A stretch of DNA of 64,000 bases from the IMG/VR virus record IMGVR_UViG_3300042934_000594, positions 205,431 through 269,430 of that record, one strand, 5' to 3'. The notes beneath the pieces are model-generated. The model ran no database searches. It was not told where the DNA came from and was given only the letters and a program-made list of their open reading frames with translations. Positions 1-64,000 of the stretch are shown in pieces (within the stretch, counting starts at the first letter, position 1; each line of letters starts with the position of its first letter). Both the position numbers and the translations under genes were made by a program.

Positions 1-5
1 CGACC

Positions 6-398
6 GTGCTTGAGATCGGTTCGGCTGGGACTTCCCAGTACCGGGCTATCTTTGACTTCTACGCAGTGGGGGATTACCAGTCCCCCACAGGCATTCGGTA
101 CAGCACCCATGCTGGCTATTACTATTACCTACTTTCAGGCAATAAGGCCGGCCGGTTGTTGGCAGCTCAGACTCAGGAGGAACTGAACCGTCGTCGTAAA
201 GCCAACCCGTGGATGCACCGTGAAGGGTTGGAGGAACTGTTGTATGAAAACCTGGTGCACAACACCGCCAGCAAACCCCTGCTACGAGCTGGGATCCCAA
301 AAGGCACTCGTGTGACCTGGACGGAACCTGGAAGAAAGCTCAATGCTGCGGAGAAGCGCTGGCTTAAGGTCGTGCAACGTTACATCGACGAAGCGTAA
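6..398 (+). CDS. hypothetical phage protein, 5'-partial
   Basis: Frame open to the window edge; followed by a GC hairpin at 404-426. Confidence 0.7.
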   Translation: MLEIGSAGTSQYRAIFDFYAVGDYQSPTGIRYSTHAGYYYYLLSGNKAGRLLAAQTQEELNRRRKANPWMHREGLEELLYENLVHNTASKPLLRAGIPKGTRVTWTEPGRKLNAAEKRWLKVVQRYIDEA

Positions 399-476
399 CG
401 TGGTGCTGCCCCTGCGGGGGCAGCGCTATTACGCCCCCATCCTATAGGTTCTTTTTTTGTTTGCGTGGAGTCCGAC

Positions 477-1505
477 ATGGTCAAATTAGCCACCCCCGCC
501 TTTAATGGCAACCCTACCGACAAGCTGGCCGCCGTTGATGTATACGGCGCCGTTGATCCGGCCACTAAAAACGCCCTGACCTCACAGGTATCCTCCTTCG
601 GTTCCAGCCTCAGTGAGACCTTAGGCGGGGTGTACAACAAGGTCGCCTCCATTGGCACTAAGCTTTTGGGGGACAAGAGTATCAACCTGGACCAAGCCAA
701 GGACCGTATCCAACGGGCCATGGGGGGTTCACGCAATGACATCCTCGCCCTGGCCACCTCGGTGCAAGGGGGCATCGTCAGTGAGCTGACCGGTCTGGAC
801 CCCAATACCAACTACGTGCGCAAAGCCAGTGAGTTGGCCAACAGCGTGGTATTGATCACCACTCAAGGTAAACAACTGCTCAACCGTCAGGGTTATAACC
901 AGGCCGGCGCCTTGATGAACTTCGTCGGGCAGCTGACGGGTAACCCGGTGTTTAAAGCGTTGGACCTGGGTGCAGAGACCGCCATGCTCAAGGGCGTGTT
1001 GACGGAAGTGTCCAAATGGGGCATTCCTAGCCTGGTCGATGACCTGATTCGGGAGAACACCGCACGGACAGGGTCCTCTAAGGGCTCCTACCACGCTGTG
1101 AGCCGCGCAAGCGGTACGATCGCTATGACGGCCGACATCTCGGTGATCAAGCAGCTGATCGCCTCTGTGGGCGTTACAGCCCTCACTGCCGGTACACCCA
1201 ACTTCGCACAACTGTTCTTGAGTCGTTATGATTTCAAGGTGGGCACCACGGCGGACCAATACCCGGCACTGCTGGCGGAGCTGGTGGGGGTGATGAATTC
1301 CTTAAAGCCTGACTGGTTCTATGTGATCCGCAACGGTGAGCGGATCGTGAACTTGGCAGTGATCACCACGGCCAGTGAGAATGCCAAGACGCTGTTCTTG
1401 AGCAACGATGAATACGCCGGTCCCAGCATGTACGCCCCTCAGTACAAACCCAGCACGACCCTGTCGTTGATCAAAGGCCTGTACCCCAAGATCGGCATTC
1501 TCTAG
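477..1505 (+). CDS. virion structural protein (phiKZ gp174 position)
   Basis: GGAG 6 nt before ATG477; converges on the protease as in phiKZ-like synteny. Confidence 0.6.
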   Translation: MVKLATPAFNGNPTDKLAAVDVYGAVDPATKNALTSQVSSFGSSLSETLGGVYNKVASIGTKLLGDKSINLDQAKDRIQRAMGGSRNDILALATSVQGGIVSELTGLDPNTNYVRKASELANSVVLITTQGKQLLNRQGYNQAGALMNFVGQLTGNPVFKALDLGAETAMLKGVLTEVSKWGIPSLVDDLIRENTARTGSSKGSYHAVSRASGTIAMTADISVIKQLIASVGVTALTAGTPNFAQLFLSRYDFKVGTTADQYPALLAELVGVMNSLKPDWFYVIRNGERIVNLAVITTASENAKTLFLSNDEYAGPSMYAPQYKPSTTLSLIKGLYPKIGIL

Positions 1506-1509
1506 GCAA

Positions 1510-1541
1510 CATAAAGCCCCTCCCGAAGGAGGGGCAATATG
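1510..1541. terminator. bidirectional hairpin between convergent genes
   Basis: GCCCCTCC-CGAA-GGAGGGGC (UUCG loop on minus strand) flanked by CATAA and TATG. Confidence 0.8.
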
Positions 1542-1547
1542 CCGTCC

Positions 1548-2342
1548 TTACCAGTTACGCAAGAAGGCCGGGGCTTTCTGTACGTCACGTGCTGGGTGTT
1601 TGCTCCAACCCAGTGCGTTGATCAGGTCATTGGCATCCAGACCCCCGTGTTCCAGCCCGAGCGAACGCATGCGCTTTTGCTCATCAGCCAGTGACCACAG
1701 CATGGTCGGAGTGATCTCGATCGCCCGATCCGTGAAATCTTCCAACGACGGCGAGTTGTACTTGTTCGCCCCCAAGATCCCACCTTCACCCACGTAGTCC
1801 CAAGTCACGATTTCACGGGTGTACTTGATGCCACGGGTGATGTCATCCATGGTCACCGAGCGCACCGAGAAGTACGTGTTCTCGTGTGGGTTTTCGAACG
1901 AGTCTTTGACCACGTGGCCGTAAGGACCACACGGACGGATCTCAGCCATCACGTAGACACACGGACGGCCCTTTTCATCGCGCTGGTTTTCCAACAGGTA
2001 GACCCGGCGGATGTGCGCACAGCGACGGTCGTCGTCGATCTTGCGAATCCGTGCCAGGTACTGCTGGTCGTTCATGGGCTTGCCATCAGGCATGAACGGT
2101 TCAGGGTGCTTGTACTCAGCGTAGACCACGCCTTTAAGCATCCGGCGTACCAACACGCTGTTTTCCTTGAACATGCTCAGACCTGACGCCAAGTCGTAGT
2201 GCATACCCATGGAGTTGTCGGTGCCGTAGGCCCCGACGATCTGCGTGTAGTAGCCATCTTTGTCCGGTGTCAGGATACCCTGCTTACCGGTGCCTTTGAG
2301 CATCGAACAACTGATGCTCGTGCGGTTGGTTTGTGGGAGCAT
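1548..2342 (-). CDS. prohead (head maturation) serine protease, phiKZ gp175 / T4 gp21-like
   Basis: Motifs AEYKHP, FSVRS, TWDYVGEGG; RBS GAGGTGGAG before ATG2342; synteny. Confidence 0.85.
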   Translation of the reverse strand: MLPQTNRTSISCSMLKGTGKQGILTPDKDGYYTQIVGAYGTDNSMGMHYDLASGLSMFKENSVLVRRMLKGVVYAEYKHPEPFMPDGKPMNDQQYLARIRKIDDDRRCAHIRRVYLLENQRDEKGRPCVYVMAEIRPCGPYGHVVKDSFENPHENTYFSVRSVTMDDITRGIKYTREIVTWDYVGEGGILGANKYNSPSLEDFTDRAIEITPTMLWSLADEQKRMRSLGLEHGGLDANDLINALGWSKHPARDVQKAPAFLRNW

Positions 2343-2352
2343 GCTCCACCTC

Positions 2353-3072
2353 TTAAGTCCGTAGAAGTTCTTCGATCCGCTCCACCCGCTCACTGGGGTT
2401 CACAAGGGCGGAGGTAATGCTGTCGCTGAAGTACGAACCGATCAACTTACTGGTGGTGTCAGAGGTGTTCCAAATCACACTTCGGAAAGGCACCACGGCC
2501 GGGGGCCGTTCATCGACGTCACTGTAATCTTGCAGCACGTGCTTGTATAACTGCGTGAAGTCGTCAGCGTTACGACCCATCGTGGAAATGATCAACTCCG
2601 GCACGGCTCGGTTGCCCAAGTTAATGCCGGCGTACTCTTCAGCGGTTTCAAACAACTTAAGCATGTCGAAGTAGTTAAACGACCACGGCATGTTACCCTT
2701 GGCGACGTGCTCATCGTAGATGTAGTACGTCAAGGTGTCATTCTTAACCAGATCGATCCCGTAGAACACCCGGTCACCCGGGAAGAAGCTGAACTCGATG
2801 TAGGCCGTATTGCGGATGGTGACACGTTCGGTAGAGCTTGGGGTGATGCGGATCATCGCCGCCGTTTCAGACACGGTGTAGAACTGGTCATTGACGATCA
2901 AGGAGAAGAACGCGAGGATGTACACCTCGGTGCCAATGCTCGCCAAGTGACGGGTGGTGTAGCGTTCAGGGATCTGAATGCGTACGTGAGCATCTGTGAC
3001 GATGCTCCCGTCGTCCTGCTCAAACAGGTGTTTGTGTACGGCGGCCGGATCACGCTTGAGCTGACCGGCCAT
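2353..3072 (-). CDS. conserved jumbo-phage protein (gp176 position)
   Basis: 239-aa ORF with GGAGG RBS, in the operon between RNAP and protease. Confidence 0.7.
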   Translation of the reverse strand: MAGQLKRDPAAVHKHLFEQDDGSIVTDAHVRIQIPERYTTRHLASIGTEVYILAFFSLIVNDQFYTVSETAAMIRITPSSTERVTIRNTAYIEFSFFPGDRVFYGIDLVKNDTLTYYIYDEHVAKGNMPWSFNYFDMLKLFETAEEYAGINLGNRAVPELIISTMGRNADDFTQLYKHVLQDYSDVDERPPAVVPFRSVIWNTSDTTSKLIGSYFSDSITSALVNPSERVERIEELLRT

Positions 3073-3084
3073 CGTTACCTCCGC

Positions 3085-4875
3085 TTACTTACCGATGCGC
3101 GACCGCAGGATTTTCATCTTGATGTCATCGCCCTTGTCTTCTTCGCTGGGCACTTCAACCGGTTCAGCCGCTTGCGCCACTTCCCCGTCCGCAGGTGCAC
3201 CCAGACCGCTTTCAACGTTGTCCAGTGCTTGCACAGCGTCAGCGTTTTCCACGGTCACTTCCGTTTGCTCGCTGCCGGCTTCTGCTTCACCCGTCTCGGC
3301 TGCCTGAGCGGCGGCCAAGGCGGCGGTGTCTTCCAGCTCTTGCGTCTCATTGGAGATGACGCCTTCGCCTTCCACCGGAACCGACTGCGATTGACCGTTG
3401 TCGACCGCATTGCCCAGTGCTGGGTTGATGAACGGTACGAACGGCACGGCCTGGATTTGTGCAGCCAACCAATCGCCCCCAATGGCCACCAGCGCCACAG
3501 CGGCCAGCGCCCGGTTGTCGTCGCCCCCGTGGATCTTGCTGGCCTTGTCCATTTCCATCAAGAACTCTTGATAGATCGGGTTAGGGAAGTACGCCTCACA
3601 TACCAGCTTGGTGACCACGGCGTAGATGTTGTCGAACATCGCATCCGGACACTGTTGCAGGCTGTTACGCAGACTTTGCATCAGCTCGTTGATCTGAATC
3701 TGTGGCAGGATACTCGCCACGTCCTTATTAGGGGACGACATGACGTTGAGCAGTGTCTTGCGACGATTGCGCACAGCGTCATCGGCTTGGGCCTGGCAGA
3801 TCAGCGGGTAGACCTGCAACCACTTCTTGAGGAACACATCGGCGTGTTGCGCGAAGTCTTCCACACGGGTCACGGACGGATTGAGGATCGCCCCGCCCAG
3901 CAGCACTTGCACATCGTTGCCTTGCTCGATCCAGGCACCGTACAGATCGCCGTTAGCAACGACCTCTACCGTACGACGACCAATGGGGTCGTTACCGTCA
4001 GACCGCAGCACCAGCACGTTGCGTTGCAGCTGAGCCACACGGCGGCCGTAGGCACCGAGCAGGGCAGCACCGAACAGCTCGTGCAGGTGCATCATGGCGT
4101 TGGCCCATTCTTCCAACTCCACCGATTCACCGGTGACGTCCGCTGGGTTCTGCGCCATGTGACCGACCAAGCAGTAGGCCAACAGCAACTCGTCCACCGA
4201 GAACGGCAGACGGTGGCGTTGCAGCATGCTCAGCGACAGGGCGTCCAATGCACGCACACTGAACAACTGTTGCCAGACCGAGGCGATGGTCTCAGCACCG
4301 ACTTTCAGTAGCCACTCGGTGACCTGAGGCGGGTCCAGGTGTGGGTTGTTGTTGGCCACCATCTCGATGACCTGCTCAGCCGAAGCCTGCGGCAGGATGA
4401 ACGAGCGGTAGGACGGGCGCTGTTGCACGGTGGTGTAACGGCTTTGCAGGTGGTTCACCAGACGCGGTTCGTCATGCACCGGGTCGTAGTTGAACACGCT
4501 GATTTCGATCTTCGGCTTGACCACATCACGCTGACGTTCATCGAACGCTGCGCAGTAGGCCAACACCGCAGGACGAATGACGTTGCGCGAGTTGTGCAGG
4601 ATCGCATTCAACCCGTTGGCCATCAGACCGGAAAGACGGTCCACGACATCGCCGTCTTCAGGCGTTGGTTCAGCGTTGGCTTCTTCGAAGTCTTCCTGGG
4701 CCACCTGCATGACTTGCTCAGTCAGAGGGCGTTGATCGCCCTCCACTGGGTTGGCGTACAGGCCCGCCATGGTGGCGAGTGGGAAGGACGGTTCTTTAAC
4801 CGCCAGCACCATGCCAGACTCAGTCAGGGTTTGAGCCAGAGGAGCCACAGCGGCCAGGGTAGTTTGTTGGTACAT
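3085..4875 (-). CDS. conserved jumbo-phage (likely virion) protein with acidic C-terminal tail (gp177 position)
   Basis: AAGGAG before ATG4875; E/A-rich C-terminus; synteny. Confidence 0.7.
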   Translation of the reverse strand: MYQQTTLAAVAPLAQTLTESGMVLAVKEPSFPLATMAGLYANPVEGDQRPLTEQVMQVAQEDFEEANAEPTPEDGDVVDRLSGLMANGLNAILHNSRNVIRPAVLAYCAAFDERQRDVVKPKIEISVFNYDPVHDEPRLVNHLQSRYTTVQQRPSYRSFILPQASAEQVIEMVANNNPHLDPPQVTEWLLKVGAETIASVWQQLFSVRALDALSLSMLQRHRLPFSVDELLLAYCLVGHMAQNPADVTGESVELEEWANAMMHLHELFGAALLGAYGRRVAQLQRNVLVLRSDGNDPIGRRTVEVVANGDLYGAWIEQGNDVQVLLGGAILNPSVTRVEDFAQHADVFLKKWLQVYPLICQAQADDAVRNRRKTLLNVMSSPNKDVASILPQIQINELMQSLRNSLQQCPDAMFDNIYAVVTKLVCEAYFPNPIYQEFLMEMDKASKIHGGDDNRALAAVALVAIGGDWLAAQIQAVPFVPFINPALGNAVDNGQSQSVPVEGEGVISNETQELEDTAALAAAQAAETGEAEAGSEQTEVTVENADAVQALDNVESGLGAPADGEVAQAAEPVEVPSEEDKGDDIKMKILRSRIGK

Positions 4876-4885
4876 GAGTGGCTCC

Positions 4886-5089
4886 TTAGACGCCGAGTTT
4901 CTTGGCCACACGCGCCAGCAGCGCAGTCTGGATGTCTTGTGTGGTCAACAGCTGACCACCGACTTCGTTCGAAGCCCCGTCACCACCCAGGCATTGCTGG
5001 ATGGCAGCGGCGCCCAGTTCCGCTGCGGCGGTCAGGACCTGAAGGGTCTGCGCGTGAGCGGCGTTAGGGCTAAGACTTTGCTTTTGCAT
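4886..5089 (-). CDS. small hypothetical protein
   Basis: GAGGA RBS before ATG5089; fills the gap between RNAP beta and the next gene. Confidence 0.55.
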   Translation of the reverse strand: MQKQSLSPNAAHAQTLQVLTAAAELGAAAIQQCLGGDGASNEVGGQLLTTQDIQTALLARVAKKLGV

Positions 5090-8000
5090 TTGCGGTTCCT
5101 CGGTAAACAGCTGGGACATGTTGAGACAGGAGCCACAACAGGATGTTGGTGGTGCCTGACAATTTAGGTGCGTTGACCATTCGAGCCTCGACCGACGTGT
5201 TGCCGAACTTGGCGTCTAGCGCAATACCCGACTCAGTGGCGTTGGTTCCCGAGAACACCCGGGAGATCACCGTCTTCATCTGGTTGCCCATTACGGCTTT
5301 GTCGCCGACGCCCATGGCGACGTCGTGGTCAATGTAGATGCGAATGGCCACGGTGTCTGGATCCAAGGCCTTACCGCTGACGCGGAAGCTGGTGTCCACT
5401 TCACCGGTGAATGCCGGTTTGCCTTGAGCACGGGAGCTGGTCTTGCGTTCCTTGTCCGATTGCGCTGCAATCGCTTGCAGGTTTTCAGACATGTCCTCAA
5501 AATCGCCGTGGTAGAACACTTCGATCTTGGCCACATCCCCAACGACTTTTGCCCGTGGGGTGGACTGGGACAGGCGGCGCAAGGTGTCCAATGCCGCGCC
5601 CCCAAAGAGCACGTTATTGGCCGTCTCAGGGTCTTCAATCGTACATAGAATTGTTTCCAAGTCTACGTGATCGCCAACCTGCACCAAGCCATGCACCGTT
5701 TGGTCAAACCGAACCTGGATGGTTTTGACTTCGGTGGTCTGGGTATTGAGCTTCTTCGCCATGCTTTCAGAGATGGCCGAACCGTCTTCAAATGTTTCGA
5801 TATCGTCGATCATGGCCACAAAGCCCATGACCCCAGCCTTGACGATCACCTTCCCTGGACTCATGCGATCGGGGGTGAAGAACTTGCGGTTGTAGGCCAG
5901 TGTGTCCCCATGACGAATACGGTCACCGGCTTTAAGGTCGGTGATGACATCGTGTGGGTACGTGGTCCCTGCTGCATTCCCGTGAACCTTACCCAAGGCC
6001 ACCCGCGTTTCAGACCCGTCGGCATAGCGCACGGTGACCGCGTGCTTGTTGACCGAGATCACCTCACCGTCTTGCTCTGCGCACGTCGCAAAGGTGGCGG
6101 TGGTGCGTTGGGCGATAATCTGCTCATACCCGGTGCGCAGTGGGGTGGCGGTATAGCCGTCTGCTGAGACGCCCTGAGCCTGCTGGATCGCAATGAAGTT
6201 GATACGCTTCATGTCGTCGTGGTCAGCACACGGGGCGTTCAAGGCCGAGGCGGAGAACAGTTTGGCAGCACCGTCACGCTCTTTGTCAAACGGACGGGTG
6301 AAACCGCGCATGTTCTTCAAGTTCGCATCAGGCGCTGCGTAGGCAATCACCCCCACGTCACCCGAGTCCACGGTGGATTCAGACACCACCCCCTTATCGG
6401 ATTCGTGGAAGATACGCGTGCGCTCCACCATCGACTGCCCACCCCGACCGCCATCACCCCGGAACGTCATGCGTTCCTGTTCACGCAGGTTCTGGAACGG
6501 GTTGGACTCCTCGGTCATACCGGCCGATGGATCCTGCACGATCTTCATCCACACCGCGTGCGGGTTGAGCTCAACGGCATGGTCCCCGGATGCCGAACGG
6601 TTGTTAAAGCTTTTCACCGAACGGGAGAGTTCACCGTAGACCATCCCCGCAAAACGCTCGTAACCCCGGTAGCGCATGAACGCACCGTCCACTTCCTCAG
6701 GACTGTAGTCGGTCATCAACAACTCAACCGCACGCAACACCAGAGGACCGAACTCGGTCGGCTCACCCATCTCTTCGAGCATGCCGCGGGTGATCGGGTC
6801 CATCCACGCTTTAAACAGCGCGTCGATCTCACGCAAATAACGCACGCCTAGGTCGTTGTCTTCCAAGATACGGAAGTAGACGTCCTTGCGGTCAAAGTCC
6901 CACACCGAGTACTGCTTCAAGGTGCGGTGATAACGGTTCAAGCCGTTGAGCACCAGCGTGGCCCGGTAGTCCAACTTGGAGAACACCAACACCTCATCCT
7001 GGAAGGTCAGTGCATAGTCATCGGCCCCCATCTGGATGCGCTCGCCACGGCGATGGCGCGAGACTTCACAACCCAGTCGACGGATCAACTCCGTCAGGCC
7101 TGAGGCGTAACCCAAGACCAGACCGACTGGCAACACCTTGTTGGCCACGGTCATCTCAGCCGCTTCCACCGGTGCCCCGTTGGTGTCAATCCCCAAGATA
7201 TCGGGCAACGTGCCCAATACTTCCAACCCTTCGTCGGTGTGCAGGTACAGCGCGTTGTTGGTGTCCATCAGCACCAGTTGCTTACCGTTGTGCGCGATCG
7301 CTACTTGGGTGGGTGTTTCGATGGTGTGCACGTCCAACTTCAGGGCCGTGTCAAAGAACTCCGCCCGGCGCTTGTGGTCCAGGAAGAACACGTACTCACC
7401 GGCTTGGAAGGACACGAAGCGCTTGGCCAGCAACGTATAGAAGCGGGGCAATTGCAACGACATGTCAAACACACTGGAGAACCGCACGTCACTGATCGTG
7501 GCGTCCTGAGGGTCCAGACCCCGACGGGTGATGTTCTTGCTGATGAAGTTGTCAAAGTCGTTAACCGCACGACCCGAACGGTCCACGAAGGTTTTGTTGT
7601 AGTAAGAGGTCAAGGCGACTCGCGTCGGGTTGATCTTACGGATGGGTTGGTCAGCGCGCTGAAGGCCGTACTTGTAGGTCACCCCGTTAGAGACAAAGCG
7701 TCCATCGTCATCGAGCACCGGTAGGCGAAAGCGCAGGGTCGATTGACGCCCGCGCAATGGCTTGACCGTTACCGTGTGGATCTGGTAATGGTTCATCGCA
7801 TCGCGAACGGTTTCGATCTGATAGTCCTTGACGGCTACCCCTTGCTGCTGGATCGCTGCCAAGGTGACGTTGAGCACGTCCTTGGCCATCAGTTTACGGA
7901 TGTACTTGGTCTGGATGGCCTTAAGGTTCGACGAGAGCATGGACTTGTCGAAGATCGTGTCGGCATCGGGGAACTTGACTTCTTCAGGCAGCGTCAGGTC

Positions 8001-9464
8001 ACCGTCCTGGTACGTCATGGCCTCTTCAAGCGTGCCCCCCGTCCCGTACGGGTTGGGCAGGGTCTTGTACGTCTCAGCGTCGTCAATGGCACGCTGATAA
8101 GCTCGAGGGGTGATCAATTGCAGTTCCGAGAGTTCCCAGGCCTTTTCGATCACACCGCCTGTGAGCAGGTCGCTGGTCGTGGGCTTTTGCATGTCCACTT
8201 CTTCATCGAGCCCCGCCTGACTCAGCTCCTCGGTGGGCAGCACGCGGTGTTCTTCCTCCTCATCGTCTTCAACGAGTGAGGTGTCCATGACAAACTCGTC
8301 CTGGGTAGTCGGTGGTGCCATGGTGTCGCCAAAGTCAACCCCCAGACCAAAGTCCAGTTCGTCGTCCTCGGTGAGCTCCTCGTCCTTGGCCGAGTCTTCC
8401 TTCTCGTCCTCCGCCGGTTCGGCTGCCACCGGTGGGGCCACAGGCTTCTTGTCGTCCTTGCCCAGTGCCTTTTCAATCTGACCGGCATTGGGCTTGAGTT
8501 CAATGGCGCCTTCGGCGTCAGCGGTTTTACCGTCCAGTTGAACAGAACCGTTGATCAGGTCAGCCAGACTGTGCAGGAGGACCACAAAGCGACGTTGCAG
8601 CTGATCCCCAGCGACGCCCTGGGCTCGGTCGCTAATCGCCTGCTTGTGGGCTCGTAGCTCCTTAGGGGTCATCTTGCTGGTGTCGGTGGTGTCTTCAGTC
8701 AGGTCTTTACGCCAATCGTTGATCTGGCCCAGGTTCCAGACGAAGAAATAGCTGCGTGCTTTGAACACGAAGTTGATCTTGTCCAGCGCCTCTTCGGGCA
8801 CAGTGGCCAACAACGAGTCAGCCCGGTTGTTACCCAACCACTGATACAGGTCAAACGCACTGAGCATGGCCGGGGTGCTGAACACCTCCATGTTCTTTTG
8901 CGTGGCGCCTGCCTGCATCTGCACGAACTGCCCCAGGGTCGGCAGGCGTTCTGGCATGTGGAAGTTGATGTACTGGTTCCAGCCGAACCGCTCGTGGGTT
9001 TTAACCACGTTGTCCCAGAAGGTCTTTTGATTATTGAACCAACGGAAGTACGTCGCCTTGTACGACGGGATGTACCGGTACAGCGAGTTGAGCAGGTTGT
9101 AGTTGACCACCAGCGTGTTCTGCTGGTTGAGCACCAGGGCGTCGTCTTTACGCAGGGGCTTGAACAACCGGTTCTTACGACGGAACTCGTTCTCCAGGAT
9201 ATCGGGGTTGAGGACCGTGCGCTTTGGGGCGCCTTCCGTGGAGTCCAGGCGGCTGACGTGCTCGATGAACACCTTACCCTTGATTGCCGTCAGGTACGGG
9301 TCCTGTGGACTTGGACCCAGGATGGCCTGACCGTCTTCGAAGAACTGGTACACCGAACCCATCGGCAAATACAAGTGCTTGATCGGAATCATGCGCGGGG
9401 CCAGTAACTGACTGACCTGGCGCACACCGACCAACCTGTAGTAGGGGGCTTGTTTTAAACGCAT
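5070..9464 (-). CDS. virion multisubunit RNA polymerase beta-like subunit (phiKZ gp178-like)
   Basis: beta motifs FVSNGV, VSESTVDSGDVG, DDMKRINF, FEDGSAIS, GDKAVMGNQMKTVI; 1464 aa. Confidence 0.92.
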   Translation of the reverse strand: MRLKQAPYYRLVGVRQVSQLLAPRMIPIKHLYLPMGSVYQFFEDGQAILGPSPQDPYLTAIKGKVFIEHVSRLDSTEGAPKRTVLNPDILENEFRRKNRLFKPLRKDDALVLNQQNTLVVNYNLLNSLYRYIPSYKATYFRWFNNQKTFWDNVVKTHERFGWNQYINFHMPERLPTLGQFVQMQAGATQKNMEVFSTPAMLSAFDLYQWLGNNRADSLLATVPEEALDKINFVFKARSYFFVWNLGQINDWRKDLTEDTTDTSKMTPKELRAHKQAISDRAQGVAGDQLQRRFVVLLHSLADLINGSVQLDGKTADAEGAIELKPNAGQIEKALGKDDKKPVAPPVAAEPAEDEKEDSAKDEELTEDDELDFGLGVDFGDTMAPPTTQDEFVMDTSLVEDDEEEEHRVLPTEELSQAGLDEEVDMQKPTTSDLLTGGVIEKAWELSELQLITPRAYQRAIDDAETYKTLPNPYGTGGTLEEAMTYQDGDLTLPEEVKFPDADTIFDKSMLSSNLKAIQTKYIRKLMAKDVLNVTLAAIQQQGVAVKDYQIETVRDAMNHYQIHTVTVKPLRGRQSTLRFRLPVLDDDGRFVSNGVTYKYGLQRADQPIRKINPTRVALTSYYNKTFVDRSGRAVNDFDNFISKNITRRGLDPQDATISDVRFSSVFDMSLQLPRFYTLLAKRFVSFQAGEYVFFLDHKRRAEFFDTALKLDVHTIETPTQVAIAHNGKQLVLMDTNNALYLHTDEGLEVLGTLPDILGIDTNGAPVEAAEMTVANKVLPVGLVLGYASGLTELIRRLGCEVSRHRRGERIQMGADDYALTFQDEVLVFSKLDYRATLVLNGLNRYHRTLKQYSVWDFDRKDVYFRILEDNDLGVRYLREIDALFKAWMDPITRGMLEEMGEPTEFGPLVLRAVELLMTDYSPEEVDGAFMRYRGYERFAGMVYGELSRSVKSFNNRSASGDHAVELNPHAVWMKIVQDPSAGMTEESNPFQNLREQERMTFRGDGGRGGQSMVERTRIFHESDKGVVSESTVDSGDVGVIAYAAPDANLKNMRGFTRPFDKERDGAAKLFSASALNAPCADHDDMKRINFIAIQQAQGVSADGYTATPLRTGYEQIIAQRTTATFATCAEQDGEVISVNKHAVTVRYADGSETRVALGKVHGNAAGTTYPHDVITDLKAGDRIRHGDTLAYNRKFFTPDRMSPGKVIVKAGVMGFVAMIDDIETFEDGSAISESMAKKLNTQTTEVKTIQVRFDQTVHGLVQVGDHVDLETILCTIEDPETANNVLFGGAALDTLRRLSQSTPRAKVVGDVAKIEVFYHGDFEDMSENLQAIAAQSDKERKTSSRAQGKPAFTGEVDTSFRVSGKALDPDTVAIRIYIDHDVAMGVGDKAVMGNQMKTVISRVFSGTNATESGIALDAKFGNTSVEARMVNAPKLSGTTNILLWLLSQHVPAVYRGTANAKAKS

Positions 9465-9466
9465 GG

Positions 9467-11125
9467 TTAACTTTCCTTGAATCCGGTCATGTAGCGCAGG
9501 GTCAAGTCAAGCGGTTGGATTGCCACACTGAAGGACAGTCCACCGGCAGCCTGGATATACGCAGCGCGGGTTGTGAAGTGGTGATCGGTTTCAGCGATCG
9601 CCTCTTTGGAGTACAGCGAGTTGACCGACACGGTGTCTCCGTCAAAGTCCGCACCCAAAGGCGCCAGACGGGCGGGGGAGATACTGGTGGAGTCATGGTA
9701 CTGCATGACCTGACCTTGGGCCAACGTGGGGTACTCGTAGGCTTCAGGCAGGTCAGCGTCGACCTCCCAGTTTGACCCCAATTGCTTGAGGTGCAAGCCT
9801 GCCACGGTGGTCTTGACGTATTGCTTGGAGGGGATCGAGGAGTTGTAGTTCTCCACAGGGTAGCGGGTGACGAACGCTGAGTTATCCGACCACATCGGCA
9901 GGCCGACAATGTAGATCAACTCCACGTAGGTCAATGGGCGCACCAAGTTGCGATCAAAGTCTGGTGGGAAGTCTTCCATGTCACGAAACACCCGGAAGGC
10001 ATCGGCACTGACATACACCAGACCCAGGTAGTGTCCGGCGATCTCAATCGGCCGCCCCCGTTTTTCCAGCACGGAGAGTTCGTTAACGACCTTCTCCATG
10101 CCTTCCTCAGTACCCCACCGGTCCATGTCCTGGTTGGAGATCTCCACCCATTCAAGCTTCAGGGTTTCCTTGTTGATCAATTCCACCCGGTTGGCGGTGG
10201 TGTCAAACACCTGACCGATGGGGTGGGTGCGCAGGTGATAGATGGTCTTGGGCAAGACCGACTTGGCAGCCTGGTACACCCCGATCACCGTGTCGTTGAA
10301 CTTGGGCCGGTTAGGGGCATCCAGGTCCGCGGTGGTGGTGTCGAGTGAGGAGATCACGTTACGGGTACCGTTGAAGATCCGGCGACCCGCCCAGCGGTCT
10401 TGAATAAAACCGCGCTTGCCAGAGATCAGGTTCTCGATGTAATCGTACAGCCCTGCGAACTGAAGCATTAAGTTGTAGCGAGTCCGGTCGTACGTTGACA
10501 GGTCGTCGCGTGGGTTGATGCGCTCTGGGAAGTTACGCACCAACATCAACACCCGTTGGTAAAACTCGTTGATCTCAGGCAGCGACGGGCGGCCATCGGA
10601 TTCCACCTCGGCATCCCGCAGACCCGCCGGCATCACCAACAGGGTGGACAGTTCAGCGTTGTCACGGTATTGCTCGATCAACTGCAAGCGCACGGTGCGC
10701 ACCGAGGACTCGGTCTTGCCGAAACGGATCTGCTTCCAGTGTTTGACAAAGAAGTCAAACCCAGTTTTGCCATCCAGTTCGTTGGCGGGGGTGAAGTCTC
10801 CCTTCTCCTCGTCAAACAGTGCGTACGAGGTGCCCTGCATGATCTCGCCGTAAAGGCCCCGCAGTTTGAGCAGGGTACGAAAGATCACCGGATGGAACAC
10901 GGTGACTTTCAGGTCGATGTAGCCAAAGCGTTGATCACGCAAGGGGTCTCCGACGCGACCAAAGATCACGGTGGAGAACAGGCCGGCGTCGTGGAAGTTC
11001 CCGCCAGGGCCATCAAAGATGTCCAAACTGGTCACGGGCTGCAACAACTTCAGCTGGGGGGCACTGGGCACCAACAGCGAGATGTTGAGGGGGAGTAGCG
11101 CCTTTTTCACGATTGAGACCCTCAT
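9467..11125 (-). CDS. virion RNA polymerase beta-prime-like subunit, catalytic part (phiKZ gp180-like)
   Basis: Catalytic GADFDGD; GLFSTVIFG, RFGYIDL, GKRGFIQ, GTRNVI, TRYP motifs. Confidence 0.93.
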   Translation of the reverse strand: MRVSIVKKALLPLNISLLVPSAPQLKLLQPVTSLDIFDGPGGNFHDAGLFSTVIFGRVGDPLRDQRFGYIDLKVTVFHPVIFRTLLKLRGLYGEIMQGTSYALFDEEKGDFTPANELDGKTGFDFFVKHWKQIRFGKTESSVRTVRLQLIEQYRDNAELSTLLVMPAGLRDAEVESDGRPSLPEINEFYQRVLMLVRNFPERINPRDDLSTYDRTRYNLMLQFAGLYDYIENLISGKRGFIQDRWAGRRIFNGTRNVISSLDTTTADLDAPNRPKFNDTVIGVYQAAKSVLPKTIYHLRTHPIGQVFDTTANRVELINKETLKLEWVEISNQDMDRWGTEEGMEKVVNELSVLEKRGRPIEIAGHYLGLVYVSADAFRVFRDMEDFPPDFDRNLVRPLTYVELIYIVGLPMWSDNSAFVTRYPVENYNSSIPSKQYVKTTVAGLHLKQLGSNWEVDADLPEAYEYPTLAQGQVMQYHDSTSISPARLAPLGADFDGDTVSVNSLYSKEAIAETDHHFTTRAAYIQAAGGLSFSVAIQPLDLTLRYMTGFKES

Positions 11126-11137
11126 CGCGTAGAACGA

Positions 11138-11165
11138 TATGATTGATTAAAGATGCCGGAGCATA
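11138..11165. promoter_or_regulatory. candidate divergent late promoters (TATG on each strand)
   Basis: TATG at 11138-11141 (+) and 11165-11162 (-) in a 43-bp divergent gap; TATG is the known phiKZ late consensus. Confidence 0.4.
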
Positions 11166-11168
11166 GCC

Positions 11169-14100
11169 ATGGCTACCAAGAAAACAAAACCCACCAACAA
11201 GCCGATGAAACTCGAGCCGTTGGATCTGGGGAACCTCGACGATTTTCTCGACGACAACCCCAACCCTGAAATCAAAAAGGGTGGGGCGCTGCGAGACCTG
11301 CGCCTTGGGTTTAAGAAAGGCTTTCTGGAACAAACAAAAGTCAAGACCCTGATGCGCAGCTTCCTGCGCACCGGTATTCCTGATGGGTACTCCCGTGCGT
11401 TTGGCGCTATTGACGACGCCAAGCGTACGGCAGACCAGATCTACCAGGATGTGAAGCAGACCAACGCGGCTGACTTCGACTTGATTGCTGAGAAAGCCGA
11501 ATCGCTGTTGCCAAAGCTCAAAGGCCGGCTCAACGATAAGCACTATCAGAAAATCGCTGACTCGATTGCCAGTAAGCGTGAAGACTTCAAGTACCTGGCT
11601 CGCCAACCACGCAATGCCGCCGAACGGGCGCGCATGCAACAGATGGCACAGCGTCAAGCGGATGAACAGAAGATTCAGGCTGAACTGTTCTCCGAATCGG
11701 AATCCAACGCCGACGCTCGCTTCCAAGCCGAGCGTGCTGAACGGGGGATCCGCGATAAAGTTTCCTCAGCGCGCTTTAACAGCATTGCGCAGAACATGGG
11801 CATTATTGCCGATGCGGCGTCGTCTGAAAAAGCTTACCGTGATCAAATTGGTTATACCCTACAACGTAAAGGCGTCGAGTTACAATTCCGCTCGTACTTT
11901 GCGTTGCGCGATTTGGTCAAGTACGCCGAGACCTCTTTGCAGGTCAATAAGGAAGCGTACGAAGCGATCGTTCGTAACACCGGCTTGCCTGATCACCTGA
12001 AATCCACCAGCGCTGAAATGGTGAACTTCACCGGTAAGCGTGCCGCCGCCAAGTATGCCGTCGACAAGCTGCCTGATTTCCTCGCGCAGTTCATGCCACA
12101 GATTCAGGCCAACTTGACTGGCATGGCCCGTCAAGGGATGTCGAGCCTGGGCATGGCGATGGGTGCTGGCGATGGCATGGACTTGGGGCAACTCAAGAAC
12201 AAGAAGTGGGAACTGCTGGGTCAGGGCTTGGGTGCTTTGGGTGGCAACTATGCTAAATCCAAAGTCATGCCGTTTGTGTCTCGCAAGACCAAACCGCATT
12301 TGGAGCGCCTGTCCAACAAGTACTTGGGTGGTGGCCATGACCTGGCCAACTACTACATGAACAACGCGTCCTCCTCGCTTCAGGACTGGACCCAGGACTA
12401 TGAAAACTCCGTGGGTGGTAAGGGCATTTTGCAGGACTTCCTGCGCATGGTCGTGCCACAGTACAGCCTGAACAATCAGCTCAAAGAGGGCGGTTATCAC
12501 ACCATTGATAAGCAGGCCGCCTTTAACCAGTTGACGCAGCGTTCGATCACCGAGATCATCCCGGGGTATCTGTCGCGTTTACTGCAAGAAGTACGCATGA
12601 TCCGCACCGGCAGTGATGACGTTGAACGGGAAACCTTCGACATCACCAAGGGTAAGTTCACGGGGATGAAAAACGCCCTGAAGAACCAACAAGACCGCAT
12701 CATCACCACGCAGCAACGCACTGCGGTCTCAGGGGCGCTGAACGATGCGCTGAGCAAGTTTGACGAGCAAGGTGAACTCTCCCCTGAAGCGCGTGCTGCG
12801 TTGTCTGAGCGCATTCTGCGGGACTCGGCCACCAATGGTCGGTTTGACCCAGGGCAGTACGCCAACGCCGCTGGCTACCGTCATGACACCGCACAAACCA
12901 CCACCGACGAGCTGCGTAAGTTCTTCGCGAACAAGTTTGAGTTGGACGCCAATGGCAAGACGGTTCGCAACGCTGCTAACAACGGTAAGCTGAACCAGTA
13001 CTCCGACGCCTTCTTGAATGTGCGTAACGTCACCGGGGATCCACGCACTGAGATCAAACGTTTGTTTGGCAGCGGTAACCATGAAATGCTGCGCGAGTTG
13101 GGGTTGGTAATCAACGAGAACGGCATGGACCGGATCAACTACGACAAAGTGTGGGAATTGTACCGCACGGACGTTCCTGGCGGCCCTGGAGGTGGTGGTC
13201 CAGGTGGCGGTGGACCGGGCGGTCCTGGCGGAGGTCCCGGTGGACCCGGTAACGGCCCTGGTGGACCTGGGGGTCCGGGCGATGTGTTTGACCCGAACAA
13301 CCCTCCGCCACCTGGCTCGAACACCATTCGGATTCTGCGTGACAAAGTCAAGCAGGCCGAGGACGCTGCGAAGCGACGCTTGGGAGGTCTTCGTGACCAA
13401 GCCGCTGACCGTGGGTTTGACCGTGCTTACCTGGGCGGTTTGGCTGCTAAGGTCAAAGGGAAGATGCCGGCCTTTAATACAGACGCGGTGTTGGATCGGA
13501 TTCGCAGCATTAAAATGCCGGATGTGGACCGTACCAAGCTGCTTGCCATGATTGGTGGGTTGCAGTTACCCAACATGCCGCCTGTGAACAAGCAGATGCT
13601 CACGCAGATGCTGTCCTCGGTGCGCATGCCGACCGTCGATCGTCAAGCCCTGTTGGCGATGCTGCCTGATGCCGGTCAAGCCAAACTGCAATTTGCGGGG
13701 ATGACCAACCGCTTTACCCCACGTCAACCGTTGGCGTTGCCACACCTGGACGCCTTGCGTGAACGCGGTGGGGCGATGATGCCGTCGGGCTTGCCAAGCT
13801 TTAACATGCCAGGCCTGCCGGGCTTCCAGATGCCAACCTTCAACCTACAGGGCTTGCCAAGCAAAGCCTCGTTGGGCGAACACCTGAGCAAGTTGGGTGA
13901 CCGTCTGCCGAAGGTGGACTTGGACATGATCCGTGACACTGCCAGCCGCTTGCCGAAACTGGACAAGAAAGAACTGGCGGTCTACGGCGCTTTGGGTCGA
14001 GCCAAAGGTCAGGAAGTCATCAAGAAGTTGCTGGGTGCCGGTGAGCAAGGCATGGCCTGCATTAAAGGCCTGTTGGAATCGGGAATGGTAACCGGGGAGT

Positions 14101-17100
14101 CGATGTACCAAGTCGCCACCGATCCTAAGTTGGTGGACGACGTGACGTCCCAAGCCATCGCCCTGGGCAGCTCGCTGCGCAGTCAGGCGCAGAACGCATT
14201 GGGTTCTGACCCGGTGAGTAAACTGCAACTCAAACTGGCTGAAGGCAAGGACGTGGTGGTCGGTAAAGCGGGGGCTGCGGCAGAGGTGGTCAATGACCTC
14301 TATGTCAAGGGCACCAACGAGCTGGCTATCCGTGCTGCGGATCTTGAGGCCGGTAACCTGATCGACGCTACCTCTAAACAGGTGATCACCAAACTCGAAG
14401 ACATTAAAGGCACTGTCATTGACAAGGCTGGGAATGTGCGAGTGACCGCGGCGCAGTTGGGTCGAGGTCTGGTGGACGCTTACGGTGAAGTCAAAGCCTT
14501 GGTACCGTTCAAAGGGGCCATGGCGTGGGCGGGCAAGCAGTACGCGGCAGCAGCGGGGGCTTACTGGACATGGTTGGCCGGTAACTTCCAAGGCAAGAAC
14601 GCGCTGATGGGTACCCAGGGTGTGCAGGATCTGTACCTACCGGGTCGTAAAGAACCGGTACTGCTGGCACGTGACATTGAAGCCGGCCTGTACATCAACC
14701 AGGAAACCAATCGGCCGATCGAGTCGTTGGATGACATCACAGGTCCTGTGGTCGATCAGAACGCTCAGGTGGTGCTGACCAGTGCCGACATTGAGAAGGG
14801 CCTCTACACCGCTCAAGGCGGTAAGGTCAAACTCAGTCGCTTTAAGATCCTCTCAGGGGTGATCAAAGCAGGTCTGTCGCCGGCCACGACCTTGATCAAG
14901 GCTCAGCTCTGGCTGGCCAAGAAGGTCGCCACCATTGCTATCAAGTCGGTCATGGTGTTGGATGCGTACCTGCCGGGCGTTAAAGAGCCGCTACTGCGTT
15001 CGAGTGTGCTTAAGAACGGTGGTTACTTCTACGCTGACGGCCGCCCGATCCGTTCGTTCGACGACCTGCGTGATGGGGTCTTTGATGAGCGGGGTAATGA
15101 ATTGGTCTCCGCCGAGGAGATCCCTCACCTGATCAACCGCGATGGCTCCAAGCACACCGCCGCCAAGCGTCGCAGCTTGGTGCGCAAGTGGGGCAAGAAG
15201 ATCCTGACTGCGCCGTTTAAGGCAGTCGGTCGCGGTTACATGAAACTCACCAAGGGTTATTACAACTGGCTGGGGAGTAAGTTCAGCGGGGGACGTAAAG
15301 GTAAAGCGGGTCAGCCGTTGTCACCTGAACTGCAAGCGATCATTGCCAAGCGCGGTGGTAAGGGAACCGACCCTATCGGCACCCCAACCGATGCCTTGCT
15401 CGCTAACATTGCTCAAACCCTGGACCGTCGTTTGCCTAAGGAAGCGCCAACTGAAGGCAGCTGGCAACAACAGCTGGCTGAACGTGAAGCGCTGGAAGCC
15501 CAGGCACGGGCGAAGAAAGCCGCCAAGGATCCTCGCGACCCGAAAGGGAAGAAGGAGAAAGGGTTGCTGGAACGCCTGGCCGCGAAACTGGGTGCCGGGA
15601 AGGCGGCGGGTGAGGAAGAGGAAGGCGGTGGTATCGGGGACATCAACATCGGAGAAGGTGAGGAGAAGGATAAGCCTCGCAGTCGTCGAGACCGTGCCCG
15701 TGATCGCCTGCGTCGTCGTAAAGAAGCCAAGTATGGGCGGTTCCGTAAGGGCATCCTGCGTGGCGGGCGTGCGGTGATGAACTCAGGGGTGGGTCGTGCC
15801 GCAGGGTCCTTGGGCATGAATGCTGCACGCCTAGGTGCCACGGCGCTGCTCGGTGAGGGCGCTGTAGCCGCATTGGGTACCGGTGCGTCCATGCTCGGTG
15901 GGGGTCTGGCATCGGCCGGTGGTGCATTGGCTACCGGAGCAACGGCAATCGCTGGGATTCTCTCAGCGCCAGTGGTCTTGGGGGTTTTGGGTGTGGCTGC
16001 CGTCGGGGCGGGTGCGTACTGGCTCTACAGCCGCGACCGCGACTCGTCAGGGGACTTCCGTGAGTTCCGTCTGGATCAGTACGGGATCGGTAACGATTCC
16101 ACCAGCCGGGCATTGAAGATCCTCAACCTGGAAGCCGCATTGGAAGCCAGCGCCTCGAAAGGGGCTGAACCACAGTTGAACATCTCGGCTGAGAATGCGT
16201 CGAAGCTGGTTGATATCGTCGGACTGGACATGAACGATCCGCAGAAACTGGCGGAGTTCGGTAAGTGGGTCGACCTGCGATTCAAACCGGTGTTCTTCAC
16301 CTACCTGCGTGCCATGAAAACCATGGGCTTGAACTGCAAGGTCAACGAGCTGGATGATAAGCTCTTGCCTGAACAGAAAGCCGGCTTCTTGGAACTGGTG
16401 CGCATGTCCACGGGTGCGGACTCGCCATACGCGTTCACCGCGTCCCCGTTTGCCGATGGGGACCCACTGACCGTTACCGCCGAACAGGTCACCAAGCATT
16501 ACGAGGAGCTCAAGGCGAAGTTTGCCAAAGACGCCCCAAGTAAGGACACCACCAAAACCGCAGAGACTGAGAAGTCCACTGGAGCTGCTGCTGTGGCAGC
16601 AGGTGCTGCGGCAGTGGGGGCTACCGGGGCAGTTAACGCTGCTGCGGCTGCTTCAGGTGTACCTGCCCCAAGCAACGTCATTCCGTTTGTCGCTAAAGGC
16701 ACTGGCCCCTCGACTGGGGTCATGGGTAAGCTGACGGCTGGGACGGCCTCAGTCACGGCATTCACAGGCAACAAGGTCTCGGCCTTGCAAGCCATCCGCA
16801 TGCGTGCGTACGGCCTCTTCGGATTGTCGGTCTCGCGGGTGTCGGCGTTGATGTCGATTGAGGAAATCGTCTTTGCGGGGGTGCAAACCTCCACAGGCGG
16901 TTTGTCGGAGTTCACCGGGGATCAGGAAACGTTCCTGGATGACGCTGCGACGGCACTGGGCTTTAACATCGCAGACCCTGCTTCTCAAGAGCGGGTGGAT
17001 TTCATCAACTGGGTGCAGTACCGTTTCATGCCCGTGGTGTTGACCTACTGTTCAGCGGTGAAGAACCAGGACGCGTCGATTCAAATGGCGCGGGTGGAAC

Positions 17101-18779
17101 AAGGAATGTCTGCCATCGGTAAGGTGGGTGTAGCCAATGCGTTGATTGCCGCGACCAGCGACTACAATGACGACAAGGTGTCGGTCTGGAAGGTGCCTAG
17201 CATTCTTCTGCCGACTGCGCCTGAGCAGGTGATGTTGGACCTGGCCAAGGCTGACTTGAAGGCATTGCAGGATGAAGCCGACAAGGTCAAACTCAATACC
17301 CCAACCCAATCGGGCGCTGCGCAAAACGCGGCGGCTAATGGTGGGAGTGCGGCCATGGTCGCAGGGGCTGAGATGGCCGGCAGTAAGTCGGGGGCTGAGT
17401 CAGGGGGCTTCCTGAACGGGGTGAACAACTTCGTAGCCGGTGTTGAGGACTCGATCTCCAATGCAGCGTCCAAGGTAGGGGATTCTATCTCCAGTGCTGC
17501 CTCGGGTGCCAAGAACACCGTTAAAGGGTGGTTGGGGATGGACGACAACAAGCCGTCGACACCAGGAGGCACCATTGGCGGTGCGGGTAACGTTACGGCG
17601 ATGGCCAAGGGTAATGGCGGTAGCTGGGAGAGTGTGCCGATGCCAACGGCCAAGACGCGGGCAGGTTGTATGCCTTCGTTCTTGAAGATCCAGGACCTGT
17701 CGGGGATGGACGCTAACCTGTTGGCCACGTTCGCCTCGATTGAGTCGAACTTCAACTGGGAAGTTAAAGCCTCGACGTCGTCCGCCACAGGTTGGTTCCA
17801 GTTCATCAACGCGACCTGGGACTACATCTTGAAGTTAGCCGGTGGTAAATACGGTTGCCCTCAGGATGACGGTGCACGCTCCTTGCGTAAAGACCCACGG
17901 ATCAACGGTTTGATGGGGGCCGAGTACATTAAGCTCAGTTACGAGACGCTGTCCAAAGGCTTAGGCCGGGCTCCAACGGACACCGACTTGTACATGGCGC
18001 ACTTCCTCGGTCCAGGCACAGCGGTGAAGTTCCTGAAAATGGACAAAAACACCGATGCTGTGAACGCCTTCCCGCAACAGGCAGGTGCCAACAAATCGAT
18101 CTTCTTCAAGAAGGGTGGTTCGCACAACACCTGTGGAGAGGTCTACGCCATCATGGACGCCAAGGTGGCCAAGCACCGCGGTGCAGGCGGGACATCGGTG
18201 ACCAAGCAAGTCTTGCCCGGTGACACCGATCCGGTAGCAGCTGCTGAAGCGCAAGCTAAGGCCACTGCCGCCAGTGCAGCAGATGGGATTCAGCAGACCC
18301 CTGGTTTGCCGAACGCTGCCAACGATCCGTCTGCCGCAGCACCAAACCTCAGCCAAGCCACCAACGCTACGGTCAACCCGTTGAATGCCCAAGCCGCTAC
18401 CGGCACTGCCGGCACGCAAGGCACCTCGGGGGCGCCTAACGCACCGGTGGGTTCAGGTCAGGACGATCCCACCCTGCAAGCGTCGCAGAACGCTCAGATG
18501 CAACAAGCTCAAGCGCAAGACAAAACGCGCGCGGCGCAAGTCCAAGACCAGCAAGCTGCAAGCAAGTCGGCCATGGACATTCAAAGCAAGCAGCTTGATG
18601 AGCTTGTGGAGATGAAAGGGTATCTGAAGACGATTGCTGACAACATGGGACTGCTCAAACCTTCGGGGACGAGTCAGGTTGCACCCGCGTCGTCTGGCAA
18701 TGCTATAGACAACTCTGCACCGCAGCGTACTGATCGCAGTGTCGGCCAAGGCCGTCCACCGCTTCAGATGACTCGCTAA
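11169..18779 (+). CDS. giant tail-associated lytic transglycosylase (phiKZ gp181-like)
   Basis: 2536 aa; C-terminal SLT motifs FASIESNFN, SSATGWFQFINATW, LYMAHFLG; central hydrophobic segment; synteny. Confidence 0.9.
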   Translation: MATKKTKPTNKPMKLEPLDLGNLDDFLDDNPNPEIKKGGALRDLRLGFKKGFLEQTKVKTLMRSFLRTGIPDGYSRAFGAIDDAKRTADQIYQDVKQTNAADFDLIAEKAESLLPKLKGRLNDKHYQKIADSIASKREDFKYLARQPRNAAERARMQQMAQRQADEQKIQAELFSESESNADARFQAERAERGIRDKVSSARFNSIAQNMGIIADAASSEKAYRDQIGYTLQRKGVELQFRSYFALRDLVKYAETSLQVNKEAYEAIVRNTGLPDHLKSTSAEMVNFTGKRAAAKYAVDKLPDFLAQFMPQIQANLTGMARQGMSSLGMAMGAGDGMDLGQLKNKKWELLGQGLGALGGNYAKSKVMPFVSRKTKPHLERLSNKYLGGGHDLANYYMNNASSSLQDWTQDYENSVGGKGILQDFLRMVVPQYSLNNQLKEGGYHTIDKQAAFNQLTQRSITEIIPGYLSRLLQEVRMIRTGSDDVERETFDITKGKFTGMKNALKNQQDRIITTQQRTAVSGALNDALSKFDEQGELSPEARAALSERILRDSATNGRFDPGQYANAAGYRHDTAQTTTDELRKFFANKFELDANGKTVRNAANNGKLNQYSDAFLNVRNVTGDPRTEIKRLFGSGNHEMLRELGLVINENGMDRINYDKVWELYRTDVPGGPGGGGPGGGGPGGPGGGPGGPGNGPGGPGGPGDVFDPNNPPPPGSNTIRILRDKVKQAEDAAKRRLGGLRDQAADRGFDRAYLGGLAAKVKGKMPAFNTDAVLDRIRSIKMPDVDRTKLLAMIGGLQLPNMPPVNKQMLTQMLSSVRMPTVDRQALLAMLPDAGQAKLQFAGMTNRFTPRQPLALPHLDALRERGGAMMPSGLPSFNMPGLPGFQMPTFNLQGLPSKASLGEHLSKLGDRLPKVDLDMIRDTASRLPKLDKKELAVYGALGRAKGQEVIKKLLGAGEQGMACIKGLLESGMVTGESMYQVATDPKLVDDVTSQAIALGSSLRSQAQNALGSDPVSKLQLKLAEGKDVVVGKAGAAAEVVNDLYVKGTNELAIRAADLEAGNLIDATSKQVITKLEDIKGTVIDKAGNVRVTAAQLGRGLVDAYGEVKALVPFKGAMAWAGKQYAAAAGAYWTWLAGNFQGKNALMGTQGVQDLYLPGRKEPVLLARDIEAGLYINQETNRPIESLDDITGPVVDQNAQVVLTSADIEKGLYTAQGGKVKLSRFKILSGVIKAGLSPATTLIKAQLWLAKKVATIAIKSVMVLDAYLPGVKEPLLRSSVLKNGGYFYADGRPIRSFDDLRDGVFDERGNELVSAEEIPHLINRDGSKHTAAKRRSLVRKWGKKILTAPFKAVGRGYMKLTKGYYNWLGSKFSGGRKGKAGQPLSPELQAIIAKRGGKGTDPIGTPTDALLANIAQTLDRRLPKEAPTEGSWQQQLAEREALEAQARAKKAAKDPRDPKGKKEKGLLERLAAKLGAGKAAGEEEEGGGIGDINIGEGEEKDKPRSRRDRARDRLRRRKEAKYGRFRKGILRGGRAVMNSGVGRAAGSLGMNAARLGATALLGEGAVAALGTGASMLGGGLASAGGALATGATAIAGILSAPVVLGVLGVAAVGAGAYWLYSRDRDSSGDFREFRLDQYGIGNDSTSRALKILNLEAALEASASKGAEPQLNISAENASKLVDIVGLDMNDPQKLAEFGKWVDLRFKPVFFTYLRAMKTMGLNCKVNELDDKLLPEQKAGFLELVRMSTGADSPYAFTASPFADGDPLTVTAEQVTKHYEELKAKFAKDAPSKDTTKTAETEKSTGAAAVAAGAAAVGATGAVNAAAAASGVPAPSNVIPFVAKGTGPSTGVMGKLTAGTASVTAFTGNKVSALQAIRMRAYGLFGLSVSRVSALMSIEEIVFAGVQTSTGGLSEFTGDQETFLDDAATALGFNIADPASQERVDFINWVQYRFMPVVLTYCSAVKNQDASIQMARVEQGMSAIGKVGVANALIAATSDYNDDKVSVWKVPSILLPTAPEQVMLDLAKADLKALQDEADKVKLNTPTQSGAAQNAAANGGSAAMVAGAEMAGSKSGAESGGFLNGVNNFVAGVEDSISNAASKVGDSISSAASGAKNTVKGWLGMDDNKPSTPGGTIGGAGNVTAMAKGNGGSWESVPMPTAKTRAGCMPSFLKIQDLSGMDANLLATFASIESNFNWEVKASTSSATGWFQFINATWDYILKLAGGKYGCPQDDGARSLRKDPRINGLMGAEYIKLSYETLSKGLGRAPTDTDLYMAHFLGPGTAVKFLKMDKNTDAVNAFPQQAGANKSIFFKKGGSHNTCGEVYAIMDAKVAKHRGAGGTSVTKQVLPGDTDPVAAAEAQAKATAASAADGIQQTPGLPNAANDPSAAAPNLSQATNATVNPLNAQAATGTAGTQGTSGAPNAPVGSGQDDPTLQASQNAQMQQAQAQDKTRAAQVQDQQAASKSAMDIQSKQLDELVEMKGYLKTIADNMGLLKPSGTSQVAPASSGNAIDNSAPQRTDRSVGQGRPPLQMTR
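13174..13280 (+). repeat. Gly-Pro low-complexity coding repeat
   Basis: PGGPGGGGPGGGGPGGPGGGPGGPGNGPGGPGGPG. Confidence 0.85.
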
Positions 18780-18787
18780 CTGGCACC

Positions 18788-18818
18788 GGAGTCCCCTTCG
18801 TGGGGACTCCTTTATTTT
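18788..18818 (+). terminator. intrinsic terminator
   Basis: GGAGTCCCC-TTCGT-GGGGACTCC followed by TTTATTTT. Confidence 0.85.
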
Positions 18819-18830
18819 CGGGAACTCACT

Positions 18831-20813
18831 ATGGCTACAATCGATCGGGGTCCGATCTGGCTACGGCATGCGTTTCTGACTCCGACCTCGGAAGACCAGA
18901 CGCAGTACGGGTCTGAAACCAAACGTCGTTTCGCAACCTCCGCCGCCTTTAAGTTCACCAACACCACGTTGGGGGGCAACTGGTGTATTAACAACCCACC
19001 ACAATTTACCCGTTGGGCTGACATTCGCCAACCGGGTCGTGGACGGGATGAATCCAAGGACAGTCGCAAGTGGGGGATGGGGCGTTACTACTCCGAGGCG
19101 ATTGATGATCCACGGCAGATGGTGACGATGTCCTTCGGGGTACCGCGCTTCTCCAACTGGTCCAGCTTCTTTGTTAACTTCTACGACCGTAACTCGGCAC
19201 TGCTCGCTAACACCGGCCGGGTGAACGATCTGTGGTACAACCTGGGCAACGTCGGGGGCTTTATTGTCTCCCTGCCGATCCAGCCGATTATCATGGGGGT
19301 GATGGGCGTCAGTCGGGTGCTGTCGTTCTTGGGCAAGTCCTCACCCAGCAAATGGATGTACTTTAAACCGTCGATGCACGTGTACTGGTCCACGGTCAAC
19401 ACCATTGCCAACGAAATGGCGATCAACATGGGACTGATCCCTAAGGTGCTGCCTGAAGCGCAGCGTCCTCTGGAGGATCCGGGTCAGCGCGTGACGTTGG
19501 ACGACATCAAGCGTTTCCATGAAATCATCCCAGACATCTTCCGGGCTGAGGGCGGGGTGGACGTCATGTCGCTCGCCGGTAAGACGCAGCGCATGTCCGA
19601 CGCCTCTCAGCGCAACTTGCAGGCCATGGCCGATAAGGCCGCAACGCTCGCCGACCTTAAGGCCAGCATTGAGAAGTACCAGCAAGAAGCGGTGACTGAC
19701 CCCAACCCGGGGTACTCGGCCAGGCAGTACATGGAGGAGTACATCAAGAACGCCGACACGGTCACCGACGGTGGGCCTTCCACGGAAAGCTTCTCCAGTT
19801 GGAGCGAACTCACCAAGGTCTCGGACTTTATCATTGCGGCGCAGCGCGACGCCATGCAGTTCGTTTCCTTCCGGGTCAAGCACAATGGGTCCCTGTCCGA
19901 ATCCTGGAGCAGCACCACCAAAGCTTCTGAGGTGGCGCAGCAGATCAACACCAAAGTCTCGGCAGGCCGGTCGGTGTCGTTTAACACGATGAACGGTGGG
20001 ATCGTTCCTGGGATGTCCGATGTTCTGGACAAAGTGCAGTCTTACGCAGCCGGTGCGTTGGACTCGGTGAACCTGGGCGGTCTGGCGGTCCTGACGGGTA
20101 CGGCGTTTATTGACGTGCCTGAGATGTGGGAGTCGGCATCAGCCACCCTGCCTTCGGCCAGCTACACCGTTACCCTGGACAGCCCGTACGGCAACAAGAT
20201 CTCTCGGTTCATGAACCTTATGATCCCGATCGCCATGTTGCTTGCAGGAGGGCTACCGTTGTCGGCAGGTCGGTCGGCTTACACCTCGCCATTCCTGTGC
20301 CAGATCTACCACCAAGGGCGTGTACAGCGGCAACTGGGGATCATCGATGAGATCACCCTGACCCGCGGTACTGGCAATGTGGGTTGGAACGCTGAACATG
20401 ATATGCTCGGCGCTGAACTCACCTTCAACGTCAAGGATCTGTCTAGCATCATGCACATGGGTGTCAAAGGCGGATACGCCTCGGCATCTTGGCTGGGTAC
20501 AGCGACCCGTGCTGCGGCTGCTACCGTGGGAGAGGCGGTAGGGGGTAGCACCGGTCTGAACACCGCTGTCGCGCTGACTGATCCATCCGTGTACGACGAA
20601 TCGAGTCTGTTCAATGATTACATTGCCACGATCACGTCGTTGTCCTTGGCTGACGCCTTCTACGCTGGGAAGCGCTTGAATGTCAACCTGACCCGTTCCG
20701 TGCAAGCTTTCAAATCCTGGCGCAGTCCTTCGAACCTACTGAGTTGGGGCTTGGACGGCGGGACCGCACGGTTCATCTCGGCATTTGCCAACACCACTGA
20801 CCGTCTTGAATAG
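18831..20813 (+). CDS. virion tail/baseplate structural protein (phiKZ gp182-like)
   Basis: 660 aa directly after the gp181-like gene; FTNTTLGGN, GMGRYYSEAIDD motifs. Confidence 0.75.
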   Translation: MATIDRGPIWLRHAFLTPTSEDQTQYGSETKRRFATSAAFKFTNTTLGGNWCINNPPQFTRWADIRQPGRGRDESKDSRKWGMGRYYSEAIDDPRQMVTMSFGVPRFSNWSSFFVNFYDRNSALLANTGRVNDLWYNLGNVGGFIVSLPIQPIIMGVMGVSRVLSFLGKSSPSKWMYFKPSMHVYWSTVNTIANEMAINMGLIPKVLPEAQRPLEDPGQRVTLDDIKRFHEIIPDIFRAEGGVDVMSLAGKTQRMSDASQRNLQAMADKAATLADLKASIEKYQQEAVTDPNPGYSARQYMEEYIKNADTVTDGGPSTESFSSWSELTKVSDFIIAAQRDAMQFVSFRVKHNGSLSESWSSTTKASEVAQQINTKVSAGRSVSFNTMNGGIVPGMSDVLDKVQSYAAGALDSVNLGGLAVLTGTAFIDVPEMWESASATLPSASYTVTLDSPYGNKISRFMNLMIPIAMLLAGGLPLSAGRSAYTSPFLCQIYHQGRVQRQLGIIDEITLTRGTGNVGWNAEHDMLGAELTFNVKDLSSIMHMGVKGGYASASWLGTATRAAAATVGEAVGGSTGLNTAVALTDPSVYDESSLFNDYIATITSLSLADAFYAGKRLNVNLTRSVQAFKSWRSPSNLLSWGLDGGTARFISAFANTTDRLE

Positions 20814-20823
20814 GTGCATCACT

Positions 20824-21078
20824 ATGCAGTTCAAACAACGCCTCAAAGCTTTCCTCGTGCGCACCCTGCTGGGGGTGCTCGTGGGTCGCCAAAACACGCC
20901 ACGTCTGCTGGCGTACGTTGAAGATGCCCAAGCCATTGGCAAGGGTAACATCATCATCAAACGCGCTCACGTGCACAAATCCATCAAGGAAACCGTGGGT
21001 TCGGACTTGAGCAAAAGTGAGTTGAACTTGGCCGTAGAACTGGCGGTGCAATTGGACCGTTTGATCTACCAAAAATAA
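20824..21078 (+). CDS. hypothetical protein
   Basis: AGGTG before ATG20824. Confidence 0.6.
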   Translation: MQFKQRLKAFLVRTLLGVLVGRQNTPRLLAYVEDAQAIGKGNIIIKRAHVHKSIKETVGSDLSKSELNLAVELAVQLDRLIYQK

Positions 21079-21144
21079 CTGCTCGGAATAAGGTATAGGT
21101 CTTAGGATCTGTACCTTATTTTTGTCCGCCCGGAGGTTAGGGAC

Positions 21145-21465
21145 TTGGATATCGAACTGACAGCACGCGAACCGGTACAGTTGCCCAAGCGTGTGAAGCT
21201 CACTGAGGTGCAGGTGGTGGACGTGGTCACTGAAAGCGGTCGCTCATTGTTGACCGAACTGACAGTGGTCGAATCTAAGAAGGCTGTGCACAAGGACGAC
21301 CCACGCACGGCATTGTTTCTTCGCGCGCAGACGGATGACAATGGTCCTTTTACGCGTACTTACGCTATGATCTTGATGGACCGGAAGAAAGGGACAATTG
21401 AATTGAGCATTGCCCCAGATTACTTCCATCAGTCCATGATCGCAAAGTTGCACATCAATTCATAG
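21145..21465 (+). CDS. hypothetical protein
   Basis: TTG start after GGAGG/AGGGA; operon context. Confidence 0.55.
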   Translation: MDIELTAREPVQLPKRVKLTEVQVVDVVTESGRSLLTELTVVESKKAVHKDDPRTALFLRAQTDDNGPFTRTYAMILMDRKKGTIELSIAPDYFHQSMIAKLHINS

Positions 21466-21492
21466 CTACCCTGACTTGGTCCTGAGGCATGT

Positions 21493-21858
21493 ATGGAAGT
21501 CAATCTCCCGTTCTTTGAAGGCGCCCGTGTGGCGATGCCCGATAACATCATCGACGCTGTTTCCTTAAAGGAGGCAGTCAACGGTGAGGGGCTGTCCCTT
21601 AAAGAGCTGTTGTTGGATAAAAAGGATTACGGTTTCTACCACGAGAAGAACCACATTCGTCCGCAAGACAACGTACAGGCGTATTCGCTGTACGGCAAGG
21701 TACCCGCTGACCGTCGGGCCAAGCATTCGTTAATGGCCTACATCCACTTTGACTTAAAAACCCGCATGATCACACTCAACAACGTCAACCCCCTGCTAGC
21801 GCGAGGACGACTGTTGTTGCGTTTGGACCTGCGTCGTCGTGAGGCTCTTTCCGCATGA
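21493..21858 (+). CDS. hypothetical protein
   Basis: GAGG RBS; coupled to the next gene (ATGA). Confidence 0.7.
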   Translation: MEVNLPFFEGARVAMPDNIIDAVSLKEAVNGEGLSLKELLLDKKDYGFYHEKNHIRPQDNVQAYSLYGKVPADRRAKHSLMAYIHFDLKTRMITLNNVNPLLARGRLLLRLDLRRREALSA

Positions 21859-22208
21859 TACATGAACAACCCATCTTGACCAGTTTTAAGGACTTTGATT
21901 TGCTGGCTGCTGCTGGCCGTACGGACCTGTTGGCTGCCGAGGGCAAGAACATTATCACCGGCCTTGGGTGGGGTGGGTTGTTCTTAAACGGCGTGCCTCA
22001 CCCGGAAGATGCCAAGACCACCGTCCAGCCGTCGGTGGTGCCTGATCACGACCCAGACCTGGCCGTCATTGAAGTTGAACACCTGACCATCACCGTGAGC
22101 ATGCGGTCTGGACGCTGCACGGTGGAGGATGCCCTTAACCGCCCTACTGACCAGGCCCCCTTTGGGATCTTGCGCCTGCGTCTGCCTGATCGAGGAATGC
22201 CCCTGTGA
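21855..22208 (+). CDS. hypothetical protein
   Basis: ATGA/GTGA overlaps on both sides. Confidence 0.65.
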   Translation: MIHEQPILTSFKDFDLLAAAGRTDLLAAEGKNIITGLGWGGLFLNGVPHPEDAKTTVQPSVVPDHDPDLAVIEVEHLTITVSMRSGRCTVEDALNRPTDQAPFGILRLRLPDRGMPL

Positions 22209-22687
22209 CCCGCGTACTGAGTCAATACTTTGCCCGCTTGCAAATCTCCCAGGAGGCGTCTGTTGAAGGCGCCCCATTGGGCGACCCTGGTGACAGTGTC
22301 GAGTTGTCGTTGCCACCTTTGAACGAACACTCCAAGAACCTGAGCATCGTGGCCTCTGGGGCCAATGAGACCACAGGTGCCCATCATCGCTACGACATCG
22401 CCAACTTCGATGCCAGTACCAACCCGGCCTACCGCGACTCTGACACCGCTAACCTGCTGACGATTCTGTTCCAGCAAGGGCCCGTACCGGACGTCGGCAT
22501 CAACGGCGTCACCCCAGAAGCGGTACTGGTGTGTCTGCTGCATCTGTTTGAAGGGTATCAGACCAGTAAGTTTGCCTGCCCTGAGAACGAGGAGGCCATC
22601 AAAGGTTTCCAGGCCTCGCTCGATGCCATTCGCTCACGCACAGCGTCGCGGATTGAACGAGGCGTTGAAGGTACTCATCAAGCGTAA
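22205..22687 (+). CDS. tad1: Tad1-family anti-defence sponge (anti-Thoeris/CBASS signal binder)
   Basis: GAHHRY, FQQGPVPDVGINGVT, YQTSKFACPEN and RTASRIERGVEGT match the Tad1 pattern recalled from the family. Confidence 0.75.
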   Translation: MTRVLSQYFARLQISQEASVEGAPLGDPGDSVELSLPPLNEHSKNLSIVASGANETTGAHHRYDIANFDASTNPAYRDSDTANLLTILFQQGPVPDVGINGVTPEAVLVCLLHLFEGYQTSKFACPENEEAIKGFQASLDAIRSRTASRIERGVEGTHQA

Positions 22688-22698
22688 GAGGTGACGGG

Positions 22699-22917
22699 AT
22701 GACTGGTAACTACGAATTGATTCAACACTGGTTGGGTACTGAGGCCGCTCATCGATTGGCCAATGCCAACCCTGATGCCGCCGCAGAGCGCTTTGCGCCC
22801 AGTTCAGTGGTCAGTGGTAACCCACGGTTGTTCTGTCGCCCTGACGGGGCTCAGCGCACTGTGGTGGAATTGCTTGAAGTTCTGCAAGCCCGCACCTGTG
22901 ACTGTAAGCTGCATTAA
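22699..22917 (+). CDS. hypothetical protein
   Basis: GAGGTG RBS. Confidence 0.55.
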   Translation: MTGNYELIQHWLGTEAAHRLANANPDAAAERFAPSSVVSGNPRLFCRPDGAQRTVVELLEVLQARTCDCKLH

Positions 22918-22918
22918 C

Positions 22919-23088
22919 TCGTAGACCTATATCACCCTTGTGTAAGCGCAGTCTTCGGACTGCGTTTATGCCCATTCCAACAAATCTGAAAGCTATATCA
23001 CTCAGGTGTATCAGAGCAATCTGATTCAGGAAATACCCAGCAGCTAAACCCTGTGAGGAATAGCCGGCGATGAGCCTGACTATATCAC
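22919..23088 (+). promoter_or_regulatory. cluster of three CTATATCAC early-promoter-like boxes
   Basis: TATATCAC at 22928, 22994 and 23081; resembles the phiKZ early TATATTAC. Confidence 0.65.
22943..22970 (+). terminator. UUCG hairpin
   Basis: TAAGCGCAGTC-TTCG-GACTGCGTTTA then TG. Confidence 0.65.
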
Positions 23089-23151
23089 CTACCCTATCTA
23101 ACCTTCAGACAGTTAGGTCGGCGACCCCAGAATCAAGAACTGTGGTGATCT

Positions 23152-23949
23152 ATGCACGTCCCTGAACCGGCAACACCTTTAACCCCGAATAAGATCGACC
23201 CCATTGTGGTGGATGACAGCACTCGACACATGCGAAGGTTTCGCTGGGTTGAAGTGAACCTGCCTGACCTGGTCGACGATTTGGTGGGTGAGGCCCTGGA
23301 GAATTCCACCTACGGTTACACCCGGCAACAAGCTGAAGCGGCGATCCACGAATGGTTCGACGCCCACCAGGTTCCCCATGAAGGACTCGTCCCGGACCTG
23401 GAAGCACTCTGCATCGAGTCCTTACACACCGAGTTATCCATACGCAAGCGTTACACTGACGCGGCGTCCCCACCTGAAACAAGTGAGACTCTCATGGCTG
23501 ACAAAGATAAAGCAAAAGTGGTTGAATTGAAATCCCGCGAATTCATCGAAAAGCACAGCCTGGCTGAAAAGGTGCTGCTGGCCGACAACAACATCGTGAC
23601 CCTGCCGGAAGACTACCGTGCGGCGATCCTGGCTTCCGAGCAAGGCATCACCGTCGAGGAAGTCAAGAAGCAGCAGAAGATCGAGCAGCGCGTTGACCAG
23701 TCCCTGCTGGCAGCCACCACCCTGCTGTCCGGTGAACTGGCCAAGAGCAAGTTCGTCGCTGACCCTGAAGCTCGCGAAGTGGCCTTCAGCTACGAAGTCG
23801 GCCCACACGCCAAAGCCTCCGGCGTCTTCACCCGCAATGACGACGGCACCGTCGCCATCGTCAATGCCGTAGAACACCGTTTCCAGACGGCCGAGATGAA
23901 CCGCGTCTACGGTCACCTGAACGACCTGTTCGCCAACGTCAACTCGTAA
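23152..23949 (+). CDS. hypothetical protein, probable second in-frame start at 23494
   Basis: GGTGAT before ATG23152; codon bias looks much stronger from MADKDK (23494). Confidence 0.7.
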   Translation: MHVPEPATPLTPNKIDPIVVDDSTRHMRRFRWVEVNLPDLVDDLVGEALENSTYGYTRQQAEAAIHEWFDAHQVPHEGLVPDLEALCIESLHTELSIRKRYTDAASPPETSETLMADKDKAKVVELKSREFIEKHSLAEKVLLADNNIVTLPEDYRAAILASEQGITVEEVKKQQKIEQRVDQSLLAATTLLSGELAKSKFVADPEAREVAFSYEVGPHAKASGVFTRNDDGTVAIVNAVEHRFQTAEMNRVYGHLNDLFANVNS

Positions 23950-23960
23950 CACCCCCGGTG

Positions 23961-24000
23961 CCCCTGCTTCGGCAGGGGTTACCATCCACCTTTTCTTTTT
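23961..24000 (+). terminator. intrinsic terminator
   Basis: CCCCTGC-TTCG-GCAGGGG with a downstream T tract. Confidence 0.7.
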
Positions 24001-24012
24001 CGAGATTGCACA

Positions 24013-25416
24013 ATGACTGAAGCAACCCCAGCTGTTGAACGCGGCGTATTGATCGTCCTGGAAGGTCAGGAATACGTAGGCAAATCCACCCAGCGCGATT
24101 TGCTTGCTGAGCGCCTGCGCGCATTGGGCCATGACGTGGTGGTAACCCGTGAGATCGGCGGTACGCCCTACGCTGAAAAGATTCGCACCCTGGTCCTGAA
24201 CACCGACCGCGACGGCGAGCATGTTTCTCCGCTGACCGAAATGCTGTTGGCCTACGCCGCCCGTTCACAACACTTGGAGCAAGTCATTGCACCAGCCCTG
24301 GAAGCCGGTAAGATCGTTCTGACCGATCGCTTCGTAGCCTCCACGTTCTGCTACCAGGTCTGGCCGTACATCGACGGCAACATGCAGCATGGTCTGTTGA
24401 ACATGTTCATGGGCCTGAACGGTTCGGTTCTGTCGGGCATCATCACCGAAGAACCTCTGGTGTTGATCCAGACGCTGAACGATGAAGACTGGCAAGCACG
24501 CCGTCGTGCCAACAACAAGCCTGACATCATCGAAAGCCGTGAAGTGGAATTCCATGCCAAGGTTGCCGCCGCGTATGCGCAGCATGCCGGTGCCCCGAAC
24601 CACCACCTGGTCGATGGCGGTCGTGAAATCCAAGTGATCAACGACGAACTGTTCCAGCTCGTGACTGATTACCTGGCCGCCACCAAGATCGTGCGCAAGC
24701 AAGCCGCTGAAGCGCGTGCGGCGCAAGCCGAACTGACCGAAGCTGGGATCAGCGACATGCCGCCTGAATTGGCGGCTCTGATGAACCAGATTCAGATGGC
24801 CCAACCCGGTGACGTCCATCCCGGTGTGAAGTCCTATGAGGAAGCGCAAGCAGAAGGCTTCCCGGGCACTGAAGCGGAATGGGTGACTTACGTCAGCGCC
24901 ATGCAACAGAACGCTCTGCACGGTGAGCCTGGCAATGGCACCTTCGACCCTGAAGCTGAGCGTCTGATCACTGACTACGCCGAAGCCAAGAACCTGGGCT
25001 TTGATGGTACGGAAGAAGAATGGCAGGCGTACCTGGCTGAGCAGGGCATCAACTCCACCTTTGCTGTACCGGTGCAGCAGAAGACCATCCAGGAAAACAT
25101 CGACGCGTACTACGACCTGGCACAACGCTACGACGCCGACCCTTCGCAACTGACTGAGGGGGAGCGCAAGTCGGTCGAAGAGTTCCGCGCCAAAGCTAAA
25201 GCCACCATGGCTGAAGTGACGCAGGTGGCTTCCACCATCGACAACGTCTCGGCAGTGTTTGCCCCGACCTTGGCTGAGCTGGGTATGGGTGTGGACGACC
25301 TGTCGTACGAAACCGCACAAAGCAAAGGCTTTGACGGCACGCGTGAAGAGTGGGATGAGATGCTGAACAAATACGTTCCAGCGGACCTGAACCCTAACGC
25401 CGCCGCGGCGCAGTAA
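24013..25416 (+). CDS. tmk: thymidylate kinase with long acidic C-terminal repeat extension
   Basis: LEGQEYVGKSTQ P-loop, TREIGGT, LLAYAARSQH, TDRF..ST..YQ. Confidence 0.9.
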   Translation: MTEATPAVERGVLIVLEGQEYVGKSTQRDLLAERLRALGHDVVVTREIGGTPYAEKIRTLVLNTDRDGEHVSPLTEMLLAYAARSQHLEQVIAPALEAGKIVLTDRFVASTFCYQVWPYIDGNMQHGLLNMFMGLNGSVLSGIITEEPLVLIQTLNDEDWQARRRANNKPDIIESREVEFHAKVAAAYAQHAGAPNHHLVDGGREIQVINDELFQLVTDYLAATKIVRKQAAEARAAQAELTEAGISDMPPELAALMNQIQMAQPGDVHPGVKSYEEAQAEGFPGTEAEWVTYVSAMQQNALHGEPGNGTFDPEAERLITDYAEAKNLGFDGTEEEWQAYLAEQGINSTFAVPVQQKTIQENIDAYYDLAQRYDADPSQLTEGERKSVEEFRAKAKATMAEVTQVASTIDNVSAVFAPTLAELGMGVDDLSYETAQSKGFDGTREEWDEMLNKYVPADLNPNAAAAQ

Positions 25417-25418
25417 CA

Positions 25419-25450
25419 GCATAACGCCCTCCCTTCGGGGAGGGCTTATG
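25419..25450 (+). terminator. UUCG hairpin with GCATAA/TTATG flanks
   Basis: GCCCTCCC-TTCG-GGGAGGGC. Confidence 0.8.
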
Positions 25451-25459
25451 TCGGCGTAC

Positions 25460-25487
25460 ATTGAAAAGATTTTGAGACCTAAATAAT
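25460..25487 (+). promoter_or_regulatory. early promoter candidate
   Basis: ATTGAAAA-gat-TTTGAGACCTAAATAAT. Confidence 0.5.
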
Positions 25488-25548
25488 CCGTAGGAGAGCC
25501 GCGTGACTATAGGCATCTTAACCCCCATATCCGTCTAGGAGCTTCCCT

Positions 25549-26043
25549 GTGAAACGTTTTGCATTCTTGGCTACATTGCTGTTGGCTGGTGTTGTTCACG
25601 CTCAGGAGCCTTACCAGGCCTTCCTGGACCGTCCTCTCTTTATGTCGGCCTGGCTCCCGGATTCGATTCCCTGTGTGTTTGACGCCGCCCACAACGTCAA
25701 CACCTGTATGGCACCGGACGTACCTTTGAAAGTCACCGTGCGCTTGACCACGCTCGATGGCAAAGAACAAACCGAGATGTCCTGGCCTACGCTGAACAAG
25801 ATCCGCTGCCCGAAAAACACCTGTGAAGGGGTGGACGGTTTGGCCGCAGGTTCACTGAGCGATCATCCTGAGGCTGGCGACAGTGTGTGGATCGTCACCC
25901 AGAATTACTACCTTGCCTCCCAGCAGGGCAAAGTGGTGGCGTGGCGTCACGGTAAAGGACCCATGGCAGAACAATACCTGGAACCCTTGATCTATAGCGA
26001 AACTCCTCGCTTGAAACCCACAGCCTCCTTAACGAGTAACTAA
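25549..26043 (+). CDS. exported Cys-containing protein with signal peptide
   Basis: MKRFAFLATLLLAGVVHA|QE; four Cys; AGGAG RBS. Confidence 0.75.
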   Translation: MKRFAFLATLLLAGVVHAQEPYQAFLDRPLFMSAWLPDSIPCVFDAAHNVNTCMAPDVPLKVTVRLTTLDGKEQTEMSWPTLNKIRCPKNTCEGVDGLAAGSLSDHPEAGDSVWIVTQNYYLASQQGKVVAWRHGKGPMAEQYLEPLIYSETPRLKPTASLTSN

Positions 26044-26044
26044 C

Positions 26045-26359
26045 ATGCCTTTCTTCTGGTTGGTGGTCTCTCTACTGATGTGCTTCATTGCTCAGTGCTA
26101 TTGGCGCAGCCGCTTCCGGTTAGACGGTGGTTGGCGTAATGCGTTTGTGAACAGTCACTGGAAGATCGCTGAGTGGGGTGTGCCGCAGATCCTGTGTTCC
26201 GCGCTGGTGGTCACGTTGCCGATTCTGATCGCCTCCTGGTACGACATCATGACCGTCGCGGTGGCGTACATGGGGATCCTGTTTTTCTACATGGCCGGGA
26301 TGGTGATGACGTACGACACTTTCCTCAAAGAGTTCTACGCCCGCCACCCGATGGAGTGA
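26045..26359 (+). CDS. small membrane protein (about 3 TM)
   Basis: Three hydrophobic segments. Confidence 0.65.
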   Translation: MPFFWLVVSLLMCFIAQCYWRSRFRLDGGWRNAFVNSHWKIAEWGVPQILCSALVVTLPILIASWYDIMTVAVAYMGILFFYMAGMVMTYDTFLKEFYARHPME

Positions 26360-26361
26360 GC

Positions 26362-26646
26362 ATGGATTCGCACATTCGTGACCGTTATCGCAAGATGGGG
26401 TGTAAGTGGCAATTAGGACAGTGGCCTGTAATGAGCTACTCCCTGCCCTTTATCACCCTGGCGTTTCATGGACGACCACCCAGAGCCACGGTATTCAATG
26501 ACCTGCACAACCTGGGTTACGCGCCGTATGGCCCGCTGGTTACCAGCTGCTATGGCTTGAACGTCGATGACAACTATTTCTACGAGCTGACCTTCAAGGA
26601 AATAGAAGGGCACGCGGATATTGTCCGCATGTCACGTTTTGAGTAA
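26362..26646 (+). CDS. hypothetical protein
   Basis: GGAG before ATG26362; ends at a terminator. Confidence 0.6.
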   Translation: MDSHIRDRYRKMGCKWQLGQWPVMSYSLPFITLAFHGRPPRATVFNDLHNLGYAPYGPLVTSCYGLNVDDNYFYELTFKEIEGHADIVRMSRFE

Positions 26647-26655
26647 CGACATTAC

Positions 26656-26694
26656 GGCCTCCCTTCGGGGAGGCCCTATGTTGTCTTTCTTTTT
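26656..26694 (+). terminator. intrinsic terminator
   Basis: GGCCTCCC-TTCG-GGGAGGCC, TATG, T tract. Confidence 0.8.
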
Positions 26695-26695
26695 G

Positions 26696-26723
26696 ATTGC
26701 AAATAATTTGAGACCTATATCCC
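26696..26723 (+). promoter_or_regulatory. early promoter candidate
   Basis: ATTGCAAA-taa-TTTGAGACCTATATCCC. Confidence 0.65.
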
Positions 26724-26776
26724 TAGGTTGAAGGATGACAATGTCGTTGGCCTTCGTACCCTTTTGGAGTGACAAC

Positions 26777-27025
26777 ATGAAACATCTAACTCGCACAACT
26801 GACCTGATCGATTCCGTCTTTGGTTTGTTCACAGGGGTAACTCTCTTGGAACAGATCGGTGACGATCACGTTGAAACGTGCTGGGAGTTATCGAACAACC
26901 CTACCTTTGAAGAAACCAATTGGGGTGATGCCCACGAGCAGTACTTGCAAGAGCATCGCAACCAACTGGAAGAAGAGCTGGTGGAACAACGTCGGGCTTC
27001 TTCGCTTAACCGCTTTAACTATTAA
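26777..27025 (+). CDS. small acidic early protein (monocistronic)
   Basis: GGAG before ATG26777; has its own promoter and terminator. Confidence 0.7.
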   Translation: MKHLTRTTDLIDSVFGLFTGVTLLEQIGDDHVETCWELSNNPTFEETNWGDAHEQYLQEHRNQLEEELVEQRRASSLNRFNY

Positions 27026-27032
27026 ACCCAGA

Positions 27033-27073
27033 CGGCAGTCCTCAGGGGCTGCCGCACTGACTCTTTCTTTTTT
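27033..27073 (+). terminator. intrinsic terminator
   Basis: CGGCAGTCC-TCAG-GGGCTGCCG then a T tract. Confidence 0.7.
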
Positions 27074-27123
27074 GGTAGTGGCACAATGCCACAGGAAAAA
27101 ATACTGACGTTAACTGATATTAT

Positions 27124-27630
27124 GCGAAGTCCGTAGTGGGACGCTGCACGGTGTTAATCCTTGGGTGCTGGCGCTACCGAGTTGATCAACACCAACCTTG
27201 GCGATGTACCCGGTTTGCCATGACGGGGGAGTCGCAAGTTGTGTTTTATGCACAGCCTACAGCACACAGGTGAAACTGATCGGGGGTTTGCCCGTGTGCT
27301 GTGGGATGGGTATCGAACCCTAGACCTATTGAACAAGGAAAACCCCGTATGGGTGTTCTGGCCGCTGCGCTTACTTTACAGGTGATGGTTAGGCTTCTAG
27401 CCATGGATCTGCCTGCTACCGTTCCCCCTGATGCACACTACGTTGATGCTATCGCCTGGCGACACGACTCGCCTGTGCCGTACCTCAATAGCGTACCCGC
27501 GGTTGTTAAGCGGATCAGTACGCGTGTCGGTGTGTATCACCCTCTGGTCCCTCCGTCTGTGCAGGATGGAGTGGGAGGTTGCGCCTTGCTGCACACGCCT
27601 AGGGTGCGTGGCTAGCAGATAGGGCACGAC
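27124..27630 (+). ncRNA. candidate large structured non-coding RNA (~510 nt)
   Basis: No convincing ORF; at least 7 stems with G-U pairs, including long-range 27238-49/27619-30; begins at a TATG. Confidence 0.6.
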
Positions 27631-27649
27631 AACCTTACCAGGAGCGGGT

Positions 27650-27940
27650 ATGCGAATCTTAATCCTCGGTGGTGGTGCGTCATTGGGCCTGGCTTTGCGC
27701 GATGCTCTCCTGGACACAGCGAGACTCTACAAAGACCTGGCGGTGACATTAGCACCATGCATTGAATGCGATTGGACCTTTGTCGAGGGCGTATCGGACA
27801 CTGGGTTATTGACGACTTATAAGCGAACAGCTAAAGCTCGTTGTGGGCGCCAGTATAAGGCACTGGTTGGCCCCCAGACCCAGGGATCGAGATCCCACAC
27901 TACTGAAGGTCCTGCGTCGACCTCAAAAAACCGTACTTAG
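27650..27940 (+). CDS. hypothetical protein
   Basis: AGGAG RBS; followed by a hairpin at 27952-27974. Confidence 0.5.
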   Translation: MRILILGGGASLGLALRDALLDTARLYKDLAVTLAPCIECDWTFVEGVSDTGLLTTYKRTAKARCGRQYKALVGPQTQGSRSHTTEGPASTSKNRT

Positions 27941-28025
27941 AGTACGGCGTCAGAGCCCTCGATGGAGGGCTCTGTCTATGCCCTCTTGCGGTTAAGGGAT
28001 ACCCTGTTTTATGCCGTCTGGGTCC

Positions 28026-28053
28026 ATTGCAAAGAGTTTAAAACCTATATGAC
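28026..28053 (+). promoter_or_regulatory. early promoter candidate
   Basis: ATTGCAAA-gag-TTTAAAACCTATATGAC. Confidence 0.65.
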
Positions 28054-28107
28054 TCAGGTGTAGAAGTTCTACAATTTGTATCCCATACCAGGTCCTAAGG
28101 AGGACAT

Positions 28108-28614
28108 ATGACTGCTTTGAAACTTCGCCGCCGCGGACACTATTACATCCAGGGTATCGGCTTGATTACGGTTCCTGCATTAATCAGCCGTAACGAGGAA
28201 CAAGCCCGCTGGTACTTAAACAGCCGCTTGGACGTAGAACAACATAGCTATTCAGATTCCGCTCATGGCGGTGCACTGGGTAGCTTGCGAAAGGTGGTGC
28301 GTGAGTATGTAGAACTCATCGATCACCCCATGCAAAAGCTTAGGTTCGTCAGAACCAAAGAATCGGATACCAAGGCCTTCCCTTTACAGATGGCTGGGGT
28401 GTGTTACCGCCGTAGTGGCCGGTACGAATACTTCGTGGTTTCCAACCCGCTCGGCAGCCCTGAACGGGTACCGGTAAACAATGATTGGGATGCCGCCCTG
28501 GCACATGCCAAAGCGTTACGTCAAGACTTTGTCTGGGCGTACATGGACAAGTACCGCTTTGACATGAAAAACCTGTACAAACAACTCGGACTGCGAGGAC
28601 CTCAACATGTTTGA
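28108..28614 (+). CDS. putative AP2-like DNA-binding protein
   Basis: YSDSAHGGALGSL and GVCY...AALAHAKALR resemble two AP2-type strand-helix units; AAGGAGG RBS. Confidence 0.45.
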   Translation: MTALKLRRRGHYYIQGIGLITVPALISRNEEQARWYLNSRLDVEQHSYSDSAHGGALGSLRKVVREYVELIDHPMQKLRFVRTKESDTKAFPLQMAGVCYRRSGRYEYFVVSNPLGSPERVPVNNDWDAALAHAKALRQDFVWAYMDKYRFDMKNLYKQLGLRGPQHV

Positions 28615-29092
28615 CAACCTGAACACCCAGAAGATCGACGCCACCGTCGCCGCTGGTGAAGTGATTGCGGTATTGAAGAAAGAAGACCTGGCCAGCAACA
28701 TCCCAGGGCAGATCGGGGATTGGACCATCCGTGTGGTGACCTCCTCCAACACCGAACTGCGCACCGTGGTGGCGGTACCGTCCAATGGACGTACCCGCAC
28801 GCTGTACAACGCCGGTCGCATACTGTGGCTGCGCAACATGGGCTTTAGTGAGGAAAGAGCCAATCGCTACTTCCACGCCAGTGCCCAGGTCGCTCACCGC
28901 TGGGAAGACGACGTCGCTCGCTTTGTCCTGGACAACTGGGACATGTCGGACGACACCTACGACGCTATCCGGGCCGCCACCAGTCCTCGTCAGCGGGCTG
29001 AGGAACTGGGTGTTACTGTCACCCTGACGCGTCCCCGTTTAAATGCTGCGATGCAAATCCTGGCTAACGTCACTGAACCCACCCACCATTGA
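28607..29092 (+). CDS. hypothetical protein
   Basis: GAGGA RBS; overlaps the previous stop. Confidence 0.7.
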   Translation: MFDNLNTQKIDATVAAGEVIAVLKKEDLASNIPGQIGDWTIRVVTSSNTELRTVVAVPSNGRTRTLYNAGRILWLRNMGFSEERANRYFHASAQVAHRWEDDVARFVLDNWDMSDDTYDAIRAATSPRQRAEELGVTVTLTRPRLNAAMQILANVTEPTHH

Positions 29093-29125
29093 TCCATCCA
29101 CCCCCGTACCGTTAAGGAAAATGTC

Positions 29126-30544
29126 ATGGCCCGTAAGACTCCAGCCGTAGAACCAGTTGAAACTGTGACAACTGGTGCCAGCAAATTGCGTAAGTACCAG
29201 ACCGAATACGAGGAAGCTCAGCGTAACGGCTTTACCGAAGACTACGCCAAGTTCGCCAGTCGCCACACCAGTAAGCTGCGGGCACAAGCCAAAGACCAAC
29301 GCCTGGTCGATGACTTCAATGCGCGCAATCAGCAGCGCGCTCAGCCAGCGAAGAAGGCTCAGCCTAAACCGTTGACGCATTCGGCGCTGAACGCCAAGAT
29401 CATTGACGACCTGAACTTGCTCAAGAGCAATCCTGACCAGGTCTGGACCTATATCCTCAACACGTTCTCAGACGTGGTGGGGTCGGTGAACGGCATGACC
29501 ATCAAGGACATCGTCGACTCACTGCCGGCGGTTGAAGACCCTGCGCTGATGCAACAGCCAACCGATGCACCGATCAAACAGGACTTCACGCCTGAGGAGC
29601 TGGCGAAGTTGGTTGGTGTTTCAGGTTCTGGTCAATTGACCCCAGAACAACTCAAAGAAGCCGTACACCTGGCGTTCCAGGAAATCGCGGCTCGGCGTCG
29701 GGATCGGGTGCGCACCCGCAAGGAAGAGGCGGCAGCACAAGAAAACCTTAACCGCGAGAAGGCTGAGGAGGAGCGCTTTCAAGCGCGCCACAAACGTCAT
29801 CCGCTGGTCGAAGGGTTGGAGGTGGCCTTCCTTCAGAACTACACCCCAAGCCTTCAGGACCCGACTTACGGTTTTGTTCTGCGTACCTTCAAACGCAATG
29901 CTCAGCAATACCCACTGTACTACCGCCTGTACGACACACGCAACATGACACGGGGGTACAGGAGTCGGCACGAGGAAGAATTGATTGGACGGGGCGCTGA
30001 AGCACGGGGTCGTAACCCGCTGTACAACGCCGGTTTACCGACTGGGCGTGACGAGAGCTTTATCGCTCAGCAGGTGCAAGCGTTGGCGCAGTCACTCTTC
30101 GGTGACGACGATTGGGTGTTCCGTGGGATCCAGGTCCACGAGACATTCGAAATGCCAGACGTCCATACCCGGCAACTCTTCCCACTGCATGACTTTGGTC
30201 GGTTCACTGGCCAAATCATCATCGACAAGTACACCCGCCTTAACGTCGGTGCCTCAGCCGAGTCCAGCGGTTACTACCCCGTAGGTGGTTTCAGCATCGT
30301 CCTGCCATTCGACGGCAAGATGCGGCACTACCGCATTCAGGCAACACTGGAGTCGGTGCTCCCCGCTGACGTCCCGCTGGGTGAAGGTGACGCACGTTAC
30401 GTGGCTAAGCGCCTTGCTGAACTGTTGGCGGCAACCGATTCCAGTCTGATCGGTGTGGCCCACGTTCTCTACCAAGCTTCACCCACCGGCAACGAAGAAC
30501 GCGGGATGGTCACTCCCGCCATTGACATCGACATTACCGTCTAA
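29126..30544 (+). CDS. hypothetical protein (472 aa, coiled N-terminal half)
   Basis: Long ORF with AAGGA RBS. Confidence 0.8.
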   Translation: MARKTPAVEPVETVTTGASKLRKYQTEYEEAQRNGFTEDYAKFASRHTSKLRAQAKDQRLVDDFNARNQQRAQPAKKAQPKPLTHSALNAKIIDDLNLLKSNPDQVWTYILNTFSDVVGSVNGMTIKDIVDSLPAVEDPALMQQPTDAPIKQDFTPEELAKLVGVSGSGQLTPEQLKEAVHLAFQEIAARRRDRVRTRKEEAAAQENLNREKAEEERFQARHKRHPLVEGLEVAFLQNYTPSLQDPTYGFVLRTFKRNAQQYPLYYRLYDTRNMTRGYRSRHEEELIGRGAEARGRNPLYNAGLPTGRDESFIAQQVQALAQSLFGDDDWVFRGIQVHETFEMPDVHTRQLFPLHDFGRFTGQIIIDKYTRLNVGASAESSGYYPVGGFSIVLPFDGKMRHYRIQATLESVLPADVPLGEGDARYVAKRLAELLAATDSSLIGVAHVLYQASPTGNEERGMVTPAIDIDITV

Positions 30545-30613
30545 CCCCAACCGGGGGTAAGCAGCGGATGCTTGCCCCCTTCCTATCTATATAGGTCAAA
30601 CAGGAAGAACACC

Positions 30614-31075
30614 ATGGCCGTACATAACCACTCCCTGGACCCAGGATCGCATCCACCTCGGATCGACCCGAAACATCAGGTGTTGCTTCACCGTGTGAAG
30701 ACGTATGAAGACATGCGCGCCGGTTTTGCAGCAGCGATGCAGCAGTTTGCAACTAACACTGCGCCCGTGACACTGTGTATGAACGACCCCATTCAAGCGC
30801 TGATGATTTTCGCTTTAAGTGGCGATAAGACGCGCTACGCGTTCAAACACTGGGCTGTACATCTGCACAAAGTGACGAAAGGTAAAGTTTCGTTCGTGGG
30901 AGCGCGGGAGTTACTCGCCCAATCGATCGGCTACGACTGTTACCTCTCCGCTAAGCAGAGTGAGGTGGACTACACCTACAGCAACGCCCGTGGACCGAGC
31001 TGCCTGAATGAGCGGTTCTTCCTGAGCGAGGCTGCGCGAAACTGGTTCGCTCGTACTGATGTAAAGATCCATTAA
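30614..31075 (+). CDS. hypothetical protein
   Basis: AGGA before ATG30614. Confidence 0.65.
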   Translation: MAVHNHSLDPGSHPPRIDPKHQVLLHRVKTYEDMRAGFAAAMQQFATNTAPVTLCMNDPIQALMIFALSGDKTRYAFKHWAVHLHKVTKGKVSFVGARELLAQSIGYDCYLSAKQSEVDYTYSNARGPSCLNERFFLSEAARNWFARTDVKIH

Positions 31076-31132
31076 AATGTCATAGGGGGCACTGTTGCCC
31101 TTTATGCCGTCACCTCACATTCTGGAATCACC

Positions 31133-31495
31133 ATGACTCACACCGAAGAGAAGTCACCCCGTTGGGCACGCATCCCTCTGCGCAACCTGCGACTGGGCGA
31201 CACGTTCACCGATCGACAAGCCGGTCAGGAGTTCACCGTGGTCAGCGAACGTTGCACCACGCCAGACATCGTGGTCGAGAACGGTAAGCTGCGTGCTGGG
31301 GACCGCCTGATCTGCGACGTCTTGATTCTGTCGTATGACCTGGACAACCATCAGAGCCGTGCAGAGCTCAGCCTGCTGACCCGTGAGCTGACGGTTTTCA
31401 ACCACGACGGCAGTTCCACCCAACAACCTTATCCAGAAACGGCTCTGACGCGTTTTGCGAGCACCGAGTGGCTTAAGCTCTGGGATGTTACTTGA
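31133..31495 (+). CDS. hypothetical protein
   Basis: ORF followed by a hairpin at 31513-31534 and a T tract. Confidence 0.65.
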   Translation: MTHTEEKSPRWARIPLRNLRLGDTFTDRQAGQEFTVVSERCTTPDIVVENGKLRAGDRLICDVLILSYDLDNHQSRAELSLLTRELTVFNHDGSSTQQPYPETALTRFASTEWLKLWDVT

Positions 31496-31603
31496 TTGAA
31501 CGAAGTCGGCGTAGAGGGGCTTATAGGCCCCTCTGTGACCGCCTTTTTCTTTTTGTTCGAATAGTATGTACGCTACACCTTTTCTAAGTTTGAGGAACTC
31601 TGT

Positions 31604-32038
31604 ATGAGCAACTTGTGGATCGATTGCGAATTTAACTCAGGGGGTGGTGACCTGATCTCGTTGGCACTGGTCAATGAGGACGGCAGTCGGGAGTTTTACG
31701 AGGTCGTTGAATGCAAACAACCCATCGATCCATGGGTCGCTGAACACGTGATGCCTTTCCTGGAGAAGGAGGCGTTGAGTCACGATGAGTTCCAGGCGCG
31801 GTTGCAAAAGTTCCTCAAACAGTTTCCTGGCATTAGCGTCTATGCCAACCATCCGGCTGACTTTAAGTACTTCATGCAGGCCGTCGAGTTCACCCAGGGT
31901 AAGTGGATGATGATCCAGCCCTTGACGATGATCCTGGATGATGACATCTCCGGTAAAGGCTCCAAGGTCCCCCACAATGCTTTGCACGACGCCCGCGCCA
32001 GTCGTGATAGCTGGATGAAGAATAACGGCTACTTATAG
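31604..32038 (+). CDS. DEDDh 3'-5' exo(ribo)nuclease (RNase AS-like)
   Basis: IDCEF, LISLALV, DPWVAEHVMP, HNALHDA. Confidence 0.8.
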   Translation: MSNLWIDCEFNSGGGDLISLALVNEDGSREFYEVVECKQPIDPWVAEHVMPFLEKEALSHDEFQARLQKFLKQFPGISVYANHPADFKYFMQAVEFTQGKWMMIQPLTMILDDDISGKGSKVPHNALHDARASRDSWMKNNGYL

Positions 32039-32057
32039 CCATCCAGGATTTACCATC

Positions 32058-32762
32058 ATGCACCATCCCCGAAAAGAACATGCCTTAGAGGTGATTCTCC
32101 GACGCCCTCTACGAAAGAGTCGCGCGGAAACCATTTTGCGGATGCTCATGGCATCCAGCTACCCGCACGCTACCCTGGCAAACCTAACCCTTGAACTGAG
32201 CCGCATGGGCGGTGTCGAGAAGGGTGAGCTGGAGCGTGTGTCTGAAGAGCTGCGCGACATGGAGCGCAGTTTTGACATGATGGACTTTATCCGCTGTGTG
32301 GAAATCAAGCGCAACCAAGAACGGGTCACCGTGGTGGTCAAGCGTCTGAAGATCACGCCGTCGATGCAGACCATCAAAGACACGCAGTTGCACCATGAGC
32401 CGTTAACGTCTTCAAACATTGATGTCGGGGAAGGCTTGGTGTTGGCCGATACCGAAGCGATGGCGAAGACGCTGTTGGATGCGTTTCACCGGACTCAGGT
32501 CAAGCAGCCCGCCGTGGGCCGTGCGATCGAACAGTCGCTGTGGGTGCAGCGCCGCAAAGACCCAGATTCCAGCGCAGTGTCACCCGAAGGGGCCTGTAAC
32601 AAGTTTATTGACCTGAAGATTGATTTCTCCCAGGCCGGTACCTTGATTAAAGCGTCTTTGGACAAGGACAAGTTTCACCTGATCCTGACCCAAGATACGA
32701 TTCTCCTGTTGGATCAAGAGACGCGTCTGTGGTTGGTCGAAGCCGAAGCACCTGCGCCGTAA
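32058..32762 (+). CDS. hypothetical protein
   Basis: 234-aa ORF with AGGA RBS. Confidence 0.7.
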   Translation: MHHPRKEHALEVILRRPLRKSRAETILRMLMASSYPHATLANLTLELSRMGGVEKGELERVSEELRDMERSFDMMDFIRCVEIKRNQERVTVVVKRLKITPSMQTIKDTQLHHEPLTSSNIDVGEGLVLADTEAMAKTLLDAFHRTQVKQPAVGRAIEQSLWVQRRKDPDSSAVSPEGACNKFIDLKIDFSQAGTLIKASLDKDKFHLILTQDTILLLDQETRLWLVEAEAPAP

Positions 32763-32764
32763 CG

Positions 32765-32797
32765 GCATAGACGCCTCCCACTGGGGAGGCGCTTATG
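32765..32797. terminator. bidirectional hairpin between convergent genes
   Basis: CGCCTCCC-ACTG-GGGAGGCG flanked by GCATA and TTATG. Confidence 0.8.
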
Positions 32798-32802
32798 TTG
32801 TC

Positions 32803-34578
32803 TCAGTGCTTCACCAGGTTACCGGCTTGGCCAACGTGGTAAAACCCCTTGCCGTTGGTGCTGCTGATCCAACGCCCGTACTCCAAGAAGTTCAGGAAAT
32901 TGGCCCCCTCCATTCGCACCGCCGTGTTGCCGGAGGGGTAGTACCAGACCTGATCCGGTAACACCAAGGCTGCACGCTTGCGGTCTGGGTTACTGGCAGC
33001 ATTAAGCTCTGCCACCGAATCGTACACCGGCAAACTCACCAGGCTCAACACCCCCATCACTGACTGCACGATGGGCCCGTCCTTGTGCACCGCCACTGGC
33101 AATTGCTGAGGGTGGTTAGCATTGTCACTGAAGTAAGCCTGGGCGTAAGCCTGCACTTTGGCGTACGCTTGTTGCCAGGTCAGGCTTGCGTATTCGTCAC
33201 GGGCAAACTGACGGATCACGTAAGCATGGTTCAGCACACCCTTGACCTTGTTGGCGTTGTCCACCGTGAACTTGATGCCGTAGTTGTACGGCGTAGTAAA
33301 CCGGTGTTCAATGACGTCTCCGTGGCGCAATTCAAAGCCGCGCACGCTGCCGGTCAACCAAGTGTACGTGGTTTGCACCCCGTTAAATTGGAAGTTACCC
33401 AGCAAGATCCCATTGCGGTACACCCCACCCATAAAGGTCGGGGGTTGAGCGATGGTGGTTTTAAGGGACCCATCCCACGCCCGTTTGAACGTGGTGTGTT
33501 TGTCCCCCAGCTGCTGCCCCGTCGCATTGAGGTGGAACAGAAACTCCCCCTTAATGATGGTGTACTTGTACTTCCCTGTCACCAGCGTACCGTCTTTCAT
33601 GACCACCAGGAAGTTGATCTGGTTCTCCCCCTCGGTGGCCAAAGGGATCGCCGGGATGTTACCTGGGGTGTAGGTCGGGTATTCAGTGACCACCACTTTG
33701 GATTCAGACGGGCCGGCGTAGATGTCCTCACTGTCCAACATGCCGTTGTACAGAGGATGGTCCCCGTACGTACGGCGCAGGAAACCTACGTTGACCGGCG
33801 AGCGGTCAAAGTTACCCGTGAAGAACGAACCGAAATTCACCATGACCCGGTTAGCGGTGGCGTAGAAGCCGGCACCGGCTGGGGTGGTGACCTGTTTGAT
33901 GTCGGTCTGCACATTTGTGCCGTGGTCCGTGATGAAGATCAGGCCGTTACCCTGTTCCCGGTACGTCACCAAATCTGTGATCGCCGCTGGAGTGATCAAC
34001 TCAGGGTTGTTGGGGGCGTAGGCGGTGGAGTACATCACCACACAGCAGTAAGCATCCAATTCACTGAACGTACAGCCCAGGACGCCGCCTGGGTAATCGG
34101 TCAGGTCCTTGTACACGCCGGTGAAACCCATCAGCGCTAACAGCCCCTGCATAGAGGTGTTAAACCCATCAGCCCCGGTAGACTTCACCGCGTAGCTTGC
34201 GGTGATCGGGTTGTCTCCCAGAAACAGCACTTTCTTATTGCCAGCCGCGACCTTGGCTGCGTTGGCACAAAAGTGAATGGCGTTCCACAGGTACTTGTAA
34301 CCCCCGGGGAGCTGGCTGAAGCTGGTGAAGTTCGTCCACGTGGAGTTATAGAACTTAGGGAAGCCGCCGTCGTACACCACATTACCCTTACCGTCCTGGG
34401 TCACGGCGATGAAAGGGTTGGGGGGTGTTAAGGTGTCGTAGGCGATGTACTCCGACAGTGCCGGAGGAATGTCATTGACACTGTAGGCCACCCGTTCGAC
34501 CTGGGGGTCGAACGTCCAGGTGGTGTCCGCGCGATCAGGGTAGAACTGTGGCGCAAGACCCGGGTTGATGATGGACAT
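32803..34578 (-). CDS. virion structural / tail-fibre-associated protein
   Basis: GNVVYDGGFPKFYN motif recalled from phage virion proteins; beta-rich; minus-strand operon. Confidence 0.55.
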   Translation of the reverse strand: MSIINPGLAPQFYPDRADTTWTFDPQVERVAYSVNDIPPALSEYIAYDTLTPPNPFIAVTQDGKGNVVYDGGFPKFYNSTWTNFTSFSQLPGGYKYLWNAIHFCANAAKVAAGNKKVLFLGDNPITASYAVKSTGADGFNTSMQGLLALMGFTGVYKDLTDYPGGVLGCTFSELDAYCCVVMYSTAYAPNNPELITPAAITDLVTYREQGNGLIFITDHGTNVQTDIKQVTTPAGAGFYATANRVMVNFGSFFTGNFDRSPVNVGFLRRTYGDHPLYNGMLDSEDIYAGPSESKVVVTEYPTYTPGNIPAIPLATEGENQINFLVVMKDGTLVTGKYKYTIIKGEFLFHLNATGQQLGDKHTTFKRAWDGSLKTTIAQPPTFMGGVYRNGILLGNFQFNGVQTTYTWLTGSVRGFELRHGDVIEHRFTTPYNYGIKFTVDNANKVKGVLNHAYVIRQFARDEYASLTWQQAYAKVQAYAQAYFSDNANHPQQLPVAVHKDGPIVQSVMGVLSLVSLPVYDSVAELNAASNPDRKRAALVLPDQVWYYPSGNTAVRMEGANFLNFLEYGRWISSTNGKGFYHVGQAGNLVKH

Positions 34579-34586
34579 GGTTCACC

Positions 34587-34940
34587 TTACGCGGCTTTGA
34601 GTTTGGTCGGTGCGTCACAGCGCACAAACACGGTCAGCGGAGCGCTGTGATAATTCTGCACGATAACGGACCCGTCATCCTTCAACCCCACCGTGATCAA
34701 CATCTCAGAGTTGATAAAGTACCCATTGGTGGGAGACGTCGTATCAGTGTCCAGCACCGTGGCCACGATGCGTGCAGACAAGGGATCGAACTTGGCCAAG
34801 TCTACCCCCAGGGTGGCCAGGTTGTACGTCTTGGTGGCGCCTGAGGGCAGCGTGATCTTTTCGCTGATCACCGGCTTGACGCGGGCTTTGATGGCAGAGA
34901 AATAGTTGGCCACCGCTGTAAGTAAACGAGATTGCGACAT
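34587..34940 (-). CDS. small virion/tail-associated protein
   Basis: Beta-rich 117 aa, same operon. Confidence 0.55.
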   Translation of the reverse strand: MSQSRLLTAVANYFSAIKARVKPVISEKITLPSGATKTYNLATLGVDLAKFDPLSARIVATVLDTDTTSPTNGYFINSEMLITVGLKDDGSVIVQNYHSAPLTVFVRCDAPTKLKAA

Positions 34941-34960
34941 GTGGAGTACTCTTAAAGGGA

Positions 34961-37081
34961 TTACCAGTTACTCAGGTATGCCGGTACGGACACACGAGGT
35001 GCACACACCACCTGAGGCATGAAGTCTTCTTGACTGATCATGATGTCAGTGCCGTCAAACAGCGCCTGAACGTGTCGGTGCATCAGACGGTTCTCATCCA
35101 GCTCCTGCTCGTCATCGAACGCTTCCACCGCCACCCCTTCAGCAAAGGGTGACTTGATCCCCATGATGGCTTCCACCATTTCCTGCGACCAGGCCAGGAT
35201 GTCCGCTGAACGGGTCGAGATGTTCGGCCGGTCACCGGTGTCCAAGCGTACCTTCCACACCACGGTCTGGGTAGTCGCCCCGATCCGGTGGATACGGGAA
35301 ATGGCCTGCTCATTGATGTATGCCCGGAAGGGATCGTTGAGCATGATCATGTTGTCCGCCATCACCAGCGGTACCGCGGTGGACAGTGAGTTGAAGGTGG
35401 CAAGCAGCGGGTTGATGTGCACGTCCGATTCAAACCGAGCCACGGTGTTGGCCAACTCGTTGTTGGTCTTACCGTAGACCGTCAGTGGATTGAGTCCCAC
35501 TGTGGAACAGTGCCGGTCCATCGCTTCCAGCGCTTCTACAAAGCTGGTGAACACCACCGTCTTCTTGGTGGTCGAGTCGCAGACCCCCACAAAGTCAACA
35601 TGAGGTACCATCGCTACGTGGCATTCAATCCGAGCCCGCCCCAGGACACGCCCTAAGCACTCGCCCTGGATCTTAAGCGACACGTACTTGATGATGGTCT
35701 TGGTCTCCTTAAACCGTTCCACCATCTCCCGGGGGAGTGTGGGTTGGAAGACCTTCTTCTCGTACACGTTGCAAAAGCGGATCTCTTCCCCGATGTACCG
35801 AGGGTCCGCAGTACGGACCACGATGTTCAGCACCCGCAAGTATTCACTGAACCCTTTACGGGCTGCTGTGCTTTTGAGGCTGGCTTCGTGAACACTCAAA
35901 CACTGTTTCCAGAAAGCTTCGTCCTCCTTACGGCATCCCTCGTAGTAACGGGACCGCTCCAGGATGAACTTTTGCATCAATCCCTTGATGGACTCCAAGG
36001 TGAAGGCGTCCCCATTGGGGATGGTCACCGGCAGGATCTTCATGATCGGATCAGCCAGCTTGAGCTCGGACTTCTCGACCTTGTAGGAGATCAACCCCAT
36101 GCGGTGCTTGAGAATGTCCAAGCCTTTATTCGCACTGGAGCCGTAGATCTTCTTGAAGCGCATCTCAGCATCAGCATTAAAGCGGGGATCAATGCTGCGT
36201 AGCATCGGGATGCATTCCGAACCCAAGGCTTTGATCGGTGTGCCCGAGGCCCACAGGGTGTCCTGCGAGTCCACCATCCGGTCAACCTCCAGGAAGTTCT
36301 GGGTGCGCTGACTGGTCAGTTCATTGAGGAAATGGGATTCGTCGAGAATCACCATCACCGACTTGCCTTCCTTGCGCAGCATCTCCGCAATGTGCTGGAT
36401 CTTGCCGAGGGATTCAAAGTGCACGATCAAGTACTTCTCACCGCGGTACTCGTGTCCTTGGGCCTCGATCCAGTAGGTCGGGGTTTCCTTGAACAGCTTG
36501 AGCATGCCGTCCTTTTCCCAGACCCGCTCGGTGGCGTTCAAGGGACAGGCCACCAGCACGTGATCCACGTCCAGGCACTCTGCCACCGCACAGCAGGTAA
36601 AGGTCTTACCCGAACCTGCCGCAGCAGCCAGTAGATAACCGCGCAGCCCGTAGGCGGTCACCAGGGTGCTGTAGGTCTCCAGGAAGCGCTGTTGGAACGG
36701 CAGCGGTGTGTACTTAAGCCGTGACAGGTTCTTAAGGTTCAGCCGCTCTGGAGCGTCTGCATCGGGCTTGGTGTTCTTAAGCCAGGTGTGCTCTTCCAGC
36801 GCATCACGCAGGTTGGTCAATACCCGCGTGGAAGTGAACCGTGATCGCTTGGTGGACACCAGGGTGTCCAGGATGTAGACGATCTCTGGGGCAAAGAAGG
36901 GGTTGAAGCTGAAACTGTTCTTACCGAAGTCTGAGAACATCCACTCATTGACTTTGGATGTCTTCCAAATGCGCAGGATGTCGCGCTGCATGATGTCACC
37001 GGGAATACCGCTGACTTCGATCAGGCGGTCAGTCGCGGTAACCTTGATTGTTCCTATTAGCCGCCGAAAGCCACCTAACAT
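34961..37081 (-). CDS. SNF2/SF2 helicase (virion-associated in phiKZ-like phages)
   Basis: AAGSGKT, ILDESH, ASGTP, QAISRIHRIG; GAGGTG before ATG37081. Confidence 0.9.
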   Translation of the reverse strand: MLGGFRRLIGTIKVTATDRLIEVSGIPGDIMQRDILRIWKTSKVNEWMFSDFGKNSFSFNPFFAPEIVYILDTLVSTKRSRFTSTRVLTNLRDALEEHTWLKNTKPDADAPERLNLKNLSRLKYTPLPFQQRFLETYSTLVTAYGLRGYLLAAAAGSGKTFTCCAVAECLDVDHVLVACPLNATERVWEKDGMLKLFKETPTYWIEAQGHEYRGEKYLIVHFESLGKIQHIAEMLRKEGKSVMVILDESHFLNELTSQRTQNFLEVDRMVDSQDTLWASGTPIKALGSECIPMLRSIDPRFNADAEMRFKKIYGSSANKGLDILKHRMGLISYKVEKSELKLADPIMKILPVTIPNGDAFTLESIKGLMQKFILERSRYYEGCRKEDEAFWKQCLSVHEASLKSTAARKGFSEYLRVLNIVVRTADPRYIGEEIRFCNVYEKKVFQPTLPREMVERFKETKTIIKYVSLKIQGECLGRVLGRARIECHVAMVPHVDFVGVCDSTTKKTVVFTSFVEALEAMDRHCSTVGLNPLTVYGKTNNELANTVARFESDVHINPLLATFNSLSTAVPLVMADNMIMLNDPFRAYINEQAISRIHRIGATTQTVVWKVRLDTGDRPNISTRSADILAWSQEMVEAIMGIKSPFAEGVAVEAFDDEQELDENRLMHRHVQALFDGTDIMISQEDFMPQVVCAPRVSVPAYLSNW

Positions 37082-37124
37082 GTTACACCTCAAAATGCTA
37101 AAGAAATCGGACCTATAGGATCTG

Positions 37125-37152
37125 ATTGTAAAGGCTTTAGAGTTTATATCAT
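37125..37152 (+). promoter_or_regulatory. early promoter candidate
   Basis: ATTGTAAA-ggc-TTTAGAGTTTATATCAT. Confidence 0.65.
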
Positions 37153-37347
37153 GCTTAGGAGGAAACTACTGAGGGACTTTTACTGACTCGATTAGTAGTA
37201 TGTTCTTTCACCCCGAATCCCCTGAGTAGTGAGCTCGTTTTGACTCTGTCAAACTTGCACATTAAAGGGGGGTTTGGGGGGTTTCTTAAACCAGCGAGAG
37301 GTGAGTGTAACGAACCTCTCTACGTATATACCCGAAGGGGAATACAC

Positions 37348-37758
37348 ATGAGTCTTGTAGACATACAGGTTGAGGGACATCAAGTGAGTCTCGAGGAAGA
37401 GACGATCAGGGAGATCATAGAGGCTAAGGGACCTAACGGTGAGTGGGACATCTACCACCTGGACAAGGTCATCCTTCAATACCAGAACGCTCAGACCGAG
37501 ACTGAGCGTGAACAGTTCCTGTATGAGATCAAAACCCGCACCGACAATGTCATCCGTACCCAATCAGGCTCTCCTACCGGCAGCATCGAAAGTGCTGTGC
37601 ATTCAGCCGTGGAGCAAGTGCTTCGAGTGATTGACGGCAATGGGGACGACCGACCGGGGTATAACCTGATTCCACGCGAATACGTCGGTCAACCCGAGCC
37701 CCAGTACGACATCGCCGGGGCATTGAGCGATGCCTACTTCACGATGATCAACACCTAA
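37348..37758 (+). CDS. INT-module family protein 1
   Basis: Ends VLRVIDG..PGYNLIP..DIAGALSDAYFTMINT; AAGGGG before ATG37348. Confidence 0.75.
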   Translation: MSLVDIQVEGHQVSLEEETIREIIEAKGPNGEWDIYHLDKVILQYQNAQTETEREQFLYEIKTRTDNVIRTQSGSPTGSIESAVHSAVEQVLRVIDGNGDDRPGYNLIPREYVGQPEPQYDIAGALSDAYFTMINT

Positions 37759-37767
37759 GGAGTTGTT

Positions 37768-38013
37768 ATGGCAGTAGCGCCCGATGTCACCCAACTGGTA
37801 GCGGCGTTAGACCCCGATCATCGCAGTAAGCTTGAGGCGTTTCTGACCGATTCCCGCTCAGGCTACTTAAAGCGGTTGGCCAGTGGTATGGATCACAAAC
37901 AACTCAGTAGCCGTAAACTGTGGCGCGACTTGAATGATCGTGCCCAAGCGATGGTTACTGAGAACCTTCTCATGCTCCAACAACAGTGGTTAAAAGGCTA
38001 TGGTTATCTCTGA
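37768..38013 (+). CDS. hypothetical protein
   Basis: AAGGAG RBS. Confidence 0.65.
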   Translation: MAVAPDVTQLVAALDPDHRSKLEAFLTDSRSGYLKRLASGMDHKQLSSRKLWRDLNDRAQAMVTENLLMLQQQWLKGYGYL

Positions 38014-38710
38014 CAAGGCTGCGGTGGTGTCCGACGCCAAGCAACTGCATACCCTCATGCACCAACAGCATGAGTACTACATGTCGGCGCCGGACAGTGA
38101 AACGTTTGAGTCGGTTGATGAGTTCATCGCCAACTGGAAAGACTACGACATCGACCTCAATCACATCGTACGCTGGGACTTTAGCGTTCAGGACAGTGAG
38201 TACCCGGAAGAGACCAGAGACTACGGCCCTAAAGGCTGTACCTACGCCAACATCGTGTGGGTGATGCCTCGCAAGGGGTATTTGTTTGGCAACATCATCA
38301 AGGACGTCAAGGTCCACGAGACGCCGCGCTTGCTGGCGTTCCTACAGAAGCACTGGGGCTACATGCAGAAACAGTGGGCGCCGGTGCCTGACGTGATCTA
38401 CGACCCGGTCACCAGTGCACGCGGCGTGTTCCTGGACGCCGTCACCCGCATCACGGACTTTCAAACCACGCCAGTGTTTGACACCGACAAAGAGGTGACC
38501 TACACCGCCCAATCGGTGGACGAGCTGATTCACGCACGGGTCCATCAGACCGCGGTAGATATCTTGTCGCTGGTCGATACGGGCGTGGCGGGTGTCAACG
38601 AGGGCTACCACCTGATTCCGGTGGGGGACCTCAAAGCTGACGACCTCAACCACGTCAATGACCTCGCTGGGGAATTGGCAACCTGCTATTTCGACATGAT
38701 CAATACCTAG
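38000..38710 (+). CDS. INT-module family protein 2
   Basis: N-terminal DIDLNHIVRWD..PRKG domain; ends DLAGELATCYFDMINT. Confidence 0.8.
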   Translation: MVISDKAAVVSDAKQLHTLMHQQHEYYMSAPDSETFESVDEFIANWKDYDIDLNHIVRWDFSVQDSEYPEETRDYGPKGCTYANIVWVMPRKGYLFGNIIKDVKVHETPRLLAFLQKHWGYMQKQWAPVPDVIYDPVTSARGVFLDAVTRITDFQTTPVFDTDKEVTYTAQSVDELIHARVHQTAVDILSLVDTGVAGVNEGYHLIPVGDLKADDLNHVNDLAGELATCYFDMINT

Positions 38711-38719
38711 GGGGTTACC

Positions 38720-39046
38720 GTGGGCGATCTACTGCAAGTCCAAGCACGGGGGCAAACTCACACCATCAACTCCGTCGAAATCGGGTCACCGGAACTTGAC
38801 ACCGGGGGCTATAAAAACTACATCTGGAGTTACAACAGCAAGCACGGGCAGGGTGACGGCACTATCCGAGCCGTGTTTCTGGTATCGCCGGACAAAGAAG
38901 CCGCGGACAAGCTTCTGGTCCACACCCTGGAGAAACGCACCGCCAAGCACTGCATTGCCGGCTATGAAGGAGGCACCTGGTACGCCCGTAAAGAAGGTCC
39001 TTCCTTCTACGACGACGAGCCGGTCCTCAACGTCTGCTGGACGTAA
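38720..39046 (+). CDS. hypothetical protein
   Basis: AGGGGG RBS with GTG start. Confidence 0.65.
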   Translation: MGDLLQVQARGQTHTINSVEIGSPELDTGGYKNYIWSYNSKHGQGDGTIRAVFLVSPDKEAADKLLVHTLEKRTAKHCIAGYEGGTWYARKEGPSFYDDEPVLNVCWT

Positions 39047-39051
39047 GGGCC

Positions 39052-39486
39052 ATGGACCCTCGCCTGGTAATGGCCATCGCGGTGGACGACAGTGACCTGG
39101 ACCACGAGGAAGCCAAGTTCCACTTTCGGGTCTACGGTGGGACCTGCTACCCCCATCGGGATACCTTAGCGGGTATCCCGCCCTGGGAAGTCAGCAGCAC
39201 GGGTGAGGTAAAAGCGCATCCAGGTGGGCATTACCTGTTGCGCACGATCTGTCACGTGGTACAGAAGGTCCTGGATGAACACCCTCGCCAGTTCACCAAG
39301 GAGCAAGCACTGCTCTTTACCCATCAAGTCACGGCGCCCTTGTATTTCGAACAGAACCACCCGGACCTGGCGAACTACATCGCTACCATGGCCCTGCGTA
39401 TTTGTTTACTGCTGCCCACTAAGGTATGGCGTATTCAACTACTGACCGTCCGTAAACGCATGCTGTACGTGCTACTTAACGACTAG
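39052..39486 (+). CDS. hypothetical protein
   Basis: AAGGG RBS; operon context. Confidence 0.65.
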   Translation: MDPRLVMAIAVDDSDLDHEEAKFHFRVYGGTCYPHRDTLAGIPPWEVSSTGEVKAHPGGHYLLRTICHVVQKVLDEHPRQFTKEQALLFTHQVTAPLYFEQNHPDLANYIATMALRICLLLPTKVWRIQLLTVRKRMLYVLLND

Positions 39487-39494
39487 GAACTGCA

Positions 39495-39821
39495 ATGACC
39501 AATTCTCGCACCCTCCACGACATCCTTCCAGCGGACCTCATCAAGGTCAACGCACTGCTGCAAGGCGTTAACCAGGAAGAGCTGGTGGAAAAAGCCCAGG
39601 CGGTTACCAAGCGCCTGACGCGCAAGTTCAGCAAGGACACTGCCGTGGCCCCCGCTGAGATCGTCCAGACTACTGTAGTCGCCATGCTCAAGGTTCTGGA
39701 CGGCACCGGCGGCCACCCGGGTTACATCGTCCTGGATCGGGAAAACCGTTTGAACGAGCCGCAGGCTAACGATTTGAGCGGTAAGTTGGTCGAGACGTAC
39801 TTTGACTTGATTAACGATTAA
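39495..39821 (+). CDS. INT-module family protein 3
   Basis: Ends MLKVLDG..PGYIV..DLSGKLVETYFDLIND. Confidence 0.75.
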   Translation: MTNSRTLHDILPADLIKVNALLQGVNQEELVEKAQAVTKRLTRKFSKDTAVAPAEIVQTTVVAMLKVLDGTGGHPGYIVLDRENRLNEPQANDLSGKLVETYFDLIND

Positions 39822-39830
39822 TCATGTTAT

Positions 39831-39984
39831 GTACAGGTGTATTGTAGTTGACACCTAGGAGGTGATCCAGCCTGCTGTTGTTACCCCGGGGTTATTTGCA
39901 CTCGCTGTGAAGCGACTTCGTAGCCCCAACGACTGCCTGTACGACCCCCGTCACCCCCTCCCCTTACCGGGAGGGGTTTTATTT
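39831..39984 (+). ncRNA. candidate sRNA with a 16-nt complement to the 16S rRNA 3' end
   Basis: TATG start; closing stem 39831-38/39935-42; AGGAGGTGATCCAGCC at 39857-72; terminator at 39955-84. Confidence 0.6.
39955..39984 (+). terminator. intrinsic terminator
   Basis: CCCCTCCC-CTTACC-GGGAGGGG followed by TTTTATTT. Confidence 0.8.
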
Positions 39985-40006
39985 CGTTTACCCCACTGAG
40001 GTTTTT

Positions 40007-40651
40007 ATGGAAGACAATTTCTGCATACAGCACGTGCCCGACTCTGAATGGCAAGCGAACCGTCAATGGTTGTTGACCACCCCCGAAGGAAAAACCATGC
40101 GGGTGAATGTAGGGCCTGAACGGCGCCCTACTGACGTGCGTGTGCATGCCAACCCGATCGTGCCCGACGGTAACGTTCACCATGGCATCCCGGCCATGCT
40201 CACCAGCAGCGGCAGTATGTTGGAACTGCGCCATCCCGAGCATCCTGAATTCAGCCACGGTGTAGCGGGCATGAACATCTGGTTCAAGTACGACGCCCTG
40301 GTGAAGGCCACGGAGCAGGGCATATTTAACCTGATGCCCATGATCCCCTTCACGCATCGCATGATGATGTTGGACGGACTGACTTGGCGACAAGCTGAGC
40401 ACTTTACCGACGAGACCAGCTATGACCCCGTTGCGGTCTGTGCGTTTCTGTTCATCCCGTACAAATCCTGCGAAGGGCAATTGCATTTCCCCAAAGCGTT
40501 GCAAAGCGACAAATCACGCGCCCTTACTGTGACGATCGATGAGGAGCTGCGCCAGATCATCGACGACGAACGGGTGCAGATGTACCCCATCAACCCCGAT
40601 CAACTCAAGCACATGACGGTCAACGTGGATCAAGCGGTGAGGGTTCTCTGA
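40007..40651 (+). CDS. hypothetical protein
   Basis: GAGGT RBS, 214 aa. Confidence 0.75.
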   Translation: MEDNFCIQHVPDSEWQANRQWLLTTPEGKTMRVNVGPERRPTDVRVHANPIVPDGNVHHGIPAMLTSSGSMLELRHPEHPEFSHGVAGMNIWFKYDALVKATEQGIFNLMPMIPFTHRMMMLDGLTWRQAEHFTDETSYDPVAVCAFLFIPYKSCEGQLHFPKALQSDKSRALTVTIDEELRQIIDDERVQMYPINPDQLKHMTVNVDQAVRVL

Positions 40652-40959
40652 TGGCTGACGCTGAAAAGAAACCTTGGGTGTGTCCCGAGGACGGTCAGTG
40701 GACCCAGGATGACGTTGCCGAACAACACATCGAGGACCTGGAACAAATCCGTACCGGGGCCATGCTTCAAATCGCTCGGATCGCTGCCGGCGAGAGCCTG
40801 AACAGTGAGTCGGCGCTGGCCATTGTCACCGACGCCATGTGTAAAGTGGTAGAAGTCTACGACAACCACCAGGTCATGGTGTACACCGGGGAACCAGACC
40901 GCACCACCATGATGCCACTTGGGATGACCCAGCGGTATTACGACCGGATCAACACGTAA
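40651..40959 (+). CDS. hypothetical protein ending YYDRINT (divergent INT-family member)
   Basis: TGATG coupling; UUCG hairpin at 40967-40984. Confidence 0.7.
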   Translation: MADAEKKPWVCPEDGQWTQDDVAEQHIEDLEQIRTGAMLQIARIAAGESLNSESALAIVTDAMCKVVEVYDNHQVMVYTGEPDRTTMMPLGMTQRYYDRINT

Positions 40960-41020
40960 CAATAGTCCCTCCCTTCGGGGAGGGGTTATGCCCGAAATCT
41001 TACGCACCAGAGGTATCACT

Positions 41021-41473
41021 ATGTCCCTACCAGGCAGCATTATCCGCATCAACCTGCACGATACGGATAAGCAGACTGAATGCTTCCACCCAGGCTGCCA
41101 GGCAGCCGGTACGTATCGCTTCACCGCAGAGTCGGACTCAGCAGGGGACGAATTTGAGTACTACTGCGATGTGCATATCCAACCCATTCAACAGTCGCTC
41201 CAGCAAGCAGATCGCTCGGGCTTTTGTGAGTGGTGCAAACGTCATGTGACGCTACTGAGTCCACGGCGGGATTTTGAAGAAGGGGCCCATGGACAGGTGT
41301 ATCAAGTATGCCAAGGGTGCATCCACAAACAAAACAGTGCCATCGACGCTGAGAATGCCCAACTGCGTGAAGACGAAGGCGCCTTCGAACCGTTTGACGA
41401 TTCAGAAGACGACTTGATCCTGGATCCAGATGAGTTTGACGATGACGACGATGGTGAACCCCCGATCATCTAG
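41021..41473 (+). CDS. Zn-binding protein with acidic tail
   Basis: CxxxxC, CxxH, CEWC, CQGC; D/E-rich C-terminus. Confidence 0.7.
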   Translation: MSLPGSIIRINLHDTDKQTECFHPGCQAAGTYRFTAESDSAGDEFEYYCDVHIQPIQQSLQQADRSGFCEWCKRHVTLLSPRRDFEEGAHGQVYQVCQGCIHKQNSAIDAENAQLREDEGAFEPFDDSEDDLILDPDEFDDDDDGEPPII

Positions 41474-41482
41474 GAGTCACCC

Positions 41483-41857
41483 ATGCACATCACCCAATCG
41501 ATCATTGCAGCCATCGCCTTGGAACGGCAGCTGCAATTGACCGGGCTGGAACTCAAAGCCACCATGCAAACCGGTGAGCCTGCTTTCCTGTGGCATTCGG
41601 TGGATGGCTTGAACTACAAGTGCTATCGCTTGTCGCTTGAGCCCACGGACACCAATCTGTACCTGGCGCTCAAGGCGCAACCTGGCCTGGGAGCGCAACA
41701 GCGCCCGATCATTGCCAACCACTGGCTGTACTGCGAGTGTGCAGGCGTGATCCAACAATCGCACTTCACGTTGAAGGACGATGACGTGGTCTACCTGGAC
41801 GACGAACAACACTTTACCATGCGACTGTCGGTTGTGGCAGTCATCACACCCAACTGA
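41483..41857 (+). CDS. hypothetical protein
   Basis: AGGAG RBS. Confidence 0.7.
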   Translation: MHITQSIIAAIALERQLQLTGLELKATMQTGEPAFLWHSVDGLNYKCYRLSLEPTDTNLYLALKAQPGLGAQQRPIIANHWLYCECAGVIQQSHFTLKDDDVVYLDDEQHFTMRLSVVAVITPN

Positions 41858-41866
41858 GGAGTAACC

Positions 41867-42514
41867 ATGAAGCTGTATATCGCAGGTGTTGGTAGTCGTG
41901 ACACACCGGCGGACATATTGCTATTGATGATCCGAATGGGGCGTACCCTGACGGACCAGGGGTATTCCCTGAGCAGTGGGGATGCGATTGGGGCAGACCG
42001 GGCGTTCTATTACGGAGCGAGCCTGTCGCCCCGATTCGCAGAAGTGGGTTGTCGGATCTACCTACACAAAGACAATTTCCAGGGTCGCTTTAATGACCCT
42101 GTGAATGGTTTTCTGGTGGCCCCACAGTTTACGGAAACCTGGGAAAAGGCTAAGGAACTCGCCTCGCTTGCCCGAGGCGGGTTTTATAACCTCACCCCTG
42201 GGGGCATCGCACTGCACACCCGCAATGTGTTCCAGATTTACGGGCACACCCTCAAAGCCAAAGTCAAGGCCGTGTACTACTGGGCCAAGCCTAAAGGCAA
42301 GAGTGAGAAGGTTGAGGGCGGCACCAACACCGCCTTGCAGATCGCTATTCGTGGGAACATCCCGCAGCGCATCAACCTGTACTACCCCGAAATGCAAGAG
42401 CGGGCTCTGGCTTTCTTGGCCAAGTTCGAATCCAAAGAACCTTACCCTGAGAACATGCTGGAAGCCAATCCCTGGATTGTTGACGAGCGTGCTCCATTGC
42501 CAAAGGCGGCCTAA
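41867..42514 (+). CDS. SLOG / DprA-like nucleotide-binding protein
   Basis: AGVGSR, LSSGDAIGAD, GGTNTA. Confidence 0.75.
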   Translation: MKLYIAGVGSRDTPADILLLMIRMGRTLTDQGYSLSSGDAIGADRAFYYGASLSPRFAEVGCRIYLHKDNFQGRFNDPVNGFLVAPQFTETWEKAKELASLARGGFYNLTPGGIALHTRNVFQIYGHTLKAKVKAVYYWAKPKGKSEKVEGGTNTALQIAIRGNIPQRINLYYPEMQERALAFLAKFESKEPYPENMLEANPWIVDERAPLPKAA

Positions 42515-42928
42515 GTGAACACCACACAAACCCTGAACTACCCGGCATACAACTGGATCGTGGCCAACAGCCTGGAAGAGGCGCAGCGCATCGCCAATGC
42601 GCTTAAGCTGGTGTACACGGTCCCTGTAGAGGAAATCCTCCCAGAGAGCGTTGAGGCCACTGAGGAGGCACGCATGGCGGCCGTGCGTGAGTGGTCAGAA
42701 GCCAACAAAGCGGTACCGACGATTGTCTCGGTGACCGACATGTCTACGTTCACCCGTGAGACCCTGGGGGAACTGAGCAAGGCCATGTTTGGTCTGCACA
42801 CCACGTTCCTCGTCACGATCGGTGCGATCCAAACGGCAGGCAACCCTGAGGAGTTCTTCCTCTTGCGTAACCGCAAACATGGCAGTGGTCCGTACAACGT
42901 CAACGACCCCAATATCCCCATCGGCTAG
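42515..42928 (+). CDS. hypothetical protein
   Basis: Abuts the previous stop. Confidence 0.6.
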   Translation: MNTTQTLNYPAYNWIVANSLEEAQRIANALKLVYTVPVEEILPESVEATEEARMAAVREWSEANKAVPTIVSVTDMSTFTRETLGELSKAMFGLHTTFLVTIGAIQTAGNPEEFFLLRNRKHGSGPYNVNDPNIPIG

Positions 42929-42940
42929 GAGCGTCACGCC

Positions 42941-43312
42941 ATGAAAACCCTCACAGCCTACTGGCAGGGTCTTAAGCGCTGGTACCGCGATCACAAACAT
43001 CAGGCGTACATCACCCAAGCAGAAAAGACCACCATCAAGGAAATGAAAGTGATCTGCGCTTACTTCGAGATCCCTCTGGCCCGCACGCACACCTGGGAAA
43101 TCTACCAGTGGCCTTACAAACCCCTGGTGCGTGAGCCTGACGGGTGGGAAGAACTGGAGGCCATTATCCGGGTCAAGGAGTCACCTGCCCGTCGGACCAG
43201 GCTGTATCAATTCATGGTTAAGTTCCATGACATCACCCCGGTCATGCACCGTCGGTTGCGGTGCAGTGAGCATTACCACGATTTCATGGACTGGTTTAAC
43301 GAAGAGCGATAA
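42941..43312 (+). CDS. hypothetical protein
   Basis: AGGAG RBS. Confidence 0.65.
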   Translation: MKTLTAYWQGLKRWYRDHKHQAYITQAEKTTIKEMKVICAYFEIPLARTHTWEIYQWPYKPLVREPDGWEELEAIIRVKESPARRTRLYQFMVKFHDITPVMHRRLRCSEHYHDFMDWFNEER

Positions 43313-43377
43313 CGGTTAAATAAAAAACCTACAGGCTCAATGGTAGGAGCCAATTACTTTTCCCTTGGGGTGTTGTT

Positions 43378-44133
43378 GTGAGTGTATTAGTAGACCGTAG
43401 TATCCGTAAGTTGTGCAACAAGCCGGACCTGTATGTCCGGGCTGGCAGCGCCCTGAAGTGGGAACCCTTACATCGGCAAGACATGACCGTGCGTCAACGG
43501 GAAATCCACCGCCACTTGAGTTCACGGGCCAACCGTGAGTTGCCGAACCTGGAGGAGATCGCTGACGGTTTGTCCCATCGCCTACCCACGGCGCAAGAAG
43601 ACGCCGCCTTCATCCCGATGATCGAACCGTACCACCCCAATAAAGTGCGGGTTGATGAGCAGGGTCTTAAGATCGCCTCTTACGGGCAGTCGTCGATGGG
43701 CTACGACATTCGTTGTGCCCCGGAGTTCAAACTCTTCCGTGGGGTAGACGGTGAACCCATCGATTACAAGAACATCCGTGAGGAGCAGTTCGAAACGTTC
43801 CACCAGGACCAGATCATCCTGCCACCCAACAGTTTTGTGTTGAGTCGGTCAATGGAGCGGGTCCAGATCCCACTCGACGTGCTGGTACTCTGCATTGGTA
43901 AATCCACGCCGGCCCGTGCCGCGATCAGTTGCCTGTGCACCCCACTGGAACCTGGCTGGGGTGGTTACGTCACCCTGGAATTCGCCAACACCAGCAACCA
44001 GCCTGTAATCTTGTACGCTGGCGAAGGGGCAGTGCAGCTGGTCTTCCTCAAAGGGGACGGCGAGTGCGAGAACCCCTACGGCGACGGCAAGTACCAAGGT
44101 CAGGGGGCCAGCATCATTTTACCGCGTGTCTGA
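43378..44133 (+). CDS. dcd: dCTP deaminase with N-terminal insertion
   Basis: SYGQSSMGYDIR, GKSTPAR, TPLEPGWGGYVTLE, KYQGQ. Confidence 0.92.
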   Translation: MSVLVDRSIRKLCNKPDLYVRAGSALKWEPLHRQDMTVRQREIHRHLSSRANRELPNLEEIADGLSHRLPTAQEDAAFIPMIEPYHPNKVRVDEQGLKIASYGQSSMGYDIRCAPEFKLFRGVDGEPIDYKNIREEQFETFHQDQIILPPNSFVLSRSMERVQIPLDVLVLCIGKSTPARAAISCLCTPLEPGWGGYVTLEFANTSNQPVILYAGEGAVQLVFLKGDGECENPYGDGKYQGQGASIILPRV

Positions 44134-44149
44134 CACAGGAGCGTTATCC

Positions 44150-44449
44150 ATGAGCCTTGAGAAGCCTGAGTTACCCAAGTACCGTCACATTGAAACGGGT
44201 GAAGAAATCAACGCACTGCGCATCGCCGGCATTGTGTGGACGGGTCCGGCATTGGGGACCGCTGACGAGTCTCCGACTTCATACCAGATCAACTTCGACC
44301 AGTTCAGTGCCCATGGCCCTGTGCAGGTGGACCAAGCCTGGTACGACGCACACAACCCCAAACCGGGTGACTTCTACGCCCGCCGTGAAGACGGTACGGT
44401 CTTCAAGGTCAACGCCAGTGAGTTCGTTACTCAGTACGAACGCCTTTAG
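44150..44449 (+). CDS. PGDYG-like small protein, paralog A
   Basis: PKYRHI..W...HNPKPGDFY..F..QYER. Confidence 0.7.
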   Translation: MSLEKPELPKYRHIETGEEINALRIAGIVWTGPALGTADESPTSYQINFDQFSAHGPVQVDQAWYDAHNPKPGDFYARREDGTVFKVNASEFVTQYERL

Positions 44450-44463
44450 CCACCGGAGCCTCC

Positions 44464-44727
44464 ATGGCCGTTACCAAACCTGCCGTACCCAACTACCGCC
44501 ACATCAAGACGGGTCGGCGTTTCCACGTCAAGCGCATTGCCAATATCAGTTGGCCACGTCTGGGGTTCGACCAGTTCGGGTCCTCAGAGCCTGTATTGGC
44601 CACCCGTGAGTGGCTACGTAAGCACAGTCCCGACGTGGGTGATTACTACCTGATTGATGAAAACGAAAACGTCTCTCTGGTGGAGGCGCATTTGTTTAAA
44701 GGTCAATACGAACGGTTCTATCGGTGA
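44464..44727 (+). CDS. PGDYG-like small protein, paralog B
   Basis: PNYRHI..W..KHSPDVGDYY..F..QYER. Confidence 0.7.
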   Translation: MAVTKPAVPNYRHIKTGRRFHVKRIANISWPRLGFDQFGSSEPVLATREWLRKHSPDVGDYYLIDENENVSLVEAHLFKGQYERFYR

Positions 44728-44996
44728 GCCGTTCGTTTGAAGAACTCGACCGGCTTTTAATCGAGCTGGTCGAGGAACGCAACGCGGCGTTAGACACTAG
44801 TACCCAGGACACGTACCCCCACCCCAAAGACGGGTGGCGGTGCTTTCACTGCGGTCACGTGTTCTACCATGCACCTCAAGCGGCCAAGCATTTCGGCATA
44901 CAGCCCTCGCAAACACCGGCGTGCGTGATCAAGGTCGATGAGTTGGGATTGGTTGGAAGGATCCGTGAGTTAGAAGCGGCACTGCAACAAAAGTAA
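44724..44996 (+). CDS. C2H2-type Zn-finger protein
   Basis: WRCFHCGHVF..AAKHFG..PAC. Confidence 0.65.
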   Translation: MSRSFEELDRLLIELVEERNAALDTSTQDTYPHPKDGWRCFHCGHVFYHAPQAAKHFGIQPSQTPACVIKVDELGLVGRIRELEAALQQK

Positions 44997-45008
44997 AATC
45001 TATATAAC
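44981..45008 (+). promoter_or_regulatory. early promoter candidate
   Basis: ACTGCAAC-aaa-AGTAAAATCTATATAAC. Confidence 0.45.
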
Positions 45009-45064
45009 ACAACTGGTAAGCTGACTTAATGGCTTGCTCAACATTAACTAAGATGAGGATTATT

Positions 45065-45268
45065 ATGTCAAATAAAAGAAGAAAGAGAGCGTCCAAGGCT
45101 CTCGGTAATAAAAACGCCAATAAGCACGCCCCTGGGCACCAGACTCCTAAGAGTCGGTGGAGGCTGCACAAGCAACATCTTTATACTGGTTTTGGTTTGT
45201 TCAAAGCTGGGATCTGGGTGTATGAACACCAAGAAGCCATCCTAGCATTTATTTACCAGCTGTTCTAA
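45065..45268 (+). CDS. small AT-rich basic protein
   Basis: GAGGA before ATG45065; followed by a weak hairpin and T tract at 45280-45312. Confidence 0.55.
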   Translation: MSNKRRKRASKALGNKNANKHAPGHQTPKSRWRLHKQHLYTGFGLFKAGIWVYEHQEAILAFIYQLF

Positions 45269-45345
45269 AGCAGGCGATAGAAGAGGAAGGACCCAATGGG
45301 CCTTCTTTTTTTGCCGTCTTTATACCCACACACCAAGGATTTTAC

Positions 45346-45768
45346 ATGAACTTCGATGCCATCAAGGACCAGATGCGCCCCGGTGATATTGTGCGACGCA
45401 CCACCTGGGAGCAGGGCTATTACCTGGATCGCACCGCAGAAGGCGTGATTCGTTTGCGTCGCCACCGTATGTGTGAACGCACCTTCAGTCCACCGTGGGC
45501 CAAAAGCGGTTACGATGCTCTGGCTGACGATTACTATTTCATCGCCCACCTTAAGCGCGACGATATGATCTACGCGCTACGTCGCTGCGTCGACCACACG
45601 GACCTGGAACGGGCCCGCGTACAGCTCTCACGCCACTTTGCAGAGCAAACCTTTAGCATTGACTTAAGTCGGGAAGGTTACGTGCTGGTGCGCTTTGCAG
45701 ACGCCCCTGAGCACACCGACCCGATTGTGCAATTGGACTTTGAAAAGCGCATCCCGGTGCGCATCTAG
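45346..45768 (+). CDS. Tad2/DUF2829-like domain fused to a C-terminal extension
   Basis: MNF..GDIVRRTTW..PWAKSGYDALADDY resembles MNF..G..V.R.GW..PW.ASQ.D.LA.DW. Confidence 0.55.
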   Translation: MNFDAIKDQMRPGDIVRRTTWEQGYYLDRTAEGVIRLRRHRMCERTFSPPWAKSGYDALADDYYFIAHLKRDDMIYALRRCVDHTDLERARVQLSRHFAEQTFSIDLSREGYVLVRFADAPEHTDPIVQLDFEKRIPVRI

Positions 45769-45808
45769 GAGTCCCTACCCACACCCCTAACTTTATAGCG
45801 AGGTCTTG

Positions 45809-46291
45809 ATGAGCGCTATTGTCGTTTACCAACGCAACATGATGGTGTTCGGGCACGATCTGGACTGCCGACACATGATCCATTCCAGACCCACTAGCCG
45901 TCCGGCGATGTTGATCGACCGCACGGTGGTGGACATTTACGACGTGATGTTCTTTGGCAAAGCCGACCTGGTGATTGCACTGACGCCTCTGTTGATATCG
46001 GTCGCAGACGGGACTGCTGGGGTAAACGACACACTGACACCTCTGGCCAATAACATCCCAGGTTTCTCGATTCTCTTACGAGCGCGCGATGAAATCTGGC
46101 AATGCACCAACCGCCGGTGGCAACCGGTACCGCCGAGCGAGACGCTGATCCTGGGGACTCCCGATATCGACCCTCAGGTAGCCGCTGCCTTGCGAGCCAA
46201 TACGCAGGTGTCGCCGTACCTGATCCTTCAAGACTTGGTCGATGCCCGTAAGTTGGGGCGCGCTGGGTTTCAAGTGAGGGCCATGAGCTGA
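45809..46291 (+). CDS. hypothetical protein
   Basis: GAGGT RBS. Confidence 0.65.
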   Translation: MSAIVVYQRNMMVFGHDLDCRHMIHSRPTSRPAMLIDRTVVDIYDVMFFGKADLVIALTPLLISVADGTAGVNDTLTPLANNIPGFSILLRARDEIWQCTNRRWQPVPPSETLILGTPDIDPQVAAALRANTQVSPYLILQDLVDARKLGRAGFQVRAMS

Positions 46292-46321
46292 TCGTATGAC
46301 TCCCTACAGGACATACCGGTC

Positions 46322-46582
46322 ATGGTCGATTTTTGGAAGCGTCATTCCCTCAGTATTATCCTGGGGTCCCTGTTCTTTGGAATGGTAGCCATCAGCTACC
46401 CACTGGGTTACTACATGTGGGATGGCAAGGGCGTCTATTTCTGGTGGTGGTTGGCCCAGACTGTGTTCTCATGTGAGGCGGACATGGGCGGTGCACTGAT
46501 TTTAGTATTGGCCACCAAATGGTTCTTTGAATACAAGTCAGCTGCCAGCCGTGACTTTGTCCCCGGAACTAAATCTAAGTAA
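46322..46582 (+). CDS. small membrane protein (DUF6766-like)
   Basis: FWKRHSLSIILG..ILVLATKWF..SAASR; preceded by TATG, followed by a UUCG hairpin. Confidence 0.6.
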   Translation: MVDFWKRHSLSIILGSLFFGMVAISYPLGYYMWDGKGVYFWWWLAQTVFSCEADMGGALILVLATKWFFEYKSAASRDFVPGTKSK

Positions 46583-46643
46583 TCTAACGGCGAGGTCTTC
46601 GGGCTTCGCCGTTATGTCTTTTATACCCTTTGGAGTTTCACCC

Positions 46644-47255
46644 ATGACCGTTCACAACTTTGCCGAATTGAAAGCGGCACGCCTGATGGAAGCCCGTGAC
46701 CTGACGGTCAATGAAGTCTATGAACTGCAACGCCGCATCTTCACGAACCTGGGCAAGCCGTACACTGCGGTGGCTCTGGGTCTGGAGACTGCGGCCCGTA
46801 CGCAGACGGACAATCAGCGCGCGATGCTCTTTCTCTCGGTAAATGACCCAGAGGTAGAGCCTAACCTGCGCCTGGAATACAAAAGCATGATTCACTCCAC
46901 CCTGCTGGAGAACGAAGCGCCTCGCACCTTTGCCACCTTGCAATTTTTCATGGACGGTTACGACGGCCCTGCTGCCCGGGTAGCCACCAACCCCTCGTAC
47001 CTACTGCGTCAGTTGGTACTGCAAGAACCGCGCATCAATGAATGGATGCTCGACGCCCCTTCACGCACTGTCCGTGAACTCTACAAGGCCGGCTACAAAA
47101 TGGCCACGGTGGCGCAAGACGGAATCAACCATATCTGGACGATGCGCAAAGGTCCTCATTATGTCCGCTTCGCGTTGTATGGCGACGTACTGGTGGCTGA
47201 CCGTGAACTGCTCAATCGCTACATTGCTGACAACGTACCCATGGGGACTTTCTAA
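46644..47255 (+). CDS. hypothetical protein
   Basis: GGAG before ATG46644. Confidence 0.75.
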   Translation: MTVHNFAELKAARLMEARDLTVNEVYELQRRIFTNLGKPYTAVALGLETAARTQTDNQRAMLFLSVNDPEVEPNLRLEYKSMIHSTLLENEAPRTFATLQFFMDGYDGPAARVATNPSYLLRQLVLQEPRINEWMLDAPSRTVRELYKAGYKMATVAQDGINHIWTMRKGPHYVRFALYGDVLVADRELLNRYIADNVPMGTF

Positions 47256-48172
47256 TGTCGGGTTTTATCAAAGTACCAACGGTGGCTAAGACCACTCACT
47301 CTGTCACCTGTCCATGCTGCGGCAAGTACAGTTGGACGGTGGACCATCTGTTTGAAGCGGCGCCCAAGCACTCTGGCGGTCACTACACAGTTCACTGGGA
47401 TTGCAATAAGTGCCAGGAAGACTTCGAGATCCACGTCTACGGTCCAGACCGGGTGGAGTTCAAACAGAAAGGCAAGAAAGCCAATCCGTTTATCCCGGCG
47501 TTGGTATTGCTCAAGTCCTGCCACGAAGAAAGCCCGGTCTACGCCTTGGTCGAGACGTCCTCGCACCTTAAGTCGATCAAGGAATCGCAACTGCCTGAGG
47601 ATCATCCGGACGCAGGCGGTGGCATGCGCTACTACTACGACGAGAGCACGTGCCCGACTAACTGGTTTCGTGACGTCACCAAACTGATCCATGAGGGAGA
47701 CGATGACCCACATGGCGTCTTTACGTTCGTGGCGGCGTTGTCCCAAGAAGAAGCCATGGCGTACCTGGAGAAGCACCACCAGACGCAGCGTTCGATTAAT
47801 CGCCCAGGCGGTGGTAAGCCAGACGTGGAGTTCATCGAATTCGGTGAGAACGTGCATTTGCTGTTCCCACAAGCATTCGGTGAAGGCCAAACCCTGGATG
47901 GCGTGGTCATGCGTGATGGGGCAGGTGAACTGACCCGTGCAATGACCTTCGTTGCAACACCTGAAGACCCGGGTCATGAAATGTACCTCTACGGCGACCC
48001 CAGCGCCGAAGAACGTTCGATCATGGATAAGTGGCTGGTCAAAAACACCACACCCACCCCCTCGACACCGTACAGTGCCACACTGGCATGGCCACCGGGG
48101 ATCACGTGGAACCAGCCTGCACAATCTGACACACTCCCTACTGAGACCCAGGACAAATCCGATGCCGAATGA
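47255..48172 (+). CDS. Zn-ribbon-containing hypothetical protein
   Basis: CPCC..WDCNKC; YYYDESTCPTNW; DPHG. Confidence 0.75.
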   Translation: MSGFIKVPTVAKTTHSVTCPCCGKYSWTVDHLFEAAPKHSGGHYTVHWDCNKCQEDFEIHVYGPDRVEFKQKGKKANPFIPALVLLKSCHEESPVYALVETSSHLKSIKESQLPEDHPDAGGGMRYYYDESTCPTNWFRDVTKLIHEGDDDPHGVFTFVAALSQEEAMAYLEKHHQTQRSINRPGGGKPDVEFIEFGENVHLLFPQAFGEGQTLDGVVMRDGAGELTRAMTFVATPEDPGHEMYLYGDPSAEERSIMDKWLVKNTTPTPSTPYSATLAWPPGITWNQPAQSDTLPTETQDKSDAE

Positions 48173-48776
48173 ACCGCACTTGTATTTGCGTGACTTGATC
48201 AACGCTTCCACCACGACTATGTTTCTTTGTGTGTTCAGTGAGCGTTACGGGTCCGGTTACGTGGCGGCAGTGGCCCCGACCATGGAAACCCTGGATGACA
48301 TCAATCGGGGTTTTGTGGCCAACAACATGGCCAGTGCCGAACACACTGACACCTACCCGTTGACCGATTGGTACCCCATTGCCACCGGTCGCTCACCCCA
48401 GGCTGCAATCGATGCTCTGGAAGCACGCATTGCTGCAATACCTACGGACGACTACGACGCGTATATCGGAGCGATCCATTACGTCAGCGGTCTTATCGAC
48501 AACGGGCGATTGGGTAAGGTGTACCTGACTCGCACATGGGTCGAAGCCAAGACGGGCCTGTTCACTGAAAACCCCCAGACCAGTCATCCGGGCGACATCA
48601 AGCGAATCAACTTCACTACAACCACCACCACACGTGGGCCTGACCTAAGTACCGTCCTTAGCCGATCTAAGGATCAGGCACCGGTAGACCCCACTGGGAT
48701 GAACCCGGCCATCGTAGGGGCGCTCCTGCGTGCTCACGGCATTACTAAGGAACCGGACCATGACGAATCCGAATAA
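48162..48776 (+). CDS. hypothetical protein
   Basis: AGGA before ATG48162. Confidence 0.7.
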   Translation: MPNEPHLYLRDLINASTTTMFLCVFSERYGSGYVAAVAPTMETLDDINRGFVANNMASAEHTDTYPLTDWYPIATGRSPQAAIDALEARIAAIPTDDYDAYIGAIHYVSGLIDNGRLGKVYLTRTWVEAKTGLFTENPQTSHPGDIKRINFTTTTTTRGPDLSTVLSRSKDQAPVDPTGMNPAIVGALLRAHGITKEPDHDESE

Positions 48777-49062
48777 CTGCACCACCTGCGAGTACAAGCA
48801 GATGAAAGAAGTCGGGCAACAGCCCGACCAGTTCTGCTACATGTTCCAGGACGCCCCGCAAGAGCAATGCATGCAGCACACCGGTTACAAGGAAGAAGAC
48901 GCCAAGTTGATGTCGAGCCTGGCCACGCTTGCCGCGCTGGCGGAGAAAGGTCTGCTCAAAAACACCACCCGTGTCCTGCGCAGTGTCACACTGCCTGACC
49001 GTGCCGACCCGGGCGTCATCTCCGGCGTGACCGACGGAATCTATCCAGTAAGGGGTAAGTGA
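48760..49062 (+). CDS. Cys-containing hypothetical protein
   Basis: CTTC..FCYMF..CMQH. Confidence 0.6.
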   Translation: MTNPNNCTTCEYKQMKEVGQQPDQFCYMFQDAPQEQCMQHTGYKEEDAKLMSSLATLAALAEKGLLKNTTRVLRSVTLPDRADPGVISGVTDGIYPVRGK

Positions 49063-49448
49063 TGGACATCGATAAACACCTCGAGAACCTGTACCTGAAA
49101 ACCGACCACATCACGTTTAAGGACATCGGGGCTAACGATGCGGTCACAGGTGCCCAGATCGCCATGCATGAAGACTTGAGTGGCGAGGGCATCTGGATCA
49201 ATACCGAGCTGGCTGCTGACATGGAGCCGTGCAAGCACTTGGGTCGTGTGATCCTGATGTCGTGCGATGTACGCTTTAACGTTGAAGTGCCCGACGGTTG
49301 GAACAGCACCAAGCTGGAACGACGCACCGTTAAGGTGTCGGTGTTTGGCGCCAACTACGCCACAGTGATCCGCCGCATGGAAGACTGGGTGTCCCGCAAC
49401 CCTAAGTTCCCCGAAGGCCTTATCCACTACCGGACCCGATTGAAATGA
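49059..49448 (+). CDS. hypothetical protein
   Basis: Coupled overlaps. Confidence 0.7.
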   Translation: MMDIDKHLENLYLKTDHITFKDIGANDAVTGAQIAMHEDLSGEGIWINTELAADMEPCKHLGRVILMSCDVRFNVEVPDGWNSTKLERRTVKVSVFGANYATVIRRMEDWVSRNPKFPEGLIHYRTRLK

Positions 49449-50050
49449 CCGCTACCTCCATACCGCAAGGGATTCCTCGCCAGTACATGGCTGCCGAAGA
49501 CATTTGGCTGTCGCTACTGTCTAACCGCAAGACCGGCAAAACCGCGGTGCGTAAGCTGTGCTTGAAGCTGCAAAAGCGCACCACCCCCAACATCGCCCAG
49601 GGATTGTTGGCCCGTATCTTGGAGTGCTCTGACCCCGAAACCGAGATACTGCTAGCGGCTGACGAAGAAGCCTCCCTCAAAACCATCATGCGTGACTTTG
49701 ACGAGGCCAACCACACCGGCATGGTCATCGTCAATGACAAGATCTACCCGTTGACGCTGGACTTCAGTCCTAAGACGTTCACCACCCACCGCATGGTCGA
49801 ACTCCAAGGCGAGTACTTCTGGATCCCAGACCAGGTTCGCGTCGAAGAAGGTGACGCAGATGACCCACAGTGGTGTGTGGAGAATGAAGAGTCCCTGGTC
49901 AATGAATGCGCTCGCGCGGCCATGAACTTTCTGGGGGTGCACACCTTGCGCTGCACGGTGGTGCTGTCACGCAAATTCGGCTTTACTAACCGACCACACA
50001 AAATCGTGATCATGCGTCAACAACACACTCGACTCAAGAAGGCAGGATAA
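49445..50050 (+). CDS. hypothetical protein
   Basis: 201-aa ORF in operon. Confidence 0.65.
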   Translation: MTATSIPQGIPRQYMAAEDIWLSLLSNRKTGKTAVRKLCLKLQKRTTPNIAQGLLARILECSDPETEILLAADEEASLKTIMRDFDEANHTGMVIVNDKIYPLTLDFSPKTFTTHRMVELQGEYFWIPDQVRVEEGDADDPQWCVENEESLVNECARAAMNFLGVHTLRCTVVLSRKFGFTNRPHKIVIMRQQHTRLKKAG

Positions 50051-50052
50051 CC

Positions 50053-51192
50053 ATGCTGTTCAGCGAACGCAGTAAAATCCAGAGGGCGTTATCCAAACCC
50101 CACGCCCTGTTCACCGGGGTGACGTTTACCGACAGCCGTGGGGCATCGCGTAAAGTCAACTGCCACCGTATTGATGAATCGGCACTGTGGTACGTGGGAC
50201 CTAACTTCGAAGACCTGGGTGAAACCTGGGACAGTATCCAGGACCTTAAGTGGTTGGGCCTGACGGACGCTGAGACCGCTTGTGTTCGTGAACACTTGGA
50301 GTCACGTAGCGTGCACCTGGCGCAAGTGAACCAAGCCATTAGCCAAATCTCAGCACCGGGTCGCTGGCGTGTCCCGGCCTATCGAGACCCCCAAGGGCGG
50401 CAATGGTACATCACCAGTCGTCACAACCTGCACCGCACCAATGGACACTGGAGCGTAGTGCTGCATCGGGACGCTGATGCTCAAGACGGTGAGCACCCTT
50501 CGCTGTACTTGCCGTACTCAACGCTTAAAGGTCCGATCGATTGGGCCTTTGGGGAACGTGAAGAACTGCCACCAGAGCCGCCACGTAAACCCCGCAAGGG
50601 CGAGTGGTACAGTGTACGCCTCTATGACGTGAAGACGGACACCTTACTGCCTAACGTCGTCGCACAGGTCAGGCTGGCTCCTGGAATCATCGACTACCGC
50701 TACGGCGTACTGACCTTGAACCCCGGTGAGTTACCGGCCCGTTCACCGTCCATGTCCTTGGATTACCCCAAGCTGCACAAGGATGTGGCTCGGACCATGT
50801 CGCAGTTGCTCAATGATGACTCGGTGAAAGTCACCGCGGTGGTAATCCCTGAAGAAGAGTTTTACGGGGAGTACTACCCTGAAGTCCTGGCCATGTTCTT
50901 CCAGGGAATCCATCCAAATGGTGCGTTGGAATTGCGTCGTGGGTTTCAACTGACGCGTCATCCGCATCAGCACCCCAACCGCACTGTGCACCTGACGGCC
51001 CGTGGTCGAACGGATCACAGTGGTATTAACTGGTCAGTGGACGACGACTTCGGCGTCACGAGTATCATAGACCACAGTGGCGAGTTCTTCCCGATCTCCC
51101 GGGAAGCTCGCCAAGGCATTGAGGATGATTTGCGCGAACGGTTGACCAGGTGCGCGCAGGGACACTTGGACGGTTTTACTTTTAACTTCTGA
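50053..51192 (+). CDS. hypothetical multidomain protein
   Basis: 379-aa ORF with AGGA RBS. Confidence 0.75.
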   Translation: MLFSERSKIQRALSKPHALFTGVTFTDSRGASRKVNCHRIDESALWYVGPNFEDLGETWDSIQDLKWLGLTDAETACVREHLESRSVHLAQVNQAISQISAPGRWRVPAYRDPQGRQWYITSRHNLHRTNGHWSVVLHRDADAQDGEHPSLYLPYSTLKGPIDWAFGEREELPPEPPRKPRKGEWYSVRLYDVKTDTLLPNVVAQVRLAPGIIDYRYGVLTLNPGELPARSPSMSLDYPKLHKDVARTMSQLLNDDSVKVTAVVIPEEEFYGEYYPEVLAMFFQGIHPNGALELRRGFQLTRHPHQHPNRTVHLTARGRTDHSGINWSVDDDFGVTSIIDHSGEFFPISREARQGIEDDLRERLTRCAQGHLDGFTFNF

Positions 51193-51230
51193 GGTTAATG
51201 TTGTACCTAACTCTCTAAAGGAAGTTTCCC

Positions 51231-51740
51231 GTGATCAAGTGGTTGTTTAAACGGGCGTGTCGACGGCAGGACATTCCTGAGTACAGCGCTGAGGCCATTT
51301 GGCAAGCCTTTGCTCCTCACACCAAAAGCAGCTGGTTCTTGAAGTTCTACGGCAAGTCATTGCTGCGAGCGAACAAGTACCAGTTGTTGTTGTCGATGTT
51401 GTTGCTGGACTTTCTGACTGGCGACGGCGTGGACTGGACGTTGCAGACCTTGCGCCGCTACCTGGAACCTAAGCACGTCACCCTGGCGATCTGTCAGTTT
51501 TGCCGTGACTTTCAAACCGGGTACGGGCGACACTACTTGGAGAACCCTGACCAAGTGGCGTTCGATACTGGTTCCTACGATGCCATGCGCCGGGTGTTCA
51601 CCCAGCAGTTGGTGGCCATATTGGTGCGCGAGTCTCGCAAGCCAGATGCTGAGGACAAGTACCTGACACGGCTGCAAGGTTTCTATTGCCAGCCTTGGAA
51701 AGATTGGATGCAAGGACGCGTCACTGAACGCAGTGCGTAA
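51231..51740 (+). CDS. hypothetical protein
   Basis: AAGGA RBS with GTG start; hairpin at 51746-51765. Confidence 0.7.
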   Translation: MIKWLFKRACRRQDIPEYSAEAIWQAFAPHTKSSWFLKFYGKSLLRANKYQLLLSMLLLDFLTGDGVDWTLQTLRRYLEPKHVTLAICQFCRDFQTGYGRHYLENPDQVAFDTGSYDAMRRVFTQQLVAILVRESRKPDAEDKYLTRLQGFYCQPWKDWMQGRVTERSA

Positions 51741-51779
51741 TAACGCCCTCTCCTACGGGAGAGGGTTTATAACCTGGGC

Positions 51780-51807
51780 ACTCAACGGTATTTGAAGTTT
51801 ATATCAC
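51780..51807 (+). promoter_or_regulatory. early promoter candidate
   Basis: ACTCAACG-gta-TTTGAAGTTTATATCAC. Confidence 0.6.
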
Positions 51808-51956
51808 TACGGAGAGCACAGTAGGGTTCGCCCTACTGGGCGTGCCTTTCTTTTTTAGAGTGGATGAAGATGTCTCAGATGCTCAACCTTAACCGAGCAC
51901 CCGGGTCCCAGATGGACGTTGTCCGGGAGGTGCTACCTTAACTACAGGAGTTTGTA

Positions 51957-52463
51957 ATGTCACGCCTCGTCAAGTCACCCCGTGCTGCCAAGTCCGTGTT
52001 CAAGGACTTCTACCCGGGCCGTTTGTATTTGATCTACAAAGTCAACCCCCACATTGGTCGTCTACTGCTGGAAGACTTCGCCAAGACGTTCCATGACGGC
52101 TATATGACCGTCAAACCGCGCTGGGAGGATGCTCACGACAACATTCGACTGATCACCTACGATCACCCGGAAAAGGGCCGTGCGGCGATCATGTACGACT
52201 ACAGCCGCTCTGAGGCCGTCGTTCAGCTGATCCTGGACTTGAATGGCCCGTTGCCCGAGCTGTTGTGTAAAGACTGGCGAGCGTACCGTATAGTGCGCCA
52301 AGGTCGCAAACTGCACCCCAATGCAGACACCCCCTGGGGCGTGGTTTACACCGAACAAATTTCTCACCCCACCGTACCCGATGAGCGCAGTGAAGAGCGT
52401 GCTACCCACGACCGTTCACTGTGGGCTTTGATCGTGCGTTACTTTAAAGGAAAGTTTTCATGA
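51957..52463 (+). CDS. hypothetical protein
   Basis: AGGAG RBS. Confidence 0.75.
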   Translation: MSRLVKSPRAAKSVFKDFYPGRLYLIYKVNPHIGRLLLEDFAKTFHDGYMTVKPRWEDAHDNIRLITYDHPEKGRAAIMYDYSRSEAVVQLILDLNGPLPELLCKDWRAYRIVRQGRKLHPNADTPWGVVYTEQISHPTVPDERSEERATHDRSLWALIVRYFKGKFS

Positions 52464-52831
52464 TTCGTAAAATCCATTGGGCCAATGCCGCTGTGCAACT
52501 GGACACCATCCTTCACGAACTGACCCTGGCTGAGCAACACCACCCAGGTTTCCCGCGTCTGGTAGTCCCGTTCGAAATCTTCAAGTGCTACATCAGCTTG
52601 CAGCGCGCACGGGTAGACTTCTTCGCCCCCCTTGAGGTGAACATCGGTTTTCCGATTGCCGATGCGGCGATCGCCAAGCATGTTGACGCCCTGTCGTCCT
52701 ACACCACCCTGGTAGAACCGGAGAACGGCTTCAGTGTGCTGGAAGTCATGGAGTACGTACTCACCCTGCGTCACAAACTGGAGCGGGCTAAGCTGGATTA
52801 CCTGGCTGGTCCGTACAGGGTGCGACTGTGA
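52460..52831 (+). CDS. hypothetical protein
   Basis: ATGA overlap. Confidence 0.7.
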   Translation: MIRKIHWANAAVQLDTILHELTLAEQHHPGFPRLVVPFEIFKCYISLQRARVDFFAPLEVNIGFPIADAAIAKHVDALSSYTTLVEPENGFSVLEVMEYVLTLRHKLERAKLDYLAGPYRVRL

Positions 52832-53133
52832 TCCCGATGACCGAAGTCCCAAAGGTACGCATGCCGCTGTCCGCCGAGCGTTACTTGCAACGTTTTGAAG
52901 GCGTGCGGGTGTTGTTCCGTGTACCGGTTGAGCAAGAAATGCGTGGCAGTTACGAATACGTCCACCCACTGCAAGACAGTGACTCGGTGGGGGCCCTGGA
53001 ACAACGGGTTCGGGAATCGTTCCCGGGCGTGTGCTTCTCTATTCTGGATGGGCGCAGTTCAATCCCCCTTACCTGCATCAGGACCATGGGGCAACTGCGC
53101 AACACCTACGAACACAGCAGGAGGTGTCCATGA
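52828..53133 (+). CDS. hypothetical protein
   Basis: GTGA overlap. Confidence 0.6.
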   Translation: MIPMTEVPKVRMPLSAERYLQRFEGVRVLFRVPVEQEMRGSYEYVHPLQDSDSVGALEQRVRESFPGVCFSILDGRSSIPLTCIRTMGQLRNTYEHSRRCP

Positions 53134-53609
53134 ACGTACCCATACTGCACCCCTTACTGTTTCTGGTTATCAGCGCCGAGCCTGAGATGACTGCCGAGAT
53201 CGCCATGGAGGCGGTCTCCGACATCCCTCTCCATGGTCTGACTGAAGACACCGTGGTGGAAATTGCCATGGCGGCGGTGGAATCTAACCTCAACAACATG
53301 TCGCTTGGTGTGGTGCGCATCACCAACCACATGCAGCGCCAACCTGAATTGCGTGTGGTGGGTCATGGCTTTAATGCCCTGGGTCACGGCGTCCCAGGTG
53401 CCCTGGAGGAATTCCAGAACTGGGTCAAGGGATACGTGTCGGGCGGTCTTCCTGAAGAACTGCTGCTGCACAACACTCTGACCAACTGCTACGTGTCACT
53501 GATGGTGTCACCGATGACCTTGGCCCAACTGGCCATGGTGACGTTACCACCAGACCCCCCTCGAGAACTGCCCAAGCAAAACGCACCCAGTACACCCACC
53601 CTGCACTAG
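53130..53609 (+). CDS. hypothetical protein
   Basis: AGGAGGT before ATG53130. Confidence 0.75.
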   Translation: MNVPILHPLLFLVISAEPEMTAEIAMEAVSDIPLHGLTEDTVVEIAMAAVESNLNNMSLGVVRITNHMQRQPELRVVGHGFNALGHGVPGALEEFQNWVKGYVSGGLPEELLLHNTLTNCYVSLMVSPMTLAQLAMVTLPPDPPRELPKQNAPSTPTLH

Positions 53610-53617
53610 GAGGCTGT

Positions 53618-54154
53618 ATGTTTGATTGGTGGAATACCTTACGTTACCGTAAACGGATCTTTGCTTTCTTACAGACGGTGGTCGCCGCCCAGTACCCGCA
53701 CTTGAGCGTGCGCTTTATTGACGGGATGGGTGAAGACCGGCGCGCGACGTTTGTGGGTTTTGATCGCCAGCGGGTCTGGTTGCGCACGGGGTGCCATTTG
53801 ATCTGGATCCCGCGCAACAAACTGCGCATGTCCCTGCACGACGTAGCTGAGGAGACGCCTCAGCTACAGCGCTGGAAGAACTCGGACCGGTATCAAGCTA
53901 CGGTGGCGGCATTGGCACAACACCGGGCATTGCACCCTCAGCAAAAGATCAGTGTGTTGGTGCGTGATACCAATGAGATCATCACCAGTAGCCGAGGCGT
54001 GCAGCACACCACGTTTGTGGAGGCACAGTACCCAGACGAATCCCTCTCGGTGATCTGGCATTACACCGACGCCAGTTGGTCTCGGGCCAGGGTCTTCTTC
54101 CCTCACGAACTGCTGATCGGAGTCTTCCATGAAAAACCGATGGTACCCGCCTAA
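53618..54154 (+). CDS. hypothetical protein
   Basis: AGGAGG RBS. Confidence 0.7.
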   Translation: MFDWWNTLRYRKRIFAFLQTVVAAQYPHLSVRFIDGMGEDRRATFVGFDRQRVWLRTGCHLIWIPRNKLRMSLHDVAEETPQLQRWKNSDRYQATVAALAQHRALHPQQKISVLVRDTNEIITSSRGVQHTTFVEAQYPDESLSVIWHYTDASWSRARVFFPHELLIGVFHEKPMVPA

Positions 54155-54341
54155 ACGGCAAAAAGCGTTTCGTAACACCATCAAGCAGCCTACCCGTTAT
54201 CGGCTGGGCGATATCGCTTGGGTCACGCGATTGATCACCGACTCCCTAATTGGCCACCTCCAAGACGTGGCGGCCAGCTGGACCCCTGAACAACGCACCG
54301 CGGTGCGTGAACACATTCACCTTAATTTCGCCTCTGTGTAA
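54129..54341 (+). CDS. hypothetical protein
   Basis: GGAG RBS; fills the gap to thyA. Confidence 0.55.
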   Translation: MKNRWYPPKRQKAFRNTIKQPTRYRLGDIAWVTRLITDSLIGHLQDVAASWTPEQRTAVREHIHLNFASV

Positions 54342-54350
54342 GGAAGTAGT

Positions 54351-55604
54351 ATGCGCGCTTATCAAGACCTGGTCCGTCACGTCCGGGACAATGGCAATAA
54401 TCACCCCAACGATCGCACTGGTGTGGGCACTCGTAACGTGGTCGGTGCTCTGATGCGCTGGTGGCTGCCCGACGGTTTCCCCGCGGTCACCGTCAAGCAC
54501 ACCGCCACCGGGAATGTGAAGAGCGAGCAGCTGTGGCTGCTGTCGGGTAACACTGACCTGAAGTTCTTGTTGGACAACAACAACCACATCTGGGACGAGT
54601 GGGTCCTACCTGGCACCGAAGTTTGGGGTGAGACGCCGTACACCCTGGAAGAGCGTTGGAAGATTTTCCTGCGTGGTTGGGAACGCGAGCAATACGACGG
54701 CAAGCAGCTACACGCGCTGGGCCTGTCTTATGACGTCGCGCTGCCTGAGTCGAACAAGCAGAAACAAATTGTCCTCGATGCGCTCAACATCTACACCCAC
54801 CCGCTGCTTGACGGCAAATTGGGTAAGGTATACGGCCAGCAGCAACGCGCCTGGGACGACACCCGTACCGTTACCCGTGACGCTTACTACCACGGCAAAT
54901 ATAGCAGCAGGGGCTACAAGGTCATCGGCGAGTACCACGCGAAAACCGATGATGAAAGCAACCCGCGGGTTGACATGGTGGTGATTCAACGCAAGGTCGA
55001 TCAGTTGAAGAACGCGATCGACACCCTCAAGACCAATCCTGACTCACGCCGGATCATCGTGATGTCCTGGAACCCGGGTGAGTTGGAAGACATGGCATTG
55101 CCGCCGTGCCATATGGACTATCAGTTCACCACCACCATCCTGACGTTGCACGAACGCATGGAGCTGTTCAACGCACTGTTAGCCAAGGCTCACCTCAAGG
55201 CTGTACTGCCGGCCATGCCTGAGCCGGACTTCAATGAAGAGCTCGTGCACGCGATCATGGACCGTTACGAGGTGCCCAAGCGTCGTCTGAACTGCATCTT
55301 CCACATGCGTTCGATCGACGTGGGTCTGGGGCTGCCGTTTAACATCGCCTCCTACGCGATGCTGACTCACATGGTCGCGCAGTGCGTGAACATGGAAGTT
55401 GGTGAGTTGGTCTGGCTGGGCGGTGACGTCCACATCTACGACAACCACCAGAAGTTGTACAAGATCCTGGAACGCGATCCGCTACCTCTGTGTCAGATCA
55501 AACTGAACCCAGAGGTCAAAAAGATCGATGACTTCAAGATGAGCGACATCGAAATCCTCAACTACAAGTCGCACCCCAAGATCACCCTTCCGGTGGCCGT
55601 ATGA
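54351..55604 (+). CDS. thyA: thymidylate synthase with insertions
   Basis: DRTGVGT, IWDEW, LGKVYGQQQR, DSRR, ALPPCH, RSIDVGLGLPFNIASY, DVHIYDNH. Confidence 0.96.
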   Translation: MRAYQDLVRHVRDNGNNHPNDRTGVGTRNVVGALMRWWLPDGFPAVTVKHTATGNVKSEQLWLLSGNTDLKFLLDNNNHIWDEWVLPGTEVWGETPYTLEERWKIFLRGWEREQYDGKQLHALGLSYDVALPESNKQKQIVLDALNIYTHPLLDGKLGKVYGQQQRAWDDTRTVTRDAYYHGKYSSRGYKVIGEYHAKTDDESNPRVDMVVIQRKVDQLKNAIDTLKTNPDSRRIIVMSWNPGELEDMALPPCHMDYQFTTTILTLHERMELFNALLAKAHLKAVLPAMPEPDFNEELVHAIMDRYEVPKRRLNCIFHMRSIDVGLGLPFNIASYAMLTHMVAQCVNMEVGELVWLGGDVHIYDNHQKLYKILERDPLPLCQIKLNPEVKKIDDFKMSDIEILNYKSHPKITLPVAV

Positions 55605-55846
55605 AGGTACGCGAACACCGCGGGTCGCTCGATGAATCCATGACCACCGTCGCGGAGATCGAACCGACTCGCAGTGCTTTGCTGGCCCACATCAAAACAC
55701 GGTTGCACTGGCCTGTGCACCTGAGCGTTGACGACCTGGTGCTCAAGCCAGGTCTTTACGATGCGCGCATTGACTGGAACACCCATGTCCTGGCCATTCG
55801 TGGCTATGGGGTGTTCGGGATGACGGACGGTCCATTGGAGGACTGA
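55601..55846 (+). CDS. hypothetical phage protein
   Basis: ATGA overlap; HRGSLDESM, YDARIDW. Confidence 0.7.
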   Translation: MKVREHRGSLDESMTTVAEIEPTRSALLAHIKTRLHWPVHLSVDDLVLKPGLYDARIDWNTHVLAIRGYGVFGMTDGPLED

Positions 55847-55847
55847 G

Positions 55848-56126
55848 ATGACCCTTGAACAAATGATGCCTAAGCACTTCCCTGATGCGATTGGGGTGAC
55901 GCTGCAAGGCCCCGAGTCTGTACTGGATTCGATGGTCGTGGATTTGGCTGCCGTTCTGCAAGCCAAGGGCTACTCCGTGTACAGCGCCTCGCGCATGGTC
56001 GAAGGCCAACGTCCGGTGGTGTTCCTCAACGCCGGGGATGCGCAGGCTGCACAAGAACAACTCCACCACTCCTGCCGCAATAGCTTGGCGGGCGTTCTTA
56101 CCTTTGATAAGGAAGCTTCACAATGA
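55848..56126 (+). CDS. hypothetical protein
   Basis: GGAGG RBS. Confidence 0.7.
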   Translation: MTLEQMMPKHFPDAIGVTLQGPESVLDSMVVDLAAVLQAKGYSVYSASRMVEGQRPVVFLNAGDAQAAQEQLHHSCRNSLAGVLTFDKEASQ

Positions 56127-56524
56127 CTTCACTGGCCCCCAAACTTTACCCTGAAGACGTGCGTCGTGTCACCCGCGCGCTGATCGCTGCGCTGTTGGAG
56201 ATCGTCGATGGGGTGTTGCCCAATGAACCGATTGACGTCGATTACATCCTCTACAAACCCAAAGACCTCAAGTACGTCAAGATCACCCTGACTCAAGTCA
56301 CCCCTGATCGTATCCGCGTGGCCTTCACGCTGGAAAATGGCTCCTCGGCCACTTACGGCTGGCGTCGCAATCAATTTGGCAAGTGGGTGCAGTTGGATGA
56401 CGCCAACGTCGACGCCGGTAACGGGCCGTCACATTGGATGCTCACGGGCATGGATGAGGTCCGTGCCTTGACGCATGCAGTGTTGGTGGTGCGCGGGTTG
56501 ATCCGCGACAGCGAAGATGAATGA
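56123..56524 (+). CDS. hypothetical protein
   Basis: ATGA overlap. Confidence 0.7.
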   Translation: MTSLAPKLYPEDVRRVTRALIAALLEIVDGVLPNEPIDVDYILYKPKDLKYVKITLTQVTPDRIRVAFTLENGSSATYGWRRNQFGKWVQLDDANVDAGNGPSHWMLTGMDEVRALTHAVLVVRGLIRDSEDE

Positions 56525-56741
56525 CCGTCTGCTGATCCTCGGGTTTGCCATCGGTGGCATCCTGTTGCTCGGCTCGTTCATTGCCCGCATCGCGATCTAT
56601 TGTCAGGGTAAGATCGCAGAGATGGATGACATCGGTGCACGGTTGTTCTTCACCCTGGCCAATGCCGTGGGGTGGATCATCCTGACCATCACCTGGATGG
56701 CGTTTATCGTCCCAGCGCTCTGGCGTTATTACTACTCGTAA
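56517..56741 (+). CDS. small 2-TM membrane protein
   Basis: Two hydrophobic helices; hairpin at 56751-56771. Confidence 0.65.
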   Translation: MNDRLLILGFAIGGILLLGSFIARIAIYCQGKIAEMDDIGARLFFTLANAVGWIILTITWMAFIVPALWRYYYS

Positions 56742-56800
56742 CCGCATAACGCCCTCCCGCGGTGGGAGGGCTTATGTCCTTTTACCCCATGGAGTTTCTT

Positions 56801-57097
56801 ATGACTGTCCGCATGCTTGTTGTTACCCCTCAGAGCGCACCGACCTTGTTCAATGGGGAGGATATTCTCAAGTACCTCAGCGCTAACATCGCCAGCGACG
56901 ATCCCGATGCGACGATTTACACCTGGAGCAGTGAAGGTAACCAGGTCACCGCAGGCGGTCATCGTCATGACCTTAATGTGGAAGTTCTGGACGTCAAGGT
57001 CACCCCCGCCCTAAAAGGCTTGAAGGGTGATCTGCTGAGCTGGCTGCAAGACGGTAATGAAACCGACACCCTGGAAATGGGCTTCGGCACACTCTAA
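56801..57097 (+). CDS. hypothetical protein
   Basis: GGAG before ATG56801; hairpin at 57105-57129. Confidence 0.65.
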   Translation: MTVRMLVVTPQSAPTLFNGEDILKYLSANIASDDPDATIYTWSSEGNQVTAGGHRHDLNVEVLDVKVTPALKGLKGDLLSWLQDGNETDTLEMGFGTL

Positions 57098-57162
57098 ACA
57101 TAAGGGGCCTCTTCGCCGGAAGAGGTCCCTGCAATACCCCTTACCTATTTAGGAGCTGTACT

Positions 57163-57672
57163 GTGACAACATTTGAAACCCGAGACCTGCCTGAAGATGA
57201 CGCTGGTGCCAAGGCTGCTGACCTTATGCGCAAACGCAGTCTTGCCAGCAAAGCGCTCAAGGCCTTCAAGATCACCGTGTGGGTGTTTATCGCTGTGGGC
57301 CTGCTCGCTATCGCAGGTTTCCTTTATTACGCCTACACCACGCACGTAGGCGGTTACGTGACCGATGAACGCGCTTGCTCGATCGACATCGGTAAGAAGA
57401 ACATTGCAGGCACCCGTTCATACGGCTACCACTACGACGAGTACCTGGGCTTTCGTTTTATCGACACCCGCACCATCAGTGAACAGACCAAGATGCAAGT
57501 CCGCGGGGCCGGGTACACGGTAGTGAACCTCTATACCGACAATACCTTTGACACCACCCGCGTCGGGCAAGGCGAGCAAGGCATTCAGGTCCTCAAAGCT
57601 GCGGAGCGCTACGTCTTTATTTTCGAAGACGGCTCCATTGGTATGTCCGACTACAAGAAACTGTGTAAATAG
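57163..57672 (+). CDS. single-pass membrane protein with beta-rich ectodomain
   Basis: TM ITVWVFIAVGLLAIAGFLYYAY; two Cys. Confidence 0.7.
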   Translation: MTTFETRDLPEDDAGAKAADLMRKRSLASKALKAFKITVWVFIAVGLLAIAGFLYYAYTTHVGGYVTDERACSIDIGKKNIAGTRSYGYHYDEYLGFRFIDTRTISEQTKMQVRGAGYTVVNLYTDNTFDTTRVGQGEQGIQVLKAAERYVFIFEDGSIGMSDYKKLCK

Positions 57673-57682
57673 GAGTCTTTCA

Positions 57683-57892
57683 ATGACTGATAAACACGCA
57701 GGTTACCTGATTGTTCTCGATCAGGACATTCGTGAAGATGACGCTGAGGCGATCATCAACGCGATCAAAATGATCAAACACGTTTCCACCGTGACCCCCG
57801 TGGTGGCGAATCCGACGATGTACATTGCCCAGAATCGCGCTGACGACGTCTGGCGTGAGCGTCTGCTTACGCTGTTGCAGGAGCCTAAGTAA
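57683..57892 (+). CDS. hypothetical phage protein
   Basis: AGGAG before ATG57683. Confidence 0.7.
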   Translation: MTDKHAGYLIVLDQDIREDDAEAIINAIKMIKHVSTVTPVVANPTMYIAQNRADDVWRERLLTLLQEPK

Positions 57893-58545
57893 TGGGAAGT
57901 AGTGCCTATCCGGTGGTAGGGCGCTTGCGTCGTGACCACCCGTTCCCGTTCACGGGCGACCTGATGGCCATGATGGCTTCCGGGCTGTACCGCCCTCAAG
58001 ACTTTGAGTTCCTCGACCCGGATAAAGACGAGCCTTTGATCAATGGTAACTTCGCGGTTCATCTTCACTCCAACTACCCACTGTTCAGTTGGTTGGCAGA
58101 CATTCGTGGAACCACTGCACCGATCGAAGGGTACCTTCAAAACAAGGTGGACAGCGAAGCGTTTTGCGATTGGTTGAGTAAAGGTTTTCCGAAGTACCTG
58201 GACGGTACATGGAACCCGATCGACCCGAAGGAAGACTTCAATGAGCGCTACGTCGTCGGATGGCGGGGTCCGCACATTCGCACCATCGACTGGTTGCTGA
58301 ACTTTAACTACGACACCGTGGCGCATCTACAGCATGGGTTTGACGACGACGAGGTGGTGTTCAACGAGACCACCTGTTGTTTCGAGTACGTAGGTCCCGG
58401 CGTGCCTCACCCCGAAGGGCGTACGTACCGAGATATATTCACGTTTGCCGAAGGTTCCGTAAATTGTCCGGTTGATGAGTACTTCCAGTACTTGAAAGCT
58501 GCCAAGGCCGAAGATTGGGATTTCATCATCTTTCTGTTTGATTAG
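57892..58545 (+). CDS. hypothetical protein
   Basis: TAATG coupling; NYPLFSWLADIRG. Confidence 0.75.
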   Translation: MGSSAYPVVGRLRRDHPFPFTGDLMAMMASGLYRPQDFEFLDPDKDEPLINGNFAVHLHSNYPLFSWLADIRGTTAPIEGYLQNKVDSEAFCDWLSKGFPKYLDGTWNPIDPKEDFNERYVVGWRGPHIRTIDWLLNFNYDTVAHLQHGFDDDEVVFNETTCCFEYVGPGVPHPEGRTYRDIFTFAEGSVNCPVDEYFQYLKAAKAEDWDFIIFLFD

Positions 58546-58553
58546 GAGGCCCT

Positions 58554-58952
58554 ATGGCTCTCAGCGATAAAGATTACATCCACCGCTTGACCGCGGTGGA
58601 CCCAGGGTTGACAACGTGTCACGTGGCGTCTGTCGATGTGGACAAAGACGGTAATGTGACTGCGGCGGCCGTATTCAAGGACGGGACCGAGACGACCTTC
58701 GGAATCCCTAAGGGACCACGGCCAGTGCGCAGCTTAAATGTTGACTACGATGGGGACGCCTGCCACGGTACGGGTCACCAACCCCGTGAAGACCTGGCGG
58801 TGGGTTGGATGGACACTAACCTGTACGCGACTCGACTATTGCTTACTTACGCAATGCTCGTTTCGCGTTATCACGAAGAAAACACCAAGCGTCGTCCGAG
58901 TCGGGACAAGTACCTGACCAAGCTCATGCGTTACCACAACCGCGCCAAATAA
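58554..58952 (+). CDS. hypothetical protein with NVDYDGD motif
   Basis: AGGAGG RBS; terminator at 58955-58996. Confidence 0.7.
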   Translation: MALSDKDYIHRLTAVDPGLTTCHVASVDVDKDGNVTAAAVFKDGTETTFGIPKGPRPVRSLNVDYDGDACHGTGHQPREDLAVGWMDTNLYATRLLLTYAMLVSRYHEENTKRRPSRDKYLTKLMRYHNRAK

Positions 58953-59079
58953 ACCAGCAGGGGCTTCGGCCCCTGCTGTATGCCCTTTTCTTTTTTGTGT
59001 TGGAGGCATTACTGGATGTCTTATCTATTGTAGGGTAGCACCCTATTCCGATGTACCACCCTTCACTCGGAGCTTCACA

Positions 59080-60177
59080 ATGCGGTTTGCACAGTTGAAC
59101 GAGTTCAATCACACGGACTCGACGAACCACCTCACGTCCAACAAGGACTTGCCGGCACTGAACAACCAGTACTTTCAGCAGTGGCCTGATCGTCTGCGTT
59201 TCAACAGTCCGACATCAGGTGAGAACCTGGACAGCACTTCCGATGCTACCCCGTACGGGCGCTCGGAGCTGCGTGAGTGGGACATCAAGAAAAACCGTAA
59301 GGCTGGCTTCTTAATGAACCAGTTCGCGCAGAGCTTCTTTGCTGCGCGCCAAGCCATTGTCGACGTAGGCCCTGCGGGTAAGTCGATCTCCATGCAGATC
59401 CACGGTGCTGGTGATCATCCTGTTGGCAAGTTGCAATGGAAGCTGGCTAAGGACAAGAAGTCCGTTGACCTGAACTTCCAGTATCGGGTCAAGTGCAACA
59501 CCAAGGAAGACCAGGACATCATCTTGGTCAAAGGCGTTCCGTTCAACGTCGCGTTCGACCTGGCCATTTCGTATGGCGAAGGTTGGATGGCTGTCGACTA
59601 CAACTGGAACACTGACAAGCCAGTCAGTAAAGTCATCACCCTGGACAAGAAAAGCTACGCCAAAGACCCGCAGTACTTTAAGTCAGGTGTGTATTGTCAG
59701 ACCCAGGTGGTCGACAAGAACAAGCAGCTTAAGGGTCAAGGTGTGGTTGACATCTTTGCCTTCGCGATGCATCACGGGGAGAAAATCGAATTGCCAGACT
59801 TCGATAAGCAAGCAGAGTTCAAGGCTGGTGAAGACACCACCAACCAGAAAAACCCAGCACCCGTCCCTACACCCGGCACGCCTGAAAAGCCTGCTGAGTC
59901 GCAGAACCCCGGTCAGAACCCGGTGGATTACCCTGAGGTGGACATCCCGAAAGTCCCCGCAGCCACCAACGCTGACCAATTGCTCGCAGGCGTTCCTGCT
60001 GGCAAAGTAGAAGCAGTCAAAGTGCTGATCGGTCAGATCAACACCGCCGCCAATGCGGGCCAACCGGCGCTTGCCAAAGAAGCGCTGACCAAGTTGGAAG
60101 ATATCGCCGATCATTTCGATGAAGACGAGATCGTCAACTTGCGTACCTGGCTCAAGTCCATGCGCGACGCGATGTAA
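59080..60177 (+). CDS. polysaccharide lyase family 7 (alginate lyase) with Pro-rich linker and helical C-terminal domain
   Basis: All three PL7 signatures: RSELRE, QIH, YFKSGVYCQ. Confidence 0.88.
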   Translation: MRFAQLNEFNHTDSTNHLTSNKDLPALNNQYFQQWPDRLRFNSPTSGENLDSTSDATPYGRSELREWDIKKNRKAGFLMNQFAQSFFAARQAIVDVGPAGKSISMQIHGAGDHPVGKLQWKLAKDKKSVDLNFQYRVKCNTKEDQDIILVKGVPFNVAFDLAISYGEGWMAVDYNWNTDKPVSKVITLDKKSYAKDPQYFKSGVYCQTQVVDKNKQLKGQGVVDIFAFAMHHGEKIELPDFDKQAEFKAGEDTTNQKNPAPVPTPGTPEKPAESQNPGQNPVDYPEVDIPKVPAATNADQLLAGVPAGKVEAVKVLIGQINTAANAGQPALAKEALTKLEDIADHFDEDEIVNLRTWLKSMRDAM

Positions 60178-60182
60178 TAAGG

Positions 60183-60206
60183 GCAGTCCCTTCGGGGACT
60201 GCTTTA
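60183..60206 (+). terminator. intrinsic terminator
   Basis: GCAGTCCC-TTCG-GGGACTGC followed by TTTA. Confidence 0.8.
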
Positions 60207-60217
60207 TATCGTCTCTA

Positions 60218-60245
60218 ACTGCACCGATTTTGAAAACTACATAAT
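60218..60245 (+). promoter_or_regulatory. early promoter candidate
   Basis: ACTGCACC-gat-TTTGAAAACTACATAAT. Confidence 0.5.
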
Positions 60246-60272
60246 GTCGTTAGTAACCCTGAGGACTAACAC

Positions 60273-60707
60273 ATGCGTGAACCGATCACCGAAGTCATCC
60301 AATCCCTGACCCAACAGTACCTTGATAAAACCCCAGGCCTTACGCTTGAAGGTATCAACCGAGGTGAATGTGAAACCTTCGCCCAAGCGGTTATCGCTCG
60401 GGTGTATGGGGGCAACATGTTTGGTGTGGAGGAATTCCAACAGCCCGACGGGAAATTCGATTGGCATCACCTTGAGGCGGAATGGGGCATTAGCCCGCCC
60501 GGCGGCTTTACCCACGAACAGGTTGATGCGGCTGATCTGGGTGGCCATCTGTGGATCGTCCAGAGAACCGTGACGTTTGGCGGCGTTACTACAAACCGCC
60601 ATTATGACTGCGAGTGCCCTGAGGGGGTGGACAGTTTCTTTGACCTCCCTTTCTTCAAACGACAACTCACCAAACGAGTACCTGACCATGGCCTTCACAC
60701 TTCCTGA
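60273..60707 (+). CDS. putative papain/transglutaminase-fold protein
   Basis: INRGECETFA, GHLWI, HYD in Cys-His-Asp order. Confidence 0.5.
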   Translation: MREPITEVIQSLTQQYLDKTPGLTLEGINRGECETFAQAVIARVYGGNMFGVEEFQQPDGKFDWHHLEAEWGISPPGGFTHEQVDAADLGGHLWIVQRTVTFGGVTTNRHYDCECPEGVDSFFDLPFFKRQLTKRVPDHGLHTS

Positions 60708-61347
60708 GTTCTTTCAGCGCCTACAATCAATGCAGGATCAGCACGATCAACATTATCACGCTGACGTCTATACTTTGTCACGCGCCGATAACCTGCGTCA
60801 CATGACCCTGCACATGGGTAAGTACCTGGGTAAGCTGGCCCAATTCGAACGCGATGGTAAGGCACTCGATCCAGCCGTTGAGGGTGTGCTGGTGGACTGG
60901 TTGATCATCTGCATGTCATCAGCCTGCCGCTTGAACTTCAACCTGGGTGTGGCCCTGCATGAGAAAACCCTGACAGGCGATCTGTGGGAACGCCATCACG
61001 GCAGCTATCCTAATCCCGAAACTGCGGATGAGGCCATCCGTCAGATCGCCAACGAGCAGATCCTGGGTAAGGGCAGCCGCCTGTCGATCGTCCACCTGGC
61101 AATCCCCGTTGGGCGCATGGCCAAGGCACTGGAAGCACTGGACCACCTGGAGGATTTTGATTCCAGGGGTGTTCTGGAAGCCAGCGTTAAAGAAGTCTTC
61201 ATGCAAGTACTGGCGCTCTGGGCTCACTACAGCCCGCACGCGAAGTTCAGCGCCTGCATGCGCGCCCGTTTGGAGCACGTGGAGTCCCGTAACTTCATGT
61301 ACCGCTTCAAACCCAAGTACCGCGAAAACTTCAAGGCCCCGCTGTAA
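60688..61347 (+). CDS. MazG-like all-alpha protein (two degenerate helical units)
   Basis: LRHMTLHMGKYLGKLA..DWLIICMSSACRLNFNL; second unit IVHLAIPVGRMAKALEALDH. Confidence 0.5.
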   Translation: MAFTLPEFFQRLQSMQDQHDQHYHADVYTLSRADNLRHMTLHMGKYLGKLAQFERDGKALDPAVEGVLVDWLIICMSSACRLNFNLGVALHEKTLTGDLWERHHGSYPNPETADEAIRQIANEQILGKGSRLSIVHLAIPVGRMAKALEALDHLEDFDSRGVLEASVKEVFMQVLALWAHYSPHAKFSACMRARLEHVESRNFMYRFKPKYRENFKAPL

Positions 61348-61904
61348 TGAAATTCCAGGCCGCGATGGATGCGTGCCCACCAGGCTTCTTCGTCAAAGAT
61401 GAACGTGAGGGTTGGAACGAGTACGCCGTGCAGTTTGGTCGTGGTGCCGATGGCGTACCGTTCTGGACGGCGGGCGGTACGGTGGGTGGGGATCTCACTC
61501 CAGAACGTACACCCACCGATGAGGCGGTGTACCACATCTACGACCGAATGGGCAGCAAAAGTCCGCTGAGCCTTAACGAGGTCAAGCGTCTGTACGAAGG
61601 ACGTCAACGCCGACTTAAGGTCGAGCAGGAAGTGTGGGTCAACGACCGTAACGACTTCCTGGGTAAAGTCAATCGGGTCATCCACCGCCAGCTGGAAACC
61701 CCGATTGCGGAAGGGACCTTGCTGTACGACGCCCTCCCCAGCCAGCTTAACACCTTGGCAGTTGAGATCCTCAAGATCATCGATGGCAAACAACACCCTA
61801 AAGATCCCGGCTACACCCTGATCGCCAAGAGTGTTGGTCCGATAGGCCACCACAGCGATATCAGCGGTGAATTGGCGGTCCTCTTCAATGGCATTAATAC
61901 TTAA
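61347..61904 (+). CDS. INT-module family protein 4
   Basis: Ends ILKIIDG..PGYTLIA..DISGELAVLFNGINT. Confidence 0.8.
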   Translation: MKFQAAMDACPPGFFVKDEREGWNEYAVQFGRGADGVPFWTAGGTVGGDLTPERTPTDEAVYHIYDRMGSKSPLSLNEVKRLYEGRQRRLKVEQEVWVNDRNDFLGKVNRVIHRQLETPIAEGTLLYDALPSQLNTLAVEILKIIDGKQHPKDPGYTLIAKSVGPIGHHSDISGELAVLFNGINT

Positions 61905-61915
61905 AGGAGTCGTCC

Positions 61916-62587
61916 ATGTATCAAACCCCGAGCGCAGGCCAGCTGGCTGAAATCAAATTGCTAGTCCCAGGTATCGCTGACCTGATCAACGAAGCGCAAC
62001 TGGCTACGCTGGCCACCAATCTCACCCGTGAAGACGACGCAGGCACTACCCTGCGTCAGGTCCTGGAAGTGATGGTCAAGGCGCAGGCTGTCACTGAAGA
62101 GCACCTGGTAGATTTGGTGCGGTATGTCAACTTCCAGCGCTTAGGCCCTATGCTTAAGCAGCAGGAACAACTGGCCATCGCAACCCAAGGATTTGCGTTG
62201 CAGGGTGTGTTCTCCACCAAAGAAGGGGAAACAGATCGGGCCTACACCATCGGCCTCAGCATCCGCACAGGCTTTGAAGTGTTTGCCATGGCCGGTAATG
62301 ACGTGAACCTACTGCAAGCCATGGTAGCGTCCTACGCAAAACTAGCGCTGGATGGGCAGGACATTGAAGTGCCTCGCAACGATTTAGGTGGTATGAGGCA
62401 TCAGCCCAACTATGGCGTGCGCACGGTGGCCGTTCCGGTAACTGACCCTGAAGCGATCCAACGGTACTTGCCAGGTCAGCCTCATCCGGTGACCAAGGTG
62501 TACCAGATTCTGATTGCCGACAAAAACAACCTCCTGCCTAACGAGCAGGGCTACGATACGGACTGGGTCCAACCCCTGGTTGGGTAG
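61916..62587 (+). CDS. DUF4262-like protein
   Basis: AYTIGL..E; YQILIAD..LP.EQGYD..QP. Confidence 0.6.
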   Translation: MYQTPSAGQLAEIKLLVPGIADLINEAQLATLATNLTREDDAGTTLRQVLEVMVKAQAVTEEHLVDLVRYVNFQRLGPMLKQQEQLAIATQGFALQGVFSTKEGETDRAYTIGLSIRTGFEVFAMAGNDVNLLQAMVASYAKLALDGQDIEVPRNDLGGMRHQPNYGVRTVAVPVTDPEAIQRYLPGQPHPVTKVYQILIADKNNLLPNEQGYDTDWVQPLVG

Positions 62588-62596
62588 AGGTGGTAT

Positions 62597-63688
62597 ATGA
62601 ACGATACGCCAGCATGGGTTACTCTGGCTGTACGGGACGTCCTGAGTGATGTCACTGATCGCCGTGGCCTGCGACAAGCATTGGACCAGTGTGATCAGGA
62701 AACCCTGGACGCGATGGAAGGGCATTTCAAAAGCTTGGTAAGTTGCACGTCCACTTCGGCGCTGGCGGTGGATGCGATCCTGTGCTATCTGCGCAATGAG
62801 GACAACTCCTTTGCCCGTGAGTGGGATCAGGTCGATGCAGAAACACAGCACGACATACGCACCCAGTGGGAGACATTGATCCAGCGTCGTCGTGAGACGG
62901 ATTGGAAGAAAGTCACCCCCAGTCAGGACCGTAGTGAGCGCTCCTGGGAGCGTGAGGTTGCCGTCAAGCTCTGGGACGGCCTCTGGTTGAAAGCCGGCAC
63001 TCGAAAAATCGTCGGCGATGTCGCACTGAACGAACGTGAGCAGTTGTTGGACTTGATGGCGGATATGATTCGCCGCAACAAGAATACCACCGCAGCTGCC
63101 AACGGGGTGCTGTCCTTACTGCTGTTGGAGATGGCGGGTTTCCATGACATCTACTACGGGCTCACGTACACCGAGCGGATGGAGTTGCTGCGCGATTGGA
63201 ATCAGATGATCCTGGCTGCCATTCCCAAGACCGAGCCGGCACCCAAAGATAAAATCTTCAAGCAAGACACCGGCGCGTTCTACCAACTCCCCGTCCCGGA
63301 ACAGCAAGCCAACCTGTACGCTCATGCGCGTTACCCGCTGATCGATGCAGGCCTCACCGCTGAGCAACAAGCCTGGGAACTGCGCAGTGCATGGCTTAAG
63401 GGGTGTGAGTGGCAAAAGACCCAAACACCGTTGGACAACCTGGGGCCTAAAGACCGGCTGATGTATGACCTCAATGCCATCGTCGATATGTGGGACGACA
63501 ATGGCATCTCACGGGCTGACACCAAAGACATCATCGGTTCGGTACTCAGTTTGATTGACGGGGAGCCCTACGATGACGACCTGCCTTCAGGACCTGGGTA
63601 TTACCTGATTCCGAAGAGCGGTCCACTCAATGCCGAATTCGACCTTTCTGGAAGCCTGGCCTACCTCTGGGATGAGATTAATACCTAA
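62597..63688 (+). CDS. INT-module family protein 5 with four N-terminal helical repeats
   Basis: Ends VLSLIDG..PGYYLIP..DLSGSLAYLWDEINT. Confidence 0.8.
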   Translation: MNDTPAWVTLAVRDVLSDVTDRRGLRQALDQCDQETLDAMEGHFKSLVSCTSTSALAVDAILCYLRNEDNSFAREWDQVDAETQHDIRTQWETLIQRRRETDWKKVTPSQDRSERSWEREVAVKLWDGLWLKAGTRKIVGDVALNEREQLLDLMADMIRRNKNTTAAANGVLSLLLLEMAGFHDIYYGLTYTERMELLRDWNQMILAAIPKTEPAPKDKIFKQDTGAFYQLPVPEQQANLYAHARYPLIDAGLTAEQQAWELRSAWLKGCEWQKTQTPLDNLGPKDRLMYDLNAIVDMWDDNGISRADTKDIIGSVLSLIDGEPYDDDLPSGPGYYLIPKSGPLNAEFDLSGSLAYLWDEINT

Positions 63689-63730
63689 TACTCTGTGGTA
63701 CCCGATCGCTTACCCGAAAAGGAGACACCC

Positions 63731-63883
63731 ATGAGTTTGGCTCTGACAATCTTGTTGGTCTTGCTTTTACTTGGCTGCCTACCTACGTGGGGTTACTCAC
63801 GCAGTTGGGGTTATGGGCCAGGTGGAATCGTCGGCACCCTCCTAATCATCGTCATTGTCTTGGCGTTGATGGGACGGTTGTAG
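63731..63883 (+). CDS. DUF3309 family small membrane protein
   Basis: LLLLGCLPTWGYSRSWGYGPGGIVG..LMGRL; AAGGAG RBS. Confidence 0.85.
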   Translation: MSLALTILLVLLLLGCLPTWGYSRSWGYGPGGIVGTLLIIVIVLALMGRL

Positions 63884-63949
63884 CACCACCGCCCTTCCCT
63901 TCGGGGGAGGTTATTTCCTGTACCTCTGAAGAAGATGAGAAACTTACCT

Positions 63950-64000
63950 ATGTCGAATGTCATCGACCTCTTTGCTAAGCGCAGTGATGCAGAACAGCGC
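63950..64000 (+). CDS. hypothetical protein, 3'-partial (MSNVIDLFAKR...)
   Basis: ATG63950 after a hairpin; frame open to the window end. Confidence 0.5.
   Translation, partial: MSNVIDLFAKRSDAEQR

Follow-up and report, generated by a model that had tools for sequence, protein, structure and literature searches.

Why should two unrelated enzymes of a phiKZ-like giant phage, encoded some 33 kb apart, end in the same short peptide? The window analysed here is a stretch of 64,000 nucleotides (positions 205,431 to 269,430 of the 269,430-bp virus record IMGVR_UViG_3300042934_000594). Its prohead (head-maturation) protease ends PAFLRNW and its SNF2 helicase ends PAYLSNW, in both cases behind [SAG]-x-E sites of the kind cut by such proteases. 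The original prediction, made from sequence alone, was that this is a cleavable C-terminal head-targeting peptide shared by low-copy internal head proteins and potentially usable for capsid cargo loading. We examined whether the likeness exceeds chance, whether it is kept in orthologues and which function best accounts for it.

Results

Two ORFs with a common C-terminal tail

Both ORFs and both tails were found exactly as predicted (Table 1). The protease matches Pfam Peptidase_S80 (PF20034, E 2e-86, 289 bits against a cut-off of 23.4) and phrog_3014, 'head maturation protease' (E 2e-79), and is 51% identical to phiKZ gp175. Its H79, S159 and D182 are invariant in an alignment of 31 proteases; by similar position, although not by an alignment made here, they match H77, S153 and D178 of the SPN3US protease (PMC5694885). 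The protein ends NSPSLE↓DF...SLGLE↓HGG...QKAPAFLRNW, where arrows mark candidate cleavage sites. The helicase scores above the cut-offs for ResIII and Helicase_C, just below that for SNF2-rel, and matches phrog_62 (E 2e-107). The Walker A motif GxGKT and the DExH motif are invariant in the helicase alignment. Its single best match in phiKZ is gp203 (E 3e-205, 45% identity), which is annotated as a structural protein, and tblastn with phiKZ gp201 and gp202 placed their homologues directly downstream, which fixes the protein as the gp203 orthologue, a member of the gp203-type virion SNF2 helicases of the Chimalliviridae. It ends GVAVE↓AFDDE...MISQE↓DFMPQVVCAPRVSVPAYLSNW. The neighbourhood of the protease likewise has the same gene order as in phiKZ.

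Table 1. Coordinates of the features in the window, with residue numbers of the encoded proteins.
Position	Strand	Feature	Details
1548..2342	-	Prohead protease, Peptidase_S80 family, orthologue of phiKZ gp175	264 aa from the likely start, an ATG at 2342; ORF 1548..2393, the open frame reaching a GTG at 2393
1551..1739	-	C-terminal extension of the protease	Residues 202-264; in order: flexible linker, helix, G-L-E site, helix ending in LGW, basic linker, terminal tag
1740..1748	-	S-L-E201, candidate autocleavage site of the protease	P-[SA]-L-E↓, at the end of the protease domain
1650..1658	-	G-L-E231, second candidate cleavage site of the protease	Inside the extension; context G-[LM]-E-[SHN]
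1551..1571	-	Terminal tag of the protease	P-A-F-L-R-N-W, followed by stop TAA at 1548-1550
34961..37081	-	SNF2/SF2 helicase, orthologue of the virion helicase phiKZ gp203	706 aa from the likely start, an ATG at 37081; ORF 34961..37093, the open frame reaching a TTG at 37093
35123..35131	-	A-V-E653, candidate cleavage site of the helicase	
35027..35035	-	S-Q-E685↓D-F, candidate cleavage site of the helicase	21 residues before the C-terminus
34964..34984	-	Terminal tag of the helicase	P-A-Y-L-S-N-W, followed by stop TAA at 34961-34963
32803..34940	-	Two genes downstream of the helicase, homologues of phiKZ virion proteins gp201 and gp202 (synteny markers)	gp201 homologue 32803-34578; gp202 homologue 34587-34940
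465..4911	.	Neighbourhood of the protease, head proteins	gp174-like 465-1505 (+); gp176-like 2353-3072 (-); gp177-like 3085-4911 (-)

A search of all ORF ends had been put forward at the outset as a way to probe the motif. Among 2478 stop-to-stop ORFs of at least 50 aa in the whole genome, only these two end in [FYW][LMIV]..W. Only the corresponding two ORFs end with the tag in phiKZ and in G010, one of the genomes compared; in 201phi2-1 and Psa21 one extra doubtful ORF each also matches. However, within a single genome the likeness is not statistically unusual: 14 pairs among 804 ORFs of at least 100 aa share five of their last seven residues, against 5.7 expected from column shuffles. The background for any tail of this kind among ORFs of at least 100 aa in seven genomes is 93 of 3819, including the true cases. 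The case therefore rests on comparison across genomes. The two tails differ at synonymous sites (Ala GCC/GCA, Leu TTG/CTG), so that the likeness is kept at the protein level and is not a recent gene conversion.

The tail is conserved and varies in step in the two families

Loss of the motif in orthologues had been named in advance as an outcome that would refute the idea; the opposite was observed. Of the orthologues, 96 of 98 proteases and 111 of 120 helicases end in a variant of the tag (P-x-[FYW]-[LM]-x-W or P-x-[FYW]-[LM]-R) or in W, and this conservation extends over protein divergence down to about 35-45% identity. The motif proline (P258 of the protease, P700 of the helicase) is nearly invariant in both alignments. 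In 30 of 37 genome-matched pairs both proteins use the same variant: 14 pairs have ...h-x-W in both, 13 have ...[LM]-R in both (terminal Trp lost), two have a two-residue spacer in both (this genome and its nearest relative) and one is degenerate in both (AS-x-SW). There is no cross-type pair. In the other seven pairs, all from distant clades, the helicase has no recognisable tag while the protease keeps a W tail. G010 carries the W form in both proteins, although it sits inside or at the base of the R-form clade. OBP and EL end ...D-[ILV]-F in both proteins, and Goslar ends in F-x-x-W in both. Independent co-switches of tail type number only two to three, too few for a formal sign test on independent pairs to reach significance.

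A third, unrelated family carries the same tail. The protein encoded at 100036-100770 of another compared genome, G015 (phrog_5043; Noxifer gp128), and 10 homologues end ...[SA]-x-E-[DE]-[FW]...P-x-F-[LM]-x-W or in a degenerate W tail. A scan of 20 related genomes for P-x-[FY]-h-x-W-stop gave 22 hits against 11 for the reversed control. Apart from the protease, the helicase and the third family, most extra hits were short spurious frames; two small ORFs (58 aa in genome G005 and 55 aa in genome G039) are doubtful.

Candidate cleavage sites and flexible tails

A [SAG].E site lies 8-50 residues from the end in 100% of proteases (15% expected), 92% of tagged helicases (36% expected) and 8 of 8 third-family members (34% expected). 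These figures concern the motif; cleavage itself was not assayed for either protein. E201 and E231 are invariant among the 31 aligned proteases. E201 lies at the end of the catalytic domain, where SPN3US gp245 has its mapped autocleavage site AQE-203 (PMC5694885); equivalence of the two sites is inferred from similar numbering and not from an alignment. In the helicase, [SA]-x-E↓D-[FY] recurs in orthologues at the distance of S-Q-E685 from the C-terminus. AlphaFold2 models place the sites and tags in low-confidence, extended segments after well-folded cores. In the protease, domain 1-200 has pLDDT above 90, residues 204-207 below 50 and residues 245-264 about 61-64. In the helicase, segment 647-661, which contains A-V-E653, and the tail 689-706 both have pLDDT below 50.

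Search for a receptor

No receptor was found. A complex prediction of the phage's own major capsid protein (L175:743-2950) with the last 43 residues of the protease scored 0.00 and gave no answer, which is no evidence either way and leaves undecided whether the tag binds the inner face of the HK97-fold shell protein. We then looked in 98 core families from seven genomes for alignment columns that split by tag type. That split (78 columns) was no commoner than control splits (62-75), and the top family, gp32-like, had six conservative changes, so the scan did not settle the matter. In 21 genomes, eight columns of the capsid protein split by tag type, against 32 that group G010 with the R-form clade; only positions 518 (T/K) and 717 (I/FL) are clean, a weak lead only, and gp176-like has no clean column.

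Discussion

The observation that protease and helicase share a C-terminal tail behind candidate cut sites is real. The interpretation as a cleavable head-targeting peptide is supported, since every comparative test we could run backs it. The background on which it drew, that phiKZ gp175 and its relatives cleave after [SAG]-x-E and remove their own C-terminus, agrees with published work (PMC5694885, PMC9026906). However, 'low-copy internal head proteins' is too broad a description of the carriers: in this genome only the protease and the helicase carry the tag, and the virion RNA polymerase subunits do not.

We suggest that the last 6-7 residues form a short linear tag with the core P-x-[FYW]-[LM]-x(1-2)-W, here P-A-[FY]-L-x-N-W. 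During head assembly the tag would bind a common site inside the nascent prohead, which could be the major capsid protein precursor, a core or scaffold protein, or the portal region, so that a few copies of the protease and of the gp203-type helicase are enclosed. Once active, the protease would cut at the [SAG]-x-E sites in flexible linkers 10-60 residues upstream, releasing the enzymes from the wall; the small tag peptides would be lost and the freed helicase would stay with the packaged DNA. In this view the tag is portable, as in the Noxifer lineage a third, unrelated family carries it. We hold this reading with moderate confidence. The tag with its conservation, exclusivity and matching variants, the cut-site motifs and the flexible tails rest on the present analysis, and the head location and processing of gp203 orthologues and the packaging defect of a truncated SPN3US protease on published experiments; that the tag itself is the binding element, that the helicase enters by it, that the helicase tail is the part removed, and any identity for the receptor are our inferences.

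Published experiments are consistent with this model. phiKZ gp203 is processed and packaged in the head, although whether it is cleaved at the N- or the C-terminus was not ascertained here. PhiPA3 gene 233, the same orthologue, localises to phage bouquets and not to the nucleus (PMC10643120), and RAY gp131 localises with capsids, whereas a second SF2 helicase is nuclear (bioRxiv 10.1101/2023.02.24.529968). Head packaging is known only for these orthologues and was not measured for the present helicase. SPN3US gp245 removes a 64-residue C-terminal propeptide, and a mutant lacking only the last 26 residues (am66) is active in vitro but absent from proheads (PMC7411985). This is indirect evidence, as no experiment links the tag itself to packaging, and whether it is necessary and sufficient was not examined. 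C-terminal GFP fusions of the RAY and PhiPA3 helicases reportedly still reach capsids; if those fusions were indeed C-terminal, which we did not confirm, a free end is not strictly needed. Fossati et al. (2023) built gp203 with a C-terminal 3xFLAG, but gp203 is not among their validated injected proteins, which fits loss or blocking of the tail but proves nothing.

Other functions were considered and seem unlikely. The tag could be a docking (exosite) motif for the protease, recruiting the helicase, the third family and neighbouring protease molecules for cleavage in trans and not addressing proteins to a structural receptor. Its constant coupling to an upstream [SAG]-x-E site and its presence on the protease, which would suit trans-autoprocessing, are compatible with this, and the matching variants fit co-evolution with a pocket on the protease as well as with any other receptor. 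However, the many other substrates of the protease (capsid protein, portal, inner-body proteins) lack the tag, only two ORFs carrying it per genome, and am66 protease still cleaves substrate in vitro yet fails to enter proheads, which points to targeting. Alternatively, the tag might serve a purpose outside assembly, as a C-terminal degron that lets host proteases clear unassembled copies, or as an autoinhibitory or tethering element that keeps both enzymes inactive in the cytoplasm until it is removed. A terminal hydrophobic or aromatic tail on a flexible linker, removable through nearby cut sites, would suit such a role, and both carriers are enzymes that could harm the infected cell if active too early. 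Against this, three unrelated folds would each need their own inhibitory pocket for the same peptide, a host-recognised degron should not shift between variants in step within phage lineages infecting similar hosts, and the loss of packaging in am66 is not explained. Chance or shallow convergence without a shared function is very unlikely. Although five-of-seven matches between unrelated ORFs occur about six times per genome by chance and the independent-pairs test is underpowered, the same two families share the tail in 30 genome-matched pairs without a mismatch, the tail survives considerable protein divergence, and a third family has the same tail and cut site.

A broader possibility, which we put forward tentatively and rate as somewhat less likely than not, is that Chimalliviridae may use an encapsulin-like, cleavable C-terminal 'zip code' for loading enzymes into the capsid, in lineage-specific variants (...h-x-W, ...h-x-x-W, ...[LM]-R, ...D-[ILV]-F) that co-evolve with one receptor in the prohead. 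It would be modular enough to have been acquired by unrelated proteins, namely the helicase, the Noxifer gp128 family and perhaps a homing endonuclease and small ORFs. Appending about 25-60 residues (cut site plus tag) would then deliver any protein into the head and, after cleavage, into the infected cell together with the DNA.

How giant nucleus-forming phages select the dozens of proteins that they package and inject is largely unknown, and no scaffold has been identified for them. A defined 6-7 residue tag gives a direct handle for finding the receptor inside the prohead, may explain why one SF2 helicase goes to capsids while its paralogue goes to the phage nucleus, and offers a simple way to load reporters or enzymes into phiKZ-like capsids for studying early infection.

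The closest precedent within the family is the C-terminal propeptide of the giant-phage prohead proteases SPN3US gp245 and phiKZ gp175, the same region of the same proteins, for which autocleavage of about 64 residues and a proposed role in prohead targeting are published (PMC5694885, PMC7411985, PMC10052503). In the papers we could search, no terminal consensus motif was defined and its presence on the gp203 helicase and on a third family was not noted. [quoted passage not shown] The present tag resembles it in being shared by three unrelated families and in having a prohead-protease cut-site motif between signal and mature protein. However, the T4 CTS is N-terminal and binds the gp22 scaffolding core, whereas the tag lies at the extreme C-terminus, is shared with the protease itself and has no known gp22 counterpart; T4 gp21, gp22 and Alt showed no shared C-terminal motif when we compared them. 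In phage P1, DarB, a virion-packaged SNF2-type helicase protein, is addressed to the capsid by a short terminal signal that also carries a reporter into heads (PMC9024508), and gp203 orthologues are often annotated 'DarB-like'. The DarB signal is the N-terminal 30 residues, needs helper Dar proteins and is not known to be shared with the protease.

The tag also links giant-phage assembly to the wider theme of C-terminal cargo signals in HK97-fold shells. Encapsulin cargo-loading peptides are short conserved C-terminal peptides on flexible linkers that direct unrelated enzymes into an HK97-fold shell, although they are not cleaved off and have another consensus. In HK97 the C-terminal tail of the gp4 protease carries the signal that binds the capsid protein or scaffold domain and gets the enzyme enclosed (Duda, Oh and Hendrix, 2013), and in herpesviruses and lambda the protease and scaffold share that end. 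In those systems the shared end arises from nested, in-frame genes, whereas here unrelated genes 33 kb apart carry a 6-7 residue motif kept by selection.

Genome context and the shared C-terminal tail

The 64 kb examined here are the last part of a single 269,430-bp viral contig (G000) with 56% G+C. Gene content and order follow phiKZ gp174 to gp203 and beyond. The nearest named relatives are Pseudomonas phages Psa21, PS119XW and 201phi2-1, at only about 54% protein identity for the protease, and the closest metagenomic relative reaches 77%. It is therefore a new lineage of phiKZ-like, nucleus-forming giant phages (Chimalliviridae).

The original prediction, that a prohead protease and an unrelated helicase end in the same short peptide behind S-x-E sites, is borne out by the sequence. 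The Peptidase_S80 prohead protease (Pfam E 2e-86) ends ...SLE↓DF...GLE↓HGG...KAPAFLRNW and the SNF2/SF2 helicase ends ...AVE↓AF...SQE↓DF...SVPAYLSNW, where arrows mark candidate cleavage positions. A search of ORF ends throughout the genome, which had been proposed together with the prediction, found that only these two of 2478 ORFs end in [FYW][LMIV]..W. Taken alone this is weak evidence, since tail matches of 5/7 occur in 14 ORF pairs per genome, against about 6 expected by chance. The two tails differ at synonymous positions, so they are not a recent DNA copy of each other. The same comparison of tails showed that four small neighbouring ORFs in the window share a C-terminal tail Y-[FY]-x-x-I-N-[TD], and are probably a local paralogue family of unknown function. 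Outside the window, two adjacent ORFs of the same contig end in the identical heptapeptide PVLELIL, and the related genome G010 has PVLELVP and PVLELEY tails; this is probably a paralogous structural gene pair. Close to the protease, the gp177-like head protein has a long acidic, Ala/Glu-rich low-complexity C-terminal third ending in a short basic tail (...KMKILRSRIGK); phiKZ gp177 is reported as an injected protein (PMC10449902).

Coordinates of the features discussed (G000 is the 269,430-bp contig; L numbers are extracted loci)
Feature	Sequence	Position	Strand	Locus
Peptidase_S80 prohead protease ORF	window	1548..2393	-	
gp177-like head protein	window	3085-4911	-	
SNF2/SF2 helicase ORF	window	34961..37093	-	
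Four small ORFs with tail Y-[FY]-x-x-I-N-[TD], whole region	window	37159-40959	+	
Small ORF 1	window	37159-37758	+	
Small ORF 2	window	37994-38710	+	
Small ORF 3	window	39480-39821	+	
Small ORF 4	window	40543-40959	+	
Two adjacent ORFs ending PVLELIL	G000, outside the window	158073-159926		
Major capsid protein	G000	142642-144849		L175:743-2950
HNH_3 homing endonuclease	G002 (IMG/VR record of 231,290 bp)	221564-221983	-	L140:12567-12962
58-aa ORF with tag-like end	G005 (IMG/VR record of 231,818 bp)	68335-68511	+	L223:1345-1518
Helicase with LAGLIDADG_3 insertion	PhiPA3 NC_028999	216447-219617		
Protease and helicase of OBP and EL	NC_016571 and NC_007623			L214, L215, L218, L219

Conservation of the tail in both protein families

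Absence of the motif from orthologues had been named beforehand as an outcome that would overturn the prediction. Word-index protein searches returned 98 proteases and 120 helicases, of which 96 and 111, respectively, end in a variant of the motif or in W. The background is 2.4% of long ORFs in seven genomes, true cases included. A large representative protein search was not part of the survey, nor were sequencing reads or any other genetic code. The protease extension has a fixed plan, consisting of P-[SA]-L-E (E201 invariant), a helix, G-[LM]-E (E231 invariant), a helix ending LGW, a basic stretch and then P-x-[FYW]-[LM]-x-W. The helicase tail has a flexible acidic linker, a short helix, an [SA]-x-E site and the same terminal motif. 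In phiKZ only gp175 (...RRPGFMR) and gp203 (...QPAYMRF) have such ends. About one in ten gp203 orthologues (P0102, P0104, P0137, P0146, P0147 and P0212 of our search, and the PhiPA3 protein) is roughly 1040 aa long and carries a LAGLIDADG_3 (PF14528) insertion, i.e. an intein-like element inside the helicase; the copy in the window (706 aa) has none.

Matching tail variants within genomes

We paired protease and helicase from the same genome for 29 IMG/VR records and 8 contigs matched by length. The tail type is the same in both proteins in all 30 pairs where the helicase has a tail: 14 pairs have ...h-x-W, 13 have ...[LM]-R (terminal Trp lost), two have a two-residue spacer (this genome and its nearest relative) and one has a degenerate AS-x-SW. 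Seven distant genomes have a helicase without the tail, and SPN3US-like genomes lack the helicase altogether. On a tree of the protease domain, the pair with the two-residue spacer is one clade (100/100) and the R form lies in one clade (100/99). Genome G010 uses the W form in both proteins and sits within or at the base of that R-form clade. The number of independent co-switches is only 2-3, so a sign test cannot be significant; the argument is instead that the same specific change appears in both proteins each time.

The distant relatives OBP and EL end ...D-[ILV]-F in both proteins. Their proteases (...SFTDIF, ...SSLDVFR) and helicases (...TISDLF, ...SVLSLF) have a different but mutually similar tail, possibly another variant of the same signal. 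Goslar ends PAFLEW in the helicase and SFNHW in the protease.

Further proteins with a tag-like end

Scanning five whole genomes showed another tagged protein in one of them, G015. It is 245 aa long, belongs to phrog_5043 of unknown function and has no Pfam hit. Its 11 database homologues, which include Pseudomonas phage Noxifer gp128, end ...[SA]-x-E-[DE]-[FW]...P-x-F-[LM]-x-W, or in a degenerate W tail in the most distant ones. The protein is absent from this genome, phiKZ, G002 and G010. An HNH_3 homing endonuclease in G002 ends SKEDFDEPIWLGW, i.e. a cut-site-like S-K-E↓D-F plus a tag-like P-x-W-L-x-W tail; this could be chance, or a mobile nuclease that rides in capsids. A 58-aa ORF in G005 ends ...TAKE↓WVEAD...EDRPPYLDW, i.e. 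a cut-site-like A-K-E followed by a tag, but it has no Pfam match and may or may not be a real gene. Other pattern hits were mostly spurious short frames.

Candidate cleavage sites and predicted structure

A [SAG].E site lies 8-50 residues before the end in all tagged proteases (15% expected from same-size windows of the protein body), in 92% of helicases (36% expected) and in 8 of 8 members of the third family (34% expected). The sequences are related and these are therefore not independent counts. However, the site moves along the linker between clades while staying present. AlphaFold2 models give a confident protease domain (residues 1-200), a break at 204-207 right after E201, and a low-confidence extended end. 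For the helicase, they give a confident core to about residue 640, whereas segments 647-661 (with A-V-E653) and 689-706 (the tag) have pLDDT below 50. The mature C-terminus predicted for the helicase is ...SQE or ...AVE in this genome and ...SFE in phiKZ gp203.

Discussion

Published work on related phages is consistent with a role of the tail in head assembly. phiKZ gp175 is the S80 type protease and, as the original prediction stated, it cuts after S/A/G-x-E and loses its C-terminus (PMC5694885, PMC9026906). SPN3US gp245 loses 64 C-terminal residues, and the amber mutant am66, which lacks only the last 26, gives an enzyme that is active in vitro but absent from proheads; the authors propose that the propeptide targets the protease into the prohead (PMC7411985, PMC10052503). 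phiKZ gp203 is a non-essential helicase that is processed, packaged into the head and co-pellets with DNA (bioRxiv 10.1101/2025.11.23.690004). None of the papers searched mentions a terminal motif shared by protease and helicase, although key older papers were not covered and prior notice is not excluded. PhiPA3 gene 233, the orthologue of gp203, localises to phage bouquets (PMC10643120), and RAY gp131 localises with capsids, while another SF2 helicase is nuclear (bioRxiv 10.1101/2023.02.24.529968).

The proposed interpretation of the tail as a cleavable head-targeting peptide is supported, in that a cleavable C-terminal prohead-targeting tag is the most economical reading of these data. In this view the tag would bind one receptor in the assembling head and so enclose the protease, the helicase and, in some lineages, further proteins, after which the protease would remove it at the upstream sites. 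The tails, their distribution and matching variants, and the upstream site motifs were observed directly in the sequences, whereas binding, enclosure and removal by way of the tag belong to the interpretation. Our analyses did not identify the receptor. Across 21 genomes, residue 518 of the major capsid protein is T in all 10 W-form genomes (including G010) and K in all 11 R-form genomes, and residue 717 is I against F/L; this is a weak lead for a receptor site and may be plain phylogeny. A docking motif for the protease itself, or a degron or autoinhibitory tail, remain possible alternatives but fit the SPN3US result and the restricted distribution less well.

Signals of this general kind have been described in other systems. 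The T4 CTS and the P1 DarB signal are N-terminal. C-terminal precedents are the HK97 protease tail, the herpesvirus scaffold/protease tail and encapsulin cargo peptides. What is new is a defined consensus, its sharing by unrelated proteins, and its lineage-specific variants in Chimalliviridae.

What the first reader, a model, noticed from the sequence alone, without database searches (positions are those of the whole stretch)
27124..27630. ~510-nt ornate non-coding RNA candidate
Seen: the region follows a terminator, begins at TATG (27121-24) and has no well-supported ORF in an otherwise gene-dense genome. Stems found by eye: 27150-59/27184-93 (with inner CTTGG/CCGAG), 27256-67/27294-305 (12 bp), 27385-92/27397-404, 27429-38/27530-39 (10 bp) enclosing 27458-73 and 27491-96/27518-23, and 27551-57/27565-71. 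A 12-bp long-range helix 27238-49/27619-30 closes a ~390-nt domain. There is a T-loop-like GGGTATCGAACCC (27308-20) and a possible pseudoknot or alternative pairing GAGTCG 27229-34 / CGACTC 27465-70. The many G-U pairs work only on the plus strand, as expected for an RNA structure. I do not recognise tmRNA, RNase P or group I/II intron cores. Inference: a new large phage ncRNA class (GOLLD/ROOL-like in scale), possibly a scaffold, ribozyme or defence decoy.
Basis: partly seen in the sequence, partly recalled or inferred. Interest (0 to 1): 0.82.

Follow-up and report, generated by a model that had tools for sequence, protein, structure and literature searches.

The report
Structured phage leader RNA plus small gene
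The proposed 510-base phage RNA is really two things, a roughly 225-base folded RNA of a family not yet catalogued and an ordinary small protein gene behind it, so it is a modest new RNA motif and not a giant ornate RNA.

Summary
The window comes from an uncultured phiKZ-like jumbo phage.

**5' part (27124-27348).** This is a real structured RNA on the + strand.
- It folds better than all 200 shuffles (z -3.5).
- It has homologues in four related metagenomic lineages, plus a probable one in a distant 261-kb relative.
- Hairpins P2-P6 keep pairing through many double substitutions: 26 pairs against 9.1±2.3 in shuffles.
- The P3 loop GCCAUG is invariant.
- Its indels are not multiples of three, and relatives carry stops in every frame.
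- It starts at a conserved phiKZ-type promoter: an AAWTACT box near -22, then TATG.
- Rfam has no match, and ARAGORN finds no tRNA.

**3' part (27349-27615).** This is an 88-codon gene.
- It has an AAGGA ribosome site, and the ORF is kept in the four closer lineages.
- Its indels are multiples of three, and differences are biased to third positions.
- Its helices are what chance gives (z -0.22).
- The 12-bp closing helix and the pseudoknot are not supported.

Most likely the RNA is a cis-acting leader controlling translation of two small downstream ORFs. A processed, trans-acting RNA remains a serious rival. It is new as a motif, moderate in size, and known from only five lineages.

The parts
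27034..27073 (+). Terminator of the upstream 96-aa gene: GC hairpin 27034-27053, a spacer of about 10 nt, then the T-run 27064-27073
   Evidence: Read from the sequence. The same hairpin + spacer + TTTCTTTTT layout occurs at 26656-26690 and in all relatives. The simple scan does not flag it because the T-run starts more than 2 nt after the stem.
27078..27092 (.). Palindrome GTGGCACAATGCCAC between terminator and promoter
   Evidence: It is unique in the window. It is kept with a variable loop in four lineages and is absent from L022. Its function was not tested.
27096..27124 (+). Promoter-like block: AAAAAATACT (27096-27105, about -24) and TATG (27121-27124); predicted start at G27124
   Evidence: GGAA-AA-TACT ... 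ATA-TATGCGAA is invariant in all five lineages and unique in the window. phiKZ late promoters are TATG with the G as start, and middle promoters carry AAanTTACc near -24 (PMC4666361). The start site is inferred, not measured.
27124..27348 (+). Conserved structured RNA (leader), about 225 nt
   Evidence: MFE z -3.5. Homologues were aligned in A2. RNAalifold finds 72 pairs, 15 of them with compensatory change. The covariance model R1 recovers all relatives at 180-268 bits and L022 at 21.8 bits. Pair counts: 94% of cells paired, 26 double-change pairs against 9.1±2.3 in shuffles, and 1-5 in slid controls. There is no Rfam match.
27129..27142 (+). P0: small 5' hairpin, GUCC/GGAC
   Evidence: Present in the window MFE. 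It is weak in the L013 group. In L022 the aligned segment gives CUG/UAG. Support is tentative.
27150..27193 (+).
   Evidence: 13 pairs, 7 of them with changes on both sides. L022 forms UUUAAGG/CCUUAAA at the same place.
27201..27235 (+). P3: hairpin whose loop carries the invariant GCCAUG (27217-27222)
   Evidence: The stem sequences differ in every lineage but stay paired, and the loop GCCAUG is invariant in all five lineages.
27238..27256 (+). P4: 7-bp hairpin, GUUGUGU/GCACAGC
   Evidence: Invariant in four lineages. In L022 it reads GUUGUAC/GUGCAGC, with one G-C to A-U swap.
27257..27304 (+).
   Evidence: 13 pairs, 6 of them with changes on both sides. Example: GCACAC/GUGUGC becomes ACGUUC/GAACGU.
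27308..27320 (+).
   Evidence: It reads GAGC-AUCAC-GCUC or GAGC-AUCGC-GCUC in relatives, which gives two compensatory pairs. No clear counterpart was found in L022.
27335..27354 (+). Translation start region of ORF1: AAGGA (27335-27339), ATG (27349), and the local hairpin CCCC/GGGU around the start codon
   Evidence: AAGGA...CCCCGTATGGGT is invariant in four lineages. In the partition function the ribosome site and/or the start codon are mostly paired in every lineage.
27349..27615 (+). ORF1: 88-aa small protein with a hydrophobic N-terminus
   Evidence: It was called as a gene on the source contig. An ORF of 94-99 aa sits at the same place in the four closer lineages. Their indels are multiples of 3. 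L008 against L018 gives 17 synonymous and 14 non-synonymous codon differences, with differences at codon positions 1/2/3 of 8/9/21. Similarity of the window protein to L008 is weak (24%, E 0.002).
27650..27940 (+). ORF2: 96-aa small protein (MRILILGGG...), same transcription unit
   Evidence: 32% identity to the L008 counterpart, E 4e-8. The family alignment is A7. Structure prediction is poor, pLDDT 43.

Best explanation
The region is the front of one transcription unit of a phiKZ-like jumbo phage.

**Inferred course of events.**
1. Transcription by the phage's own non-virion RNA polymerase starts at the G of TATG (27124).
2. The first ~225 nt (27124-27348) fold into a row of hairpins (P0, P2, P3, P4, P5, P6) with conserved loops and junctions.
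3. Immediately after come the ribosome site and start codon of an 88-codon gene (27349-27615), then a 96-codon gene (27650-27940).

**Proposed function.** The folded RNA is most likely a cis-acting leader. The start region of ORF1 sits in a local hairpin. The conserved domain, perhaps through its invariant GCCAUG loop, would bind a phage or host factor, or a ligand, that decides whether that start region opens.

**Shown.** The RNA structure, its strand, its non-coding nature, and the coding nature of ORF1.

**Inferred.** The start site, the cis-regulatory role, and the existence of a bound partner.
For: **Host phage.** The neighbours are phiKZ-type genes: thymidylate kinase and a gp198 homologue.

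**Structure.**
- The 231-nt element folds at z -3.5.
- Homologues occur at the same syntenic place in L008/L009, L018, L013/L015/L016 and L014.
- A covariance-model hit lies in L022, E about 1e-5. It sits directly behind the same promoter block and in front of two small ORFs.
- Covariation: 26 pairs with double changes against 9.1±2.3 in shuffles (0 of 500 reach it), and 1-5 in slid controls.
- Many conserved pairs are G-U, so the + strand is the folded one.

**Non-coding.** Indels are 1-2 nt, and relatives have stops in all three frames.

**Promoter.** The block is invariant and matches the published phiKZ nvRNAP motifs, TATG with G as +1 and AAanTTACc near -24 (PMC4666361).

**Leader role.**
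- No T-run terminator lies between the RNA and ORF1.
- The ribosome site lies 15-25 nt after the last hairpin.
- The start region is mostly paired in every lineage.

**ORF1 coding.**
Against: - Only five lineages are known, three of them close to each other. The pair counts were made on an alignment fitted to the model.
- There is no transcript evidence, so the start site and RNA ends are inferred.
- The helix that would join the 5' end to the ribosome site is weak in the window (3 bp) and differs between folding runs. No specific switch is demonstrated.
- In L022 the downstream ORFs show no detectable similarity to ORF1 or ORF2. The RNA may therefore matter for its own sake and not for those genes.
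- Overall nucleotide identity of the leader (66% window-L008) is no higher than that of neighbouring genes.
Confidence: 0.55

Rival explanations
1. The ~225-nt RNA is a gene product in its own right. It would be cut from the 5' end of the transcript, or be stable after decay of the coding part. It would act in trans, for example as a protein sponge, a decoy for a host defence, or a base-pairing regulator. The downstream ORFs would merely be co-transcribed.
For: - The RNA and its promoter persist in L022, while the downstream ORFs show no detectable similarity there.
- The invariant loop GCCAUG and conserved junctions suggest recognition by another molecule.
- Five or six hairpins are more than is needed to mask one ribosome site.
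- sRNAs derived from 5' UTRs have been reported in 201phi2-1 and phiKZ (PMC11512511).
Against: - There is no terminator or obvious processing signal between the RNA and ORF1.
- The RNA always abuts a ribosome site and an ORF.
- No target or partner was identified.
- There is only one copy in the window.
Confidence: 0.3
2. One reading: one ornate non-coding RNA of about 510 nt (27124-27630), closed by the helix 27238-49/27619-30, comparable to GOLLD or ROOL.
For: All listed arm pairs are complementary. There is no Rfam match.
Against: - The whole region folds at z -1.56 and the 3' half at z -0.22.
- The 3' half is a conserved ORF with 3n indels and a third-position bias.
- The 5' arm of the closing helix belongs to the conserved local hairpin P4.
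- Relatives align with the window's 3' half only as protein, if at all.
Confidence: 0.03
3. A broken or recoded protein gene. Frame 1 is open from about 27115 to 27615 except for TGA-AAC-TGA at 27274-27282. The pieces 27136-27273 and 27301-27615 would then be one gene read through the stops, or a pseudogene.
For: The two pieces share a frame and are separated by only two stops.
Against: - In L008, L018, L013, L014 and L022 the same frame upstream of the ATG carries three or more stops at varying places, and no frame is open throughout.
- Leader indels are 1-2 nt.
- The substitutions preserve base pairs, not codons.
- Neither piece has a Pfam, PHROG or tblastn match.
- The large protein search, run on the 3' piece only, found just the window's own 88-aa product.
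- The two TGA codons lie in the variable part of P5.
Confidence: 0.02
4. A DNA-level element, such as a cluster of protein-binding sites, an origin or a packaging signal. The inverted repeats would act as DNA.
For: The region contains several inverted repeats. There is also a conserved palindrome just upstream at 27078-27092.
Against: - Many conserved pairs are G-U, which would be A-C mismatches on the other strand and are meaningless in duplex DNA.
- Stem sequences change freely while pairing is kept, which is the pattern of single-stranded folding.
- The element sits between a promoter and a ribosome site on the coding strand.
Confidence: 0.05

Closest known systems
5'-UTR-derived small RNAs of jumbo phages 201phi2-1 and phiKZ (e.g. 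sRNA005, upstream of gp277/gp182; PMC11512511)
   Same: Both are structured RNA at the 5' end of a phage transcript in nucleus-forming Pseudomonas jumbo phages, conserved between related phages, and of unknown function.
   Different: - The locus differs: here it lies between thymidylate kinase and the gp198 homologue, not upstream of the tail gene.
- Those sRNAs were defined by premature termination. Here no terminator follows the RNA.
- The covariance model finds nothing in the syntenic regions of phiKZ, 201phi2-1, PS119XW, Phabio, Psa21, D6 and Viktualia.
- No sequence comparison with sRNA005 itself was made.
Riboswitch-like or protein-binding cis-regulatory leaders (general class; from my own knowledge, phage examples include T4 translational operators and riboswitch candidates in cyanophages)
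   Same: A conserved multi-hairpin domain lies directly upstream of a ribosome site. Its loops and junctions are invariant, its stems covary, and the start region is paired.
   Different: No ligand or binding protein is known. No expression platform with two alternative folds was demonstrated. It matches none of the 4227 Rfam families.
GOLLD and ROOL large non-coding RNAs
   Same: All are uncatalogued or orphan structured RNAs associated with phages. This one has several hairpins.
   Different: This RNA is about 225 nt, whereas GOLLD and ROOL are several hundred nucleotides long (from my own knowledge). There is no Rfam match to either. It is attached to an ORF and is not free-standing.
Bacterial RNase P RNA conserved region I (AAAGUCCG)
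   Same: The 5' end reads GAAGUCCG, which resembles that motif (resemblance recalled from memory).
   Different: No RNase P model of Rfam matches even at E 10. No P1-P3 precede the motif, and no matching 3' strand with covariation was found. I treat it as coincidence.

Membership tests
Any Rfam 15 family (4227 models, including GOLLD, ROOL, RNase P, tmRNA, group I/II introns and riboswitches) | Score at or above the family's gathering threshold | tested here: not met
   No match in the whole window at gathering thresholds. At E up to 10 on 27000-27700 the only match is a 12-bit ALIL hit across the promoter. The L022 homologue also has no credible match.
   ARAGORN finds no gene in the window. 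The loop AUCGA reads AUCAC or AUCGC in relatives, and only the 4-bp stem is kept.
Structured non-coding RNA (generic) | Base pairs kept through compensatory substitutions in independent lineages, beyond controls | tested here: met
   15 of 72 RNAalifold pairs are compensatory. There are 26 double-change pairs against 9.1±2.3 in shuffles, and 1-5 in slid controls. Caveat: only 6 distinct sequences, on a model-fitted alignment.
Structured non-coding RNA (generic) | Absence of a conserved reading frame | tested here: met
   Relatives have stops in all frames. Indels are 1-2 nt.
Cis-regulatory leader / riboswitch-like element | Lies in the 5' UTR of the regulated gene, on the same strand, with no intervening terminator | tested here: met
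   A promoter-like block precedes it and AAGGA plus ATG follow it in the four closer lineages. L022 has a GGAG site and an ATG instead. No hairpin with a T-run lies in between.
Cis-regulatory leader / riboswitch-like element | Two mutually exclusive folds, or a ligand or protein that changes access to the ribosome site | tested here: inconclusive
   The start region is paired in all lineages. The 5' GUCCGUA is complementary to UAUGGGU at the start codon. Both segments are invariant, so covariation cannot test this pairing. Binding cannot be tested with these tools.
phiKZ-type nvRNAP promoter | TATG with G as +1; for the middle class, an AAanTTACc-like box near -24 (PMC4666361) | tested here: met
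   AAWTACT lies at about -22 to -24, and ATAYTATG is invariant in five lineages. Only the sequence match was tested, not activity.
5'-UTR-derived sRNA of jumbo phages (201phi2-1 type) | A discrete short transcript ending by premature termination | not testable with these tools
   No RNA data exist for this uncultured phage. No terminator-like site lies inside 27124-27348.
Protein-coding gene (ORF1, 27349-27615) | ORF kept in relatives, indels in multiples of three, excess of synonymous and third-position change | tested here: met
   The ORFs are 88-99 aa in the window and the four closer lineages. Indels are 3, 6, 9 and 12 nt. L008 against L018 gives 17 synonymous and 14 non-synonymous differences, at codon positions 8/9/21. 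In L022 there is only an ORF at the same position, with no detectable similarity.

The most novel reading that the evidence does not exclude
The 225-nt RNA founds a new class of functional RNA specific to nucleus-forming jumbo phages. It could be a riboswitch or ribozyme-like domain. It could instead be a trans-acting RNA whose invariant GCCAUG loop engages the translation apparatus, a phage protein or a host defence, with the downstream ORFs being incidental.
Probability: 0.15. Interest if true: 0.75.

Novelty: new variant of a known kind. Interest (0 to 1): 0.45.

Why it matters
Nucleus-forming jumbo phages transcribe with their own polymerases and must send mRNA out of a protein shell, yet little is known about RNA-level control in them. 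This is a covariation-supported, uncatalogued RNA domain at a fixed genomic position. It is attached to a recognisable phiKZ-type promoter and to two tiny genes, which makes it a concrete and clonable object for studying such control. It also shows how a GC-rich small gene can pass by eye for an 'ornate' RNA. Its reach is limited: it was seen in only five uncultured lineages and was not found in the syntenic region of seven cultured relatives.

Tried and rejected
**Searches for more homologues.**
- blastn and tblastn against GenBank phages gave nothing relevant, with the region, the leader and both ORF pieces as queries.
- IMG/VR scans with a conserved 18-mer, a P4-P5 pattern, the promoter pattern and a three-anchor core pattern returned only the source contig or chance hits.
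- The same three-anchor pattern gave 5 hits in JGI metagenomes and 1 in GTDB genomes. None matches the covariance model at the hit site, even with filters off, so they are chance hits.
- nhmmer with the leader profile found nothing in L002, L003 or L022-L024.
- A profile search with the neighbouring 168-aa protein found L022, which was useful. It also found P0010 and P0011, whose contigs are not syntenic.
- The search for related loci with the protein alignment failed once and then found only the source contig.

**Other dead ends.**
- The four contigs carrying the identical ORF1 are 100% identical in DNA, so they are uninformative.
- AlphaFold2 on ORF2 gave pLDDT 43, so no fold search was run. 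The ESM Atlas gave only a Rossmann-like look at the N-terminus, below the level that counts.
- The hhalign comparison of L022 ORF2 with A7 is circular, because A7 contains that sequence, and I discarded it.
- An upstream ORF starting at the invariant AUG of the P3 loop exists in all lineages (10-29 codons). Its frame relative to conserved blocks and its peptide differ (and reading). I therefore did not adopt it as the explanation.
- I rejected the RNase P-like AAGUCCG and the T-loop reading.

Full report
**Context.** The window is part of IMG/VR contig UViG_3300042934_000594, 269 kb. The gene order is thymidylate kinase, then small ORFs, then a homologue of phiKZ gp198. The best cultured relatives share about 40% amino-acid identity. 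Together these place it among phiKZ-like, nucleus-forming jumbo phages. There is no DNA-level relative in GenBank phages.

**Checking the observation.**
- The region follows a GC hairpin and T-run (27034-27073) and starts at TATG, 27121-27124.
- The 507 nt as a whole do not fold better than dinucleotide shuffles: z -1.56 on the + strand and -2.07 on the - strand.
- Splitting the region resolves this. 27124-27354 gives z -3.50, with 0 of 200 shuffles as good. 27355-27630 gives z -0.22, with 85 of 200 as good.
- The helices in the 3' half are therefore what a GC-rich sequence gives by chance.

**Finding relatives.**
- The large protein search with ORF 27301-27615 found only the window's own 88-aa product. 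The four contigs carrying it are identical in DNA.
- Searching with the neighbouring gp198-like and 168-aa proteins gave syntenic metagenomic contigs: L008/L009, L018, L013/L015/L016 and L014.
- tblastx and blastn of the window against L008 showed nucleotide-level similarity at 27064-27166 and 27235-27261. Between there and 27913 there was no significant similarity.

**The 3' half is a gene.**
- In every one of these relatives an ORF of 94-99 codons starts at the same conserved AAGGA...CCCCGTATGGGT.
- The window's version is 27349-27615, 88 aa. It is weakly similar to L008: 24% identity, E 0.002.
- Indels in this part are 3, 6, 9 and 12 nt.
- Between L008 and L018 there are 17 synonymous and 14 non-synonymous codon differences. 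Differences at codon positions 1/2/3 are 8/9/21.
- The next ORF, 27650-27940, also has homologues: 32% identity, E 4e-8.

**The 5' half is a structured RNA.**
- An alignment of 27124-27354 with the relatives (A2) shows invariant blocks. They are GCGAAGUCCGUAGUG at the 5' end, GCCAUG, CAAGUUGUGU, UGCACAGCCUACA and UGUGGGAUG.
- Between these blocks lie segments that differ yet stay complementary.
- RNAalifold predicts 72 pairs, 15 of them with compensatory change.
- A covariance model (R1) recovers the relatives at 180-268 bits. It also finds a 21.8-bit, full-length match (E about 1e-5) in L022, a 261-kb contig of a more distant relative.
- That L022 match lies directly behind a promoter block nearly identical to the others. 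It lies in front of a 99-codon ORF that the gene caller missed and an 84-codon ORF.
- Sub-folds of L022 show the same hairpins with different stem sequences and the same GCCAUG loop.
- On the model-based alignment, 94% of cells are paired. 26 pairs have changes on both sides, against 9.1±2.3 in shuffles (0 of 500 reach it) and 1-5 when partners are slid.
- Caveats: there are only six distinct sequences, three lineages are close to each other, and the alignment is fitted to the structure.

**Helices in window coordinates.**

| Helix | Coordinates | Note |
|---|---|---|
| P0 | 27129-27142 | tentative |
| P3 | 27201-27235 | loop GCCAUG at 27217-27222 |
| P4 | 27238-27256 | |

- A helix joining the 5' end to the ribosome-site region appears in one prediction. 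It is only 3 bp in the window and is replaced by other pairings in other runs. I do not rely on it.

**Not coding, and on the + strand.**
- Leader indels are 1-2 nt.
- Frame 1 of the window is interrupted only by TGA-AAC-TGA at 27274-27282, which invites a read-through reading. In the relatives, however, the same frame has three or more stops, and no frame is open throughout.
- Neither piece has a Pfam, PHROG or tblastn match.
- Many conserved pairs are G-U. The minus strand scores only about 16 bits over the P5 part.

**Promoter.**
- GGAA-AA-TACT...ATA-TATGCGAA is invariant in all five lineages and unique in the 64-kb window.
- Published work on phiKZ shows that late promoters are TATG with the G as start. 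Middle promoters carry AAanTTACc near -24, and some also have TATG (PMC4666361).
- The box here sits at about -22 to -24. The start at G27124 is thus a reasoned inference, not a measurement.

**What it is not.**
- It matches no Rfam family at gathering thresholds, nor at E up to 10 apart from a 12-bit chance match.
- ARAGORN finds no tRNA or tmRNA.
- The long-range helix 27238-49/27619-30 uses the 5' strand and loop of P4.
- The pseudoknot arm 27229-34 overlaps the 3' strand of P3.
- In both cases the proposed partner lies in or just after the fast-evolving ORF.

**Distribution.**
- Pattern scans of IMG/VR, JGI metagenomes and GTDB genomes returned only the source contig or hits that the model rejects.
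- The model finds nothing in the syntenic regions of phiKZ, PS119XW, Phabio, Viktualia, 201phi2-1, Psa21 and D6. Those regions are densely coding.
- Global nucleotide identity of the leader (66% window-L008, 83% L008-L013) is similar to that of neighbouring genes. What marks it as RNA is the pattern of change, not the amount.

**Mechanism.**
- No terminator separates the RNA from ORF1, and the ribosome site follows the last hairpin within 15-25 nt.
- In every lineage the start region is mostly paired. In four lineages the pairing is GGAUUGCCC/GGGUAUUCU or CCCC/GGGU. In L022 it is AGAUG/CAUCU.
- The simplest reading is a cis-acting leader whose conserved domain binds something that sets translation of the two small ORFs.
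- Against this, the downstream ORFs in L022 show no detectable similarity to ORF1 or ORF2, while the RNA persists. That keeps open a processed, trans-acting RNA like the 5'-UTR-derived sRNAs reported in 201phi2-1 and phiKZ (PMC11512511).
- The functions of ORF1 (hydrophobic N-terminus) and ORF2 remain unknown.

**Verdict.** About 225 nt are a new, covariation-supported structured RNA at the head of a jumbo-phage transcript. The rest is an ordinary small gene. My estimates:
- Composite anatomy: about 0.85.
- Cis-regulatory role: about 0.45.
- Trans-acting role: about 0.3.

Noticed in passing
L022:2661-2780 (+): A tRNA gene with about 47 extra nucleotides in the anticodon-arm region. Rfam tRNA scores 38.4 bits against a threshold of 29, with 60 nt where the model has 13. 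ARAGORN does not call it. It may be an intron-containing or disrupted phage tRNA.
   Followed up: partly
window 26697-26720, 28027-28050, 25461-25484 (+): The motif TTGCAAA-N3-TTT-N-A-N-ACCTATAT recurs in front of small-gene units. There are 3 copies within 3 mismatches against 0.01 expected. It is probably another promoter class of this phage, perhaps early.
   Followed up: partly
window 26656-26690 and 27034-27073; L008:3930-3975 and equivalents: Terminators here share an unusual layout: a GC hairpin, a spacer of about 10 nt, then TTTCTTTTT. The simple terminator scan therefore misses the one at 27034-27073 and flags only parts of the one at 26656-26690.
   Followed up: no
window 27078-27092: The palindrome GTGGCACAATGCCAC lies between terminator and promoter. 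It is kept with a variable loop in four lineages and is missing in L022. It could be an operator or a second terminator hairpin.
   Followed up: no
window 27220-27276 and equivalents: The invariant AUG in the P3 loop opens a short ORF in every lineage (17, 24, 29 and 10 codons). The peptides and frames are not conserved. It could be a leader peptide or a start-codon mimic.
   Followed up: partly
window 27650-27940: The N-terminus of ORF2 (MRILILGGGASLG) looks like the first strand and glycine loop of Rossmann-fold enzymes. Atlas hits are at most 0.91, the protein is only 96 aa, and it models poorly at pLDDT 43.
   Followed up: partly
L008:4480-4560, L013:3320-3400 and equivalents: In the relatives, but not in the window, the last ~60 nt of ORF1 and the ORF2 start region are nearly identical between lineages and contain a hairpin (CGAGU...ACUCG). 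The L008 ORF1 region folds at z -2.4.
   Followed up: no
window 27127-27133: The 5' end GAAGUCCG resembles conserved region I of RNase P RNA (resemblance from memory). No RNase P model matches.
   Followed up: partly

What the first reader, a model, noticed from the sequence alone, without database searches (positions are those of the whole stretch)
37348..63688. Dispersed family of unrelated proteins sharing a C-terminal module that ends in -INT
Seen: five ORFs (37348, 38000, 39495, 61347, 62597; 108-363 aa) have unrelated N-termini but the same ~50-60 aa end: hLxhhD(G)-x(4-10)-(P)GYxLI-x(8-14)-D[IL][AS]GxL-x(2-3)-[YL][FW]xxIN[TD]-stop. The last codons vary synonymously (atc aac acc, atc aat acc, att aat act, att aat acc), so selection acts on the peptide. 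They sit in two clusters 22 kb apart, each behind an early-type promoter. Inference: a swappable-cargo system in which a common tail addresses diverse effectors to one receptor or assembly (phage nucleus or early vesicle import, capsid loading, hetero-oligomer, or a C-terminal degron). A related stand-alone domain may exist among phage hypothetical proteins.
Basis: partly seen in the sequence, partly recalled or inferred. Interest (0 to 1): 0.8.

Follow-up and report, generated by a model that had tools for sequence, protein, structure and literature searches.

The report
Jumbo-phage gp258-like end-domain gene family
Five, probably seven, genes of a soil jumbo phage end in the same acidic domain of about 90 residues; the family also includes phiKZ gp258, its function is unknown, recombination has reshuffled its front parts and end-domains, and nothing shows that the domain is an address label.

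Summary
ORFs at 37348, 38000, 39495, 61347 and 62597 share a C-terminal module; each is recovered at E 1e-8 to 1e-12 by a profile built without it, and their N-termini are unrelated. The module is longer than reported: an 88-100 aa domain predicted to fold on its own, not a 50-60 aa tail.

The window is the end of a 269-kb soil phiKZ-like phage contig, closest to Pseudomonas phage Noxifer. The domain is the uncharacterised phiKZ gp258 family (phrog_11061/18616). It has no Pfam, PDB or BFVD match. About 50 members are known, almost all from jumbo-phage-sized or unplaced metagenomic contigs. Noxifer has 8-10 copies, five in tandem.

29 of 53 members are the domain alone. 36 of 40 stop exactly one residue after [IV][NQ]. 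The median module pI is 4.2.

Heads and modules have reassorted: B's head is 62-64% identical to one gene lineage and its module 61-64% identical to another. Both window clusters follow a conserved AT-rich promoter-like motif. Published phiKZ data show gp257/258 transcripts by 2 min, low-molecular-weight sedimentation and tolerance of transposon insertions.

Best reading: a diversifying early accessory binder family. The address-tag idea is unsupported but not excluded.

The parts
37124..37149 (+). Promoter-like motif (GATTGTAAAGGC + TTTAGAGTTTATAT) about 200 nt upstream of gene A, in the divergent region next to the SNF2 helicase gene
   Evidence: The motif class is enriched in the window. 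This copy has 2 mismatches. It is conserved at 47/48 nt at the same position in relative L008.
37348..37758 (+). Member A, 136 aa, ends MINT; module at about 37474-37755; short helical head of about 45 aa
   Evidence: The gene call in the public collection (P0002, 136 aa) agrees. phrog_18616 E 6e-6 and phrog_11061 E 2e-5.
38000..38710 (+). Member B, 236 aa, ends MINT; alpha/beta head 38000-38398 (phrog_7880) plus module about 38399-38707
   Evidence: The head is 62-64% identical to P0030-33, while the module is 61-64% identical to P0007/P0034/P0006. AF2 model.
39495..39821 (+). Member C, 108 aa, ends LIND; essentially the module alone (about 39543-39818)
   Evidence: AF2 model pLDDT 79: helices, a short hairpin, a variable loop and a C-terminal helix.
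39955..39976 (+). Terminator-like hairpin ending the A-B-C transcription unit
40651..40959 (+). ORF F, 102 aa, ends RINT; probable divergent member of the family
   Evidence: Not significant by HMM. hhalign of F plus its L008 orthologue against the 40-sequence family alignment gives probability 85%, E 5.8e-6 over 90 columns.
60217..60242 (+). Promoter-like motif (AACTGCACCGAT + TTTGAAAACTACAT) after a GC-rich hairpin (about 60183-60202), at the head of the operon that holds D and E
   Evidence: It has 2 mismatches, so it is weak on its own. The hairpin was read from the sequence and was not called by the terminator scan.
61347..61904 (+). Member D, 185 aa, ends GINT; head 61347-61616, module about 61617-61901; its start overlaps the upstream stop (TAATG)
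   Evidence: Orthologues are P0008 and NOXIFER_261. The head alone is 54% identical to a protein of Alcaligenes phage QDWS535.
62597..63688 (+). Member E, 363 aa, ends EINT; long head, module about 63428-63685
   Evidence: By eye, the start of the head resembles the N-termini of P0012/P0013 (not scored).
63893..63910 (+). Terminator-like hairpin after the small membrane ORF downstream of E; likely end of the D/E operon

Best explanation
The five ORFs, plus a sixth just outside the window and probably ORF 40651, belong to one multigene family of phiKZ-like jumbo phages. The family is defined by an acidic domain of about 90 residues that is predicted to fold on its own: the domain of phiKZ gp258. 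These points are shown.

The predicted fold is long helices, a short GY.LIP hairpin, a loop of variable length, and a final helix D[IL][SA]G.L..[FY]F..[IV]N[TS] that ends the protein.

The genes lie in the accessory, plus-strand part of the genome at two conserved positions: after the SNF2 helicase and downstream of thymidylate synthase. Both positions follow a conserved AT-rich promoter-like motif. The phiKZ members are transcribed within 2 minutes of infection.

The family grows by tandem duplication. Recombination reassorts different N-terminal heads onto different module lineages; where the crossovers lie was not mapped.

Inferred mechanism: the domain is a self-contained protein-binding scaffold, and in most members it is the working part rather than a tag. 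The paralogues have diverged at their surfaces, in the variable loop and in their heads, so that each binds a different host or phage partner early in infection, in host take-over or counter-defence. Added heads bring extra functions. No step of this binding model has been tested.
For: Family membership and extent:
- HMM and leave-one-out recovery in the window.
- A profile search of 1.84 billion representatives finds only 24 other proteins, 23 of them with the match at or within a few residues of the C-terminus; the 24th is probably spurious.
- phiKZ gp258 scores E 5e-11 and gp257 E 4e-8 with a profile that excludes them.
- Noxifer census: 8 sure members, five of them in tandem. There are at least 5 in the 261-kb contig of L009 and 4 consecutive genes in L008.

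The domain works on its own:
- 29 of 53 members are 140 aa or shorter.
- The AF2 model of the 108-aa member has pLDDT 79.

Structural rather than catalytic conservation:
- 12 of the 16 most conserved columns are hydrophobic or Gly; the others are Tyr77, D69, D93 and N107.
- The loop between Y and the last helix varies from 13 to 37 residues.

Deep divergence of paralogues: median terminal branch 1.05 changes per site, and the window paralogues do not group together.

Reassortment of heads and modules.

Acidity: median module pI 4.2.

Promoter motif: with PMC7598289.

phiKZ gp257/258, from published data:
- Transcripts are present at 2 min and rise to 10 min, and the proteins sediment in light gradient fractions (PMC10914614 supplements).
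- They tolerate many transposon insertions. They lie in the orf184-304 region, which that paper's authors suggest encodes host-interacting or defence-related functions (PMC12676376).
Against: - No partner, target or defence system has been identified, so the binding role is inference from context.
- The binder model does not explain why 36 of 40 members stop exactly one residue after [IV][NQ]. That hints at a function for the free C-terminus.
- Members D and C are only mildly acidic.
- Transcript levels of phiKZ gp257/258 are 10-30 times below those of the strong early genes.
- The two promoter-like sites next to the window clusters each carry 2 mismatches, and at that stringency the motif is only about 2-fold enriched.
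Confidence: 0.45

Rival explanations
1. Address tag. The common C-terminal module, and in particular its free [IV]-N-x-COOH end, docks diverse heads onto one receptor or assembly: the early infection vesicle, the nuclear shell or its import machinery, the procapsid, or a host protease. Module-only members would act as competitors or regulators.
For: - The position of the stop is fixed in 36 of 40 members across very deep divergence.
- The module is at the C-terminus in nearly every member found.
- Unrelated heads carry it, and heads have been swapped.
- The heads of B and D occur without the module in unrelated phages.
Against: - More than half of the members carry no cargo.
- Paralogue modules are only 20-35% identical, and their conserved residues are mostly core-like.
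- Published analyses of chimallivirus nuclear proteins found no terminal signal and point to surface patches (PMC11087766).
- phiKZ gp258 and gp257 sediment in light fractions, not with large assemblies.
- phiKZ gp257 carries the module internally, and gp258 ends VNRG.
Confidence: 0.15
2. Oligomerisation subunit. The module is a homo- or hetero-oligomerisation domain, and the several ancient paralogues kept in each genome assemble into one mixed complex that displays the different heads.
For: - Several deeply diverged paralogue lineages are kept side by side in each genome.
- The genes are adjacent and sometimes overlap, which may favour joint translation.
- phiKZ gp258 (14 kDa) peaks at gradient fraction 3, with a tail to fraction 8, rather than at fraction 1.
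Against: - Copy number varies widely, from 2-3 in the scanned part of phiKZ to 8-10 in Noxifer, which is unlike a fixed complex.
- No multimer prediction or experiment is available.
- phiKZ gp257 stays in fractions 1-2.
Confidence: 0.15
3. C-terminal degron or stability signal. The invariant end marks these early proteins for timed proteolysis, or protects them from it.
For: The end position is fixed, and expression is early.
Against: - The end is polar (T/S/N/D/K), unlike the non-polar ssrA-type LAA end (from general knowledge).
- It is predicted to be the last turn of a packed helix with pLDDT 82-89, not a floppy tail.
- A degron does not need 90 conserved residues.
Confidence: 0.05
4. Degenerate or cryptic enzyme of the all-alpha MazG/HisE nucleotide pyrophosphohydrolase type.
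For: One member (P0024) hits Pfam PRA-PH at 19.1 bits, E 0.0018, over the first module helix. Two phage phosphohydrolases appear far down the BFVD list.
Against: - The hit is below the Pfam cut-off of 21.3, in 1 of 28 members.
- The family has no conserved EExxE/D metal motif; the only conserved acidic columns are D69 and D93.
- Foldseek TM-scores are 0.25 or lower.
Confidence: 0.03

Closest known systems
phiKZ gp258 (PHIKZ258; phrog_11061, VOG9824), phrog_18616 and phiKZ gp257
   Same: Same domain by profile. Same genome neighbourhood, downstream of thymidylate synthase on the plus strand. Small and acidic. Adjacent paralogues.
   Different: phiKZ gp258 has a 20-residue insertion in the variable loop and ends VNRG. 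In gp257 the module is internal. Only 2-3 copies were found in the scanned 50 kb of phiKZ, against at least 6 here and 8-10 in Noxifer. No function has been published for any of them, and no paper in the library discusses gp258 in its main text.
Terminal targeting peptides on diverse cargo (encapsulin cargo-loading peptides, microcompartment encapsulation peptides, the T4 capsid-targeting sequence); compared from general knowledge
   Same: One conserved terminal element on otherwise unrelated proteins; the precise position at the protein end matters.
   Different: Those are short, unstructured peptides of about 10-20 residues with a known shell receptor. Here the element is a predicted folded domain of about 90 residues, most members have no cargo, and no receptor is known.
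Polymorphic effector families with a constant delivery domain and recombining variable domains (Rhs/CDI/T6SS-type, T9SS C-terminal domains); compared from general knowledge
   Same: Modular architecture; tandem copies; recombination that recombines constant and variable parts.
   Different: There is no secretion apparatus, no toxin or immunity pairs and no known toxin domains. The constant part often stands alone.
Chimallivirus nuclear import (PicA/Imp pathway)
   Same: Same phage group.
   Different: Published cargo recognition depends on surface patches, and no N- or C-terminal signal was found (PMC11087766). No family member is among the nuclear proteins discussed in the sections read.

Membership tests
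phiKZ gp258-like domain family (phrog_11061 / phrog_18616) | Significant profile match over the whole domain | tested here: met
   phrog_18616 hits A, B and C (E 6e-6 to 1.5e-3) and phrog_11061 hits A. D and E join through the family HMM. phiKZ gp258 scores E 5e-11 with a profile that does not contain it.
phiKZ gp258-like domain family (phrog_11061 / phrog_18616) | Conserved core pattern: F in helix 1; L...DG; GY.L; D[IL][SA]G.L; F..[IV]N | tested here: met
   All five window members carry it. Column statistics.
phiKZ gp258-like domain family (phrog_11061 / phrog_18616) | Occurrence in phiKZ-like jumbo phages, in the accessory region near the SNF2 helicase and thymidylate synthase | tested here: met
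   The window encodes split multisubunit RNA polymerase subunits and an SNF2 helicase 53% identical to Noxifer's. The positions match those in Noxifer, phiKZ, L008, L009 and L011.
Short terminal targeting peptide systems (encapsulin-like cargo tags) | The tag is a short, unstructured peptide of about 10-20 residues | tested here: not met
   The conserved unit is 88-104 profile positions and is predicted to be folded.
Short terminal targeting peptide systems (encapsulin-like cargo tags) | Every tag-bearing protein carries a cargo domain | tested here: not met
   29 of 53 members are 140 aa or shorter, that is the module plus a short extension.
Short terminal targeting peptide systems (encapsulin-like cargo tags) | A cognate receptor or shell that binds the tag | not testable with these tools
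   No multimer prediction or interaction data were available.
Chimallivirus nuclear-import cargo | Localisation inside the phage nucleus, dependent on PicA/Imp | not testable with these tools
   Needs microscopy. The literature reports no terminal signal (PMC11087766).
MazG/HisE all-alpha NTP pyrophosphohydrolases | Pfam match above the gathering score | tested here: not met
   Best hit PF01503 at 19.1 bits against a cut-off of 21.3, in 1 of 28 members.
MazG/HisE all-alpha NTP pyrophosphohydrolases | Conserved acidic metal-binding motif (EExxE/D) | tested here: not met
   There is no such conserved motif. The conserved columns are mostly hydrophobic or Gly, plus D69, D93 and N107.
ssrA-type C-terminal degrons | Exposed, non-polar C-terminal residues | tested here: not met
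   The ends are INT, INS, INN, IND, IQS or VNK and lie in a confidently predicted helix.

The most novel reading that the evidence does not exclude
The gp258-like module is a docking domain. Its invariant free C-terminus ([IV]-N-x-COOH) plugs into one phage- or host-encoded receptor, such as the early infection vesicle, the nuclear shell or import machinery, or a host protease adaptor. A jumbo phage could then send interchangeable heads to one place, and recombination between tandem modules would be the swapping mechanism. This would be the first modular addressing system described in a nucleus-forming phage.
Probability: 0.13. Interest if true: 0.8.

Novelty: new member of a known kind. Interest (0 to 1): 0.45.

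Why it matters
Most genes of nucleus-forming jumbo phages have no known function, and their large accessory regions are thought to hold host take-over and counter-defence functions. This work turns scattered 'hypothetical proteins' into one defined family. The family has a profile, a predicted fold, a precise C-terminal signature, two conserved genome positions, a candidate promoter and clear evidence that heads and modules reassort.

The family is present in two cultured model systems: phiKZ on P. aeruginosa (gp257/258, perhaps gp211) and Noxifer on P. fluorescens SBW25 (8-10 copies). Transposon insertions in phiKZ orf257 and orf258 were recovered in a published pool, so such mutants are obtainable. 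Localisation, partners and host-specific phenotypes are therefore directly testable.

If the fixed C-terminus proves to be a docking signal, this would be a new sorting principle for phage compartments. If not, it is an ordinary but large diversifying family of accessory genes.

Tried and rejected
- Pfam, NCBIfam and PHROG scans of the five proteins, of fused relatives and of all 28 aligned members gave only sub-threshold or scattered hits. PADLOC was not run.
- A profile search of PDB sequences found only designed helical repeats and noise.
- Foldseek of the module model against PDB and BFVD found nothing at E<=0.001. The best hit was a 92-aa 201phi2-1 protein at E 0.67.
- Foldseek of the B model against PDB gave weak glyoxalase-like hits only, with TM 0.3 or lower.
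- ESM Atlas searches with C and with the B head found no usable lead.
- Word-index homologue searches with C and with the 40-sequence alignment added almost nothing. The search with B found its orthologues.
- tblastn of P0017 and P0011 against phage genomes found no match.
- A first promoter guess, TATTGTAG...ACC, was not enriched (12 sites against 9 expected) and was dropped. Sigma-70-type scans were at chance level.
- The Avs5/JADA paper is unrelated; JADA is a 721-aa protein.
- The 'gp257' in the import and nucleus-interactome papers is the PhiPA3 DNA ligase, a coincidence of numbering.
- No RNA run holds the phage. The laid DNA contigs show no variants in A, B or C, so microdiversity gives no test of selection.
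- P0026 (2721 aa) matches only 24 profile positions in its best stretch, with four matched stretches in all, and is taken as spurious.

Full report
WHAT THE WINDOW IS. The window is the last 64 kb of a 269,430-bp JGI soil-metagenome contig. The same phage, at 99.97% identity, is assembled in other soil runs from three studies. The window encodes split multisubunit RNA polymerase subunits typical of phiKZ-like jumbo phages (5070-9464 and 9467-11125). It also encodes an SNF2 helicase (34961-37093, minus strand) that is 53% identical to that of Pseudomonas phage Noxifer and 45-50% identical to those of PhiPA3, 201phi2-1 and other phiKZ-like jumbo phages. Gene order follows Noxifer 174-235 kb and, more loosely, phiKZ 200-250 kb. 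No phage in GenBank is close at the DNA level. Noxifer encodes PhuZ, and it has a 625-aa (1,878-nt) ORF at the chimallin position just upstream of the non-virion RNA polymerase beta-prime gene. I did not test whether the window phage itself encodes chimallin, because that gene would lie outside the window.

CHECK OF THE OBSERVATION. The five ORFs are as described. A profile of their last 62 residues finds only these five among all six-frame ORFs of the window, at E about 1e-26; the next hit has E 3.9. When each member is left out of the profile in turn, it is still found at E 9e-12 to 8e-8, so the similarity is not circular. The parts upstream of the module give no BLASTP similarity to each other.

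Aligning 28 and then 40 family members shows a further conserved helix, (E/D)R..F(L/V)..V, about 45 residues upstream of IL.VIDG, which gives a module of 88-104 profile positions.

There are also more members. A 102-aa gene ending EINS lies about 7 kb past the window end in the same phage. ORF 40651-40959 (ends RINT) is not significant by HMM, but together with its orthologue from a relative it matches the family profile over 90 columns at probability 85%, E 6e-6. I treat it as a probable divergent member.

WHAT THE MODULE IS. No Pfam or NCBIfam family matches. Two PHROG families of unknown function do match: phrog_18616 (A, B, C) and phrog_11061 (A). A published supplement assigns phiKZ gp258 to phrog_11061 and VOG9824. 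With a family HMM that did not contain them, phiKZ gp258 scores E 5e-11 and its neighbour gp257 scores E 4e-8; in gp257 the module is internal. gp211 is borderline at E 0.003-0.007.

A profile search of 1.84 billion representative proteins found only 24 further proteins at E<=1e-3. They are 86-506 aa long, except for a 2721-aa protein whose best matched stretch covers only 24 profile positions and which I take as spurious. The other 23 match at, or within a few residues of, the C-terminus.

AlphaFold2 on the 108-aa member C with the family alignment gives pLDDT 79 and pTM 0.64. The model has long helices, a short hairpin at GY.LIP, a loop, and a final helix that ends the protein. Foldseek finds no match at E<=0.001 in PDB or BFVD. 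The Atlas gives no lead.

Of the 16 most conserved columns, 12 are hydrophobic or glycine. The others are Tyr77, D69 (in IDG), D93 and the penultimate N/Q. This pattern suggests fold conservation rather than a catalytic site. The loop between the conserved Y and the last helix varies from 13 to 37 residues. The modules are strongly acidic: median pI 4.2, and net charge typically -8 to -15 over 88 residues, although D and C are milder. One member has a sub-threshold hit to the MazG/HisE-type family PRA-PH, but the acidic metal motif of that superfamily is not conserved, so I reject an enzymatic reading.

THE C-TERMINAL END. In 36 of 40 aligned members the protein stops exactly one residue after [IV][NQ]. 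The endings are INT 14, INS 6, INN 5, IQS 4, VNT 3, IND 2, VNK 1 and VNN 1. The exceptions include phiKZ gp258 (VNRG) and three members without the motif. NOXIFER_253, found in the later Noxifer census, ends INEDD. The T is not conserved in orthologues: B's orthologues end INN or IQS. The position of the end is conserved to a degree that no model here fully explains.

DISTRIBUTION AND COPY NUMBER.
- Wherever a long contig is available, it is jumbo-sized: 269, 261, 233 and 97 kb.
- Copies cluster. There are four consecutive genes right after the SNF2 helicase in L008, and three consecutive genes plus one more within 4.3 kb in L009. A fifth L009 member lies elsewhere on that 261-kb contig. L002 and L011 each have two adjacent copies.
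- I scanned the complete genome of the cultured phage Noxifer. It has 8 clear members: NOXIFER_236, 249-253 in tandem just downstream of thymidylate synthase, 261 and 297. Two more are borderline (234, 290). All are on the plus strand between 213 and 250 kb.
- The window's two clusters correspond to these two conserved positions: after the helicase, and 6-8 kb downstream of thymidylate synthase (54351-55604).
- Only a genome announcement exists for Noxifer. No paper in the searchable library discusses phiKZ gp258.

MODULE-ONLY MEMBERS AND HEADS. Of 53 members collected, 29 are 140 aa or shorter, that is the module plus a short and often acidic extension. Real extra domains occur in B, D and E and in a dozen relatives.
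- B's head is phrog_7880 (E 3e-31). It is modelled as an alpha/beta domain with pLDDT 78-90 and has no convincing structural match. It occurs without the module in KVP40-like Vibrio phages, Aeromonas phages and an Arthrobacter phage.
- D's head is 54% identical to a protein of a 50-kb Alcaligenes phage.
- The heads are therefore independent, mobile domains of unknown function.

REASSORTMENT.
- B's head (residues 1-135) is 62-64% identical to the heads of P0030-P0033. B's module is only 29-34% identical to theirs, but 61-64% identical to the modules of P0007, P0034 and P0006, which carry a different head. P0007 is the gene immediately downstream of P0030 in L008.
- In turn, the head of P0007 is 49% identical (E 3e-17) to that of P0024, while their modules belong to different, well-supported clades.
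- So the same head sits on different module lineages, and the same module lineage sits on different heads.
- The module tree is otherwise star-like, with a median terminal branch of 1.05 changes per site. The five window paralogues do not group together, so the paralogues are old (many long branches, so the deep nodes are not reliable).
- The likely mechanism is recombination or unequal crossing-over between adjacent copies. This is inferred, and the crossover points were not mapped.

EXPRESSION SIGNALS. The AT-rich motif TTTRARWYYTAWAT, usually preceded by ATTGCAAA, occurs 4 times with at most 1 mismatch, against 0.14 expected. With 2 mismatches there are 9 sites against 4 expected. These include 37136, about 200 nt upstream of A, and 60229, at the head of the operon containing D and E just after a GC-rich hairpin. 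The 37136 site with its flanks is conserved at 47 of 48 nt at the same place in L008, although the proteins of the two phages are only about 50-64% identical. Similar sites occur in Noxifer and downstream of the window. A review states that in every RNA-polymerase-encoding jumbo phage a conserved AT-rich motif of about 10 nt marks the early promoters (PMC7598289). This motif is therefore a good early-promoter candidate, but its timing is untested. Terminator-like hairpins close the A-C unit (39955-39976) and the D/E operon (63893-63910).

WHAT IS KNOWN FOR THE phiKZ MEMBERS. The following is reused from published supplements.
- gp257 and gp258 transcripts are absent before infection, present at 2 min (59 and 26 units) and rise to 10 min (587 and 250). 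That is 10-30 times below the strongest early genes, but above non-early genes.
- In glycerol gradients, gp258 peaks in fraction 3 and gp257 in fractions 1-2. Both are far from ribosomes and large assemblies.
- Both proteins are detected in size-exclusion proteomics, each as one peak.
- In phage transposon sequencing, orf257 and orf258 carry many insertions: 21 and 8 sites in one table, 36 and 28 in the other. The neighbouring orf260 has 2 and 6 sites.
- They lie in the orf184-304 region, which that paper's authors describe as largely non-essential and suggest encodes host-interacting or defence-related functions.

INTERPRETATION. Firmly established:
- This is a real domain family, catalogued but uncharacterised.
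- It has expanded in phiKZ-like jumbo phages.
- It sits at two conserved accessory positions.
- It has an unusually fixed C-terminal end.
- Heads and modules have reassorted.

My best functional reading, at moderate-to-low confidence, is that the module is itself the working unit. It would be a small acidic protein-binding scaffold made early in infection, whose paralogues have diverged to bind different host or phage partners in take-over or counter-defence, with heads added in some lineages.

- most members carry no cargo;
- no conserved surface is evident;
- the published evidence argues against terminal import signals;
- the phiKZ proteins sediment in light fractions;
- phiKZ gp257 carries the module internally.

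The fixed free C-terminus keeps the tag model alive at roughly 0.15. A hetero-oligomer scaffold is a comparable rival. A degron or an enzyme is unlikely.

LIMITS.
- Function is inferred from context only.
- Only one 50-kb stretch of phiKZ and the 64-kb window (plus 10 kb downstream) of the focal phage were scanned, so those copy numbers are lower bounds.
- The family's true range needs an iterated profile search.

Noticed in passing
window 40967-40990: A GC-rich hairpin (CCCTCCC-TTCG-GGGAGGG type, terminator-like) recurs at several other places in this phage's contigs from other runs. It may be a dispersed terminator or repeat element.
   Followed up: no
window 40153-40396 (inside ORF 40007-40651): In one soil run (X4) the strain differs at 10 positions within 250 nt, while the other 3.7 kb laid show no difference. 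Eight of the ten fall on third codon positions of the ORF. This is a local patch of divergence under purifying selection, possibly a recombination tract.
   Followed up: partly
window 61916-62587: The gene between members D and E carries a DUF4262 domain (Pfam E 1e-10), and its function is unknown. It is co-transcribed with D and E by position.
   Followed up: no
window 59080-60177: A 365-aa protein with an alginate-lyase-type domain (PF08787 in the precomputed annotation) lies just upstream of the D/E operon. It may be a depolymerase and hints at an alginate-producing host such as Pseudomonas.
   Followed up: no
window 63695-63883: A small ORF downstream of E encodes a protein with two hydrophobic stretches and a GYG-rich middle. 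A 50-aa DUF3309 gene sits near the family member in the distant jumbo-phage contig L011.
   Followed up: no
L008 9370-9417 versus window 37114-37161: A 48-nt stretch containing the promoter-like motif is conserved at 47/48 nt between two phages whose proteins are only about 50-64% identical. This is a strong footprint of a regulatory site between the SNF2 helicase gene and the family cluster.
   Followed up: partly
phiKZ NC_004629.1 218592-219011 (gp211): gp211 (139 aa, ends ELVNGK) is a borderline match to the family profile (E 0.003-0.007). It lies between the helicase gp203 and the dCTP deaminase gp214, the positional equivalent of the window's first cluster.
   Followed up: partly
P0031 (B orthologue, JGI contig of 19 kb): The source names this protein 'ribosomal protein S18'. 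It is a clear orthologue of B (47% identity, E 3e-65), so the name is most likely an annotation error.
   Followed up: no
window 38000-38398 and 61347-61616: The heads of B (phrog_7880) and D occur on their own in unrelated, non-jumbo or T4-like phages (KVP40-like Vibrio phages, Aeromonas phages, Arthrobacter phage Rizwana, Alcaligenes phage QDWS535). They are widely travelled domains of unknown function.
   Followed up: partly
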